This document shows positions 1 to 64,000 of a DNA stretch of 64,000 nt, one piece after another (positions within the stretch are counted from its first letter, which is position 1; every line of letters starts with the position of its first letter). The DNA is from Octopus vulgaris (lineage: Eukaryota). Under the pieces are notes generated by a model. That model did no database searches, had not been told where the DNA came from, and saw only the letters and a program-made list of their open reading frames with translations. The stretch covers positions 19,406,001 through 19,470,000 of the forward strand of contig OX597838.1 in NCBI GenBank assembly GCA_951406725.2, read 5' to 3'. The position numbers and the translations under genes are program-made.

Positions 1-8
1 TGGGTTTG

Positions 9-326
9 GGCGATCTTTCGTCTCTAGTAGACCTTTCCGTCGATTTCCGTGAAAAAATTTTTTTGTTTTACATATGGGCTTGCGGGAACTTTTGAAGTAA
101 TATACATACATATACACATACACCACACCCCATCAAACACACACACATGTACATCAATGCTTCACATGCACGGTAACTTCAAAAGAATTTCCCTCGTCAT
201 ACAATTGCTTTCTCTTAGTCTCTTTCGCTCTCATTACTTCAAAAGTTCCCGCAAGCCCATATGTAAAAAAAAAAAATTTTTTTTACGGAAATCGACGGAA
301 AGGTCTACTAGTGACGAAAGATTGCC
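9..326. mobile_element. MITE with ~93-bp TIRs and 8-bp TSD (Merlin- or MULE-like)
   Basis: 9-101 is the near reverse complement of 233-326; ends GG...CC; TGGGTTTG at both 1-8 and 327-334. Confidence 0.8.
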
Positions 327-1104
327 TGGGTTTGAAACGCACAAAGGAACTTTTTAAATGTATTTTTTTTTTCTCGGTTTAAAATCATTTCAACAATAAT
401 TTGTAAGAAACGAGTTGTCTCCCTTAGACAACACTGCGCGAATGCTTCTGCACCGTTGCTGTTACTCTTTGTAGATAGAAAGCAAGAGGCCAGACCTGAT
501 TGAACCGACCTTAATGATATTTGCGGTTCCTTTTTACATGCTCAACACTACATTATCGAATACATCTTTATTTTTAATTCTAAAGATGTTAGTGTGTAAT
601 CTGAGGGTGATATGGCTGCTATTTCGAGCAGGCTCCAGCCACCACGTATAAGTTTACCTCATTGTCTCAAATGTATTGATGGGTTTCGTTTTTGGATTTG
701 GTTCGCAAGATTCTTTTTATGAGTTCGTGTGTGGAAGCATATTCTGTTGTGCCTGGGGAGAGTCATTTTTTTTTTTGGTGAAGTACCAGCGAAATACTGG
801 GGTTGATGCAATCGACTTGCCTCTCCCACCAATAAATATTACAGGCCTTTTGTGTAAGAAATAAGTGGAAATTTTACCGGCGAGTGTGTTAAATTATAAG
901 GCACAAAAAGAAAATGACTCCCCAGACACAACAGAATATTGATGTGTTGTCTATGGACAACTACTAAATTTTTTCCTGGTCGTCCATATTCCCCAGTTCC
1001 CTCGTCATTACTGGATATGGCTATAATAAAATCAATTCCTGGAAGACTGATATAAGGGGGAAGATGGTGGAAGAATTTGAAGTCTAAAATAGGGATACAT
1101 GAAA

Positions 1105-1545
1105 TCATGATCATCGTTTAACGTCCGCTTTCCATGCTAGCATGGGTTGGACGATTTGACTGAGGTCTGGCGAACCAGATGGGGCTGCACCAGACTCCAA
1201 TCTGATCTGGCAGAGTTTCAACAGCTGGATGCCCTTCCTAATACCAACCACTCCGAGAGTGTAGTGGGTGCTTTTACGTGCCACCGGCACGAGGGCCAGT
1301 CAGGCGGTACAGGCAACCGTACTGCACAGGAGCCAGTCCAGCGGCACTGGCAACAACCTCGCTCGAATGTTTTTTCACATGCCACCTGCACAAGTGCTAG
1401 TAAGGCGACGCAGGTAACGATCACGCTCAAATGGTGCTTTTAACATGCCACCGGCCGGGAGGCCAGCTTGTTGCTCTGGCAACGATCTCACTTGTATGGT
1501 ACTCTTAGCGCTCCACTAGCACGGATGCCAGTCATCGAATTTGAT
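1105..1545 (-). mobile_element. SINE family C (GGAAGGGCATCCAGC domain, (GAT)n tail)
   Basis: Homologous to copies at 15988, 16685, 36805, 41142, 55925, 56425, 59500. Confidence 0.75.
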
Positions 1546-1756
1546 TTAACAATGATAAAACAAAAATTCTTTGAAACTAAAGGTTCTGAGTTCAAACTGA
1601 ACTAGGTGATATCTTCACAGTCATCGTTTTGCACAGACTTTTTTCCATGTTTGTATGAACAGGATAGGTTTTCTGAGTCTGTGTTTTATAGTTACACATC
1701 TTTTCTGTCATTAACCATTGTAATTGCTCACTTCTTATGATATTGTCTTATGACAT

Positions 1757-2049
1757 TCTCGAGCCACGCCAGGCTCATAAGGACTGGTTTCCCGGTTTCC
1801 TTAGTGTATAGGTTCCTCACCTGGACGGGACACCAGTCCGTCACAGGTGAGCTGCAAGATGCAGGAGGAAAGAGTGAGAGAAAGTTGTGGCGAAAGAGTC
1901 AGCAGAAGTTCACCATTACCTTCTGCCAGAGCCTTGTGGAGCTTAGGTGTTTCGCTATTAAACGTACACATCGCCTGGTCTGAGATTCAAACCCGCGATC
2001 CCTCCACCACGAGTCCGCTGCTCTAACCACCAGGCCACGTGCCTCCACT
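1757..2049 (-). mobile_element. tRNA-derived SINE family D
   Basis: A/B-box head GTGGCCTGGTGGTTAGAGCAGCGGACTC; matches 17179-17483. Confidence 0.75.
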
Positions 2050-2481
2050 TCTTATGATATACATGAATGCTAATGTAACTATTCTAAAACTGGAATACAA
2101 TTACATCATCATCATCATCATCGTCATCTTCATCATTGTCACATTCACTTTTCCATGCTTGCATGGGTCGGATGGAGTTTATTAAGGCAAATTTTATTAA
2201 GGCTGGATGCCCTTTCTGTCATGAACCCAATATCTACTTCCAAGCAAAGTAACGTTTCCTTATGGTTAGACATGTTTTTGCAGAATATTGGAAATGAAAG
2301 ACATTTGATATATAAATATATATTCCTATAGGCATGGCTGTGTGGTAAGAAGTTTGCTTCTCAACCACATGTCTCTGGGTTCAGCCCTACTGTTCGGTAC
2401 CTTCAATAAGTGTCTTCTACAGTAGCTCTGGCTCATCAAAGCCTTGTGAGTGGATTTGGTAAACAGAAAGTGAAAGAAGCT

Positions 2482-2523
<42 letters not shown>

Positions 2524-2551
2524 ATACATACACACACACACACACACATAT

Positions 2552-2969
2552 ACTCATTTACTTGTTTCAGTCATGTGACTGTGGCCATGCTGGAGCACCG
2601 CCTTTAGTCAAGCAAATCGACCCCAGGACTTATTCTTTGTAAGTCTAGTACTTATTCTATCAGTATCTTTTGCCGAACCGCTAAGTTATGAGGACATAAA
2701 CACACCAGCATCTGTTGTCAAGCAATGCTGGAGGGACAAACACAGACACACAAACATATACACACACTTACATACATATGTATACATATATATATATACA
2801 TACATACTACAGGCTTCTTTCAGTTTCCCTCTACCAAATCCACTCACAAGGCTTTGGTCAGACCAAGGCTATAGTAGAAGACACTTGTCCAAGGTGCCAC
2901 GCAGTGGGACTGAACCCAGAACCATGTGGTTCATAAGCAAGCTACTTACCCCGCAGCCACTCCTACGCC
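2552..2969 (-). mobile_element. SINE family A (~400 bp, internal TA/TG microsatellite)
   Basis: Head GGCGTAGGAGTGGCTG, CORE-like ACCTTGGRCAAGTG, tail GACTGAAACAAGTAAA. Confidence 0.85.
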
Positions 2970-3052
2970 TATATATATATAGATATATATATATATATAC
3001 ATACATATGTATATCTATATGTGTAAAAGATAAACGATAAAAGATAAATATG

Positions 3053-3099
<47 letters not shown>

Positions 3100-3102
<3 letters not shown>

Positions 3103-3493
3103 GTAGAAGTGGCTGTGTGGTAAGTAGCTTCCTTACAAACCACATGGTTCCGTGTTCAGTATCACTATGTGGCATCTTGGGCAAGTGTCTTCTACTATAG
3201 ACTTGGCCCGACCAAAGCCTTGTGAGTGAATTTGGTAGACAGAAACTGAAAGAAGCCCGTCATATATATGTATGTGTGTGTATATGTTTGTGTGTGTGTG
3301 TTTGTCCCTCAACATCGCTTGACAACCGATGCTGGTGTTTTTACGTCCCAGTAACTTAGAGGTTTGGCAAAAGATTGATAGAATAAGTACTAGGCTTGCA
3401 AAGAATAAGTCCTGGGGTCGATTTGCTCGACTAAAGGCAGTGCTCCAGCATGGCTGCAGTCAAATGACTGAAACAAGTAAAAAAGAGTAAAAA
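3100..3493 (+). mobile_element. SINE family A
   Basis: Full head-to-tail match to the other copies. Confidence 0.85.
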
Positions 3494-3502
3494 GTGTAAA
3501 GC

Positions 3503-3572
<70 letters not shown>

Positions 3573-3847
3573 TTGTGTGTAAATGTGCGTGTATGTGTGT
3601 TAGTGTGTATCTATTCAGTGGGCTTCCACACAGTTTCTATCTACCAAATTTCACTCCCAATGCATTGGTTCAACTTATGGCTGTAGTAGAAGACACTTAC
3701 CCCATGGTGCTGCACAGTGGGACTGAACCCAAAACCATGTGGTTGCAAAGCATGCTTCTTAACCACACAGCCAATAGACATCTTGGCAAAATGTTAACCC
3801 CCCCACCCCCACTACCTCTGAAATTTGCCCATATTTTTACCTTATAT

Positions 3848-4648
3848 ATTTCTTTATTGCTCACAAGGGGCTAAACAGAGAGGGGACAAACAAGGACAGA
3901 CAAAAGGATTAAGTCGATAACACCGACCCCAGTGGAGCCCGGGGCCTTTCGCATGCAAAGCAAACGCTCTACCGCGTTTGCTTGTCTATGTGGATCACGA
4001 GTAATTTTTTTACCCAGGCATGTATTGGAGCTTCACAGGCACTTTACAAATATCGATTTCAAGTTTTGGCACAAGGTCAGAAATTACAGCGGAGGGAGTA
4101 AATCAATTACATCGACCCGCAGTGCTCAACTAGTACCTATTTCATTGACGCCAAAGGATGAAAGGCAAAGTCCAACCTCAGCGGAGTTTGAACTCAGAAC
4201 ATAAAGACAGACGAAATACCTATTTCTTTACTACCCACAAGGGGCTAAACACAGAGGGGGCAAACAAGGACAGACAAACGGATTAAGTCGATTACATCGA
4301 CCCCAGTGCGTAACTGGTACTTATTTAATCGATCCTGAAAGGATGAAAGCAAAGTCGACCTTGGTGGAATTTGAACTCAGAACGTAACGGCAGACGAAAT
4401 ACCACTAAGCATTTCACCTGACGTGCTAACGTTTCTTATTTCTTTATTGCCCACAAGGGGCTAAACACAGAGGGGACAAACAAGGACAGACAAATGGATT
4501 AAGTTGATTACATCGACCCCAGTGCATTACTGGTACTTAATTTATCGACCCCGAAAGGATGAAAGGCAAAGTCGACCATGGCAGAATTTGAACTCAGGAC
4601 AGACAAAGGGATTAAGTCGATTACATCGACCCCAGTGCATAACTGGTA
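3848..4648 (-). mobile_element. Tandem cluster of SINE family B units (GCCTTTCATCCTTTCGGGGTCGAT domain)
   Basis: Repeated ~180-210-bp units; B-box GAGTTCAAATTCC. Confidence 0.8.
3933..3974 (-). pseudogene. tRNA-Ala(TGC) internal fragment
   Basis: GGTAGAGCGTTTGCTTTGCATGCGAAAGGCCCCGGGCTC spans D-loop to T-arm; no acceptor stem. Confidence 0.6.
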
Positions 4649-4787
4649 ACTACTACTACTACTACCAACACCTTTACTACCACCACCACCACCACTACTA
4701 CTATCACCACCATTACTACTACTACTACTATCAAATAAAGAAGGAAAGCAAAAATGTTTGGAAGTGAAGAAATGCGTTGTTCCTTAC

Positions 4788-5041
4788 CTGGGATTAGCTC
4801 GGAAAGGACAGTAACCACATTTGAAAGCAGGGGGTTTGTGTGAGTAAGTATGGGAGTTGAAGGTAGTCCGATTAGTGCTTCGGTACGAACATATTGTACA
4901 GGTGAACGTGTACTGCATGAGGTTCTCGTCAAACTCCCTCACACACATCTCCTCCATTCTGGTGTTTATAGTTATCAGTGAGTCGGGCATGGCTTTCCTT
5001 GTGCTGCTGCTGCTGCTGCCGCTGCCGCCGCCGCCGCTACT

Positions 5042-5073
<32 letters not shown>

Positions 5074-8000
5074 TACTACTCACTTGGCCTGGACGGTTCT
5101 TATCTCTGCTGCCTTTCACCAACGACATGATACTAGTGCCACTCTTCGCTTCACCCGACCAATAGTAGCTTCGCTGGCCGCCTCTGCTGCTGCCGCTGCT
5201 GCTGTTGCCGCTGCTGCTACTCTCGTACGGGTCATCGTCCATTTTCTTCACGTCACGCTGGTACTTCAGCGGGTCACTGGCTTTGAATTTTGGCACATTT
5301 ATCACGCTTGGTTTAGCAGAAGAAATTGGAGTGGAGCCGGTTAGCTCAGCTTTCGTAGCAGATTTCGACAAGTTCAAAGCCCCTGACTTACTCATCTTAA
5401 AGAATTTCGGGGATATCACAAGTGCTGGTTTCACAGTTTTATTGGTTTTTAAAGAACTCTGGAGACTAGTTTTCTGTGATTTGGAAGACATCAATGCATT
5501 TGGTTTGGACACTTTCAGTTCTATGGAGGAACTGCTGGATTTTGAGAGGTTTAAGACTTCTGAAGTATTCTGATCATTTGCTGTTTTATCAGTATTAGAC
5601 AATAACTGGCTTGAAGAATCTGATGTGTAGATAGAAAGAGCTTTTGAAGTGTTGGAGTTGCTAATGGCCTTTTTGGCCTTTTTGTTACTGCTATTGCTTT
5701 TACTGTTCGATTCCGATTCTTTGGAAAGTGGTCTTTTCCGGAAGGCGACGTCTTCTTTGGAACTTCGTACGAAATTCACGGCCATTTCCTTCCATGTTCC
5801 GTCAGGTTCTTCTACCAGTACGGTGTATCCTGCTTTGGCAGTTTGACTGCCAAAGCAGAGACGTGGGTGCTCAGTAGCCATGTGCGCTTCGATGCCGTTG
5901 TCGAACCAACTGGCAAACGAGCAGTGTTTGCACCGTTTCCGTTTCAACATCATGTGCTGCGACCAGATATGGCACTTGACACACGTGCGGAGACGGCTTT
6001 TGTAGGAACAGAATGGACACTGTAGCACTCCTGCAGACACCTCAATGATTTTCCGAGCCATTGCTTTCATCTCCTCGTCTTTTGACGAGGGATTTGACAG
6101 ATTCTGCAACTCAATGTCTTCAGACTGGGCCTCGAGATGTTTCACTGAACCTTCTGGGATTTGTTTCGTGTCACTCCTAGGAATGTCTTTACTAGCATCG
6201 GAGCTGTTACCGCTTGTCTGTTTACCGAAATCCAAAACAATACTGCTTCCGGACCCATTAGCTCCAGAAGCCTTCAATTCTGATGAATGTTCCGTTTCAA
6301 TGTGCTTCTGGACCTGCCATTCTACAAAACCTTTTGTACTGCACACTGAGCACTTGTAGACGCCGTTGCTCAGTTTCACAACCGTTGGACGATTCGGTTT
6401 GGTCAAAGAAGTAGGAATGGTGAGAGGTTCTGTGGCGAGACGGTAACAGTTGGGTGTCTCTGATGATGGACCACTGATGATAAACGTCTGTTTGGTGAAC
6501 GTACTAGCAGAAGTATCCTTTGGAAGCAAGTTGAGAATATTTCGAATGTCTTTGTTCCAATCCTGACTTTCAAATTTCGCACCAGGTTTTTTGTTTTCGT
6601 GGAAGTGTAAGCAATGTTGTATAATGTTCTGCTTCTTGATGCTCCGCAGCTCACAATAGGGGCACGACCATAGGTACAATTTCAAATGGCAGTCAAGGAT
6701 ATGGTGATGAATTGTAGCCACGTGGTCGGTGGTAAACTGACAGCACTTACACCGATTCCACTTGCGGTTTCGCGTGTACAGAACACTTAGTTTCGAATCT
6801 AGTGTCTGGCTGCCTATTTCGCAAGGAGGTAACGCTGAAGAAAAGTCCGTATCAAGAGTTGATGCAGCTGATTTCTTCTCTGATGAGGATTTGGATTTTG
6901 TCGTATTCTTCTGAAGACTTCCTTTTGCTGATGGAACTGTCAAGATTGGAGATTGGTTCACAGTTTTGGTCGGCCTCACCATGTTTTTAAATACTTTACA
7001 GACAAATGGCTTCACTGAATCAGTCGTGCTTCCCTCATAAGGCTGGTCTTTAAATAACGGTACTTTCCAATCGTTGGAGGAATTGGAATTCTTCAATTCA
7101 CATTGAAAGCACGACGAGAGGTTTCCATGTTCACAACGTCTGCTGGAATTATACTCTTGGCGAGAGGGATTTACTATTAGATCAAGCATTTCACTTTCAT
7201 TCTTGTTGGAATTAAGAACTTCCTGGATGTGGGTGAAATGAAATTCTTTCTTGGGATGGCGTTTTTTACAAGAAGTTACAAGATATTCTTTGGATGTTGA
7301 TTTAGCATTGCAATGAACACATTTCAAGAAATTCAGAATCTGACATTCTGGGTGCTTCACTCGAACATGGGTCTTAAGTTGCTGGACATGTTTGTAAGCG
7401 ACGGGACATAAATGACAGCACGCTTTAGCAATAGCTTTGTTCACAAATGGAGTTTCTTCTGAAGATTTCAATTGGTTGGAATTCTTTGAAACTGAAGATG
7501 CAGCTTCTAGGTCTGTTATGCCTAGCTTCTGTTTGCTTTCTGACGTCAACGATTTAGAGGATTCCTTACCAATGTGTCTAGCAATATATTCTCCAAGGAA
7601 GCTAGGATGATAGTTTCTTACGTGGTTTTCGAGAAGTGGAGATTGGCTAGTTGTGTATTTGCAAAGCTTACAGGAATATTGGTTCTTTGGAATTGTTGAG
7701 CTGTGGTTTTTGCTGTCACTAATGGCACTGAATGTTTTAGAGAATGGGTACATATCGTTGGTCAGGTGTAGTGCAGAAAGTAATTCTTTTGGTTTTAGTT
7801 TCGTTTCTAAGTACTCGATATCGTTCTTGCTGGGGAACGGTGCCAACTGTAAACTATTTGCATGATCTGCCAGCAGAGCTTTATTGTCTGCTGTTCCACT
7901 AGCCTGTTTTTCTTGACATACAACCTGACTGGTGACCACAATCTGTTTTGGTTTGCCGGGATGGGCCTCAGAGATGTGATTGAGAACGGCCCTTCGGTTC

Positions 8001-11000
8001 CGGTCTTTTACTGAGCAATGAGGACACTGAATAAACTTGAGCAGGTTTGTCCGGAGGTGATTGAGAAGTTCGGACAGTTCTACAAACACCTGTTTACAAT
8101 TCAGACAACTGCACGTCTTTTCGTCCTTATGGAAGATTTCATTATGGTCTCGAAATTCATGTATAAGGTTTGTCCCAAACCGACAGCCTGCAAAAGCACA
8201 TTTGAAAAGCAAAAAAATTTTGGAATTTGAGTGAGTTTGCATGTGTCTAAGTAGATTATCTTCACTTGGTGCCACATGCCCACAATGAGCACACGGGTAA
8301 GAGGAGACATACTTGTGAGCAGTCTCCAAGTGGGCTCTAAATTGAGTGGAGTTCATGCTAGCAAAACCACATCCATTAAAACCGCACTTGTAGAATGCTC
8401 CTTTAAGATCTTTATCCATTCCTGCAACAGCATGGTTCTCGCCAGCTACCGACAAATTCTCAGCATTGTTCACTGTCATGGACAAGGACAGTGAATCATT
8501 GGTAAAACTTGGAAAACTGGAACCAGCATTTGAGTCCTTGTAGATATTAGATGAAGTAAGAGAAGGTGGAGAACTAATCTTTAAATCCAGTGCCATGTCT
8601 TGGTCATCGGACAATTCCTTTTTCAAATCAAGGAGGCTGCCGTCAGAACTGCTGATATCACACAACATATTGGTCAAAGCTGTGAACTCTTTCACTTCTT
8701 TCTTAATATTCATTATCTTTCGGTTGATGTCTTCAAGCAAATACTCTTCATCCGGTTGTTCGGATTTGACTTTGACCAAACTGAAATCCATCGCAAAATC
8801 TGAATTTTCTTTCTTGGTGACTTTGCTGGAACGATTTTCATCAGCCATTTTCCCAGATGAGGTATTGTTTTCGATTTGATTCGTAACTGAAATGGATTTT
8901 AAGTCTGGGATTTTTTCACAACCCTGGTCTGCAAGAGAAGTCTTTAGAACCTTCAGCTGATGTGTTGCGGCCCTCAAGGGATTTTCAACAATTACAGTTT
9001 CTTTTAGTTCCTGAATGTCTCTTTTTTTGCAGTTGACAGAAGATTTAGCGTCCTTATTGGCAGCGCCTTCTGTTTGTTTTGAGATTTTATCAGCGTCGGT
9101 CGTTAGGCTTGAATTTGAGTGTTCTGATGCCTGATCTAATTTTGAAGGACACGAACTGTTTTTCACTTCAGCTCCAACGAGAAGAGGAAGTGCGACGGAA
9201 AGGTTTTTCACCTCTGAAGCCATTTTAGAAATGGTTTCGAGTTTGAGGTCAGATTTTCGAATGCGACAAATAACGACCGTTTTCTTTGTGCTGTCCTCCG
9301 ACTCTGTTTCCGTTGTATTGGTGTCTGTTACTAACTGAAGTATATTGGCTACAACCTCACAACTTTCTCTGGTTAGTGTCGTACAACAGCAGTAACTACT
9401 CTCTGCAGAGTGTGTGTGTGTCCATAGATGGAAGCGAAATATCTCTTTGTCTTTTGACTTTTTCGCACACTGCAAACAAACGTATTCATTGTTTACGAAT
9501 GTCACTTCTAAATCCTTACAGAAAGCCCGATGTTTGTCAGAGAATTGCTTTGGCGACTGTGATGAGTCTGTGTTGTTCGTAACTGAGAATGGTTCTGAAC
9601 TGGATTTTGATATTTGAGCACCTGGGTCTGCTGCCAGATGTGTTTGACGGTGCTTTGATGTCTGCGCACCTGAGTCTGCTGGATGCGTCTGGCGATGCTT
9701 TGATGGTGACCGACTCGCCTCGGGACACTGGAAATTCAATTTTTGATCATTACTCGCTCTGATTTCTTTAATCAACAAAGACATATACTTCGGAAGGTGG
9801 TGTTGTCCCTTGTGGCGGGAAAGGACATGTTGCTGCCACTGGCTAGGAGATTTGAATTCACTCGTGCAATCATCGCACTTAAAAGCATAATTTTCCATGT
9901 GACTAAACAGATGATCCTCAAAAGCCGACTGCTTGCCCGAGAAGGAGCAGTGGCTGCAGGCATACAAACCGTTATCATAACTAAGAATCGTTTCCACTAA
10001 ACTTGATTTACCTGAGCTTAACACGGAGCTGGAAGCTGCATTTGGGGCTGGGGCTGGTGGTTGTAGTGGTGGAGAGGAGGAAGATGTGGCTATGAGTGGC
10101 GGTGAGAAAGTCAAAGATGGCGAGGATGATGATGGTGATGGCGACGATGATAATGATGATGAAGAGGAAGAAACAAGGCTGTTGATGGTTGGCGTCCGTA
10201 GTGTTAACAATGGGGATGCTGTGATGGAGCGACTGTCTGATTTACTAGTCAAGTCTGATGATATCTTTGGACATTTTGCAGCAGTAGTGGAGGTGCTTGT
10301 CGTCGTGGCAATAGCATCCAACTTGGCACTGATATTAACAGAGAAATTCTTTGTCGCTTTTTCAATGACTGATAAAAGTGGTTCACAGAATTTCCTCTTA
10401 CGTTCACCGTTACTAGTGACTTTTTTGGAATCTGCTGCTATTTCTGGCTTACTCGAGTTGCTGGCATTAGTGTTTGCCGACTTACCAGACTCGTCTACTC
10501 GACTGGAATCACTAACATCAGCCGTTACCTCCATGCTGTTCGACTTTTCTTCCTTCTTGCTTTTACATTCTTGAAACTTTGAGAAATCTAATGGGCTGCT
10601 TTGTTCCTTGTTGACAATGGCAGAGTTTTTACTAACAGTCGACGAGATCGGGACATTAGTTTCTCCTTCTATTGACAAGACCGACACCTCTTGCATATCA
10701 GAACTAAGCTCACTCTGCTTGCTCCCATCCATCATATTCACGCCTTTTTCACGTACACCCTCCTTAAAAGCCGATTCTACCTGTTGACCGTTGTTGTTGC
10801 ACGAGGCCTTGGAAGTGATCACATTGTAAAGTTTGGCCTCAAACTGATCTTGGTCCAGATTTGAGAAAGACTCCTCCAGTGCATTTGCAATCCTTGTACA
10901 ACTGCTTTCTAACCCTTCGCTACTTTTCTCAGAGCCATCCGTGTCATCTTTTGAGTTTGAGATGATTTCGTTGTTTCTAAACTGCTGCGGTGTACCACTA

Positions 11001-12100
11001 TCGTTTACCATTTCGCTAACGTTGTCACTTTGATGGATGTCCAACTGAAATTTATCGGCGCCGCTGACATTCTTCTTCTTAGTGTTGTTGTTATCCAGTG
11101 TCATCGCTTCATTTGAGTGAGTGTTTTTTCCGTAATCTGTACAGCTGGTCGGGCTGCTGAGGAGAAGCTCAGCTACGCTGCTCTTCGACTTCTTGCGCTG
11201 GTTCTCCGCATCCTGACCAATGTACATCTCTTCCTTTTGCAGAAGCTCAGCAGTTAGTGTCGAGGAGGCAGGAAGCACTAACGAACTCTCGTGATCCTCG
11301 GAGAAATTCTCATCTTTCCCTGCGACGACTGGCCCGTCAGCGGACAGCGAGCTGGACACGGTACGGCAATCTTTCTCATCATCGTCTTCTACGGTGGAGG
11401 ACACAGCACAGATGCTGGTTTCAGGTGAGGTCACAAAGACCCTTGTGTTGACATAGCTGCCGTGCTCTTCCTCCGACAAACTCTCCCCGTCCGCTTCTTT
11501 AGTGGTTGTTATCATAGTCGCCGAGGCCTTTGCTGCTTCTGTTGTTGTTGCTGGTGGTGTTGGCGATGGCAACGGTGATAGCGATTGAGGTGTTGATGAT
11601 GTGGTCTTGTTGCTGTTGCTGTTGTTGTTGTTGTTGTTGCTATTGCTAGTGTTATGCATGCCATCTTTGGTGGAGGGCGTGGTGGTTTTATCAATGTTGT
11701 TGCAGTGTAAATGTGACGTCGTATCATGTGCTGCTTTTGTGTCATGCTGTTGTTGTTGTTGTTGCTGTTGTTGCACCTGAGAACTCTGAACACTGTCGCA
11801 TTCGACAACTAAAGGCTGCGTGCAGTCAGAGCTGCCGACATAGTCGACGCTGTCCAGCGCGAGGAGACGACGGGCTGAGTCGTCATCAATGTCGTCGTCG
11901 TCGTCGTCGTCATTGTCACTGAAATTCACCGACGAAGGTGACCAAATTTTGTTGAAGTCACCACTGACAGGGGATGGTGAGGAAGCAATGTCCAGTTTTT
12001 CTTTGCCTTTTTTACCATTTTCTTCGTTTGAGTTGAGTTTGCCTGCAGGACAACGCTCATCAAAGTGATTGTCACACTTTTCTGTTTCACATTCAGCCAT
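4788..12100 (-). CDS. First coding portion (~2437 aa, 3'-partial) of a large multi-C2H2 zinc-finger protein
   Basis: 7.3-kb uninterrupted ORF with ~18 C-x2/4-C-x12-H-x3/4-H motifs (e.g. YPCAHCGHVAPSEDNLLRHMQTH). An in-frame TGA at 12178-12176 makes AAAATGG at 12100 the first usable ATG; the track's start at 12157 is TTG. The ORF ends at splice donor CAG|GTAAGG (4788|4787) in the middle of a finger. Confidence 0.93.
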
Positions 12101-12104
12101 TTTC

Positions 12105-12173
12105 TTACCCACAATGCTGTGCGTGAGAGAACATTCTCTTACACAGCTGCCATTCAACTCACAGTAGTTCCAT
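12105..12173 (-). promoter_or_regulatory. Three short uORFs (MELL*, MAAV*, MFSHAQHCG*)
   Basis: ATGs at 12173, 12153 and 12134; the last stop ends 4 nt before the main ATG. Confidence 0.55.
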
Positions 12174-12311
12174 AATCACCAAAATGGTATTTCCAAAGAC
12201 TTTTTTGGCACCTGCAAAAGATAAAAATGGAGAAGAATAAATAAAACATTCAAATTTCAAAGAAAATGATATTTCATTTGTTAGACAACAACAATAACAA
12301 CAACAACAGCA

Positions 12312-12500
12312 GTGGAGGCACAATGGCCCAGTGGTTAGGACAGCAGACTTGTGGTCGTAAGAACGCAGTTTCCATTCCCAGACCAGGCATTGTGAGTGTT
12401 TATTGAGCAAAAACACTGAAGCTCTATGAGTCTCCGGCAGGGGAGGGTGGTGAACCCCGCTGTACTCTTTCACCACAACTTTCTCTCACTCTTTCTTCTT
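12312..12500 (+). mobile_element. tRNA-derived SINE family D (5' part)
   Basis: GTGGAGGCACAATGGCCCAGTGGTTAGG head. Confidence 0.7.
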
Positions 12501-12834
12501 ACTTCTGGCACAAAGCAGAGGAACCATGGTGTAACCCACTATGATGCGGTAAACTTTCAGACCCTAGTCTAGATTACGAATCCTCTCTACCCCAGGATGG
12601 TTCAGCTCTCCACCTGTTAAAAGTCACCGTTTATGGAATGAGGATAACAACGCAGCTTTTGTGCCCATGCAACTGCCAGTCTATCGCGTGTGGTGGGTGG
12701 ATCTTCAAGTTGCCACACGCATTCTTAGTAGCTTAGAGTAGGCTCGAATTAGAGATTATTCTTTGTGGCTAATGGCGTGAGTTTTGACTGGAAGAAGAAG
12801 AAGAAGAAGACAACAACAACAACAGTATTATCCT

Positions 12835-13676
<842 letters not shown>

Positions 13677-14254
13677 ATGCCCTGATGCAGTACCAGGCAG
13701 TGGCTCTCATGGCTTCTGATCTTAACTGATTGGGAGTGTTATCATGTACATTGTTTTGTCTTAGTATAAAAGATGGGCTACAGCAAATATTCTGTTCAAA
13801 ACCACAGATTTGCTTGTCAGTTGTTTGACCATAACCAGTTGAGCATGTCTCTTAGTGGCTGACGATATGTGCATCTCTGACCACGAGCAGAAGTAGTGGG
13901 GGAGCATCATAGCCATGTGTTGAGAGGGATTCTTTGGGGTTTGAATAATTCACCTCTGGAAACATGGGTGTTTTGTTTAACAGCCTTAAACAATCCTTAT
14001 TCAGGGACCTTTTGAGCAGGATGGGTTACTCGACCTGAAGAAAATTCTAACTGGGCCCCATCTGCAAGGTCATGTGCTGTTCATCTTGATATGAGATCAC
14101 CATGTCGCGCACATATGGTTGTGATGCATGTGCCTAGTGTACCCTTATCAGACAGGTTATCATGATGGGTATACTGGGCTTCGTATATTTTACCCCAGTG
14201 TCACTTTGATGGCATCCACTGCTCTCTCACTCAATAATAATAATAATAATGATG

Positions 14255-14306
<52 letters not shown>

Positions 14307-14329
14307 TAGTAATAGTAATAATAATAATA

Positions 14330-14833
14330 ATGGTTTCAAATTTTGCCACAAGGGCAGTGATTTGGAGAGAAGGGATGAGTCGATTACATTGACCCTGGTG
14401 TTTGGCTGGTACTTATTTTATCAATCCCGAAAGAATGAACGGTAAAGTCGACCTTGGTGGAATTTGAACTCAGAATGTAGAGATGGGCGAAATACCGCTA
14501 AGCATTTCGTCCAGTGTGCTAACAATTCTACCAGCTCGCTGTCTTCCATAATAAAAATGAAAATAATAAAGGTTTCAAATTTTTCCACAAGGGCAGCAAT
14601 TTTGGGGGAGAGAATGAGTTGATTACATTGAACCCCAGCATTCAGTTGGTATTTACCCCGAAAGGGTGAAAGGTAAAGTTGACCTTGGTGGAATTTGAAC
14701 TCAGAATGTATCACTAAACATTTCGTCCAGCATGCTAAAAAGTCTACCAGTTCATTACTTTAATAATAACAATAATGATAATAACAATTCTTTCTTTATT
14801 GGCCACCTGGGCCAAACACAAAACATAGAGGAC

Positions 14834-14875
<42 letters not shown>

Positions 14876-15290
14876 TAGGACAGCGAGCTGGCAGAATCGT
14901 TAGCACGTCAGGTGAAATGCTTAGCAGTATTTCGTCTGCTGTTACATTCTGAGTTCAAATGCTGCTGAGGTCGACTTTGCCTTTCATCCTTTCGGGGTCG
15001 ATTAAATAAGTACCAGTAACACACTGAGATCAATATAATCGACTTAATCCGATTGTCTGTCCTTGTTTGTCCCCTGTGTTTAGCCCCTTGTGGGTAGTAA
15101 AGAAATAGGTATTTCATCTGCCGCCAAGTTCTGAGTTCAAATTCCACCGAGGTAGACTTTGTCTTTCATCCTTTCGGGGTCGATTAAATAAGTACCAGTT
15201 ACGCACTGGTGTTGATGTAATTGATTTAATCCTTTTGTCTGTCCTTGTTTGTCCCCTCTGTGTTTAGCCCTCTGTGGGCAATAAATAAAT
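14330..15290. mobile_element. SINE family B copies (14330-14760 minus; 14878-15290 plus, dimeric)
   Basis: Match to family B consensus. Confidence 0.75.
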
Positions 15291-15654
15291 AAATAATAAT
15301 TATTATTATAATTATAATAATCCATGATTATAAAGAAAAGAAAATGAAAAATTAATAAAAAAATATATATATGCGTGTGTGTCTTTGTGTTTGTGTTTGT
15401 CCCCACAACTGCTCGACAACCTGTGTTGGTGTGTTTACAACTTTGTGACTTAGCAGTTCAGCATAAGACACTGATAGAATATGTACTGGGCTTTGCAAAG
15501 ACATAATTAGTGGGGTCGATTCATTCGTCTAAAAATTCTTAAAAAACATTGCCCCAGCATGGCCACAGTTTAATGACTGAAACAAGCAAAAGATACAATG
15601 TTGATTCTTTAAAGGAAGATGATTTGCCAAGAAAATTTTAATTACAGCAATTTG

Positions 15655-15985
15655 TTTAAGTAGAAAGAATAGCCAAAACTCTTTTGACTGCTATTTCTAA
15701 ATCCGGTGTGTGGTGAGGAAGGTTTAAGTAATATTAAGTAATTAAGGGTTTAGCAACGATTTGCCTCACCACACACCGGATTTAGAAATAGCAGTCAAAA
15801 GAGTTGTGACTATTCTTTCTACTTAAAAGGGAGATCCCAGTAAAACCACAGCACTTAAAAGGCAAACAACGCAGGCAAAAGAGAAAGAAATGACGGCAAT
15901 CATTCTATAGCCATAACTCTTTGACTGCTATTTCTAAATTCGGTGTGTAGTGAGGCAAATCGTTGCTAAACCCTTAATTACTTAG
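15655..15985. repeat. Foldback element with three alternately oriented arms
   Basis: 15655-15718 pairs with 15764-15827; arm repeated at about 15910-15985; related sequence at 32850-32910 and 51025-51092. Confidence 0.75.
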
Positions 15986-15987
15986 TA

Positions 15988-16175
15988 TCATCATCATCAT
16001 CATCATCATCGTTTAACGTCCGCTTTCCGCGCTAGCACGGGTTGGACGGTTTGACCGGGTCTGGGAAGCCAGGGGCCGCACCAGGCTCCAGTCTGAATCT
16101 GGCAGAGTTTCTACGGCTGGATGCCCTTCCTAACGCCAACCACTCCGTGAGTGGATTGGGTGCTTTTTACGTGCC
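15988..16175 (-). mobile_element. SINE family C
   Basis: Family C domain and CAT tail. Confidence 0.75.
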
Positions 16176-16684
16176 ACATATATATATATAATCTTTACTT
16201 AAAAAAAACGCAGCCCCAAACTTCTGCTCTTTCATCCATTCAGTCATCTAGCAGATAAGTTGAATGCTTATTTATTTATTTCACTTCCCCATCAATCATA
16301 CATGCTTTCTTATCTATCTAACTATTTTTAACTAATTTCTATATCTATCTAATTATTTTAACTAATTTATCCATTACCCATCTCGCCTCTCGTGTATTCA
16401 TCAACCATTGTGTATTCACGGTGCACCCGCCCCGCCCCCCCCCCACCACCACCAATACCGGATATCTCTATATTTTTGCTCCATCCATTCCGGATGTCGC
16501 TTCTCCCACCACCATAATAGGTGTCTACTCTTCGAACCCCCCTCTTCAATACGCTATTTCACCATGCATTACCCCTCTCTTGATATCCTACGTTCTACTT
16601 GCCTAGAACCTGTCATCATTTCTCTGAACCACCCCTCCCCACTGGTGCTCCCCTATATTTCTGCACGCCCCCCCCCCACATAAA

Positions 16685-16932
16685 AGAAAAAAGCACCATC
16701 CGAACGTGGCCGATGCCAGACCCCTCTGGCACCTGTGCAGATGGCACGTAAAAAACACCCACTACACTCGCGGAGTGGTTGGCGTTAGGAAGGGCATCCA
16801 GCCGTAGAAACTCTGCCAGACTAGACTGGAGCCTGGGGCAGTCCCTAGCTCCCCAGACCCCGGTCGAAACCGTCCAACCCGTGCTAGCGCGGAAAACGGA
16901 CGTTAAACGATGATGATGATGATGATGATGAT
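16685..16932 (+). mobile_element. SINE family C
   Basis: GGCGTTAGGAAGGGCATCCAGCCGTAGAAA, (GAT)n tail. Confidence 0.75.
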
Positions 16933-17178
16933 GATAGATAGATAGATAGATAGAGGAGACCTCTGGTTCATCTCTTTTTGTCAAACCATGCCAGCATGGA
17001 AAAAGGGGCATTAAATGATGATGACGATGATATATAGAATATTTAAAAAAATTTATTCCATTTTTTTCCTGCAAATATAATGGATGTGTACATATGTATG
17101 ACCATGTATACGTATACCGTTGCATGCCAGTACATATAAACACTAAAACAGCATATTCACAGGTGTATATGACACATA

Positions 17179-17483
17179 GTGGTGGCACATGGCCTAGTAG
17201 TTAGAGCAGCGGACTCGTGGTCGAGGGATCGTGGGTTCGAATCTCAGACCAGGCGATGTGTGTGTTTATGAGCGAAACACCTAAGCTCCACGCGGCTCCG
17301 GCAGAAGGTAATGGCGAACTTCTGCTGACTCTTTCGCCACGACTTTCTCTCACTCTTTCCTCCTGCATCTTACAGCTCACCTGCGAAGGATTGGTGTCCC
17401 GTCCAGGTGGAGAACCTATACACCAATGAAACCAGGAAACCGGCCCTTATGAGCCAGACATGGCTCGAGAAGGAACAAATAAC
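17179..17483 (+). mobile_element. tRNA-derived SINE family D, full length
   Basis: A-box TGGCCTAGTAGTTAG, B-box GGTTCGAATCT. Confidence 0.8.
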
Positions 17484-17834
17484 ACATGACAGATATATCG
17501 TTTGCCATGAATTTGTGTAGCTTGTATGTGCCAATGCCTATGAGAACTAGAAAGGTTGAAACCCTTGTGGTCGTTGTCCTAGTTCTTTACATTCTAAGTT
17601 CAAATCCTACCAAAGTCAAAATTGCTTTTTATCCTTCTGGGGTTAGAGGCAAAATAAGCAGCAGTCGAGTGTAGGGGTTGATATAATCGACTCTACCCAT
17701 GCCCCAAATTTGTAGCCTTGTGCCTATATTAGAAAATACTAACATTTAAAAGAAGGGAATAATGATGTATCTGGTATTTCAGACATAACAGCCTTATATT
17801 ATAATGGAGAAACTGATCTCTGTCTGTCCATAAT

Positions 17835-17869
<35 letters not shown>

Positions 17870-17928
17870 GAAGAAGGAGAGGAGGAAAAGTTGTTGTTGA
17901 GAGAGAAATACAGAGAGAAAGAGAGAGA

Positions 17929-17981
<53 letters not shown>

Positions 17982-18158
17982 TGTGTGTGTTTGTGTGTGC
18001 ATGAGTGTGTGAAAGATAGAAAAAAGGGCAGTGTTTTCACCTTAGTAATTAACAAGTTTTGATTTAAAACAGGGAATTTTAAGTTCAAGTCTGTCAATGC
18101 AACACAAAACAGACTTCAAAAAAAAAAAAAACTATATATTTACATATATATATATATA

Positions 18159-18551
18159 GGCGTAGGAGTGGCTGTGTGGTAAGTAGCTTGCTTACGAACT
18201 GGGTTCAGTCCCACTGTGTGGCACCTTGGGCAAGTGTCTTCTACTATAGCCTTGGGAGTGGATTTGGTAGACAGAAACTGAAAGAAGCCCGTCGTATATA
18301 TGTATATGTATATATATATGCATGTGTGTGTGTATGTTTGTGTGTCTGTGTTTGTCCCCCCTCCCAACATTGCTTGACAACCGATGCTGGTGTGTTTACG
18401 TCTCTGTAACTTAGCGGTTCGGCAAAAGAGACTGATAGAATAAGTACTAGGCTTACAAAGAATAAGTCCTGGGGTCGATTTGCTCGACTAAAGGCGGTAC
18501 TCCAGCATGGCCGCAGTAAAATGACTGAAACAAGTAAGAGAGTAAAGAGAG
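18159..18551 (+). mobile_element. SINE family A
   Basis: Full-length match. Confidence 0.85.
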
Positions 18552-18563
18552 TGTATAATACAG

Positions 18564-18702
18564 GTGCCTTTAGTAAATTAGAAGAGGTACACCAAGGGAA
18601 GATGAAAGAGGCTAAATTGAGTTAGCAGGAACGGTTCCTGTTAAGCTGATTTAGCCTCTTTCATCTTCCCTTGGTGTACCTCTTCTAATTTACTAAAGGC
18701 AC
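18564..18702. repeat. Near-perfect 139-bp palindrome
   Basis: 54-bp perfectly complementary outer arms plus an inner 11-bp stem with a 1-nt loop. Confidence 0.9.
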
Positions 18703-18817
18703 TCTAAGGCTTTTGTAATATTTTTGTATTATGATAGTATAGGCTTATGTGTACTTCTCATACTGACTATGTATATAATACATATAGTTAATTTTTGGGG
18801 GTTGTGTGTGTGTGCAT

Positions 18818-18858
<41 letters not shown>

Positions 18859-19552
18859 TTTCTGTGTGTCTACCAACCTATAGACAATGCAACACAAACT
18901 TTAAAAAAAGACTTTTGCCTTGAACAATTTATGAAGGTACGGACAAGATTAAAACAAATATTTTTTACTGGCAGCAAAGCAACAAGGAACGGCCCAGTTT
19001 ATTTGAAGACTTGCACGACAGAACTAAGGACTAAGCCAAGAGAAATGTCGTTGGTATGAGTCTAGAGTGTGAGTGATGACAGGCAGACAGAGATGTGGAT
19101 TGCTCTAACCACTGAAGTGGAGCTGGAATATAAGAGACACTAAAAGGAGAGTGTGTTGGTATAAAAAAGCAGATTATTACAATGATCTAAAACAGGCGTA
19201 TCCTAAGGGTGTCGGTTGTTTCCTACATCAGAAAATGTTGATAGGCAACTTATATACCACCCCTGCCAATGATATATCGAATTACAGTGCCAGAACAGGC
19301 TCTGGTGTTGTAATTAGCAGGAGATGAGTTAATGCTGTCTCGAGCGGTCAAGCGTTTATCATTGACAAAACTAACGAAGGTTGTAATAACATGATCAAGT
19401 GGTCTTGGTCCTGGAAGTGGTAGAGGTTTATCTCCCTGATAACAATGTAAACAAGAGTGTATTTTTCACCAAAGGCCAATATGAGGTTTTTTTCCTCATA
19501 GTATCTACTGCAGTATAGTCTGTTCTAACAGAACATCCAGGTTTAATTAGAG

Positions 19553-19800
19553 AAGGCTGCAAGCTGGCAGAAACGTTAGCATGCCAGGTGAAATGCTTAG
19601 TGGTATTTCGTCTGCCGTTACGTTCTGAGTTCAAATTCTGCTGAGTTCGACTTTGCCTTTCATCTTTTCGAGGTCAATTAAATAAGTACCAGTTAATCAC
19701 TGGGGTTGATGTAATCGACTTAATCCCCTTGTCTATCCTTGTTTGTCCCCTCTATGTTTAGCATCTTGTGGGCAATAAAGAAATAAGAAATGTTAGCATA
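19553..19800 (+). mobile_element. SINE family B
   Basis: Match to consensus. Confidence 0.8.
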
Positions 19801-20097
19801 TTAGAAGGACTAAGTGCAGGTCCAAGGATTTGGGTGGGATACAACAGGGATGATGAGAGGAGAAGGAGAGATGAGTGGGTCAGAAATGTTTGCGTGGAGA
19901 GGGCATGAACCTGGCCAACTCGAAGAAGCAGAGGCCATTAGATTAGTGTTTAATGAAATCAAAACATATACGAAGCATTCTCCAGTATTTACTGAAATGA
20001 TTAAAATAATTACATTTATGTATTTGTTTGCAAGATTTTTGGCACAAAATTGTGTGTTCAAACAGATATTGTTATAACTGGGGATGGTCATCTTTTG

Positions 20098-20128
<31 letters not shown>

Positions 20129-20279
20129 TATATATTTGGTCTTCCTTTCATCTTTATTATTATTATCTTTATTATCCTTATTATTATTATTATTATTATT
20201 AATATTTTTATTATTATTATCATTATTATTTTCCTATATATATTTGGTCTTCCTTTCATCTTTATTATTATTTTTATTA

Positions 20280-20329
<50 letters not shown>

Positions 20330-20706
20330 GTTTTTCTTCTTTCTTCAAATTTTCTTTCGACATCTTGTGTGTCTTCCACAGGTTCAAAAATTAAACTTAT
20401 CAATCTACTTCATTTTGATTAATATTTATAGGATTGAGGTAACTCCTCCAGAAGATATAGAAGCAAAAAAAAAAGTAAAAAGAAGAGTGCCATTGTCATT
20501 ATTATTATTATCATCATCATCATCATCACCATTATTATTATTATTATTATTTTATTTTATTTTTTTCTTAGTAAGGCGGTGAGCTGGCAGAATTGTTAGC
20601 ATTGCCAGTCGCTATGTTCTGAGTTCAAATTCCACCGAGGTCGACTTTGCCTTTCATCCTTTTGGTGTTGATGAATTAAGTACCAGTGAAACACTGGGGT
20701 AGAGAG

Positions 20707-20945
20707 ATAAATGAAAAGATGTATAAACAAACGACATAACATATACCGAATGTAAAAACGAACGGGAGACAAACAGAAGGTCTGTAATTCTTCATCAGCT
20801 ATCGACCAATTGGTAGAAAGCTCTCCCATCACACCAATTGGGAATATTACCAAATTGGTCGATGACTGATGAAGAATTATGTCTCCAGTTCATTTTGACA
20901 TTCAGTATATGTTACGTCATTTATTTGTATATTTTTTGATTTATC
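20707..20945. repeat. Diverged inverted repeat with CTGATGA in both arms
   Basis: TAATTCTTCATCAGCTATCGACCAAT vs ATTGGTCGATGACTGATGAAGAATTA; the outer arms also pair. Confidence 0.7.
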
Positions 20946-21214
20946 AAGTAATGGAATGCAACACACACCGAATTTTTGTGTGTACGTATGTGTGAGTGTG
21001 TGTGTGTGTGTGTGTAAATGTCAGATTCATGGATCCAGGTGTAGGAAGCTAGTAAGTTTCAAGCAGTTTACAGAAGGTATATAAACACAGCTTTCAGGAA
21101 CAATAGTAGTTTGTTGGCATGGAAGGTTGTAAATTTTTCCCATATCGAAGTTCGATAAGCCGGAAAAAGTTATTTCATTGTTCGGGGTTAGCAGCTTGGG
21201 TTGCTATGTATGTA

Positions 21215-21441
21215 TACTCTTTTACACTTTTACTTGTTTCAGTCATTTGACTGTGGCCATGCTGGAGCACCGCCTTTAGTCAAGCAAATCTACCCGAGGA
21301 CTTATTCTTTTGTAAGCCTAGTACTTATTCTATCGGTCTCTTTTGCCGAGCCGCTAAGTTACGGGGACGTAAACACACCAGCATCGGTTGTCAAGTGATG
21401 TTGGGGGGGACAAACACAGATGCACAAACACATACACACAC

Positions 21442-21494
<53 letters not shown>

Positions 21495-21630
21495 TACGAC
21501 GGGCTTCTTTCAGTTTCTGTCTACCAAATCCACTCACAAGGGCTTTGGTCGGCCTGAGGCTATAGTAGAAGACACTTGCCCAAGGTGCTTCGCAGTGGGA
21601 CTGAACCCGGAACCATGTGGTTGGTAAGCA
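21215..21630 (-). mobile_element. SINE family A
   Basis: Match to consensus. Confidence 0.85.
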
Positions 21631-21682
21631 ATTGCGAATAATTGGATTTTACCTGTTCCATTCACTCAATTTGGATCTATGT

Positions 21683-21764
<82 letters not shown>

Positions 21765-21789
21765 CAAACTCTAAAATATTAGAGCAATA

Positions 21790-21987
21790 GTATATTTAGA
21801 AAGTTGTTTGTTATGGTCAGTCTGAGAGTGACCACTGGTTTTGCACCTATATAGCACTTAGTTGCATAAGTGACTCATCCGGTCATTTGAGTCTAATGAG
21901 TAGCCTAATCAGCTAAGTGCTTTACAGGTGCGGAACCAGTGGTCACTCTCAGACTGACCATAACAATCTATCTTCTATAAATATATA
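21790..21987. repeat. Inverted repeat carrying back-to-back decayed hammerheads
   Basis: TTGTTATGGTCAGTCTGAGAGTGACCACTGGTT pairs with AACCAGTGGTCACTCTCAGACTGACCATAACAA. Confidence 0.85.
21889..21948 (+). ncRNA. Decayed type I hammerhead motif
   Basis: GAGT-CTAATGA-...GGTGC-GGA-ACCAGTGGT-C-ACTC; two core substitutions; mirror copy in the left arm. Confidence 0.55.
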
Positions 21988-21989
21988 AT

Positions 21990-22465
21990 TGGCCTAGTGG
22001 TTAGGGTATTTGGCTCACAATCGTAAGGTTGTGAGTTCAATTCCTGGTGGCCGGTATGTTGTGTCCTTGAGCAAGACACTTTATTTTCACGTTGCTCCAG
22101 TCCACTCAGCTGGCAAAAATGAGTAGTACCTGTATTTCAAAGGGCCGGCTTTGTGACATTCTGTGTCACGCTGAATCTCCCTGAGAACTACATTAAGGGT
22201 ACACGTGTCTGGCTCATAGGGCTGGTTTCCTTGGTGTCTAGGTTCCCCACCTGGATGGGACACCGGTCCATTGCAGGTGAGCTGCAAGATGCAGGAGGAA
22301 AGAGTGAGAGAAGGTTGTGGCGAAAGAGTCAGCAGAGGTTCGCCATTACCTTCTGCTGAAGCTTAGGTGTTTCACTCATAAACACACACATCACCCGGTC
22401 TGAGATTCGAACCCGCGATCCCTCGACCGCGAGTCCACTACTCTAACCACTAGGCCATGTACCTC

Positions 22466-22467
<2 letters not shown>
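21990..22467. mobile_element. SINE family E (+, 21990-22210) abutting family D (-, 22210-22467)
   Basis: tRNA-like heads; GTGTCCTTGAGCAAGACACT core shared with 47930 and 57680. Confidence 0.7.
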
Positions 22468-22534
<67 letters not shown>

Positions 22535-22587
22535 GAGTGTGTGTAAATATATATATGTATATATATATATGAGTGTGTGTAGGTATA

Positions 22588-22620
<33 letters not shown>

Positions 22621-23424
22621 GAGTGTGTGTAAATATATATATGTGTATGAGTGTGTGTAAATATATATATGTATATATATATATGAGTGTGTGTAAATAT
22701 ATATTTTATCAACAGCTATATAAACTCACAGGCCTTCAATCTATGACTAGTTTGATAAGTGCCAACACACGAAACTCTCAGACTTTGAGTCACTCTCTTA
22801 CTTCTGCTAAATATTAATAAAAATATCTATCTATCTATCTTTCTATCTATCTATCTATCTATCTATATATCACATACACACATATATAATAAGAAGTAAA
22901 AGGGATTAATAAATCCAGGTAGATATCTACAAAGCATTCAGTCTTAAATGAATTTGGTTAACTCCATGAAAGAATTAGATACCAATAAATGCATGTAGAT
23001 TAAACATCCAAGGTGATTCTTCATGTATGAGAAGAAGTAAATCCAAATATCGCTAAGAAGAATTTCAAGAAATTCAGAGGATAAGACAAGAACAAAAACG
23101 AAGAAAATCACATCTTTAATTGGTGATTACACCATAAATTAGTGGTGATTGTTTCTACCGTGCAAATACGTTTTGAGCAAAATATATAAAATACCAATAA
23201 AATTGATACATCAGGAAGTAATATGCTAACTCAACGTTATCAAGGCAATCCAAAATTGGTTAAATTCAAAAGGATCTATATATATAGGGAGATGTACTTG
23301 CATAGCAAGTGATTTGATCTGAGATCGTGTGCTGGAACGAAAACAATTGCAGCGTGGAAGGTGTTTGTAAGCCATTTAAGAAACACACAAAAGCCGTTCG
23401 ATTCACTTCAACATTTAAGTTTAA

Positions 23425-23474
23425 TTTGTCAAAATATTTTCGTCGCTAAAATCCGCGACCTGTTCACTGACAAA
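23425..23474 (-). ncRNA. Type I minimal hammerhead motif with G3-C8 covariant core
   Basis: TTTGTCA-GTGAACA-G-GTCGC-ggatttta-GCGAC-GAA-AATATT-T-TGACAAA. Confidence 0.75.
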
Positions 23475-23774
23475 AATCCATGCTGCATCTATATATATAT
23501 ATATATATACTTTTCTACTCTAGGCACAAAGCCCGAAAATTTTTGGGAAGTGGGGCCAGTTGATTAGATTGACCCCAGTATACAACTGGTACTTAATTTA
23601 TCGACAATGAAAGGATAAAAGGCAATTTGAACACAGAACGTAACGACAGATGAAATATCACTAAGGTTGCATGTATGTAAATGAAGAGGATAGATTTGAC
23701 TGTTAAAGACGGATCGTTATTAACAAGTGAAATTCTCTTCCTTTGAAATACTGATCACATCCACGTATATTATT

Positions 23775-23806
<32 letters not shown>

Positions 23807-24041
23807 AGTTGACCATGGCGGAATTTTCATTCTGAACGTAAAGACAGGTGAAATACTGCTAAGCATTTGTGGTATAGGTGCAACACCAGAAATTTTGAGT
23901 GAAGGGAACTAGTCGATTACGTGAACCCCCAGTACAAGACTGGTACCTCTTTTATTGACCCCGAAAGGATGACAGACAAAGTCAGCCTCAGTGGAATTTG
24001 AACTCAGAATGTACAGAGACAGAGATGGAAGAAATACCATA

Positions 24042-24093
<52 letters not shown>

Positions 24094-24196
24094 CATATAT
24101 ATATATAGTTGAAATTTACAGGAAAACAAAAGACGAAGACAGGTGTATAAACAACAAGCAGGTGTATTAGTTTTATGCTCAGGAAGGTAAGAAAGT

Positions 24197-24232
24197 CTTT
24201 TATGTTTTGAGCCTATGCTCTTCAATAGAAAG
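24197..24232 (-). ncRNA. Highly decayed minimal hammerhead-like motif
   Basis: CTTT-CTATTGA-A-GAGC-ATAG-GCTC-AAA-ACAT-A-AAAG; helices I and II intact, core degraded. Confidence 0.35.
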
Positions 24233-24296
24233 GAACGCAAGGAAATAAACAGAGAGGGAATAAAAAAACTGTTGGAGTTAGCGGTCAATCATGGCA

Positions 24297-24633
24297 AGGT
24301 CGTTGTCGACTTATGACCTCAGTTGGTTCTGACTGACTGGTCGTAAACTGATTTGGTCATAAGTTGGCCTATAGGCTTACATAGATTTGTTTTATATTTT
24401 TACATTCTTACTCTCTCTTTTACTCTTTTACTTGTTTCAGTCATTTGACTGTGTCCATGCTGGAGCACCACCTTTAATCGAGCAACTCGACCCCAGGACT
24501 TATTCTTTTGTAAGCCCAGTACTTATTCTACAGGTCTCTTTTGCCGAACCGCTAAGTAACGGGGACATAAACACACCAGCATCGGTTGTCAAGCAATGCT
24601 AGAGGGACAAACACAGACACACAAACACACACA

Positions 24634-24687
<54 letters not shown>

Positions 24688-25207
24688 CATACATATATAC
24701 AACGGGCTTCTTTCAGTTTCCGTCTACGAAATCCACTCACAAGGCTTTGGTCGGCCCGAGGCTATAGTTGAAGACACTTGCCCAAGGTGCCACGCAGTGG
24801 GACTGAACCCGGAACCATGTGGTTGGTAAACAAGCTACTTACCACACAGCCACTCCTACGCCTAAGGTACTTTCTCAGGTAAAAGTCACACACAGCATTC
24901 TGTATTGTACTATTATATTGGCGATACTCAAAAATTCCAGAGTCTCAAGCAGTCGTCTTATAAACAAATACGAGGTTGCCTCGATGTCTCTGCGACAGGA
25001 TGGTCATCTAACACAGTGGAGACTGATACCCAAACCTAGGGGAAGCATTTGTTAGCTGACATCACTCATAGACAGGTTGATTTCTAAGAAATTAAACCCA
25101 TTAGATTTCAACTGGACTATTTATTATTGCTTCCGGGAGGTGGAGTGGCAATCATCATAAAGTTGAACGGTTGTAAGTTGGACAGGTCATAAATTGACGA
25201 CAACCTG
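24297..25207. mobile_element. pogo/Tigger-like MITE interrupted by SINE A (24408-24863, -)
   Basis: AGGTCGTTGTCGACTTATGACC vs GGTCATAAATTGACGACAACCTG|TA; subterminal GTCRTAA repeats. Confidence 0.55.
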
Positions 25208-25408
25208 TATATATATATATATAAGTAGTTGAATGAATTATCTTATTATGGATAATTCGGTTAACCGATACCTGGGTAGCAAATTCACGCCAGAAAAACA
25301 CGGTTGAAGCTACATGCCAAGGGCAGAGATCACGTGCTTTCGTGTAGAAATTTGTGTGTTTTTTTAATAAAGGAATTTTGTTAATTTGGCGTTCAACTCC
25401 TTTCTTTC

Positions 25409-25447
<39 letters not shown>

Positions 25448-25469
25448 ACACACACACACACACATATAT

Positions 25470-25668
25470 ATTTCTTTACTACCCACAAGGGGCTAAACAT
25501 AGAGGGGGACAAACAAGGACAGACAAAGGTATTAAGTCGATTACATCGACCCCAGTGCGTAACTGGTACTTATTTAATCGACCCCGAAAGGATGAAAGGC
25601 AAAGTCGACCTTGGAGGAATTTGAACTCAGAACTTGGCGGCAGATGAAATACAGCTAAGCATTTCGCA
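25470..25668 (-). mobile_element. SINE family B
   Basis: Match to consensus. Confidence 0.8.
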
Positions 25669-25719
25669 TATATACATACATATATATATATACATACATA
25701 CACACACACACGCACACGC

Positions 25720-25762
<43 letters not shown>

Positions 25763-25844
25763 TGAATCATATGTGGTATTCTAAGTTTTATAAGACATGT
25801 CTAAATTTCAGTAAGTTAACTGTCAGGACTAAACAAACTTGGTA

Positions 25845-26200
25845 AGAAGCGTGCTACCCAACCGCATGGTTCTGGGTTCAGTCCCACTGCATGGTGGAAC
25901 CTTAGGAAAGCGTCTTTTACTATAGCTTCAGGCTGACCAAGGCCTTGTGACCGGATTGGGTAGATGGAAAGTATATGTGTGTGTGTGTGTGTGTGTGTTT
26001 GTCTCCTACCACTACTTGACAACCAGTGTTGGTGTGTTTATGTCCCTGTCACTTAGCGGTTCAACAAAGAAACTGGTAGAATAAGTACCAGGCATTACAA
26101 AACAATAACTCTTGGGGTTGACTCATTTGACTGAAAATTCTTCAAGGTGGTGCTTCAGCATGGCCACAGTCTAGCGACTGAATCTAGTAAAAGATAAAAG
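25845..26200 (+). mobile_element. Older SINE family A variant
   Basis: Diverged match. Confidence 0.7.
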
Positions 26201-27111
26201 ATATATGTATGTATGTATATATGAAACTTTGATGAAACTTGCAGGAAAAGTTGGTGATGACACAAGTTGATGATGATAAGGAAGAGGAGGAGAGCCGGAG
26301 GGGGAAGAAGAAGAAGAAGAAGAAGAAGAAGAAGAAGAAGAGTAGGAGGGGGTTTGTTTACATCTCTGTAACATTAGCAGTTCAGCAAAAAGGAGCAACA
26401 AAATAAGTCCTGGCTTGATACAAGTAAAGTCCTAGGATAGATTTCTTTGATTAAAAAAACAAAAAGAGAAAATATCCTTCAAGGTGGTGCCCCAGCATGA
26501 CCGCAGACAAATTACTGAAACGGGTAAGATGAAAGACACCTTTAAGTACATTGAAAGGTTGTCAAAATCATTGAAAAGTGAACTAGTTAATTCTGTTTGA
26601 AACAGGAAATGGACATCTCCATACTGATGTTATTTCTCATTATGTCAAATACCGTCAAAAGCATGCAATTTCAAAAATGCATGTATCTTCTCTTTGCTGT
26701 CCTCTCTCTACACTCAGTCATTTGTTTGTAGCTTAACAATTGACTGACCTACAAGTCATAGTTGACTGCTTCCATGTGATGACCAATTGACCATTAGTGG
26801 AATGCACAGAAGCACACTAAAACTAATGATAATTGGAGTAATTTAGACCCTCTCACAAGAACCATCTGTCATCACGTCAATCTTGCCAGACTGCAATAAC
26901 ACAATAATTTTGCAGATTTAGAAAAATGATTTATATGATAAACACAACGCAAAGATCTATTTCCTGTTTGACTTTTAAAAATCCCAAAAGAACACATTGT
27001 TACGTTGTCTTTTATATTTTTTTTTATCATTAACTAATTAAGCTTCATTGATTTACTAACATCATCATCTGTTTTTTTCAAGTTTACTTTCAATTCATAA
27101 AAAAAAGTACA

Positions 27112-27161
<50 letters not shown>

Positions 27162-27899
27162 GCATACGCACACACACAAGCATACGCACACACACACATG
27201 GGCATGTTTGTTTCGTCAAATATCTTTGAACTTTTGAAATATTAGTCCAAATGACTTAGACGCGTTTCACAGAACTTTTGGAAACCAGCTTTTCAAAAGA
27301 GAACTTTCAAGGGAACCAATTAATTATAGATGATGGCAGGAAAATACTGAAATTACCTAATTTGTGAAGTTCTAACAAGAAATAAGGCAATTTCAGATTT
27401 ATTTATATGAAAGGAAAAACAGAAAAGTGAGTAGCTGGAAATGCCAAGTCAGATAAATTATTTTGCTGGCCATGCTTGTTATTTAGTTACGCAAAAACTG
27501 ATTTCGAGTGATAAAGGTTGCAATGTTTTAAATAATCAACATATTGGTTACAAATTTTGGCACAAGGCCAAGAAGTTTGAGGGAAGGAGGGTAATTTAAT
27601 TACATCGACCCCAGTGTTTAACTGGTACTTATTTTATTGATCCCCAAAAGGATGTAAGGCAAAGTTAACCTCGGTAGCATTTGAACTCAGAATATAAAGC
27701 TGGACAAAATGCTGCTAAGCATTTGTGTCGGCATTTCATAGAACTTTTGGAAACCAGCTTTTCAAAAGAGGACTTTGAAGGGAACCAATTAATTATAGAT
27801 GATGGCAGGAAAATACTGAAATTACCTAATTTGTGATTCTTCATGTATGACAAGTAAAAGCAAATATCAAAGGATGTTTTGCATTCTTGTCCCATTTTG

Positions 27900-27959
<60 letters not shown>

Positions 27960-28367
27960 GAGTGTCTGTGTGGTAAGTAGCTTGCTTACCAACCATATGG
28001 TTCCAGGTTCAGTCCGCTGTGTGGCACCTTGGACACGTGTCTTCTACTATAGCCTCGGGCTGACCAGAGCCTTGTGAGTGGATTTGGTAGACAGAAGGCA
28101 ATTTCAGATTTATTTATATGAACCAAATAACAGACTATAAAGATGGGCAAAGTGCTGTTATGCATTTGTGCTGGTGTGCTAATGATTTTGACAGCTCACC
28201 CCCTTAGATAATCTACATACTGATTTCAAATTTTGGCACAAGGCCAGCAATTTTGGGGTAAGACGATTATATCAACCCCAGTGTTCAACTGGTACTTATT
28301 TTATTGACACCGAAAAGATGAAAGGCAAAGTTGAAATTTGACCTTGGGGAGATTTGAACTCAGAATG

Positions 28368-28531
28368 GCGCAGGAGTGGCTGTGTGGTAAGTAGCTTGCT
28401 AACCAACAACATGGTTCCAGGTTCAGTCCCACTGCGTGGCATCTTGGGCAAGTGTCTTCTGCTATAGCCCCGGGCCGACCAATGCCTTGTGAGTGAATTT
28501 GGTAGACGGAAACTGAAAGAAGCCTGTCATA

Positions 28532-28568
<37 letters not shown>

Positions 28569-28770
28569 TTGTGTGTCTGTGTTTGTCCCCCTAGCATTGC
28601 TTGACAACCGATGCTGGTGTGTTTACGTCCCCGTAACTTAGCGGTTCGGCAAAAGAGGCCGATAGAATAAGTACTGGGCTTACAAAGAATAAGTCCCGGG
28701 GTCGATTTGCTCGACTAAAGGTGGTGTTCCAGCATGGCCGCAGTCAAATGACTGAAACAAGTACAAAAGA
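28368..28770 (+). mobile_element. SINE family A nested in a family B copy (28225-28846, -)
   Basis: Family B sequence resumes at about 28790. Confidence 0.75.
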
Positions 28771-28869
28771 GAGAGAGAGAGAGAGAGATGAAACGCTGCT
28801 AAGCATTTTGCCTGGCATGCTAACGATTCTGCCACGTCGCTGCCTTAAATAAGCTACATATTGTCATGT

Positions 28870-29790
28870 TAAAACATGAACATTCTCAAAGATGAATAAA
28901 ATCCTTGATAGATCTTAAAAGATTTGGGAATATTCACGTAGATTTACAATTAAATGCATATAAAAGACAGAGCATATGACAGCATAATGAGGTTAAACGA
29001 AACAGCTATTTTCACAACGATTGCTTGATGCTGTAAATCTTTTTTTCAGGTAGCCAGAAAATATCGTTTCAGGATCTGAAGAATTCAATAATTGAAGGAA
29101 TTATAAAGAACTCTTATATTTAATCAGTAGGTATTGTGAGGAATTGGAAAGCTATTTAGATACAGATTCTGTTTTCTTGGGTCACTCAAACAGAATTCAA
29201 AATGACTTGAATCAATGCGATTGAAAAGGTTACGTTGAATGAAATAGAAAAATGAACTTAAGCTGGCTAAATCTGTAGCTATTCTTGTTGATGAAACATC
29301 TGATATCTCAAACTATTCACAACTGTCAACTGTTTTACATTACGTTACAAAAGATCGTGTAACCAAAGAACAATTTAACAGTTGTAACAATGTTAGTGCA
29401 GGCTTTTTCAGCAAAGTCTTTACTGAGCATGTTTAGAAATGCATTGAAACGTGGAAGTGTGAAAACAAATTAATTGCACAAACCTACGATAGTACCACTA
29501 CAATGGCAGGACAATTACATAGGTTGCAGTCAAAAGTAAGGGAGAAATATGAATTTGCGAACTTTATTCATTGTTGTACTCAATGCACTAAATTTAGTTC
29601 TTTCACAAGAATGCTCCGCGACAAAAGAATGCAAGATATTTTTTTTCTACAATAAATGAACTGGGTGTATTTTTGTTTTTTTTTATGAAATCACCCAAAA
29701 GAGTCAAATGCATGAAGAAAATATTGGTAAAAACAAATATATTTCCAAAAGTAACAACAAGATGGAATTACTTGTCATGTCTTATTATTA
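28870..29790 (+). pseudogene. Decayed hAT transposase (DUF4371/ZMYM1-like)
   Basis: Translates to VAILVDETSDISNYSQLSTVLHYV, IAQTYDSTTTMAGQ, FIHCC..ALNLVL and TRWN, with stops and frameshifts. Confidence 0.8.
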
Positions 29791-29871
29791 CAACAAAATA
29801 AAGCATCCAGTATATTCTGTAAAGTGGCTGATGTTAAAAAGGGCATCCAGCTGTAGAAACCATGCCAAAGC

Positions 29872-29932
<61 letters not shown>

Positions 29933-29965
29933 TATATAATATAGGACAATCAGTAAGTTGTCACA

Positions 29966-30025
29966 ATAATACTCAGAGTTTCAAATACCAGAGCTGAGAG
30001 CTTCTAGGCATTTTTCATCAGTTAA
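29966..30025 (-). ncRNA. Type I hammerhead motif
   Basis: TAA-CTGATGA-A-AAATGCC...GGTATTT-GAA-ACTCTGAGT-A-TTA; short helix I; next to (TA)n. Confidence 0.65.
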
Positions 30026-30057
30026 ATATTGAGGTCTCATTCATTTTTTTGTTGTCA

Positions 30058-30091
<34 letters not shown>

Positions 30092-30121
30092 ATATAATTA
30101 ATGGAAGTTACTTTAGCCTTC

Positions 30122-30351
30122 AGATGATGCCACCCCGCTGGCTAAGTGAGCAGGCCAACAGAAGAAAGAGCGAGAGAGAGTTGTGGCGAAAGAGTACAGC
30201 AGGGATCACCACCCACCACCCCTGACGGAGCATCACGAAGCTTTAGGTGATTTCGGTCAATAAACACACAAAACGCCTGGTCTGGGAATCGAAACTGCGA
30301 TCCTACGACCGCGAGTCTGCTGCCCTAACCACTGGGCCATTGCGCCTCCAC
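30122..30351 (-). mobile_element. tRNA-derived SINE family D variant
   Basis: Head GTGGAGGCGCAATGGCCCAGTGGTTAGGGC on minus. Confidence 0.75.
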
Positions 30352-30578
30352 ATATTTATATGTATATACATATATATGCAGGCATGGCTGCATGGTTAAG
30401 CAGCTCATTTTGCACTAACATAGTTTTAGGTGTTAGTCTTCCAGTGGAACATTTTTGGAAAAATGTTTTCTAGTATAGCCCCAGGGTGATTAATGCCTTG
30501 TAAGCGAATTTGGTAAATGTAACTGTATGGAAGCCCTTCATATATATATTACATGTGTATGTATGTATATGTGTTTGT

Positions 30579-30973
30579 TAAGAAACCTGGACGTTATCAA
30601 AGAAGCTTGAGAAGCGGTTGGATGGAACCTACACTCGCCTCCTTATGAGAGCTCAAAATGTCACGTGGAGGCGCCATCCAACCAAAATGCAAATATATGG
30701 GAAACTACCACCTGTGTCATCTCTTGTGAAAGGTAGGAGAGTCCAGTTTGCTGGACATTGTTGTAGAGCTGAAAAAGAGGTAATTTCTACTCTTCTCCTC
30801 TGGAAGCCATCTACTCACAATACCAGAGGGCGCACACTCTCCTACCCTGATGTAATCTCCAGGGATACAGGCATCCAGCAACAGGACCTCCGTAATGCCA
30901 TGATGGACCGTGAAGTCTGGCGTAGCATGGTAAATTCCATTGTCTCGACCACGGTCAAACAATGATGATGATG
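30579..30973 (+). mobile_element. 5'-truncated RTE-type LINE 3' end with 12-bp TSD, inside an old SINE A (30380-31200)
   Basis: ETWTL...RRVQFAGHCCR...MMDREVWR; (TGA)n tail; ATATGTGTTTGT at 30567-30578 and 30974-30985. Confidence 0.85.
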
Positions 30974-31212
30974 ATATGTGTTTGTGTGAGTGTGTTTTGT
31001 GTCTGTCTTCTCTCCACTGCTTCACAACCAGTATTGGTTTGTTTATGTCTCTAGCTCAGCAGTTCAGCCAAAGACGCCGACAGAATAGGCACCAGACTTT
31101 AAAAAAAAAAGCACTAGGGTTGATCTGCTAGACTAAAACCTTCCAAGTTGGTGCCCCAGCATGGCCACAATTCAATGACTCGAACAGGTAAAAGATTAAA
31201 GAAATATATTAT

Positions 31213-31376
31213 GCAGGTGTGGTTGTGTGGTAAGAAGCTTGCTTCCCAACTGCACACTACTGGGTTCAGTTCTCCTGTGTGGCACCTTGGGCAAGTGTCT
31301 TTTACTATAGCCTTGGGTCAACCAAAGCCTTGTGAGTGGACTTGGTAGATGGAAACTGAAAGAAGTACATCGTATA

Positions 31377-31441
<65 letters not shown>

Positions 31442-31660
31442 ATATATTATATATATATATCTATGTCTGTGTGTCTCCTACTACCACTTGACAACTGGTG
31501 TTGATGTATTTGCTACCCTGTAACTTTGCAGTTCAGCAAAAGAGACTGTTAGAATATGTACCAGGCTTAAAAAGTTAGTATTGGGGGTCAATTCATTCAA
31601 CTAAAACTTCAAGGTGGTGCCCCAGCATGGCCACAGTCTTATGACTTAAACAAGTAAAAA
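31213..31660 (+). mobile_element. Older SINE family A variant
   Basis: Match to consensus. Confidence 0.75.
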
Positions 31661-32317
31661 CAAAGATCAAAGGATGTTTTGCATTCTTGTCCCATTTTGT
31701 ATTATTGGCGGTGCCCCAGCATGGCCACAGCTCATAAGCTGAAACTAGAATCAATCAATCAATCAATCAATCATATATATATAGGTAAACAGTAAAAATA
31801 ATTACAGACATGGACAAGAACATGAAACGCCACAGAGACGACACAAGAACCACAGGACGGGACATTCGAAGCCCTCAGTCATCAGTCAAGAACCAGATCA
31901 TCTTAGCAATTTCGGCTGATTAATCTTGAGATTGCTCCGATATGGGCAGCCCGCCAAGGGAAATCTAAGCCAAGTGCATTAGATCCCCTGGAAGAAAGCT
32001 TCGAATGTATACAACACGAGGACGGAAAACGAACGAAGTACACGAACAAAAATACAGAATACGTGACAACAATAAGAATACAAAAACGTAAAAACAATAA
32101 CGGTAAAAATAAAGTATAAAAAATAAACAACAAAACAAAACCAGGACGTAGGACAAGGGCCTTTCGACAGGACGAATTGAGTATGGGGCTGGCTTGTGAA
32201 GTTGTGCCTAATGGCCACAGGGAGACGAACAAGTACGTGTTGCTTCAGCGGCTGCAGGAACGAAAAGAGCGCTCAACAGCGGCTAGCGGTCACGTGAGAA
32301 CAAAAGACAAGAGAAAG

Positions 32318-32371
<54 letters not shown>

Positions 32372-32374
<3 letters not shown>

Positions 32375-32532
32375 GGAGTGGCTGTATGGTAAGTAGCTTG
32401 CTTACCAACCACATGGTTCCAGGTTCAGTCCCGCTGTGTGGCACCTTGCACACGTGTCTTCTACTATAGCCTCGGGCCGACCAGAGCCTTGTGAGTGGAT
32501 TTGGTAGACAGAAACTGAATTGTATGTGTGTG

Positions 32533-32563
<31 letters not shown>

Positions 32564-32766
32564 ATTTGTGTGTGTTTGTGTTTGTGTGTCTGTGTCCCCC
32601 CCCCCCCCATCCCAACATCACTTGACAACCAATGCTGGTGTGTTTATGTCCCCGTAACTTAGCGATTTGGCAAAAGAGGCCGATAGAATACATCCAAGGC
32701 TTGACTAAAGGCGGTGCTCCAGCATGGCTGCAGTCAAATGACTGATACAAGTATAAGAATAAAAGA

Positions 32767-32768
<2 letters not shown>
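32372..32768 (+). mobile_element. SINE family A
   Basis: Match to consensus. Confidence 0.8.
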
Positions 32769-32814
<46 letters not shown>

Positions 32815-32817
<3 letters not shown>

Positions 32818-33100
32818 CATAAAATTTTATAATTATGAGTATAATTATAATTAGGGTTCAGCAAAAATTTGCTTCACCACATCCTGAAATTTAGAAACAG
32901 CAGTTAAAACTAATTATTTAAGTACTACTATAAGAAAATCTCTCGGGAGAAATTTTTGCTGAGCCCTAATTGTAATTATACTCATAAATATAAAATTTTA
33001 TGTATAAGTTTACCGTTAATGGTTCTTTTAACATACCGAACTACTTGGTAAAATTATTAATTATTAATTAAATTAATTAATTAATTTTACCCTTTATTAT
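32815..33100. repeat. AT-rich foldback element between (TA)n tracts
   Basis: 32815-32870 pairs with 32950-33006; related copy at 47705-47895. Confidence 0.7.
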
Positions 33101-33103
33101 TAT

Positions 33104-33139
<36 letters not shown>

Positions 33140-33682
33140 CAAATTAATAAATAAAACATATGCATATATACATACATATATGTACGTGCCTACATCTACA
33201 TCTATATATACATGCATATATGGGTACAGGACACCAAAAAAATGTCGAACACAATGAGAAATGAAAACATAAACACAAAACCAAGGAACTGGACATTTTT
33301 CTTAAACAACAAATATATACATATATATACAAAATGGGACAAGAACGCAAAACATCCGGAGAGTTAGGTGATACAAAAAAGGGATAACAAAACCCTCGAG
33401 ATAGATGATACAAAGAAAATGAGGACGGGTCATTCAGAGCTTTCTTTCCTCAGTCGAGTTCCAGATCATCTTTGCAATTTCGGCTGGTTATACTCAAGAT
33501 TGCTCCAATCTGGTCAGCACCAAGGAAAAACTAAGCTAAGAGCATTAGATTCCTTATATATATATATATGTATGTATGTATGTAGCTACACGTATTTCTA
33601 CGTCTATGTAACTGCTATTATTTATCTATATATGTACACTCACGTACACATTTATACACACATACACTGACACAAAGACATA

Positions 33683-33888
33683 TTTCACTACTGCCCACAA
33701 GGGGCTAAACACAGAGGGTACAAACGGATTATGTCGATTACATCGACCCCAGGGCGTAACTGGTACTTAATTTATCGACCCCCGAAAGGATGAAAGGCAA
33801 AGTCGACCTCGGCGGAATTTGAACTCAGAATGTAACAGCAGACGAAATACGGCTACGCATTTCGCCCGGCGTGCTAACGAGTCTGCCA
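33683..33888 (-). mobile_element. SINE family B
   Basis: Match to consensus. Confidence 0.8.
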
Positions 33889-33960
33889 GACATATATATA
33901 CATATATATACACACATACACTGACACAAACACAAAATTCACACACATATTCACGCACGC

Positions 33961-33998
<38 letters not shown>

Positions 33999-34480
33999 GC
34001 GTAATAGTATATAGTAAATATACAGATCCGGAAGATGTCAAGAGGCTACGGGCACTGCCCTTCCTTCCTTCCTCCCTCTAACTAACTAAGCAGACAACAA
34101 GGAAATAGAGCAAGGCTGAAGCAGGCCAGGGTGAGAGGACGGGAGGGAGCGAATGGAGAGCAGGGAAGGGGGGGGGCGAAAAACATGCAACATGTTTGTT
34201 TGGTCAGCAGGTTGGCCTGCTGGTCAGTTGGAGAGCAGCTGAAAACAAGCTTTCGGTAAGAGAGAGGGAGGGAGGAGGGATGGATGGAAGCCGGAGGAGG
34301 CGAAGGAAGAGGAGGAGGAGGCTGTTGTGGATGGAGAGAAGGATGCGAGGAAGAAGTGGTATCGACGGTATGGAGTAAGAATGGCCAACAGCATCGTCAG
34401 CAGCGGAACAGGTCTGCTGCTGTCGGTCTTAGACTAAACTAAATGCTGATTTAGTCTATATTTGTCTTGGATGCTCTTAC

Positions 34481-34560
34481 CTCATCCGACATCAATAGAA
34501 ACCTCGCAGTTGTGGAGCAGTGAATGGTGATAGAAAGAAGAGAGGAGTGAAGTGAGAAGA
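34481..34560 (-). other. Candidate non-coding upstream exon of the ZNF gene
   Basis: Strong donor GAG|GTAAGA at 34481|34480 in a non-repetitive, more GC-rich island next to a long pyrimidine tract on the minus strand. Confidence 0.3.
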
Positions 34561-34899
34561 TGAATGCGGGAGAAGGATGAAGGGGAAGGGGGAGAATGTG
34601 GAGGAGGAGGAGGAGGAATAGGTAGAGGGATCTGCTAAAAGTGTGAGAGAGGGAGAAAAAAAAAAGTGTAGCTGGGGAGTGGAAGAGGAAGCAAAAGTAG
34701 AAGAGGAGGATATCTAGGAAGAATGAGCATGTGATAGAGAGAGGTGAAGAGGAGGAATAGAGAGAAAGAGCTAGAAAGGATAAAGATATAGAGAGGGAGG
34801 GAGAGAGAGATGTTTAAAGTAGTAAGTGGAAAGGAGAAGGGGAAGGAGGAGAAGTAAAAATAGAAGGAGGGGGAAGAGATAGAAAGACCTCCCATGAAA

Positions 34900-34957
<58 letters not shown>

Positions 34958-35390
34958 ATGTGTGTGTGTGTGATAGGGAGAGATGAAGTGGAAAAATTAG
35001 AGAAAGAGAGAGAGAATGATAGAGAGAGAGAGTTGGATGGTGGAGGAAGATCAAAAGTAGGAGGAAAAAGCAGAAGCTGAAGAGGAAAAAAAAATCAAGA
35101 AAGGGAGAGATATACAGAGAGATAGAGAGAAAAAGAGAGAGAGAGGGGGAGGCAAGACAGAGAGAAGAAAAGGACAGAGGAGGAGATGGAAGAAATGAGG
35201 GTAAGGAACAGATTAAAAGATTTAGAAAAAAAAACGAGAATTGAAAGAGGTGGAGGGGTAGAAAGCGATAAGGGGGTGGGAGGAGCAGTGAGAGTGGAGA
35301 GGAAGACTGAGCAAGAATGAATAAGAGAGAGTGAGAGAGAAAGAAAGAGAGAGAGATATAGAAAGAGAGAGAGAGAGAGATAGACTTCAT
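34530..35390. repeat. ~860-bp purine-rich (GA) low-complexity tract
   Basis: Direct inspection. Confidence 0.9.
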
Positions 35391-36175
35391 AACAATGGTC
35401 TCAACTATTCATGCAAGGCTCACAAATTTTATGAAAGTTGTGTAGTGCAAAACTTCATCTTTTCCTCCCATAAAGGGAGCTAGCTCTATTATGAGGTATG
35501 GACACTGTCTTATCTCCTCAGAGTTAAATGGTGATATGAAAGTAAAAAAAAAAGCCCCCCCCCCCGATATTTCTCTGCTATTTATTTCCTTTGTTAAGTC
35601 ATTAGTGCTTTGGATAGAATATTTTGTGCCATCTGTTCTGGTGCCCTGTGCTCTGTGTTCACATCGCGCAGAAGTCAAGTTTGTCTTATATTCTTTTGGG
35701 GGAGAAATAAATTAAACACTGCCACCACGAGATCCAGTCTGCTCTACAGGAAACAAAGGGTTTAAGTAAATAAGAAGTAAATAAAGTATCGGTCTAGGGC
35801 AGGAGATTGGAGTAATTATTGAAGTGTCAGCCCAGATACCTTGTGGTATTATTCTTGACCTGTGCACTCTGAGTTCAAATCCTGCTGCGATCAACTCATT
35901 CTATTTATCCTTTCAGAGTAGATAAGTTAAGTTACAATCCAATGTTTGGGAATCAGCAAAAAATTGTCAGAGAATTGAACAAGATACTTTGTGGTTTGGT
36001 CCAGCTTTCCACATTGTGAGTTCAAATCCTACTGGGACTAAATTTGCCTTTTATCCTTTCAGGGCTGATAAACAAAAATAGCAGTCTAGTCCAGTGCAAT
36101 GGAATGTTAGAATATTGGATTGGACGCCTTGCAGTGTTTGTTCCTGATATTCCTAATTCAAATATTTTTTGGAGA

Positions 36176-36529
36176 TTATTTACATTATTTACATTTGACG
36201 GATATTTGTCCTCATCTTGTTTGTTGCCAACACAACGTTTTGGCTGATATACCTCCAGCCTTCATCAAGTCAAGTGTTTTGGGGATAATTTGAACCTGGG
36301 TTCTCATTCCTAAAGTATTTTTTGATGTTAATAATAATAATAATAATGATAATAATAATAATAATAATAGTAACAACAACAACATTGAAAATACCTTAGG
36401 AATGAGAACCCAGGTTCGAAATTTCCCCAAGACACCTGATGAAGGCTGGAGGGTATATCAGCTGAAAAGTTGTGTTAAAAACAAACAAGATGAGGACAAA
36501 TATCCGTCAAATGTAAATAATGTAAATAA
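36176..36529. repeat. ~150-bp-arm inverted repeat around (AAT)n, with back-to-back hammerheads
   Basis: 36176-36330 is the near reverse complement of 36380-36529. Confidence 0.9.
36431..36476 (+). ncRNA. Minimal type I hammerhead motif (right arm of inverted repeat)
   Basis: GACAC-CTGATGA-A-GGCTG...CAGCT-GAA-AAGT-T-GTGTT; the mirror arm (about 36229-36277, -) keeps the ACGT helix III. Confidence 0.65.
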
Positions 36530-36641
36530 ATCCTCATCTCTTAAATATAGGACTGTACTTTTTGGAGGTTCAGGTTCCTGATGATTTCCACAGCTAATCA
36601 CCCGACCTCAGAGCCACAAGTGGAGAATGAAAGCTGTAGAG

Positions 36642-37145
36642 CAGTGTTTCACAACCAGGGTACATATGACCCTTAGGGATTGATATAAGATTTTGTTGAT
36701 GAAAATTATGTGCAATAAATTGATTACAATACAAGAAGCAATTTTCATCAATTTTCTTTTTTAATAGAATATCTAATATTTAAATAGTAATAAAAATACA
36801 ATAGGATGGCACATAAAAAAACACCTTTTGAGCATGGCCGTTGCCAGTACTGCCTGAGTGGCCCTTGTGCCAGTGGCATGTAACAGCACCCATTACACTC
36901 TCGGAGTGGTTGGCATTAGGAAGGGCATCCAGCTGTAGAAACACTGCCAGATCAAGATTGGAGCCTGGTGCAGCCATCTGGTTTGCTAGCCCTCAGTCAA
37001 ATCATCCAACCCAGGCTATCATGGAAAGCAGATGTTAAACGATGAGGATGATGATGATTTTTAAACCTTGAATGGTTTTGAGGGTCCAACCAAGTAAAAT
37101 AGAATTGAAAAGGATTCACAGGCAAAAAATGGTTGAGAACCACTG
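36642..37145. mobile_element. hAT/Charlie-like MITE containing SINE C (36805-37058)
   Basis: TIRs CAGTGTTTCACAACC / GGTTGAGAACCACTG; 8-bp TSD CTGTAGAG / ATGTAGAG. Confidence 0.75.
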
Positions 37146-37304
37146 ATGTAGAGGGTGAAGAGGGATGGTTACATTCCATCTACTGTTGCAGTCAAATGAT
37201 GACAATGATGATGAGAGGAAGAGGAAGATTTCATTCAATCCCTCTTGGGACATAGTAATGATAATTAGAATCTGAAATTAACCCTTTTACAGCAGAAATC
37301 AGAC

Positions 37305-37724
37305 ACTCTTTTACTCTTTTACTTGTTTCAGTCATTTGACTGCGGCCATGCTGGAGCACCACCTTTAGTCAAGCAAATCGACCCCAGGACTTATTCTTTG
37401 TAAGCCCAGTACTTATTCTATCAGTCTCTTTTTGCCGAATTGCTAAGTTACGGGGGACGTAAACACACCAGCATCGGTTGTCAAGCGATGTTGGGGGAGA
37501 CAAACACAGATACACAAACATATACACACATACGTACATATATATATGTACACATATATACGATCGGCTTCTTTCAGTTTCCGTCTACCAAATCCACTCA
37601 CAAGGCTTTGGTCAGTCCAAGGCTATAGCAGAAGACACTTGCCCAAGGTACCACGCAGTGGGACTGAACCCGGAACCATGTGGTTGGTAAGCAAGCTACT
37701 TACTCACACAGCCACTCTAACGCC
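37305..37724 (-). mobile_element. SINE family A
   Basis: Full-length match. Confidence 0.85.
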
Positions 37725-37815
37725 TATATATCCATGGCTCGAGAAGGAACAAACATGCATGCATGTATGTATGTATGAATGTATATGCATACATACATAC
37801 ATACATACATACATT

Positions 37816-38037
37816 AAGTAATCCCTCACCAGATCCCGGTTCACCTATCGTGGTTTATTATTTAAACTTACGTAGATTCCTCGAAGGTGTTGTTTTGCAT
37901 TTATAATAAAATAAGTATATACAAATTATGAAATTAATTAAAAATATATACAGTACAGTACTGTTTCTACTTCGCAGATTTTCACTTATCACAAGGTTTT
38001 TTGGAACGTAACACCCGTGATAGTCAAGGGATTACTG
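37816..38037. mobile_element. pogo/Tigger-like MITE
   Basis: AGTAATCCCT ... AGGGATTACTG|TA termini. Confidence 0.6.
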
Positions 38038-38050
38038 TATGTATATATAA

Positions 38051-38081
<31 letters not shown>

Positions 38082-38098
38082 TATATATATATATATAT

Positions 38099-38317
38099 TG
38101 TGGAGGCGCAATGGCCTAGTGGTTAGGGCAGCGGACTTGCGGTCGGAGGATCGCGGTTTCGATTCCCAGACCGGGCGTTGTGTGTGTTTATTGAGCGAAA
38201 AAACACCTAAAAGCTCCACGAGGCTCCGGCAGGAGGTGGTGATCCCTGCTGTACTCTTTCACCACTCTAAAGGCGGTGCTCCAGCATGGCCGCAGTCAAA
38301 TGACTGAAACAAGTACA
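38099..38317 (+). mobile_element. Chimeric SINE: family D head joined to family A tail
   Basis: D sequence to about 38268, then CTAAAGGCGGTGCTCCAGCATGGCC...GAAACAAGTA and poly(A). Confidence 0.7.
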
Positions 38318-38322
38318 AAAAA

Positions 38323-38385
<63 letters not shown>

Positions 38386-38390
38386 ATGTA

Positions 38391-38425
<35 letters not shown>

Positions 38426-39040
38426 TTGGAATTTACAAAGAAAAAATAAAAGATGAAGACAGGTGTGTAAACAACGTACACATGCAAGTTCCAGTAACCT
38501 AGACTACTAGATGCATAAAATTAATAATATGATATTAAACCATAAGATAAATAACACAGTTAGCGAGGAGACACTCAGGGATAATTTAGCTTATAAGAGT
38601 TCTAAGAATAGGGAAGAAAATAGTCAAGCATGTTCCAATAATTAGATTGAAATTAATGGTATAAGCAAATACAGGGATAATACTGTTGACGGTGAATACG
38701 TTGATAATTTGAATGTTGATAATACTCATAATAGCAGCAATGGACTTAACGAAAGCCAATTAGGGTGAAATTATAATAAAGGAAGAACGATAGAGGAAAT
38801 TCTGAGATTGGAGGAAAAAAGAATCACAAAACAGTAAACAGAGAACTAAAGAAGAATGTAGCTACGGAGACAAAAGTGCATGTCCTCTAAAAAACCAATG
38901 CATAATGTAATATAAAAATGCATATTATGTACAAGAGGAGGTGTGTATATATATATATTCCTTCTTTCCTGAGCGTCCAATAATACTTTATTTGTTCCAC
39001 ATCCTTGCGTTGTTGTCTTTTTGTTTTCTTGTTTGGATTA

Positions 39041-39120
<80 letters not shown>

Positions 39121-39124
39121 TACA

Positions 39125-39156
<32 letters not shown>

Positions 39157-39369
39157 CACCCCTTGAAATATAAATGAATGGACTCACATATATGTGTATA
39201 AGTTCATTCCTCTGTATATCTGTATGTATGTATAAAGTCCAGTATATGGCAATGAATGTAAACTATATAAATAATTTCCTAAAGGGTTTAAATGAAACAG
39301 AACAGAATAATGATTAGAACGAGTAGATTTTACTTTAAAAAATTATACATCTTTACACATCTTTACATA

Positions 39370-39766
39370 GGCGCAGGAGTGGCTGTGTGGTAAGTAGCTT
39401 GTCTACCAACCACATGGTTCCGGGTTCAGTCCCACTGCGTGGCACCTTGGGCAAGTGTCTTCTACTATAGCCTCGGGCTGACCAAAGCCTTGTGAGTGGA
39501 TTTGGTAGACGGAAACTGAAAGAAGCCCGTCGTATATATGTATATATATATATGCGTGTGTGTGTTTGTGTGTCTGTGTTTGTCCCCTAGCATTGCTTGA
39601 CAACTGATGCTGGTGTGTTTATGTCCCGTTACTTAGCGGTCCGGCAAAAGAGACCGATAGAATAAGTACTGGGCTTACAAAAGAATAAGTCCTGGGGTCG
39701 AGTTGCTCGACTAAAGGCGGTGCTCCAGCATGGCCGCAGTCAAATGACTGAAACAAGTAAAATAGT
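39370..39766 (+). mobile_element. SINE family A
   Basis: Full-length match. Confidence 0.85.
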
Positions 39767-40077
39767 AAAAAAAAAAAAAAAAAAGTAAAAGAGAGATGCA
39801 TGTATGCAACCACTTCCCACCTTAATTATATAAATGTGTCATTTTTGATTATAATTATCAGTACCAACATTATGATTGTAATCTTTATAATCACTTTGGA
39901 TTTACTATATTAAACCATCTTCATTTTGTATGATACCACATGGAATAATATATGGAAGTATCAGTATGTGTAGATGGGTGAACACATCTACATGAATGAG
40001 AGTGTGTCTGCCAATGTGCATAAATGTCTACATGTGAGGCTGTCACTGCATGTACGTATACATAAGCATACATACAT

Positions 40078-40456
40078 ACTCTCTTTACTCTTTTATTTGT
40101 TTCAGCCATTTGACTGTGGCCATGCTGGAGCACCGCCTTTAGTCGAGCAAATCGACCCCAGGACTTATTCTCTTTGTAAGCCTAGTACTTGTTTTATCGG
40201 TCTCTTTTGCTGAACCGCTAAGTTATGGGGATGTAAACACACCAGCATCGGTTGTCAAGCAATGTTGGGGGGACAAACACATACACATATATACGATGGG
40301 GTTCTTTCAGTTTCCATCTACCAAATCCATTCACAAGGCTTTGGTCGGCCCGAGGCTATAGTAGAAGACACTTGCCCAAGGTGCCACGCAGTGGGACTAA
40401 ACCTGGAACCATGTGGTTGGTAAGCAAGCTATTTACCACACAGCCACTCCTGCGCC
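40078..40456 (-). mobile_element. SINE family A
   Basis: Full-length match. Confidence 0.85.
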
Positions 40457-40474
40457 TATATATATATGTATATA

Positions 40475-40540
<66 letters not shown>

Positions 40541-41141
40541 TAGATAGATAGATAGATAGATAGATGTGTATCATTGGATAAAAATCAACAGGGCAGAGTA
40601 TGAGTGAAAGTATGTATGAATGAGTATATATAACAATGTATGTGTCTATATCGTGTATGTCTCTCAATATGTGGTATTAGGTTTCTGGGTGTAGATGTAC
40701 CAACGTGTGTATATATCAGTGTATGTGTGTGGACGAATGTGTGTTGTGGTAATAAATCAACTTTGAATTCAAAAAAGAACTGCCAGTGGACAGACAGGGA
40801 AGCATGTGGAATCAAAAAGTGCAGAAGATAACTGGATGCAAGTGACATCTGCTTAATGCTTAATGACTAGTAACTCAAAACCAATTTAAGATATCAGAAA
40901 CCAACCTCTATGCCTTTTCCCTGGCTTTGGTTTCATATTCTGTCTCTCTCTACATAATTAGATTAACCCCAATGCAAAACCAGTGATGTCTGTAACGATG
41001 CCTGTAATGTGTTTGTATATATATATAATTTATTGGCTGATGTATGTATGTGCGTGTTTGTGTGTGTGTGTGTGCGTTTGTGTGTGTATCTGGCTATATG
41101 TGTGGCATGTGTATATTTATGTGTGCATGTAAATATATATA

Positions 41142-41528
41142 TCATCATCATCATCATTGTTTTTTGTCCACTTTCGATGCTAGCATGGATTGGACGGTTT
41201 GACTGAGGTCTGGCGAACCAGGCTCCAAGCTGATCTGGCAGAGTTTCTACAGCAGGATGCCCTTCCTAACGCCAACCACTCCGAGAGTGTAGTGGGTGCT
41301 TTTATGTGCCACCGGGACGAGGGCCAGTCAGGCACTACTGGCAACGGCCATGCTCAAATGGTGTTTTTTATGTGCCACCTGCACAGTAGCCATTCCTGTG
41401 TCACTGGCAACGACCTCGCTCAAATGTTGTTTTTCACATGCTACCAGCACAAGTACCAGTAAGTTGACATTGGTAACAATCACCCTTGAATTGTTTTTTT
41501 CATGTGCCGCCGGCACAGGAGCCAGTCA
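41142..41528 (-). mobile_element. SINE family C with internal tandem subrepeats
   Basis: Matches 1105-1545. Confidence 0.75.
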
Positions 41529-42062
41529 ATCAGATATATATAAAGCAAGTAAGTAACAAGGATGTCCAGGTATCATTGCATTACAGCCGTTTCAAGCAGC
41601 TACATTTAATTGATCAATGCAAGCATTACATCATTTTGAAATAACCCACTTTCCTCAGACACATAAGACCATACAGGTTTTCAACATACAGGATACTCCA
41701 TTGTAATTTTTTTAGCAAATTTTCTCATCAGAATTAGAGAATAAAAGAATTACATGTTTATTGCTATTATTGTAGCAGAATGAACTTAGGGAGAAAATAC
41801 CAAAAGTCTGGACATTCTTATTACTTATTTGCTTTTTATTCACCTTACTTCAAGCTGTGCGGATAATACTGGACTGTGTTGGTGCCTCAACTTAAGTACC
41901 TAATTCAACTGAATCTTAATTATTTCTTATATATATAATGGATAATAAAATGAATGGTTTACACCTGGTAGCTTACTGGTAAAGCATGGTCATTTTCATA
42001 GTGATTGTTATGGATATGGTAAATGAAAGGTGGAAGACGGAATATGCAAGAATTTATTATTA

Positions 42063-42168
42063 ATCACGACAATTGTCTCGACACATCTAGCATCGATTCC
42101 TCATGGGTGGGACATTTGATAACTGGTTCAGGAGCATCTGTTGGTGTAGATGTATCTCATCGGGTGAT
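42063..42168 (-). ncRNA. Type I hammerhead motif with two core substitutions
   Basis: ATCAC-CCGATGA-GATACATCTA...TAGATGTGTC-GAG-ACAATTGT-C-GTGAT. Confidence 0.6.
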
Positions 42169-42520
42169 GAACAAATGCAACTCGTTAAAATAACAGTTCC
42201 GTAATGTAACTTCCCGTTTTGTAGAAAGAAAAGGAGTCAGACAGAGGAAATATCTTCATTTATATGGAAGATCAAAAATAAAATCACAGATGGCAGAAAG
42301 AGAAACGAACATGCAATCCAACGAGGAAAGTATGGATGTATAAACCACCCTCAGGCAAGCTGCATGGTGCGAGTACATTTGCTCATACAAGCATCCACAA
42401 AAATGCGAGCATACACACACGTGAGGTTTGGCGCTCTCATGATCACAAAGTGAGTTGTCTATCTACTTGGCGTTTGTAAGAGCGGGGGAGGTTAAAGGTA
42501 AACTTAAGTCATCCCTACCT

Positions 42521-42926
42521 ATTTCTTTACTACCCACAAGGGGCTAAACACAGAGGGGACAAACAAGGACAGACAAACGGATTAAGTTGATTATATCGAC
42601 CCCAGTGCGTAACTGGTACTTATTTAATCGACCCTGAAAGGATGAAAGGCAAAGTCGACCTCGGCGGAATTTGAACTCAGAACGTAGCGGCATATGAAAT
42701 ACCTATTTCTTTACTACCCACAAGGGGCTAAACACAGAGGGGACAAACAAGGACAGACAAACGGATTAAGTTGATTATATCAACCCCAGTGCATAACTAG
42801 TACTTATTTAATCGACCCCAAAAGGATGAAAGGCAAAGTCGACCGTGGCGGAATTTGAACTCAGAATGTAGCGGCAGACGAAATACCGCTAGGCATTTCG
42901 CCCGGTGTGCTAACGTTTCTGCCAGC
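42521..42926 (-). mobile_element. Dimeric SINE family B with 18-bp TSD
   Basis: CTTAAGTCATCC(C/A)TACCT at 42503-42520 and 42927-42944; two ~183-bp units. Confidence 0.85.
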
Positions 42927-43474
42927 CTTAAGTCATCCATACCTTAAAGTAAATTAAATTATGTTATCGGTTGCTCAAAATTAATTCCCACAGCATTGTG
43001 CGAAAGTACATTTATATGCATGGAGGCATCTCGAGAGATGTTCAGAAATTTTCTTAATGATCTTCTCTTTAGTCCACGAGTAGATTTGAACTAAGAAAAT
43101 AAAATGTGACGAAAGACAAGACCATAAGTTTGTGGTGAGGGTTTACTAGGTTGATCCCATCACATTGACTGGTACATGATCATATTGGGCCCCTTCTGTC
43201 TGTCAACTACATCTCTTACAACACCCTTCCACAAGCAATTTTCGTCTAAGATAATTTGATAATTTGAGGTGTATGTAAAGTATTCCTGGCGATGATTTTG
43301 GAAACTTTTTGCTTTTTCCTTCACACACATTTTTTGAGACTTATCATCTTGGTCTAGAGTCTACTTAATAAATTATAATTAATTGTAGGTATTTTACAGT
43401 TTAATCCTCGTGAGTGGATTTGGTAGACAGAAACTGAAAGAGGTCTGTAGTATATACATATACATATGCATATA

Positions 43475-43685
43475 TAAGGTGGCCCAAAAGTAGGTTTGCA
43501 GTTATCCAACTATCTCTTTTGCATTCATAAATTAACAGTTTAGATCTTAATTATAAAAATTATGAAACCTTTATTCTATGCAAATTTAGTTAATTGTAAG
43601 GTAGAAATTTAAATGTAATAAAATGTTTTAAATGAAATTTTAAGTGCCTATGTGACAATTGTAAACCTGCTTTTGGGCCACCTTG
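43475..43685. mobile_element. Tc1/mariner MITE
   Basis: TIRs AAGGTGGCCCAAAAGTAGGTTTGCA / TGTAAACCTGCTTTTGGGCCACCTTG, flanked by TA. Confidence 0.8.
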
Positions 43686-44174
43686 TATGTATGTGGAAGC
43701 GTAAAAAAATCACCACTCATATTTACACACACATACATATATACACACATATAGATTTTGGATAACAAAGAACATCCCTTCCCAATTCAACTCCAAATTT
43801 TTTTGCAACTAACTCATATATATATAAAAGGTATTAATTTTCTGTAACTGTATCATTCATGATGAATCTCTCAAAAGAAATGAAAGCACTGAATAAATAA
43901 TCTTTATCCAAAATTCTACCTCCTTTTCTGTGTCTCTGTTTGTCACCCACCACTGCTTGACAACCAGTGTTGGTGTGTTTACGTTCCTGTAACTTAGCAG
44001 TTTGGCAAAAGGAACTGACAGAATAAGCACCAGGTTATTAAAAGAAAAAAACATAAGTACTGGGATCGATTCATTCGACTAAAAATTCTTCAAAATAGTG
44101 CTCCAGCATGACTGAAACAAGTAAAAGATAAAAGATATTCGTAGTCATCCCCCCCAGGGACGCAGATCTTTATA

Positions 44175-44570
44175 GATGCAGGAGTGGCTGTGTGGTAAGT
44201 AGCTTGCTTACCAACCACATGGTTCCGGGTTCAGTCCCACTGCATGGCATCTTGGGTAAGTGTCTTCTACTATAGCCTCGGGCCGACCAAAGCCTTGTGA
44301 GTGGATTTGGTAGACGGAAACTGAAAGAAGCCCGTCGTATATATGCATATATATGTGTGTGTGTATGTGTGTATATGTCTGTGTTTGTCCCCCTAGAATT
44401 GCTTGACAACCGATGCTGGTGTGTTTATGTCTCCATCACTTAGCGGTTCGGCAAAAGAGTCCGATAGGATAAGTACTAGACTTACAAGGAATAAATCCCG
44501 GGGTCGATTTGCTCGACTAAAGGCGGTGCTCCAGCATGGACACAGTCAAATGACTGAAATAAGTAAAAGA
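44175..44570 (+). mobile_element. SINE family A
   Basis: Full-length match. Confidence 0.85.
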
Positions 44571-44870
44571 GAAGAACTATACCACAATGGGAACCATATA
44601 CCACAATGGGAACCATATTAATATCAGATCTTAAAATGGCAGGCAAGCAGCAGTATTTTAACAGTCAACATGATGATCAACACAAGTCATTGGTATCTCT
44701 TCAAATTTCTACAAATATTCAAGTGGTTTGCATAACAGGTTAAAGAAAAAGAAGCCCTCAATGTTATTTGAAGTACTAATGATTTTGAAGGAGCAGATCA
44801 CCTTACTGGCAGCTATTTTTGTATTGTAACAATTATATGGTTTTCTTAAAAAAAAAACCCAAAAAATATA

Positions 44871-45280
44871 GGCGTAGGAGTGGCTGCGTGGTAAGTAGCT
44901 TGCTTACGAACCACATGGTTCCAGGTACAGTCCCACTGCGTGGCACCTTGGGCAAGTGTCTTCTACTATAGCCTCGGGCCGACCAAAGCCTTGTGAGTGG
45001 ATTTGGTAGACGGAAACTGAAAGAAGCCCGTCGTATATATGTATGTATATGTATGTATGTGTGTGTGTATATGTTTGTGTGTCTATGTTTGTCCCCTCCA
45101 ACATCGCTTGACCACCGATGCTGGTGTGTTTACGTCCCCGTAACTTAACAGTTTGGCAAAAAGAGATTGATAGAATAAGTACTAGGCTTACAAAGAATAA
45201 GTCCTGGGGGTTGATTTGCTCGACTAAAGGCGGTGCTCCAGCATGGCCACAGTCAAATTACTGAAAAGAGTAAAAGAGTA
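44871..45280 (+). mobile_element. SINE family A
   Basis: Full-length match. Confidence 0.85.
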
Positions 45281-45319
45281 ACAGCAGATAGGACATCACT
45301 ATCACTGTGATACTGGTAC

Positions 45320-46036
45320 TAAGCCAAGTGTTTTTTCATGCTGAGGAACAGATAATAGTCAGCTGTGGCCAAATAAGGAGAATAGGGAGGTTGATCAACC
45401 AGCTGAAAACCATAATCATGCACAACAACCATTGAAACCAAGGATTTGTATGCTGGAGCATTGTCCTAATGAAACAAGACCCCTTTCTGCAGTTTTCGTG
45501 GACATTTGACCTAGATAGCCTTTTGTAACTGCCTTGGAAAGTTGGCATAGCACTCTCTGTTGATGGTGTGGACCTTTTGAAGACAGTCAACAAACAGTTC
45601 CAAAAAACTGAGGCCATCATCTCCCCTGCAGATGGCCTTCTTTGGAGCAGGTGAGGAGGAGTGTTTCCACTGCATGGATTGTCTCTGTCACTGGCTCAAA
45701 GTGATGAACCAAATACTCATTCTTATTTCTTTACTGCCCACAAGGAGCTAAACACAGAGGGGACAAACGAGGACAGACAAACGGATTAAGTCGATTACAT
45801 CGACCCCAGTGCGTAACTGGTACCTAATTTATCGACCCCGAAAGGATGAAAGGCAAAGTCGACCTCAGCGGAATTTGAACCCAGAACGTAATGACAGACG
45901 AAATACGGCTATGCATTTCGCCCGGCGTGCTAACGTTTCTGCCAGCTCGCCGCCTTTGAACCAAATACTCATTCTGGGTTAGGAAATGTTCAAAGAAATC
46001 AGCTGGATCTGCCTGAAACAATGTCAGATTTTCGTA
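45320..46036 (-). pseudogene. Decayed mariner (DD34D) transposase catalytic domain, split by a SINE
   Basis: FLTQNEYLVHHFEP, QSMQWKH, MMASVFW, FH*DNAPA and PPYSPYLATADYYLF across frames. Confidence 0.85.
45724..45956 (-). mobile_element. SINE family B with perfect 19-bp TSD
   Basis: TGAACCAAATACTCATTCT at 45705-45723 and 45957-45975. Confidence 0.9.
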
Positions 46037-46299
46037 TAGCGAGGTCGTTGCCAGTATCGCTGGACTGGCTCCTGTGCAGGTGGCACATAAAAAGCACCAT
46101 TTGAGCGTGGCCGCTGTATTGGCCCTTGCCTTTCCCTTGGATAACATCGGTGGCGTGTAGAGGGGAGGCTGGTATGCATGGGGGACTGCCGCTCTTCCAT
46201 AAACAACCTTGCCCAGATTTGTGCCTCGGAGGGTAACTTTCTAGGTGCAGTCGCATGGTCATTCATGACTGAAGGGGGGTCACAACTACTATTATTATA

Positions 46300-46733
46300 G
46301 CCGAGGTTGACTTTACTTTTCATCCTTTAGGGGTTGATAAATTAAGTACCAATTGAGTTTTGGGGTTGATGTAATTGACTTATCCCCCTCCCCCAAATTT
46401 CAGGCCTTGTGCCTGTTATAGAAAAGATTATTATTATCCTCCTCCTCATCATCATCGTCATCATCGTCGTCGTCTTCATCGTCATCGTTATTATTATTAT
46501 AAGGCAGCGAGCTGGCAGAAACGTTAGCACACCGGGCGAAATGCGTAGCCGTATTTCGTCTGCCACAACATTCTGAGTTCAAATTCCGCCGAGGTCGACT
46601 TTGCCTTTCATCCTTTCGGGGTCGATAAATTAAGTACCAGTTACACACTGGGGTCGATGTAATCGACTTAATCCGTTTGTCTGTCTTTGTTTGTCCTCTC
46701 TGTGTTTAGCCCCTTGTGGGTAGTAAAGAAATA

Positions 46734-46781
<48 letters not shown>

Positions 46782-47055
46782 GTCATCATCATCATTATCA
46801 TTATTATAATTAAGGTGGCAAGCTGGCAGAATTGTTAATGCACCAGGCAAAATGCTGAGTGTCATTTCATCCGGTTCTCTGTGTTCTGAGTTCAAATGCT
46901 GCCAAGGTTGACTTTCCCATTCATCATTTTGGTGTTGATAAGATGAGTAACAGTCAAATACAGTGGGGGGGGAGGATGATGTAATTGACTAGCCCCCCCC
47001 CCCATCCACCATTTCCTATTAATATCCAGGCCTTGGGCCTACAGGAGAAAGGATT
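46300..47055 (+). mobile_element. Three SINE family B copies separated by trinucleotide tracts
   Basis: Match to consensus; best copy 46501-46735. Confidence 0.75.
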
Positions 47056-47660
47056 ATTTTATAATTATAGTCTACAAGATAAAACTTTTGACGAGACATT
47101 AATTCACAGCACCTGAGCTAAAAGAATTGGCATGCGATCTAATTCATTTGCACAGTCTCCTTTCTTTTGAAATGAAGTTTAAAAACAGCGGTGCCCCAGC
47201 ATGGCCTTAGCTCTCTAGCTGAAACTATTAAAGAAAATTTAAAAAAAAAGAAGAAAAGACTGTCGGAGGCTTCCAAATATATGGCATATCGCATGTCTCC
47301 TAAATTACATTTGTTCCATTCACACCTAGATTTCTAGTCTGAAAATATCAGCGCAGCCAGTGATAAACAAAAAGGAGAGATTTCCCCTGAATATTAAATC
47401 TAAGCAAACATGCTATCAAGAATTCAAGAATTCTCGAATGGAAACATGGAGGCAGACTATTGTTAGAAGATGTAAATTGCATTTAAAAGAAATTGTCATA
47501 TTTATCACATTTTTCATTATAGATAGCATGTGCACTACATGTATGTGTGTGTACATGTGCATATATATATATATATGTATATATGTATATATATATATAT
47601 GTATGTATACACATATGATAAATGCATGAAAATAAATCTTATTTTTATTACACACACACA

Positions 47661-47711
<51 letters not shown>

Positions 47712-47929
47712 TTCTATAATTATAACATAATTATAATTAGGGGGCAGCTAATTGCTGTATAATTATAATTATGTTTATGATTATAGAATATTTGTTTAAT
47801 TTCACCTAAAAAGATTATCTTAACGTATTGATCTACTTGGTAAAATTATTAATTACTAATTAATTAATTGAATAATTAATTAATATTACCCTTTTATTTT
47901 ATATATATATATCTACATGTATATGTATA

Positions 47930-48200
47930 TTGTGGCGGTGCATGGCTTCGTAAGAGTGTTGGCCTTGCAATCATGAGGTTGTGAGGTCAATTCCCAGGCC
48001 GGGTTATGTGTTGTGTTCTTGAGCAAGACACTTTATTTCATGTTGCTCCAGTTCACTCAGCTGTAGCAATGAGTTGCGACGCCACTGGTGCCAAGCTATA
48101 TCAGCCTTTGCTTTTCCCTTGGACAACATCGGTGGCACGGAGAGCGGAGGCTGGTATGATGGGCGACTGCTGGTCATCCATAAACAACCTTACCCAGACT
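47930..48200 (+). mobile_element. SINE family E
   Basis: Reverse-complement match to 57680-58016. Confidence 0.7.
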
Positions 48201-48564
48201 TGCGCTAAAAGAACCCTTCCTATAGATACACACACACACACACACACACATGTACATGCGTATATACACATAGTGTAATGATTCCTATCTTTTCAGCATA
48301 TATTTCAGCTGAACTTTCTCAGAAATGAGACTGTTTCTGTATGACAGAGGTCAACTCTCTGATATGTTGGCCTTTATCTCCATGAACATTATTGGTCCTG
48401 GAGATCCAAAATAACAGCCTCAGGTCTGGTGGGAGTTATGTAGTCCTGAACACCATTATAGCCACCTTCTGACAATTCCTTCAGGAGGAAATTGTTCAGC
48501 TTAGCACAGAACACAATATCAACTACAAACTTTCACATCTTGGTGATCTGTTTGACATTCATCT

Positions 48565-48891
48565 TTAGTCGAGCAAATCAACCCCAGGACTTATTCTTTG
48601 TAAGCCCAGTACTTATTCTATCGGTCTCTTTTGCCGAACCGCTAAGTTATGAGGATGTAAACACACCAGCATTGGTTGTCAAGCAATGTTGGGGGACAAA
48701 CACACACACACACACACACATACATATACGATGGGCTTTTTCCAGTTTCTCTCTACCAAATCCACTCACAAGGCTTTGGTCAGCCCGAGGCTATAGTAGA
48801 AGACATTTGCCCAAGGTGCCATGCAGTGGGACTGAACCCATGACTATGTGGTTGGTAAGCAAGCTACTTACCACGCAGCCAATCCTGCGCC
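48565..48891 (-). mobile_element. SINE family A (3'-truncated)
   Basis: Match to consensus. Confidence 0.8.
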
Positions 48892-49056
48892 TATATATAA
48901 TATTTGTTCTATCCACAACACCCAATAAATCAGAAGAACCAAAATGAATTTAAACATTACAAAGCCTTACTGTTGGTGAAATAAGGAAGTAAACACACTC
49001 TTTGAAAGCTTTTGATGTGCAGGAGAAATGAAATAAAAAAATATCTGTACCCACCC

Positions 49057-49137
49057 AAAAAATTGAAATCTGATAGGGAAAAAAAAATTGAAATCTGATA
49101 GGGAAAAAAATATTGAAATCTGATGGGGTAAAAAAAA
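49057..49137. repeat. Three tandem ~24-bp units AAAATTGAAATCTGATAGGGAAAA
   Basis: Direct inspection. Confidence 0.8.
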
Positions 49138-49305
49138 CCAATACAAGATTTAGAATCACCATCAATTTCAGTTTTATCTCTCTGATGTGAACAAAATATT
49201 TCATTTGTTGATCTGAGTATACCAAAAAGTATAGAATTGATAAAAAACACACACACATAGCAAAAATTATAGCATAAATTCAAGCAGTCATTCAAAGATA
49301 TAGGT

Positions 49306-49351
<46 letters not shown>

Positions 49352-49453
49352 ATAGAAATGGTAAGACAACAAAAGAATGAAAGTGACCTCGATATTATGT
49401 AAATAGAGGGCTTTATCTGTAAATGTAATTTGTAACAATTATTCGGTAGCCAT

Positions 49454-49514
49454 GATAAAACTCCGAGTTTCAGATGTCAGGGCGGAAATCCATGCTGCCA
49501 TCTCTTCAGTTATC
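49454..49514 (-). ncRNA. Type I hammerhead motif (left arm of inverted repeat)
   Basis: GATAA-CTGAAGA-GATG...CATC-T-GAA-ACTCGGAGT-T-TTATC. Confidence 0.7.
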
Positions 49515-49564
49515 TGACCATCGGAAAAAATGCTCTTTTTCCGAGCATTTCTTCTGATGGCTGA

Positions 49565-49623
49565 ATAACTGAAGAGATGGCAGTGTGGATTTCTGCCCTG
49601 ACATCTGAAACTCGGAGTTTTAT
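49565..49623 (+). ncRNA. Type I hammerhead motif (right arm of inverted repeat)
   Basis: ATAA-CTGAAGA-GATG...CATC-T-GAA-ACTCGGAGT-T-TTAT. Confidence 0.7.
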
Positions 49624-49659
49624 CATGGCTACCGAATAATTGTCACATATTACATTTAC

Positions 49660-49704
<45 letters not shown>

Positions 49705-49707
<3 letters not shown>

Positions 49708-50038
49708 GAATTGATGCCCCACCTACCATATTTGCCGAACATTGGCCCCCCCCCCCCCATCCAACTGATTATCATTAATTCCACAGTCTTCACAATCATT
49801 TGGACAGAAAAAATATGAATTCTGTAGACAAGGTCAGAACAGTACTGAAGGAGAATTTTTCGTCACAGACAAGTGAATTTTGGAAGAGGGGCCTTGCAAG
49901 TCTACGAGACAGATGGAAGAGCATTGTAGAAAATGAAGGAGAGTATATTTTAGATTGCAAAAGAACTTTGTTTAGCTTAATTTTGTAAAATAAAGGAAGT
50001 ATAAAAAAAAAACGCAATAATTTTGGGATGACCCAATA
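49705..50038 (+). pseudogene. mariner transposase C-terminus plus right TIR
   Basis: HLPYLPNIGP..TDYH..SLHNHL...FWKRGLASLRDRWKSIVENEGEYI; ends TTTTGGGATGACCCAATA|TA. Confidence 0.8.
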
Positions 50039-50298
50039 TATATATATTGTCCTTGCCTTCGTAATGGGGAGTAGATGAAACAGGGACTGTTGTATATCTC
50101 ATTTCTCTGGGTTTTTTTGTTGTTTGAAAAAAAGTTTGTTTCCATGTTTTTGTTTTTATGTTTTTGTTTTCATGTTTTTGTTTCTCATTGTATTCAACGA
50201 TTTTTTGATGTCCTGTACCCATATATGCATGTATATATACATATATATGTAGGTATGTACATATATGTATGTATATATGCATATATTTATATATTATT

Positions 50299-50337
<39 letters not shown>

Positions 50338-50349
50338 AATTACCGTTAT

Positions 50350-50542
50350 CTCTGGAATCTCTGGAATTCATAAACATTTAATGCATCTCAACGCACATTT
50401 CCACAAATCACCCGAGGTCCACATATACTATAGTCTGCACTGTAATCATCCCAGGAATACGGACTGTGCTCTTAAGGGACATGTGGTTTGTGGGAACACA
50501 AAAAGCAATGCCTTAAATGTTTATAAATTCCTTCCAAAGATT
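50350..50542. repeat. Imperfect inverted repeat
   Basis: GAATTCATAAACATTTAATGCAT vs ATGCCTTAAATGTTTATAAATTC; CCACAAATCAC vs GTGGTTTGTGG. Confidence 0.65.
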
Positions 50543-50834
50543 ATTATTATTATTATTAAAAATTATTATAATAATTATAATTATAATTATACCCTTTGTT
50601 ATTATTGATAATAGTATTTTCTCCCTGATAACAAACTACAGGTTTTTTTCTGTAGTATTTTACTTGAAGACACACGCGGATGGGCGGGGGAAAGTAAAAT
50701 CACCTCATTCATATTTTGAATTCGGTGGTACTAACACTGAATATGATCTGTCTGATACCGTTAGGTGGAGAGATATATTCAATTATTGCAGTACCCTCGA
50801 ATTTAATATTTCAATATTTAATTATTGAGGAATG

Positions 50835-50915
50835 CCATGCTGATGAGGAAAATGGTTGGTAAAGTATAATTCTATATTCTTTATTCCAATCTAATTCCGA
50901 AACGCGCGTTCATGG
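50835..50915 (+). ncRNA. Type I hammerhead ribozyme motif, canonical core
   Basis: CCATG-CTGATGA-GGAA...TTCC-GAA-ACGCGCGT-T-CATGG: helix I 5 bp, long helix II, palindromic helix III, GUU site. Confidence 0.85.
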
Positions 50916-51091
50916 ATGACAAGATATTGATTGATTTTCGTTGCTTTCCTCTGCCTGTGTGGATTGTTTTCAAGTATTTTGGTTTCTCTGGGAGTCCCTT
51001 TTTAAAGTAGAAGAAATAGCTAAGGTTTTGGCTGCTATTTCTAAACTTCGATATGTGGTAAAGCAAATCTTTGCTGAACCCTAATTATTAA

Positions 51092-51137
<46 letters not shown>

Positions 51138-51306
51138 CTACCCTAATATTGATTTATATATATATATATATATATAGATATATATATATATATGCTCTGT
51201 GCGTTTTCATGATTTAAGAATATGTATACCATATCCTACTGAATTGTAAGAGATGATTAAAGAGTTGGTATCAGGAAGGGTATCCAGCCTTTAAACATTG
51301 CTTTAA

Positions 51307-51528
51307 CCCTTTAGTGTTCGCATTATTCTGCCAAAATTAATGCTTTTTTTATCCACATCGCCTTGAACTAATCAGACATCATCTTGTAGCTATGAGATTT
51401 TGATGAGGTAGCTGTTAATTTTTAAAATGATATTGTAGGGTCGGTGTGAGAGGCCAGATCTGGCCAGTTTGAACATAAAACAGGTAGAATACTTTTGGCT
51501 GGATATGGCCAGTTTAAATGCCAAAGGG
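51307..51528. mobile_element. piggyBac-like MITE
   Basis: TTAA|CCCTTT...AAAGGG|TTAA; second copy at 55030-55238. Confidence 0.8.
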
Positions 51529-51592
51529 TTAAAGTGCACCATCCAACATACAGCATGGAAAAGTGGGTTTAAAAAGATAATGATGATATATA

Positions 51593-52124
51593 CAAGGTCT
51601 GATCAACAAGTGTCAAAAAACATCACAGATGTGCATGCAGCTCTGAGGGGAAATTGTCGAATTACCATCCGTGAGTTAACAGGGGATGTGCAGATTAGTT
51701 ACGGTTCATTGAAGACTTGGATACGAGATGCATGTCAGCCAAGTTTGTGCCAAAACTGCTTTCAGATGACCAAAAAGACACTCGGGTTTCAGTTGCACAA
51801 GGTCTTCTTGATTGTGTTAAGAACAATGAAAACTTTTGGAAAACTTTGCGTAGGCTTCTGAGTAGGTATCATCGCCAAGCATCTGGAAAAATTCGATGCA
51901 GATTCTTTGCTCAGCCTTCTCTGCTATGGCCATTGCAACAATCACACACTACACACCTTCCTTCCAAGCACTGCTGCAAACAGTGGAAGTGAACTAGAAT
52001 GTCAAAACTTAGTGCACATGCATAGCAGAGTTCAAGGTCAAACTGTGCCAAGAGGCTACACTCTTTTGTGTGCTTAACCTTCATTACTATGGCAACAGTC
52101 TGGAAACTTATTGGTCAGACCATG
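51593..52124 (+). mobile_element. Internally deleted mariner element
   Basis: TIRs CAAGGTCTGATCAACAAGT / ACTTATTGGTCAGACCATG flanked by TA; HTH RITIRELTGDVQISYGS and linker SAKFVPKLLSDDQK. Confidence 0.8.
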
Positions 52125-52126
52125 TA

Positions 52127-52522
52127 TACTCTTTTACTCTTTTACTTGTTTCAGTCATTTGACTGCGGCCATGCTGGAGCACCGCCTTTAATCGAGCAAC
52201 CCGACCCCGGGACTTATTCTTTGTAAGCCCAGTACTTATTCTATCGGTCTCTTTTGCCGAACTGCTAAATTACAGGGACGTAAACACACCAGCATCGGTT
52301 GTCAAGCAATTCTAGGGGGACAAACACAGACACACAAACATATACACACACACATATATATGCATATATACGACGGGCTTCTTTTAGTTTCCGTCTACCA
52401 AATCCACTCACAAGGCTTTGGTCGGCCCGAGGCTATAGTAGAAGACACTTGCCCAAGGTGCCACGCAGTGGGACTGAACCTGGAACCATGTGGTTGGTAA
52501 ACAAGCTACTTATCACACAGCC
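52127..52522 (-). mobile_element. SINE family A
   Basis: Match to consensus. Confidence 0.85.
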
Positions 52523-52858
52523 AATTTGTCTGGGTGTGAAAACTAGATGCTGAGGGCCAACAAGAGAGGTATGGTCCCAGCATTTAAGCACAAGAACCTT
52601 AAGAAAGCTGCTATGCTTATACATAGAGCACAAGGTAAACAACTTTGTCAAGCAGCAGCAATCCTTGATATGGATCCCTATTCAAAACCATTCTTCAGAG
52701 CAAAGTTACAGGAGGATATAGAAAATCCTTGGATAACATCAAGGACTAGATAGTTCTCAACATCACAGCCCTTTGGCATTTGAGGGAGGACAGGGACTAA
52801 AGTAGTGGCAACTCCAGCACTTGGGCTGCTCATGCTTAGCCCGAGTATAAATTTAGTA

Positions 52859-53004
52859 GGTGCAGGAGTGGCTTACCGACCACATGGTTCCGGGTTCAGT
52901 CCCACTGCGTGGCACCTTGGGCAAGTGTTTTCTACTATAGCCTAGGGCCGACCAAAGCCTTGTGATTGGATTTGGTAGACGGAAACTGAAAGAACCCCAT
53001 TGTA

Positions 53005-53065
<61 letters not shown>

Positions 53066-53278
53066 GTATGTGTGTGTATATGTTTGTGTGTCTGTGTTTG
53101 TCCCCCCTAACATCGCTTGAAAACTGATGGTAGTGTGTTTACGGTTCGGCAAAGAGACCGATAGAATAAGTACTAGGCTTACAAAGAATAAGTCATGAGG
53201 TCGATTTTCTCGATGAAAGGCGGTGTTCCAGCATGGCCGCAATCAAATGACTGAAACAAATAGAAGAGAGTAAAAGAG
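52859..53278 (+). mobile_element. SINE family A with small deletions
   Basis: Match to consensus. Confidence 0.8.
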
Positions 53279-53679
53279 ATGATAATAATAATTCTGCTGA
53301 AAGTGGTAATGGTAATGATGACAGTAGCACCCTTCTGTTTCAATGTATGAGTGTTTGAAGGAGAGGGTATTTTTTAAAAAAAAAAACTTTAAAAATAAAA
53401 GGAGCTGCATCTATTTGAGATGGATGTGTGAATGTAATTTGAGTCCAGGGATGGATTTTGCTATGTAACCACAAAGGGAACACTGGTGATTTTGATTTTT
53501 GCCTGGAATTGGGCAAAAAAATGTGTCTGTTGATTGCAGGATATAATTCTTTTATTGTTCTTCATCTTCAACTCAAATAGTTTTGGTGCATCATCATCAT
53601 CACATTTTGCACTTCATTTTGATAACAATAATAATAATAATAATAATAATAATAGTAATAATAATAATAATAATGATAA

Positions 53680-53895
53680 TCCTTTCTATTATAGGCACAA
53701 GGCGTGAAATTTCGGGGGAAGGGGGACAGTCTATTAGATTGACCCCAGTACACAACTGGTACTTAATTTATTGTCTCCAAAAGGATGAAAGGTAAAGTCG
53801 ACCTCTGCGGAATTTGAACTCAGAATGTACAGACGATCTAAATGCCACTAATCCTTTTGCCTGCCATGCTAATGATTCTGCCAGCTCGCTGCCTT
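53680..53895 (-). mobile_element. SINE family B
   Basis: Match to consensus. Confidence 0.75.
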
Positions 53896-53937
53896 ACTAC
53901 TACTACTAATAATAACAACAACACCAACAACAACATG

Positions 53938-55475
53938 GGTTCTAAGCACTTGAAAGACAGCTGAAAATTCGTGGATACCTAAGGTTACAGGTAATAACCC
54001 GCTACCCACTTAAATCCTACTAGGAATTAGAGCGAACCTGAGCCAAACCAAAACGATAATAATAAGCATGCATGTGGAGCCAAATCCTGAGTTTGGCTAA
54101 AAAAATGGAATTAAAAAAGGAAATAGAGAACCTAATTGTAGCAGCTCAAGATCAAGTGATAAATACTAACAACTTGAGAAAATATGAGTGTGGGGAGAAG
54201 GTATTAGAAAAATGTAGAGTGTGTGGAATTTGGAGTGGCACACATTGTTGCAGAATGTCCCAAGTTGGTACAAGGAGAATATAAGAAATGGAGGCATGAC
54301 CAAGTTGTGGAAGTTATACACTGGAAGCTTTATCAGAAATGGGGATTTGAAGTTAGAGGTACATGGTTTGACCATCAGGTTGAAAGAGTGTTGGAGTTGG
54401 AGAAATGCAAAATTTTGTGGGGTTTTCCTATCCAAATGGATAAGAAGCTAGAAAATAACAGACCAGGCATAATCTCTATATGTAAAGCTGAAGTTGTCTG
54501 TGTATGGTAGGTTTGGTAGCCTTCAACTGACACTATCTCCTCCGAGACCCTGTGGCGCAAGTTGACCAAAATTGAAAGTATGATAGAAGTAGGCTTGCTC
54601 TTCATTCTGTAGAAGATAAAATTCAAATTGGACCATGTTAAGACCAAAAATTATTTACATCAAAAAGGTGCTTTTTTTTCTATGAAAATCCCTATTTTTC
54701 CCAATTTTTTTTTACTGCTGTGTCGCTATTTTTCAGTGTATGAAAAATGTTCACTTAAAGAGAATAACAAGCTACATAATGCAAATTTTTTACTTTTCAA
54801 AAATTCCAATTCTAAAAGGTCAAAACAAACCCGAGCAATGCCAGGCGATACTGCTAGTAATAATAATAGACGAAGAAAAAACAAAACTGCTTATTAATTG
54901 ACCCATCATGTCTGTTTGATTTGAGGAAAGTGGATGAAAAACAAAAAAATATAATCCCTTAAAATTCAAAATTGCAAGAATTTGGATTATGGAAACTGTA
55001 AAGGTTGTACATTGAGAACTGTAAGTTAACCCTTTAGTGTTCGCATTATTCCGCCAAAATTAATCCTTTTTTATCCACATTGTTTTGAATTAATCATGTA
55101 GCTATGAGATTTTGATGAGGTTGCTGTTAATTTTTTAAACAATATTGTAGGGTTGGTGTGAGAGACCAGATAGGGCTAGTTTGAACATAAAACAGGTAAA
55201 ATATTTTTGGCCGGATATGGCCGGTTTAAATGCTAAAGATATAGACAAATGGTTGAATGAGATTGGAATAGAATGTCCCACATAGCTTCTACAGAAAATT
55301 TGCCTCTTGGAGACAGCAATGGTTATCTGGAGGGTTTTAAGCACTTGAAAGACTATTGATAGTTTGTGGATGTCTAAGGTTACAAGTAGTAACCTACTAT
55401 CCACATAAATTCACAGGATTAAGAATGAACTTGAGTCAAATCAACAGCAACAACAACAATAATAATAATAATAAT
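53938..55475 (+). mobile_element. R4/Dong-like (RLE) non-LTR retrotransposon 3' fragments, interrupted by other insertions
   Basis: AAQDQ..CRVCG..HIVAEC..YKKWRHDQV..ILW..NRP (54110-54480); C-terminus LQKICLLETAMVIWRVLST* (to about 55348); 3' UTR twice (53938-54065, 55349-55475), each ending in (AAT)n. Confidence 0.8.
55030..55238. mobile_element. piggyBac-like MITE (right end damaged)
   Basis: Homologous to 51307-51528. Confidence 0.75.
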
Positions 55476-55924
55476 CCTTTCTACTATAGACACAAGGTCT
55501 GAAATTTTGTGGGAGGGGACTAGTTGATTACATTGACCTCAATGTTTAACTGGGACTTAATTTATCGACCCCTAAAAGGATGAAAAGCAAAGTCGAATGA
55601 CATAGGAGGGTAGGTCTGAGAGGCCAGATCTGGCCAGTTGGTTCCTATTTTACTCTATTGGACCCTCATAGACATTCAATGTTTTGAAAAATCCTATTAT
55701 ATATTTTTATTTGGGTGGACCCCAGGGACTCCTTCTAAAATTCCTATTTTGGTTACTGCACATTCCCTTGTGTATGCCTAACTATGTAAAAGAGTCTGGG
55801 TATGGATTTTGCTATGAAGTTGCAATGGGGACACTGATGATTTTGATTTCGCCTGGGATTGGGCAAATGTGTCTGTTGACTGCAGGATATAATTAATTTT
55901 TTGTTCTTCTTCTATCACCACCAT

Positions 55925-56670
55925 CTTCATCATCGTTCAACATCTGCTTTCCATGCTGGCATGGGTTGGATGGTCTGACGGAGAACTGGCAAGCTAGGAG
56001 GCTGCACCAAGCTCCAGTCTGATTTGGCAAGGTTTCTGCAGCTGGATGCCCTTCCTAATACCAACCTCACTGAAAGTGTCGCAGGTGCTTTTACCTTCCA
56101 TTGGCACGGGAGCCAGTCAGGTGACACTGGAATCGGCCACACTTGCTTTAAATACATCTACATGAACAACATGTAGATAAGTGCAGGCATGGCTGCTTCT
56201 CAACCACATGGTCCAAACTTAAATCTCTCTGCATGGTACGTAGGGCACGTGTCTTCTACTGTAGTCTCGGGCCAAACAAAGTCTTCATCCTCATCCTCAT
56301 CATTATCACTATTTGATGTCTGTTTTCCCTGCTAGCATGGGTTGGCTGGTTTGACTAGAGCTGGTAAGGTCAGGAGCCATACCAGGCTGATACACTGGTA
56401 TGAGCCACACTTACCTTAAATACATCATCATCATCATCATCGTTTAACGTCCACTTTCCATGCTAGCATGGGTTGGACGGTTCAACTGGGGTCTGGGAAG
56501 CCAGGAGGCTGCACCAGGGTCCAGTCTGATCTAGCAGTGTTTCTACAGCTGGATGCCCTTCATAACGCCAACCACTCCGTGAGTGTAGTGGGTGCCTTTT
56601 ATGTGCCACCGGCACAAGTGCCAGACAAGGCTGGCAAACGGCCACGATTGGATAGTGCTTTTTACGTGCC
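55925..56670 (-). mobile_element. Several SINE family C copies and fragments
   Basis: Family C domain at about 56040 and 56550. Confidence 0.7.
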
Positions 56671-57209
56671 ACATCTAAAGCAAAACTATTCCAGAGACCC
56701 ATAAAATATCACTGTGGACCCAATGTACTATTTTGCTTGTGTGAACTCCTAAAAATCTTATGTGGGCTCTCAGGGGGTCATTTGGACCTAGGTTGAGAAC
56801 CATCAGTCACACTCGAATGGTGCATTTTACATGCCACCAGTGCAGGTTCCAGTCAGGCAGCACTGGCATAACATCGCTTGACAACCGATGCTGGTGTGTT
56901 TACGTCCCCGTAACTTGATGATTTGGCAAAAGAGACTGATAGAATAAGTACTAGTCTTACAAAGAATAAGTCCTGGGGTCAATTTGGTTCGACTAAAGGT
57001 GGTGATCCAGCATGGCCACAGTCAAATGACTAAAACAAGTAAAAGAGTAAAATAGTAAAAGAGAGTAAGTAACAAGATAAAAGACCAGTCTGACCTACAT
57101 TTTGGAATGTAATGGGTGAAACAAAACGACATGCTTGTTAAATGACTTAAAATTGGAGCTCATCCGCTTTTGGAAAGAGGTTGAGCTTAAAAAACATGTT
57201 ATATTGTTG

Positions 57210-57480
57210 TCTGTCAGGAGAATAACACTAGAGACTTAGGAGTAATTACTGACAACAACCTCAATTGGAAATCCCACATCAACAATAAAATCAATGTGGC
57301 CGACAAGATAAGCTTTTGGATCCTTATAACTTTCCAGTCCAGAAATCCAGATGTTAAAAATATTTTTATATTTTCTACTTGTTCACAGTCCTAGCTGGAG
57401 TATTATTGGTTGATGTGATCCTTTGGGGTCTCCCCATATCAAACAAAATGTTTATGAAAATGGAGGTAGCTCAGGGAACA
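57210..57480 (+). pseudogene. Decayed CR1/L2-like reverse transcriptase fragment
   Basis: RDLGVITDNNLNWKSHINNKINVA...ILITFQSR and a downstream LEY motif. Confidence 0.65.
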
Positions 57481-57650
57481 ATTATAAAATATATAAAAAT
57501 GAATAAATAAAAATAAAATAAAATATTAAAGAAAGGATCATCTCAAAGTGCTCAGACCCTATTTTCTCCATAATCTAATGAGACAATAATTTGATTGGTA
57601 GAAACTCAAAAAAAGCCTGATATGTATGTGAGTGTGTGTGTGTGTGTATT

Positions 57651-57679
<29 letters not shown>

Positions 57680-57684
<5 letters not shown>

Positions 57685-58016
57685 CCCCCTTCAGTCATGA
57701 CTGACCGCGAGATTGCACCTAGAAAGTTACCCTCCCAGGCACAAGTCTGGGCAAGGTTGTTTATGGATGACCAGCAGTCGCCCATGCATACCGACCTCCC
57801 CTCTCCATGCCACCAGTGTTATCCAAGGGAAAGGCAAAGGCCGATACAGCTTGGCACCTGTGAGGTCGCAACTTATTTCTACAGGTGAGTGAACTGGAGC
57901 AACATGAAATAAAGTGTCTTGCTCAAGAACACAACACACAACCCGGTCCAGGATTCGAACTCACAACCTCACGATCGTAAGCTCTACGCTCTAATCACTG
58001 AACCATGCGCCTTCAC
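57680..58016 (-). mobile_element. SINE family E
   Basis: tRNA head GTGAAGGCGCATGGTTCAGTGATTAGAGCG on minus. Confidence 0.75.
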
Positions 58017-58033
58017 AATAAATATATATATAT

Positions 58034-58083
<50 letters not shown>

Positions 58084-58149
58084 AATGATGATGATGATAA
58101 TAATGATGATAATGATATGATGATGATGATGATGATGATGATGACTGTA

Positions 58150-58400
58150 GATATTATCCAACCAGCTTGTTCTTGGTCTTTTGGTGGTTTGGCTTGACTT
58201 GAGTTTGTCTTGCAATTCTTTCCTGTGATATTCCAATCACACGTTCGTAGTACTGGAGCTTCTGTGACCATTCAGGATGGAGAAGCAGTAGTGGCTTGAC
58301 CGAAGAAACCCGTTGATCTCTGAGCCACGTACTCTATTGAATAATGTTACCCAAAGATCCTTGAGAGGAATCCCATTTTAACCACTTGTATTCAAAATTG
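58150..58400 (-). pseudogene. Possible decayed RTE-like LINE C-terminus
   Basis: FFGQ...KRPRTSWLDNI resembles the RTE C-terminal motif. Confidence 0.4.
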
Positions 58401-58613
58401 TGCTCTTTCGGTCATTATCCGGCATTGATGACTGTTGATGCGGATAAGCATGGAAACTGAATCAAAGACACAAATTGTTTCCTTAATAAATGCAATATCT
58501 AAGAAGCACAAGTGGTAGTTTATGCATGCAAAGTCATGTATTGAAACAGATATTGTTGTATTTCAGGATGGGTATTTATTTTTTTCTATGCCAAGTAAAC
58601 ACACGCACTATAT

Positions 58614-59024
58614 TACTCTTTTACTCTTTTACTTGTTTCAGTCATTTGACTGTGGCCATACTGGAGCACCACCTTTAGTCGAGGAAATCGACCCCCAGGA
58701 CTTATTCTTTGTAAGCCTCATACTTATTCAATCGGTCTCTTTTGCCAAACCGCTAAGTTATGGGGACATAAACACACCAGCATCAGTTGTCAAGCGATGT
58801 TGGGGGACAAACACAGACACACACACACACACACACACAATTACATATATATACATATATATGATAGGCTTCTTTCAGTTTCCATCTACCAAATCTACTC
58901 ACAAGGCTTTGGTTGGCCTGAGGCTATAGTAGAAGACACTTGTCCAAGGTGCCACGCAGTGGGAATGAACCCGGAACCATGTGGTTGGTAAGCAAGCTAC
59001 TTACCACACAGCCACTCCTGCGCC
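58614..59024 (-). mobile_element. SINE family A
   Basis: Full-length match. Confidence 0.85.
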
Positions 59025-59499
59025 TATATATATATAGGTAAGTATACACACAATCTTTTATTGGTATCCCAACATGGACCATGACCATGGACATGCTGGG
59101 GCACCACCTTGGAAAGCTTAGGTGAACAGATCAACACCCATTACTTATTTTTTAATTTTAAAATCCGGTCCTTATTCTTTCGATCTCTTTTGCTGAAATC
59201 CTTGATTATGTAGATGTAAACAAACCAATACTGGTTGTCAAGCAGGGGGAGCAAAAACACAAACACATACATATGTACACACACACACACAAACATATAT
59301 ACATACACTTTTTATTTCATTGTCAGAAGTTATTAAGTGGTTCAAAGTTCAAGAGTTTCCCGCATTGACATACACACATATGTATACATACATATATATA
59401 AATATATATATACATACATACATACATATATATATACATACATACATACATACATATACATACATATATAACGTCAAAATAAAAATCAAATGGAAATTG

Positions 59500-59680
59500 T
59501 AGTTGTGATACCCGTGCTGGTGGCACATAAAAAGTACCCACTACACTCACAGAGTGGTTGGCGTAAGGAAGGGCATCCAGCTGTAGAAACACTGCCAGAT
59601 CAGACTGGAGCTTGGTGCAGACCTCGGTTGAACCGTCCAACCCATGCTAGCATGGAAAACGGACGTTAAACGATGATGAT
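59500..59680 (+). mobile_element. SINE family C (3' part)
   Basis: Family C domain and GAT tail. Confidence 0.75.
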
Positions 59681-59716
59681 AATAATAATGATGATATATA
59701 AATATATATATATATA

Positions 59717-59769
<53 letters not shown>

Positions 59770-59894
59770 TATACATTTATATATATATAATCACATACAC
59801 ACATATATACATACACATATATATATACATACCTATATATGTATACACACACAGACACAAATATATATATTGTGTGTGTATATAAGCATATGTA

Positions 59895-59933
<39 letters not shown>

Positions 59934-60183
59934 CACACACACACAGACAAATATATATATTATATTGGAAAATATGTTATGACCATTATTTTTAACTTGT
60001 TTTTTTATATTTTATATTATATATGTATGTGTATTTATGCATATGTAATTGTATGTATACACACACACACACACATACATTCATTTATATATATATCTAT
60101 ATCTATATATATCTATATCTATATATATTATATATATATATATATGTATATATATGTATATGTATATGTATATCTATATATAT

Positions 60184-60263
<80 letters not shown>

Positions 60264-60500
60264 CTTATTTATTATGTACATATAAACACTAATTTATATG
60301 TTTTCGTGTATGACCAAATGAAATGTATTCTGTGTCGATTTCGAAGAACGAGTATTTCAGTCGCTTGATCTACCAGAGAACTACCAGAGAACTACCTGTT
60401 TATTGGAATCATACACAGAATAAAATGACTAAGCATTTCAAAGACACTTGTACACGGAATGTAATAATTCCTCTATCAGCTCAGCAAATACCAAACGCAC

Positions 60501-60632
60501 ACATTCACAGATACATACACACACATTCACAGATACATACACACACATTCACAGATACATACACACACATTCACAGATACATACACACACATTCACAGAT
60601 ACATACACACACATTCACAGATACATACACAC
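60501..60632. repeat. 22-bp minisatellite x6 (ACATTCACAGATACATACACAC)
   Basis: Units start at 60501, 60523, 60545, 60567, 60589, 60611. Confidence 0.9.
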
Positions 60633-61165
60633 ACACACACACATGTCGTAAGTAGCACATCTATCATCAGAAATGTATGTATATGTATATATACATACTC
60701 CGTATAGATAGAAACTACAGAGAAACGCAAATACATATATATATTTATGTGTTTGTGTGTGTACGAGCTATACATACAAACATATATATTCATACACCCA
60801 TATGCATGTACACGCAAAGACATCTTTACAGATGCATGTTCTTCAACATGGAAAAGCAGCAGCACACACACACACACACACACATACACACACGCATACA
60901 CACATGCACATACACACTCAGAAACAAACACATACACACAGAATAAGAGAAACACACATGTACAATGACACACATATATTTATGCGAAGACATACAACGA
61001 CACCAGTGCACCTGACCTGAACAGAAGCATATTAAGCATTTTCCTCTGTTAGCTGCACAAAGAGCGAGGGGGAGGGATAGAGGGGAGGGAGAGAGAGAGG
61101 GGGAGGAAGTGACACCGAGAGGGGAAGTGAGAGTGACATATAGATCAATAGTTCGCTTGATAAAC

Positions 61166-61205
<40 letters not shown>

Positions 61206-61497
61206 GTTGATGGGTAGACAGATAGATAGATACGTAGGTTGATATATAGATAGATAGACAGATAGATAGATAGATATATAGAGAGATAGACAGATATAGA
61301 TGGATGGATGGATGGATGGATGGATAGACAGATAGATAGATGGATAGATAGATAGATGGATGGATAGATAGATACGTAGGTTGATAGATAGAAATGTAGG
61401 TAAGTAGATAAATAGATAAACAGATAGATAAGTAGGTAGATAGGTAATCTATTGATAAATAGATAGGTAGATAGGTAGATACATGGATAAATATATG

Positions 61498-61583
<86 letters not shown>

Positions 61584-61585
61584 AA

Positions 61586-61653
<68 letters not shown>

Positions 61654-61860
61654 ACAGACAGGCAGGGAGGCAAGTCGATAGATTGCTAGATAGAAAGAAC
61701 AGATAGAGCAAGATAGAATATATTTGATAGCCACATACATGTATGTATGTATGTATGTATGTATGTATGTACGTATGTATGTACGTATGTATGTGTGTGT
61801 CTGTGTATGTTGGTAGGTATATGTATATATATATATATATATGGATGGATGGACGGATGA
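61166..61860. repeat. Compound (GATA)n/(TA)n/(GA)n/(TATG)n microsatellite block
   Basis: Direct inspection; mirror (TATC)n block at 62465-62725. Confidence 0.9.
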
Positions 61861-62486
61861 ATGCACGAATGGATTTTCTCTTCTTCGTGAAAAGAGATGA
61901 GCTTCGGTCTTCACTGCAAAAATGCTTGGGCAGCATTCACAATCGGCATATCAATATTTAAGTAATTTTACTTTCATGCCAACAAATGCAATTTTGGAAT
62001 ACGCAGACATCAACCAGTCGAATGGGATAAAACGAGAGGGAGATAGAGAGACAGAAGAAAGAGAGAGAAAGAGAGGGAAGAAAGAAAAAGAGATAGAAGA
62101 AAGAGAGAACGAAAGAGAGAAAGAGAGAGATATATACACAAAACAATAAACTCCTGTTTTTTTTTGTTTTTTTCCCCAGGCCGGTATAAACAGAGATAAG
62201 GGTAGCAATACACACATTTATCACGATAGGTTTACGCTCTGCTTTCTTCCGACTAAATTCTTCCCGAGAACTTTATTGGTCAAACACAAAAGCAACAGTC
62301 GAAAACATTCTCACAACTTTCCGCACAGTGCGGTCGAACCCGGAACCACGTGTTTGCAAAAGCGAACCTCTTAACTACTGACAGACTGACTGCTCAATAC
62401 GTTAAGTGTGTGTGTGTGTGTACATATATATATATATATACACACACATACATAAATATGCATGATCTACCTACCTACCTACTTAC

Positions 62487-62539
<53 letters not shown>

Positions 62540-62545
62540 CGTCTA

Positions 62546-62619
<74 letters not shown>

Positions 62620-63139
62620 CGTCTATCTATCTGTCTGTCTGTATATCTATCTATCTATCTATTCACATACATGTATGTATGTATGTATGTATGTATGTAT
62701 GTATTTATGTATCTATGTATATATATTGAACACACGCGCGCGCACACACACATACATATCTGCTTTTTCTTTTTGCTTTGCAACACCAAGACATTTAATG
62801 CTTCATGTATAAAATATGTCAAACCTGTCTCTGCGTGTGTCTATAGGAGCAATACCGACAAGAGTTTGTTTGTTGCTCACACAAACACACACACACACGC
62901 ACATCCAAACTTATTCACAGAAGCTAGCATTGACATATATATATATATATATATATCCACGCACACAGACACTCAAAACATCCGAGTATATCCATACACA
63001 CAACCATCCAAATACATATATATATATCCATATACATATGCAAACATCTAAACACACGCACACACAAATATCCAAGCATATCCACACACACACACACACA
63101 CACCATAAGAACTCTAAGTCAAATATAATGACCACCATG

Positions 63140-63715
63140 CATTCCAACCTCCTCCTCCTCTTACCTTCTCGGTCTCCCTCCTCCTTCCTCTCTCTTCTTT
63201 TGTGAATACCTCCCTCCCTCCAACCTCTCTCTCTCTCTCTCTTCCTTCCGAGAGCTCTTGTTTCCATATCTTTATCTGCAACTGCCTCATCCTCACCCTC
63301 TCCCTCTCAACTTCATTTCTTTCTCTCTCTCTCTCTCTCTCACTTTCTTTTACACTCCTTTCCCCTCTTGTCTCCTCCCTCCAAATATTGGTCTCCACCG
63401 CCATCGTACGTTTTCCTCCTCTGCGATCATTGTTTACATTATTTCTCTCTTTCTTTCTTTTTTTTTCTCTCTCTCTGCATCTATCTACCTACCTATCTAT
63501 CTATCTATCTATCTTTCCTCTCACCTTACCCCACTTCAGCAATCACTGCACACTCTACACCACCTCCTCTTCTTCAGTCACTACATTCAATATCTCTTCT
63601 TCTTTCTCTATCACGCTCTTTATCACTACTCTTTCTATCACTCCCTCCCTCCCTCACTCACTCTCTTCTCTCTCTCTCTCTCTCTCCTCACTTTATTCCT
63701 CTTCTTCACCACTTT
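63140..63715. repeat. Pyrimidine-rich (CT) low-complexity tract
   Basis: Direct inspection. Confidence 0.85.
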
Positions 63716-64000
63716 CAAACGGAGACAGACGTATATGCATACATTTTGAAACTGTTTTATGCACTAACGTTCCACACACACGTAAACACAGACACACATA
63801 CACACACACACATATATATATATATAATACACATAAACATACGCACACACACACATGCATTCACATACACGCACACACGAACATATCTATGTATCTGTTT
63901 CTCTCTTTCCCTCTTCCTCTTCCTCTCTCTCTCTATATATATATATATCTATATCTATATATAAATATATGTATTCTCACGCGCGAACACACACACACAC

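Follow-up and report, generated by a model that had tools for sequence, protein, structure and literature searches.

Minimal hammerhead ribozymes of Penelope-like elements (PLEs) have been described in the molluscs Lottia and Crassostrea (Cervera and De la Pena 2014, PMC4209133), and for octopus a single PLE hammerhead, that of Hydra-1_oBim, is given in the supplement to Craig et al. (2021, PMC8557442). For the Poseidon element of Anolis, cutting and extension of both DNA strands, an internal start of reverse transcription and a protein-assisted hammerhead were reported, and a C3G/G8C double mutant was partly active (Frangieh et al. 2024, PMC11167929). Naiads are a PLE clade reported without canonical hammerheads, in which 'half-core' matches were noted. 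The swarm of motifs in the Octopus vulgaris window (the whole stretch of DNA analysed, 64,000 nucleotides) belongs to a known kind, the minimal type I hammerhead of animal PLEs.

Hammerhead motifs in the window and in a genome sample

The order helix I, core, helix II, GAA, self-complementary helix III, H and helix I' was found at the seven main loci where the sequence-only reading had placed it. A strict type I descriptor (C3-G8 core, helix I of at least 3 bp, helix II of at least 1 bp) matched five loci in the window, namely 49569+, 50840+, 49509-, 41658- and 30021-, compared with a mean of 0.23 and a maximum of 1 in 30 local dinucleotide shuffles. When two core mismatches were tolerated, this excess was gone (12 matches in the window versus 1-11 across six shuffles), and the decayed loci therefore rest on family alignments and not on the window copies. 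The core is complete in the window copies of 50835, 49454, 49565, 29966, 23425 (with a G3-C8 swap), 36431 and 41658, the copy at 36431 having nevertheless AAGT as helix III and having lost C15.2. Broken cores were observed at 21889 (G5A, A13G), 42063 (U4C, A14G) and 24197, where G5A and G12A come in addition to a family-wide A6U. Two further positions, 53483 and 55834, matched relaxed descriptors only.

A systematic genome sample of 1.0 Mb in total gave 32 motifs (bootstrap 18-51 per Mb) against 0-4 in five shuffles, and decoy descriptors in the same sample gave 1 match for G5C, 4 for G12C and 8 for ten mismatched 3-8 combinations. After subtraction of a background of ~2 per Mb and scaling to 2.8 Gb this corresponds to ~45,000-140,000 intact-looking motifs genome-wide; with only 1.0 Mb sampled, the range of densities is broad and rare families go undetected. 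The proposed density of one locus per 4-5 kb applies only to the 30-kb stretch and with dead copies included, whereas for intact motifs the figures are 3 in the 64 kb of the window and 32 per Mb of the sample. The palindromic helix III was confirmed with a search that did not require it: 47/51 inner pairs were complementary and 15/19 motif clusters fully self-complementary, compared with 5/22 inner pairs and no cluster in six shuffles. Across families the 3-8 pair is C-G, U-A, G-C or A-U and mismatched combinations are rare, a constraint that belongs to the catalytic core. No hammerhead was found among 150 of the 262 Rfam matches listed for the window, and none reached the gathering score in seven loci; since Rfam models miss minimal motifs, this is no evidence against them. 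Other hammerhead permutations in a random 600 kb stayed at shuffle level.

Repeat families and their link to Penelope-like elements

Structure had been thought to be conserved by covariation rather than by copying. Each searched locus proved to belong to a repeat present in many copies, with 173-3138 first-look candidates per family, and covariation is seen between families and subfamilies. In all, about ten such families, with a minimal hammerhead near the 3' end, account for the loci. Family alignments restore canonical cores: the invariant core is the majority in the 50835, 49565, 36431 and 21889 families. The 23425 family carries the swapped G3-C8 core throughout, the top copies of the 42063 family are mostly U4C (canonical in 3/25), and A6U is family-wide in 24197 (canonical in 0/25 top copies), a family that reached thousands of copies with this change.

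At the right end of the cluster, a non-coding repeat copy (50646..51092, +; unit ~590-600 nt) ends in (TA)n and contains an intact minimal type I hammerhead (50835..50915, +) with C3-G8, helix III ACGCGCGT and a predicted cut between 50910 and 50911. Its family is non-coding, with an intact core in 21/30 top copies and the 3' end joined head to tail to the 5' head in 3/30. Next to it lies a head-to-head foldback, whose left arm (49350..49530, -; hammerhead 49454-49514, -) is the 3' end of a Hydra-like PLE and whose right arm (49548..49687, +; hammerhead 49565-49624, +) has a (TA)n tail and a bulge in helix II beside the core; when forced, this helix II fold lies ~11 kcal/mol above the minimum-energy fold. 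Another 3' end of a Hydra-like PLE (41940..42332, -) bears the broken motif 42063-42165 (-) with a long stem II. An additional type I hammerhead at 41577..41663 (-) had been overlooked, and in its relatives helices I and III are changed yet paired. The repeat at 36388..36555 (+) carries the motif 36431-36476 with its damaged helix III and is joined via (AAT)n to an inverted partner arm (36175..36327, -). This copy has no tRNA-like head, which is present in 17/30 copies of the family; ARAGORN called no tRNA in eight headed loci. The hammerhead at 29967..30024 (-) shares its helix III type, ACTC-T-GAGT, with 49565 and has one relative in 1 Mb. Further left are the 3' end of a Neptune-like PLE (24108..24294, -; motif 24197-24232), a young 200-nt element flanked by (TA)n tracts (23288..23489, -; hammerhead 23425-23474, predicted cut between 23432 and 23431) and an old foldback (21796..21977) with arms 21796-21879 (-) and 21878-21977 (+) and a decayed hammerhead at 21889-21948 (+), the helix III of this family being ACCA-A-TGGT.

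The proposed link to PLEs was borne out by upstream open reading frames. The 24197 and 42063 families run into GIY-YIG endonuclease ORFs in 2/25 copies each, and the 49565 family in 2/20 loci chosen for a long 5' extension, continuous by overlap; in all three cases these are endonuclease remnants only. The loci 49454/49565, 42063 and 24197 are thus 5'-truncated 3' ends of coding PLEs and not the non-autonomous, non-coding elements suggested by the sequence-only reading. No ORF link was found for the 23425, 21889, 36431 or 50835 families; an inverted reverse transcriptase (RT) fragment beside one of 30 copies of the 36431 family was rejected as such a link, since the family end does not follow it. 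[quoted passage not shown] One of them (L221) combines ORF, motif, (TA)n tail and inverted upstream copy. The Hydra-like and Neptune-like clade assignments are putative and derive from motifs.

Foldbacks and microsatellites were both found as claimed, with an inverted upstream partner in 81/198 copies and a microsatellite within 250 nt downstream of 18/32 motifs versus 23% at random. Copies often terminate at (TA)n or at AT-rich repeats of other kinds; (TA)n tails, like partner arms in inverted orientation, are standard in PLEs. The two arms of foldbacks shared non-majority variants above the expectation from other copies in six of six families tested (e.g. 14 versus 3.5), and arm-to-arm identity was barely above that of arm to other copy (e.g. 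0.955 versus 0.949). In unselected copies the 5' ends were not piled at the predicted cut site (4/170 within 5 nt). Contig depth at the 23425 cut site was discarded as a sign of cleavage: it drops 5- to 22-fold in RNA-like runs, but a drop (3- to 10-fold) also occurs in three large runs of unrecorded kind, and loop II differences between subfamilies confound it. A genome-wide search with one exact pattern gave no head-to-tail junction for this family; one direct neighbour (L066) is separated by a microsatellite. A tandem array of 359-nt units with a motif in every unit was also observed (L231).

A candidate permuted hammerhead

The 20707 locus had been listed as a weak type I motif, but no GAAA follows its CUGAUGA and the motif is a different, permuted one; type I and type II readings were both rejected. 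The window copy (20706..20815, -) is 5'-truncated, leaving helix I', CUGAUGA (20792-20798) and the strand of the helix that follows, and has an inverted partner arm (20842..20945, +). A decayed copy of a second such family (50047..50221, +) begins approximately at the predicted cut site and is without the CUGANGA block. In its full form the 20707 family displays a permuted hammerhead with six covarying helices, the block order S-G-C, stems I and III and a stem tying I and II. The helix II strand does not directly follow CUGANGA, where most copies have 1 bp, and a 5-bp helix II partner sits upstream and covaries; for the L169 family a 4-bp, wobble-rich alternative for helix II exists after CUGANGA. 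Head-to-tail junctions occur in 1/20 and 2/30 copies of the permuted families, and a published octopus Naiad shows the layout of the 20707 family at its 3' end.

As in the non-circularly permuted type-SGC hammerheads, according to the accessible part of Eckert et al. (2023, PMC10085705), the cut site is followed by GAAA and the CUGANGA block, with a 2-3-nt linker between stems I and II and an extra stem tying both. Unlike type-SGC, both this family and its relative have the 5' helix II strand upstream of the three blocks, and a separate helix comes after CUGANGA; moreover, the 20707 motif resides in an animal genomic repeat, whereas type-SGC came from metatranscriptome or prokaryotic sequence. 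On balance we lean towards the interpretation, drawn from alignments, that the 20707 family and its relative with 3,500 candidates represent a working hammerhead of SGC order, in which a fourth strand, located upstream, would close helix II by way of two extra helices, with the same layout in Naiad; together with natural G3-C8, A3-U8 and A6U cores, the genome would then be a natural mutational scan for the core of the hammerhead. This four-strand wiring was absent from the portion of the literature searched. If true, the permuted motif would account for the 'half-core' matches reported in Naiads.

Insertion, cleavage and comparison with known systems

Our best explanation, at a probability of roughly three in four, is that the hammerhead-bearing families were likely all inserted by PLE machinery encoded intact in this genome, that master motifs cut weakly, and that most copies are passengers. 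Following published PLE biochemistry, the PLE protein would cut both strands of AT-rich DNA and both ends would be extended with uncut RNA of the element as template, from a start inside it that lies 30-190 nt downstream of the motif; where extension stops early, short arms joined head to head would be left. The master-copy motif would cut weakly, as a dimer via the palindromic helix III or helped by the PLE protein, and cutting would shorten tandem transcripts to the length of one unit; most copies in the genome would be decayed passengers. That the motifs are PLE-associated minimal hammerheads is nearly certain; that those of master copies cleave is predicted and probable. Chance matches in AT-rich, hairpin-rich repeat DNA have a negligible probability: foldbacks do generate complementarity, and at two core mismatches the window count equals that of the shuffles, but shuffles and decoys give far fewer strict matches, helix III self-complementarity is well above shuffles, and canonical cores are restored in family alignments.

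The motifs could instead be retained mainly as a folded RNA signal for the PLE machinery, through protein binding or RNA pairing of helix III, with cutting incidental or lost in several families. Foldbacks require two priming events, no DNA footprint is seen at the cut sites, and for the anole element RNA read ends are absent from the cut site; amplification of the A6U family, together with the normal insertion of hammerhead mutants in vitro (PMC11167929), means that cutting may be dispensable. We nevertheless consider this unlikely, as the 3-8 pair kept in its four Watson-Crick forms points to the catalytic core and G5 and G12 decoys are depleted. Still less probable is the version of the sequence-only reading, in which all loci are non-autonomous, retrozyme-like elements moving as circular RNAs. 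The head-to-tail joins of the 50835 and permuted families and the L231 array speak for it, but three families of the window continue upstream into endonuclease ORFs of PLEs and one exact pattern gave no head-to-tail junction for 23425, so that it is refuted for all families together. The swarm extends the known PLE-hammerhead picture to the octopus genome and puts a number on it. For the role of PLE hammerheads this genome supplies natural test cases, with young families having all four Watson-Crick 3-8 pairs, a successful A6U family, intact 781-aa PLE proteins and a permuted motif.

In the accessible part of PMC4209133, metazoan minimal hammerheads have, like those of octopus, the type I order with a short helix I and a palindromic helix III, a U3-A8 variant and G10.1-C11.1 (here in 13/19 clusters); there, too, a genome contains many families of diverse sequence, mostly as solo copies or close inverted pairs derived from truncated PLEs. 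The octopus motifs differ in having palindromes of greater length (up to 8-10 nt), inserts of up to ~80 nt in stem II and an extra base after A9 in only 3/19 clusters. The G3-C8, A3-U8 and A6U cores were not found in that part, where octopus is unlisted, and family-wide G3-C8 (23425) and A6U (24197) cores were absent from the portion of the literature searched. With the Hydra and Neptune clades, as far as PMC8557442 was accessible, the families share a C-terminal GIY-YIG, (TA)n targeting, 5' truncation and an inverted partner; the helix III of Hydra-1_oBim is that of the 21889 family, and, judged by eye, the ORF remnants found upstream of 42063 and 49565 look like the endonuclease rows of Hydra. 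Animal non-LTR retrozymes (PMC7229834; Li et al. 2026, 10.64898/2026.07.22.740005), non-coding head-to-tail units of 300-650 nt with one type I hammerhead each and a proposed PLE origin, resemble only 50835, the permuted families and L231, not 49565, 42063, 24197 or 23425, and the classic ones differ by canonical motifs and long arrays; neither main text was found to mention cephalopods. The mechanism of Poseidon, from the accessible part of PMC11167929, would explain uncut motifs in genomic copies, AT-rich targets and one-sided tails, and G3-C8, a laboratory mutant there, is the natural state of the young 23425 family here.

Hammerhead motifs in the window and the genome

The swarm of minimal type I hammerheads claimed in the sequence-only reading is real, and the claimed order of helix I, core, helix II, GAA, helix III, H and helix I' was seen at all seven main loci (named here, like their families, by window position). 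A type I descriptor requiring C3-G8 in the core matched 5 window loci versus 0.23 in local dinucleotide shuffles (n = 30); with two core mismatches tolerated, no window excess over shuffles was left. Complete cores were found in the window copies of 50835, 49454, 49565 and 29966, in 23425 with a swapped 3-8 pair, in 36431 with a damaged helix III and at 41658, a locus additional to those first listed. The cores of 21889, 42063 and 24197 were broken, and 20707 contained CUGAUGA but no GAAA after it.

Two related sequences at 53483 and 55834 (+) carry CUGRUGA and a matching helix I without GAAA, with one relative in the random genome sample, and 15652-15980 and 32847-32909 are diverged, partly foldback 3' ends akin to the 50835 family without a hammerhead. 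Microsatellites are dense (138 tandem-repeat rows), and the dispersed repeats are mostly SINE-like copies of 180-260 nt without hammerheads, e.g. 2762-3021, 39367-39587 and 42515-42926. One low-complexity open frame of 2,463 codons with a weak C2H2 zinc-finger match (4787-12175, -) is probably a large host exon, and a 127-codon frame (30582-30962, +), which gave no Pfam match, seems similar to the terminal part of a LINE-type reverse transcriptase.

The window (G000:C25:19406001-19470000) belongs to a genome of 2.80 Gb in 227 contigs, probably that of an octopus, judging mainly by the resemblance of its elements to octopus PLEs already published. One hundred evenly spaced 10-kb stretches, searched with any Watson-Crick 3-8 pair allowed, gave 32 motifs in 21 clusters (3-8 pair C-G 21, U-A 8, G-C 3), seven of them from one tandem array, L231, versus far fewer in shuffles (n = 5; 0-4 each, C-G motifs zero). 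Decoys on the real sample sequence matched once for G5C, four times for G12C and eight times for ten mismatched 3-8 combinations. As the same descriptor found 3 motifs per 64 kb in the window, its density is about the genome average. When a palindrome was not required, the fetched loci together gave 116 matches, grouped into 19 clusters, which were counted instead of single matches because the searched families are over-represented among these loci; inner helix III positions were paired in 47/51 cases and 15/19 clusters were fully self-complementary, compared to 5/22 and zero in six shuffles. The array itself (L231:2200-4780; G000:C1:20002200-20004780) consists of near-identical 359-nt non-coding units, five tandem and two inverted. 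Every unit carries an intact minimal hammerhead, and the array includes a head-to-head junction; it is a textbook retrozyme-like insertion.

Repeat families and their link to Penelope-like elements

Every window locus searched genome-wide (all but 29966 and 41658) was a copy of a repeat. Candidate counts are lower bounds, and the 20-30 aligned copies per family are those closest to the window copy: first-look candidates and complete cores among top copies were at least 662 and 21/30 for 50835, 1265 and 30/30 for 49565, 481 and 27/30 for 23425, 173 and 9/30 for 21889, 1469 and 26/30 for 36431, 2125 and 3/25 for 42063, and 3138 and 0/25 for 24197, with at least 410 candidates for 20707.

A genome search for GIY-YIG led to 6,136 candidates, many within 781-aa frames; in one of these loci, L207, Pfam matched both RVT_1 and GIY-YIG. 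One U3-A8 motif family was shared by 12/30 GIY-YIG loci, 11 times downstream of the ORF and once inverted upstream. L207, L212 and other matches form a young Penelope-like element (PLE) family with many identical-length 781-aa frames and the U3-A8 hammerhead several hundred nt past the stop, a candidate active element. Another of the 30, L221 (G000:C4:866512-869775), is a 5'-truncated PLE with RT, GIY-YIG and a (TA)n tail. It has an A3-U8-core hammerhead 270 nt beyond the stop, and its 3' end recurs upstream in inverted orientation; L301 contains a motif like that of L221.

Among the window families, the proposed 'non-autonomous' label suits a minority. In a few long copies, 24197, 42063 and 49565 run into PLE endonuclease remnants. 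These were reached by 24197 in L180 and L188 (2/25 copies; 39% over 70 aa to L221), by 42063 in L158 and L171 (2/25) and by 49565 in L388 and L397 (2/20 loci, picked for long 5' ends), the last with continuous ORF-to-motif overlap and an Atlas lead to GIY-YIG (11% of one cluster). By eye, the 42063 and 49565 remnants resemble Hydra-clade rows in the part of the PMC8557442 supplement consulted. For 23425, 21889, 36431 and 50835, the search for such a link to an ORF gave nothing. The unit of the 50835 family is non-coding, and in 3/30 copies it continues from its 3' end into its own 5' head; 23425 has a nearly single start point in 30/30 copies, though the search selected for such a start. The 36431 family (window 36175-36555, L125, L147-L149) combines an (AAT)n tract with a tRNA-like head and a tail bearing the hammerhead; the head was found in 17/30 copies, where simple patterns matched box A in 6 and box B in 9, and the family resembles a SINE that PLE machinery carries.

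Insertion and predicted cleavage

Overall, 81/198 copies have an inverted partner immediately upstream (24197 0/25, 23425 21/30). Foldback arms share more non-majority variants than expected from other copies, with overall identity barely higher, which fits one source per insertion, one RNA and two being indistinguishable. According to PMC11167929, a PLE protein acts on AT-rich DNA by cutting both strands and extending them from an internal start in the RNA, its hammerhead cleaves only with protein and is partly rescued by C3G/G8C, and dead hammerheads still allow normal insertion. This mechanism matches the uncut motifs and the absence of 5' ends at predicted cut sites (within 5 nt in 4/170 copies). 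Dimer cleavage via helix III, described in portions of PMC4209133 and PMC6765202, would be predicted here as well; helix III self-duplex energies were calculated at -13.3 to -0.2 kcal/mol across motifs.

Core variants, the permuted motif and known hammerheads

The swarm is of a known kind. Minimal PLE hammerheads are known from many animals, two molluscs among them (PMC4209133), a table in the PMC8557442 supplement has one from an octopus PLE, a squid genome paper lists 235 Rfam hammerhead matches (PMC6962438) and Li et al. 2026 derive retrozymes from PLEs; no cephalopod term was found in the portion of the latter searched, and 'hammerhead' and 'ribozyme' are absent from the available main text of two cephalopod repeat papers (PMC13282606, PMC8967140). 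What stands out are the variants, and most of all the permuted motif to which 20707, the locus that looked weakest, belongs. The 23425 family has G at position 3 of G3...C8 in 29/30 copies (97-99% alike), and 24197 has intact helices, while its position 6 is occupied by U or C (17/25 copies read CUGUUGA); the random megabase held four further U6 motifs and one G6 motif, but no C6 motif was found there. G3-C8 is mentioned only as a laboratory variant in the consulted text of PMC3884650 and PMC11167929, and PMC5786205 contributed nothing further. The literature searched contained neither natural G3-C8, A3-U8 or A6U cores nor the four-piece permutation, Lunse et al. 2017 lying outside the scope of that search.

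The 20707 window copy is a truncated half of its family's motif, longer copies showing the order cut-site, GAAA, CUGANGA. A permutation scan detected this order in 4/20 20707-family loci and in the unrelated L127 and L169, which, with L311-L340, represent a second, younger permuted family with decayed window pieces at 50047-50221 and 33221-33313; 3,549 candidates were counted. Six helices are common to both with differing sequences (20707 vs L169 family): helix III TCAGT/ACTGA vs GCGT/ACGC, helix I TTATC/GATAA vs TTGTCC/GGACAA, helix II GCACC/GGTGC vs GAAGG/CCTTC, the helix after CUGANGA AATTCT/AGAATT vs CCCCT/AGGGG, a tie stem, and a hairpin between the post-CUGANGA helix and helix II. Paired cells amounted to 79-92% in the older and 87-99% in the younger family, and as the helices were read from the same majority sequences as counted, the weight of evidence lies with the changes between the two families. 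Both families appear non-coding, no ORF link was found for either, and head-to-tail junctions occurred in 1/20 and 2/30 copies, respectively.

In contrast to type SGC (PMC10085705), helix II here is closed by a strand that precedes all blocks; in the L169 family a wobble-rich 4-bp pairing could give plain SGC instead. The permuted layout can also be read by eye in an octopus Naiad sequence that stands directly ahead of the Naiad_Ovul header in the PMC8557442 supplement, apparently the end of Naiad_Obim, with helices III ACCAT/ATGGT, I CTGCCC/GGGCAG and II GACACC/GGTGTC, and Naiad_Ovul carries the flag 'HHR_half_core'.
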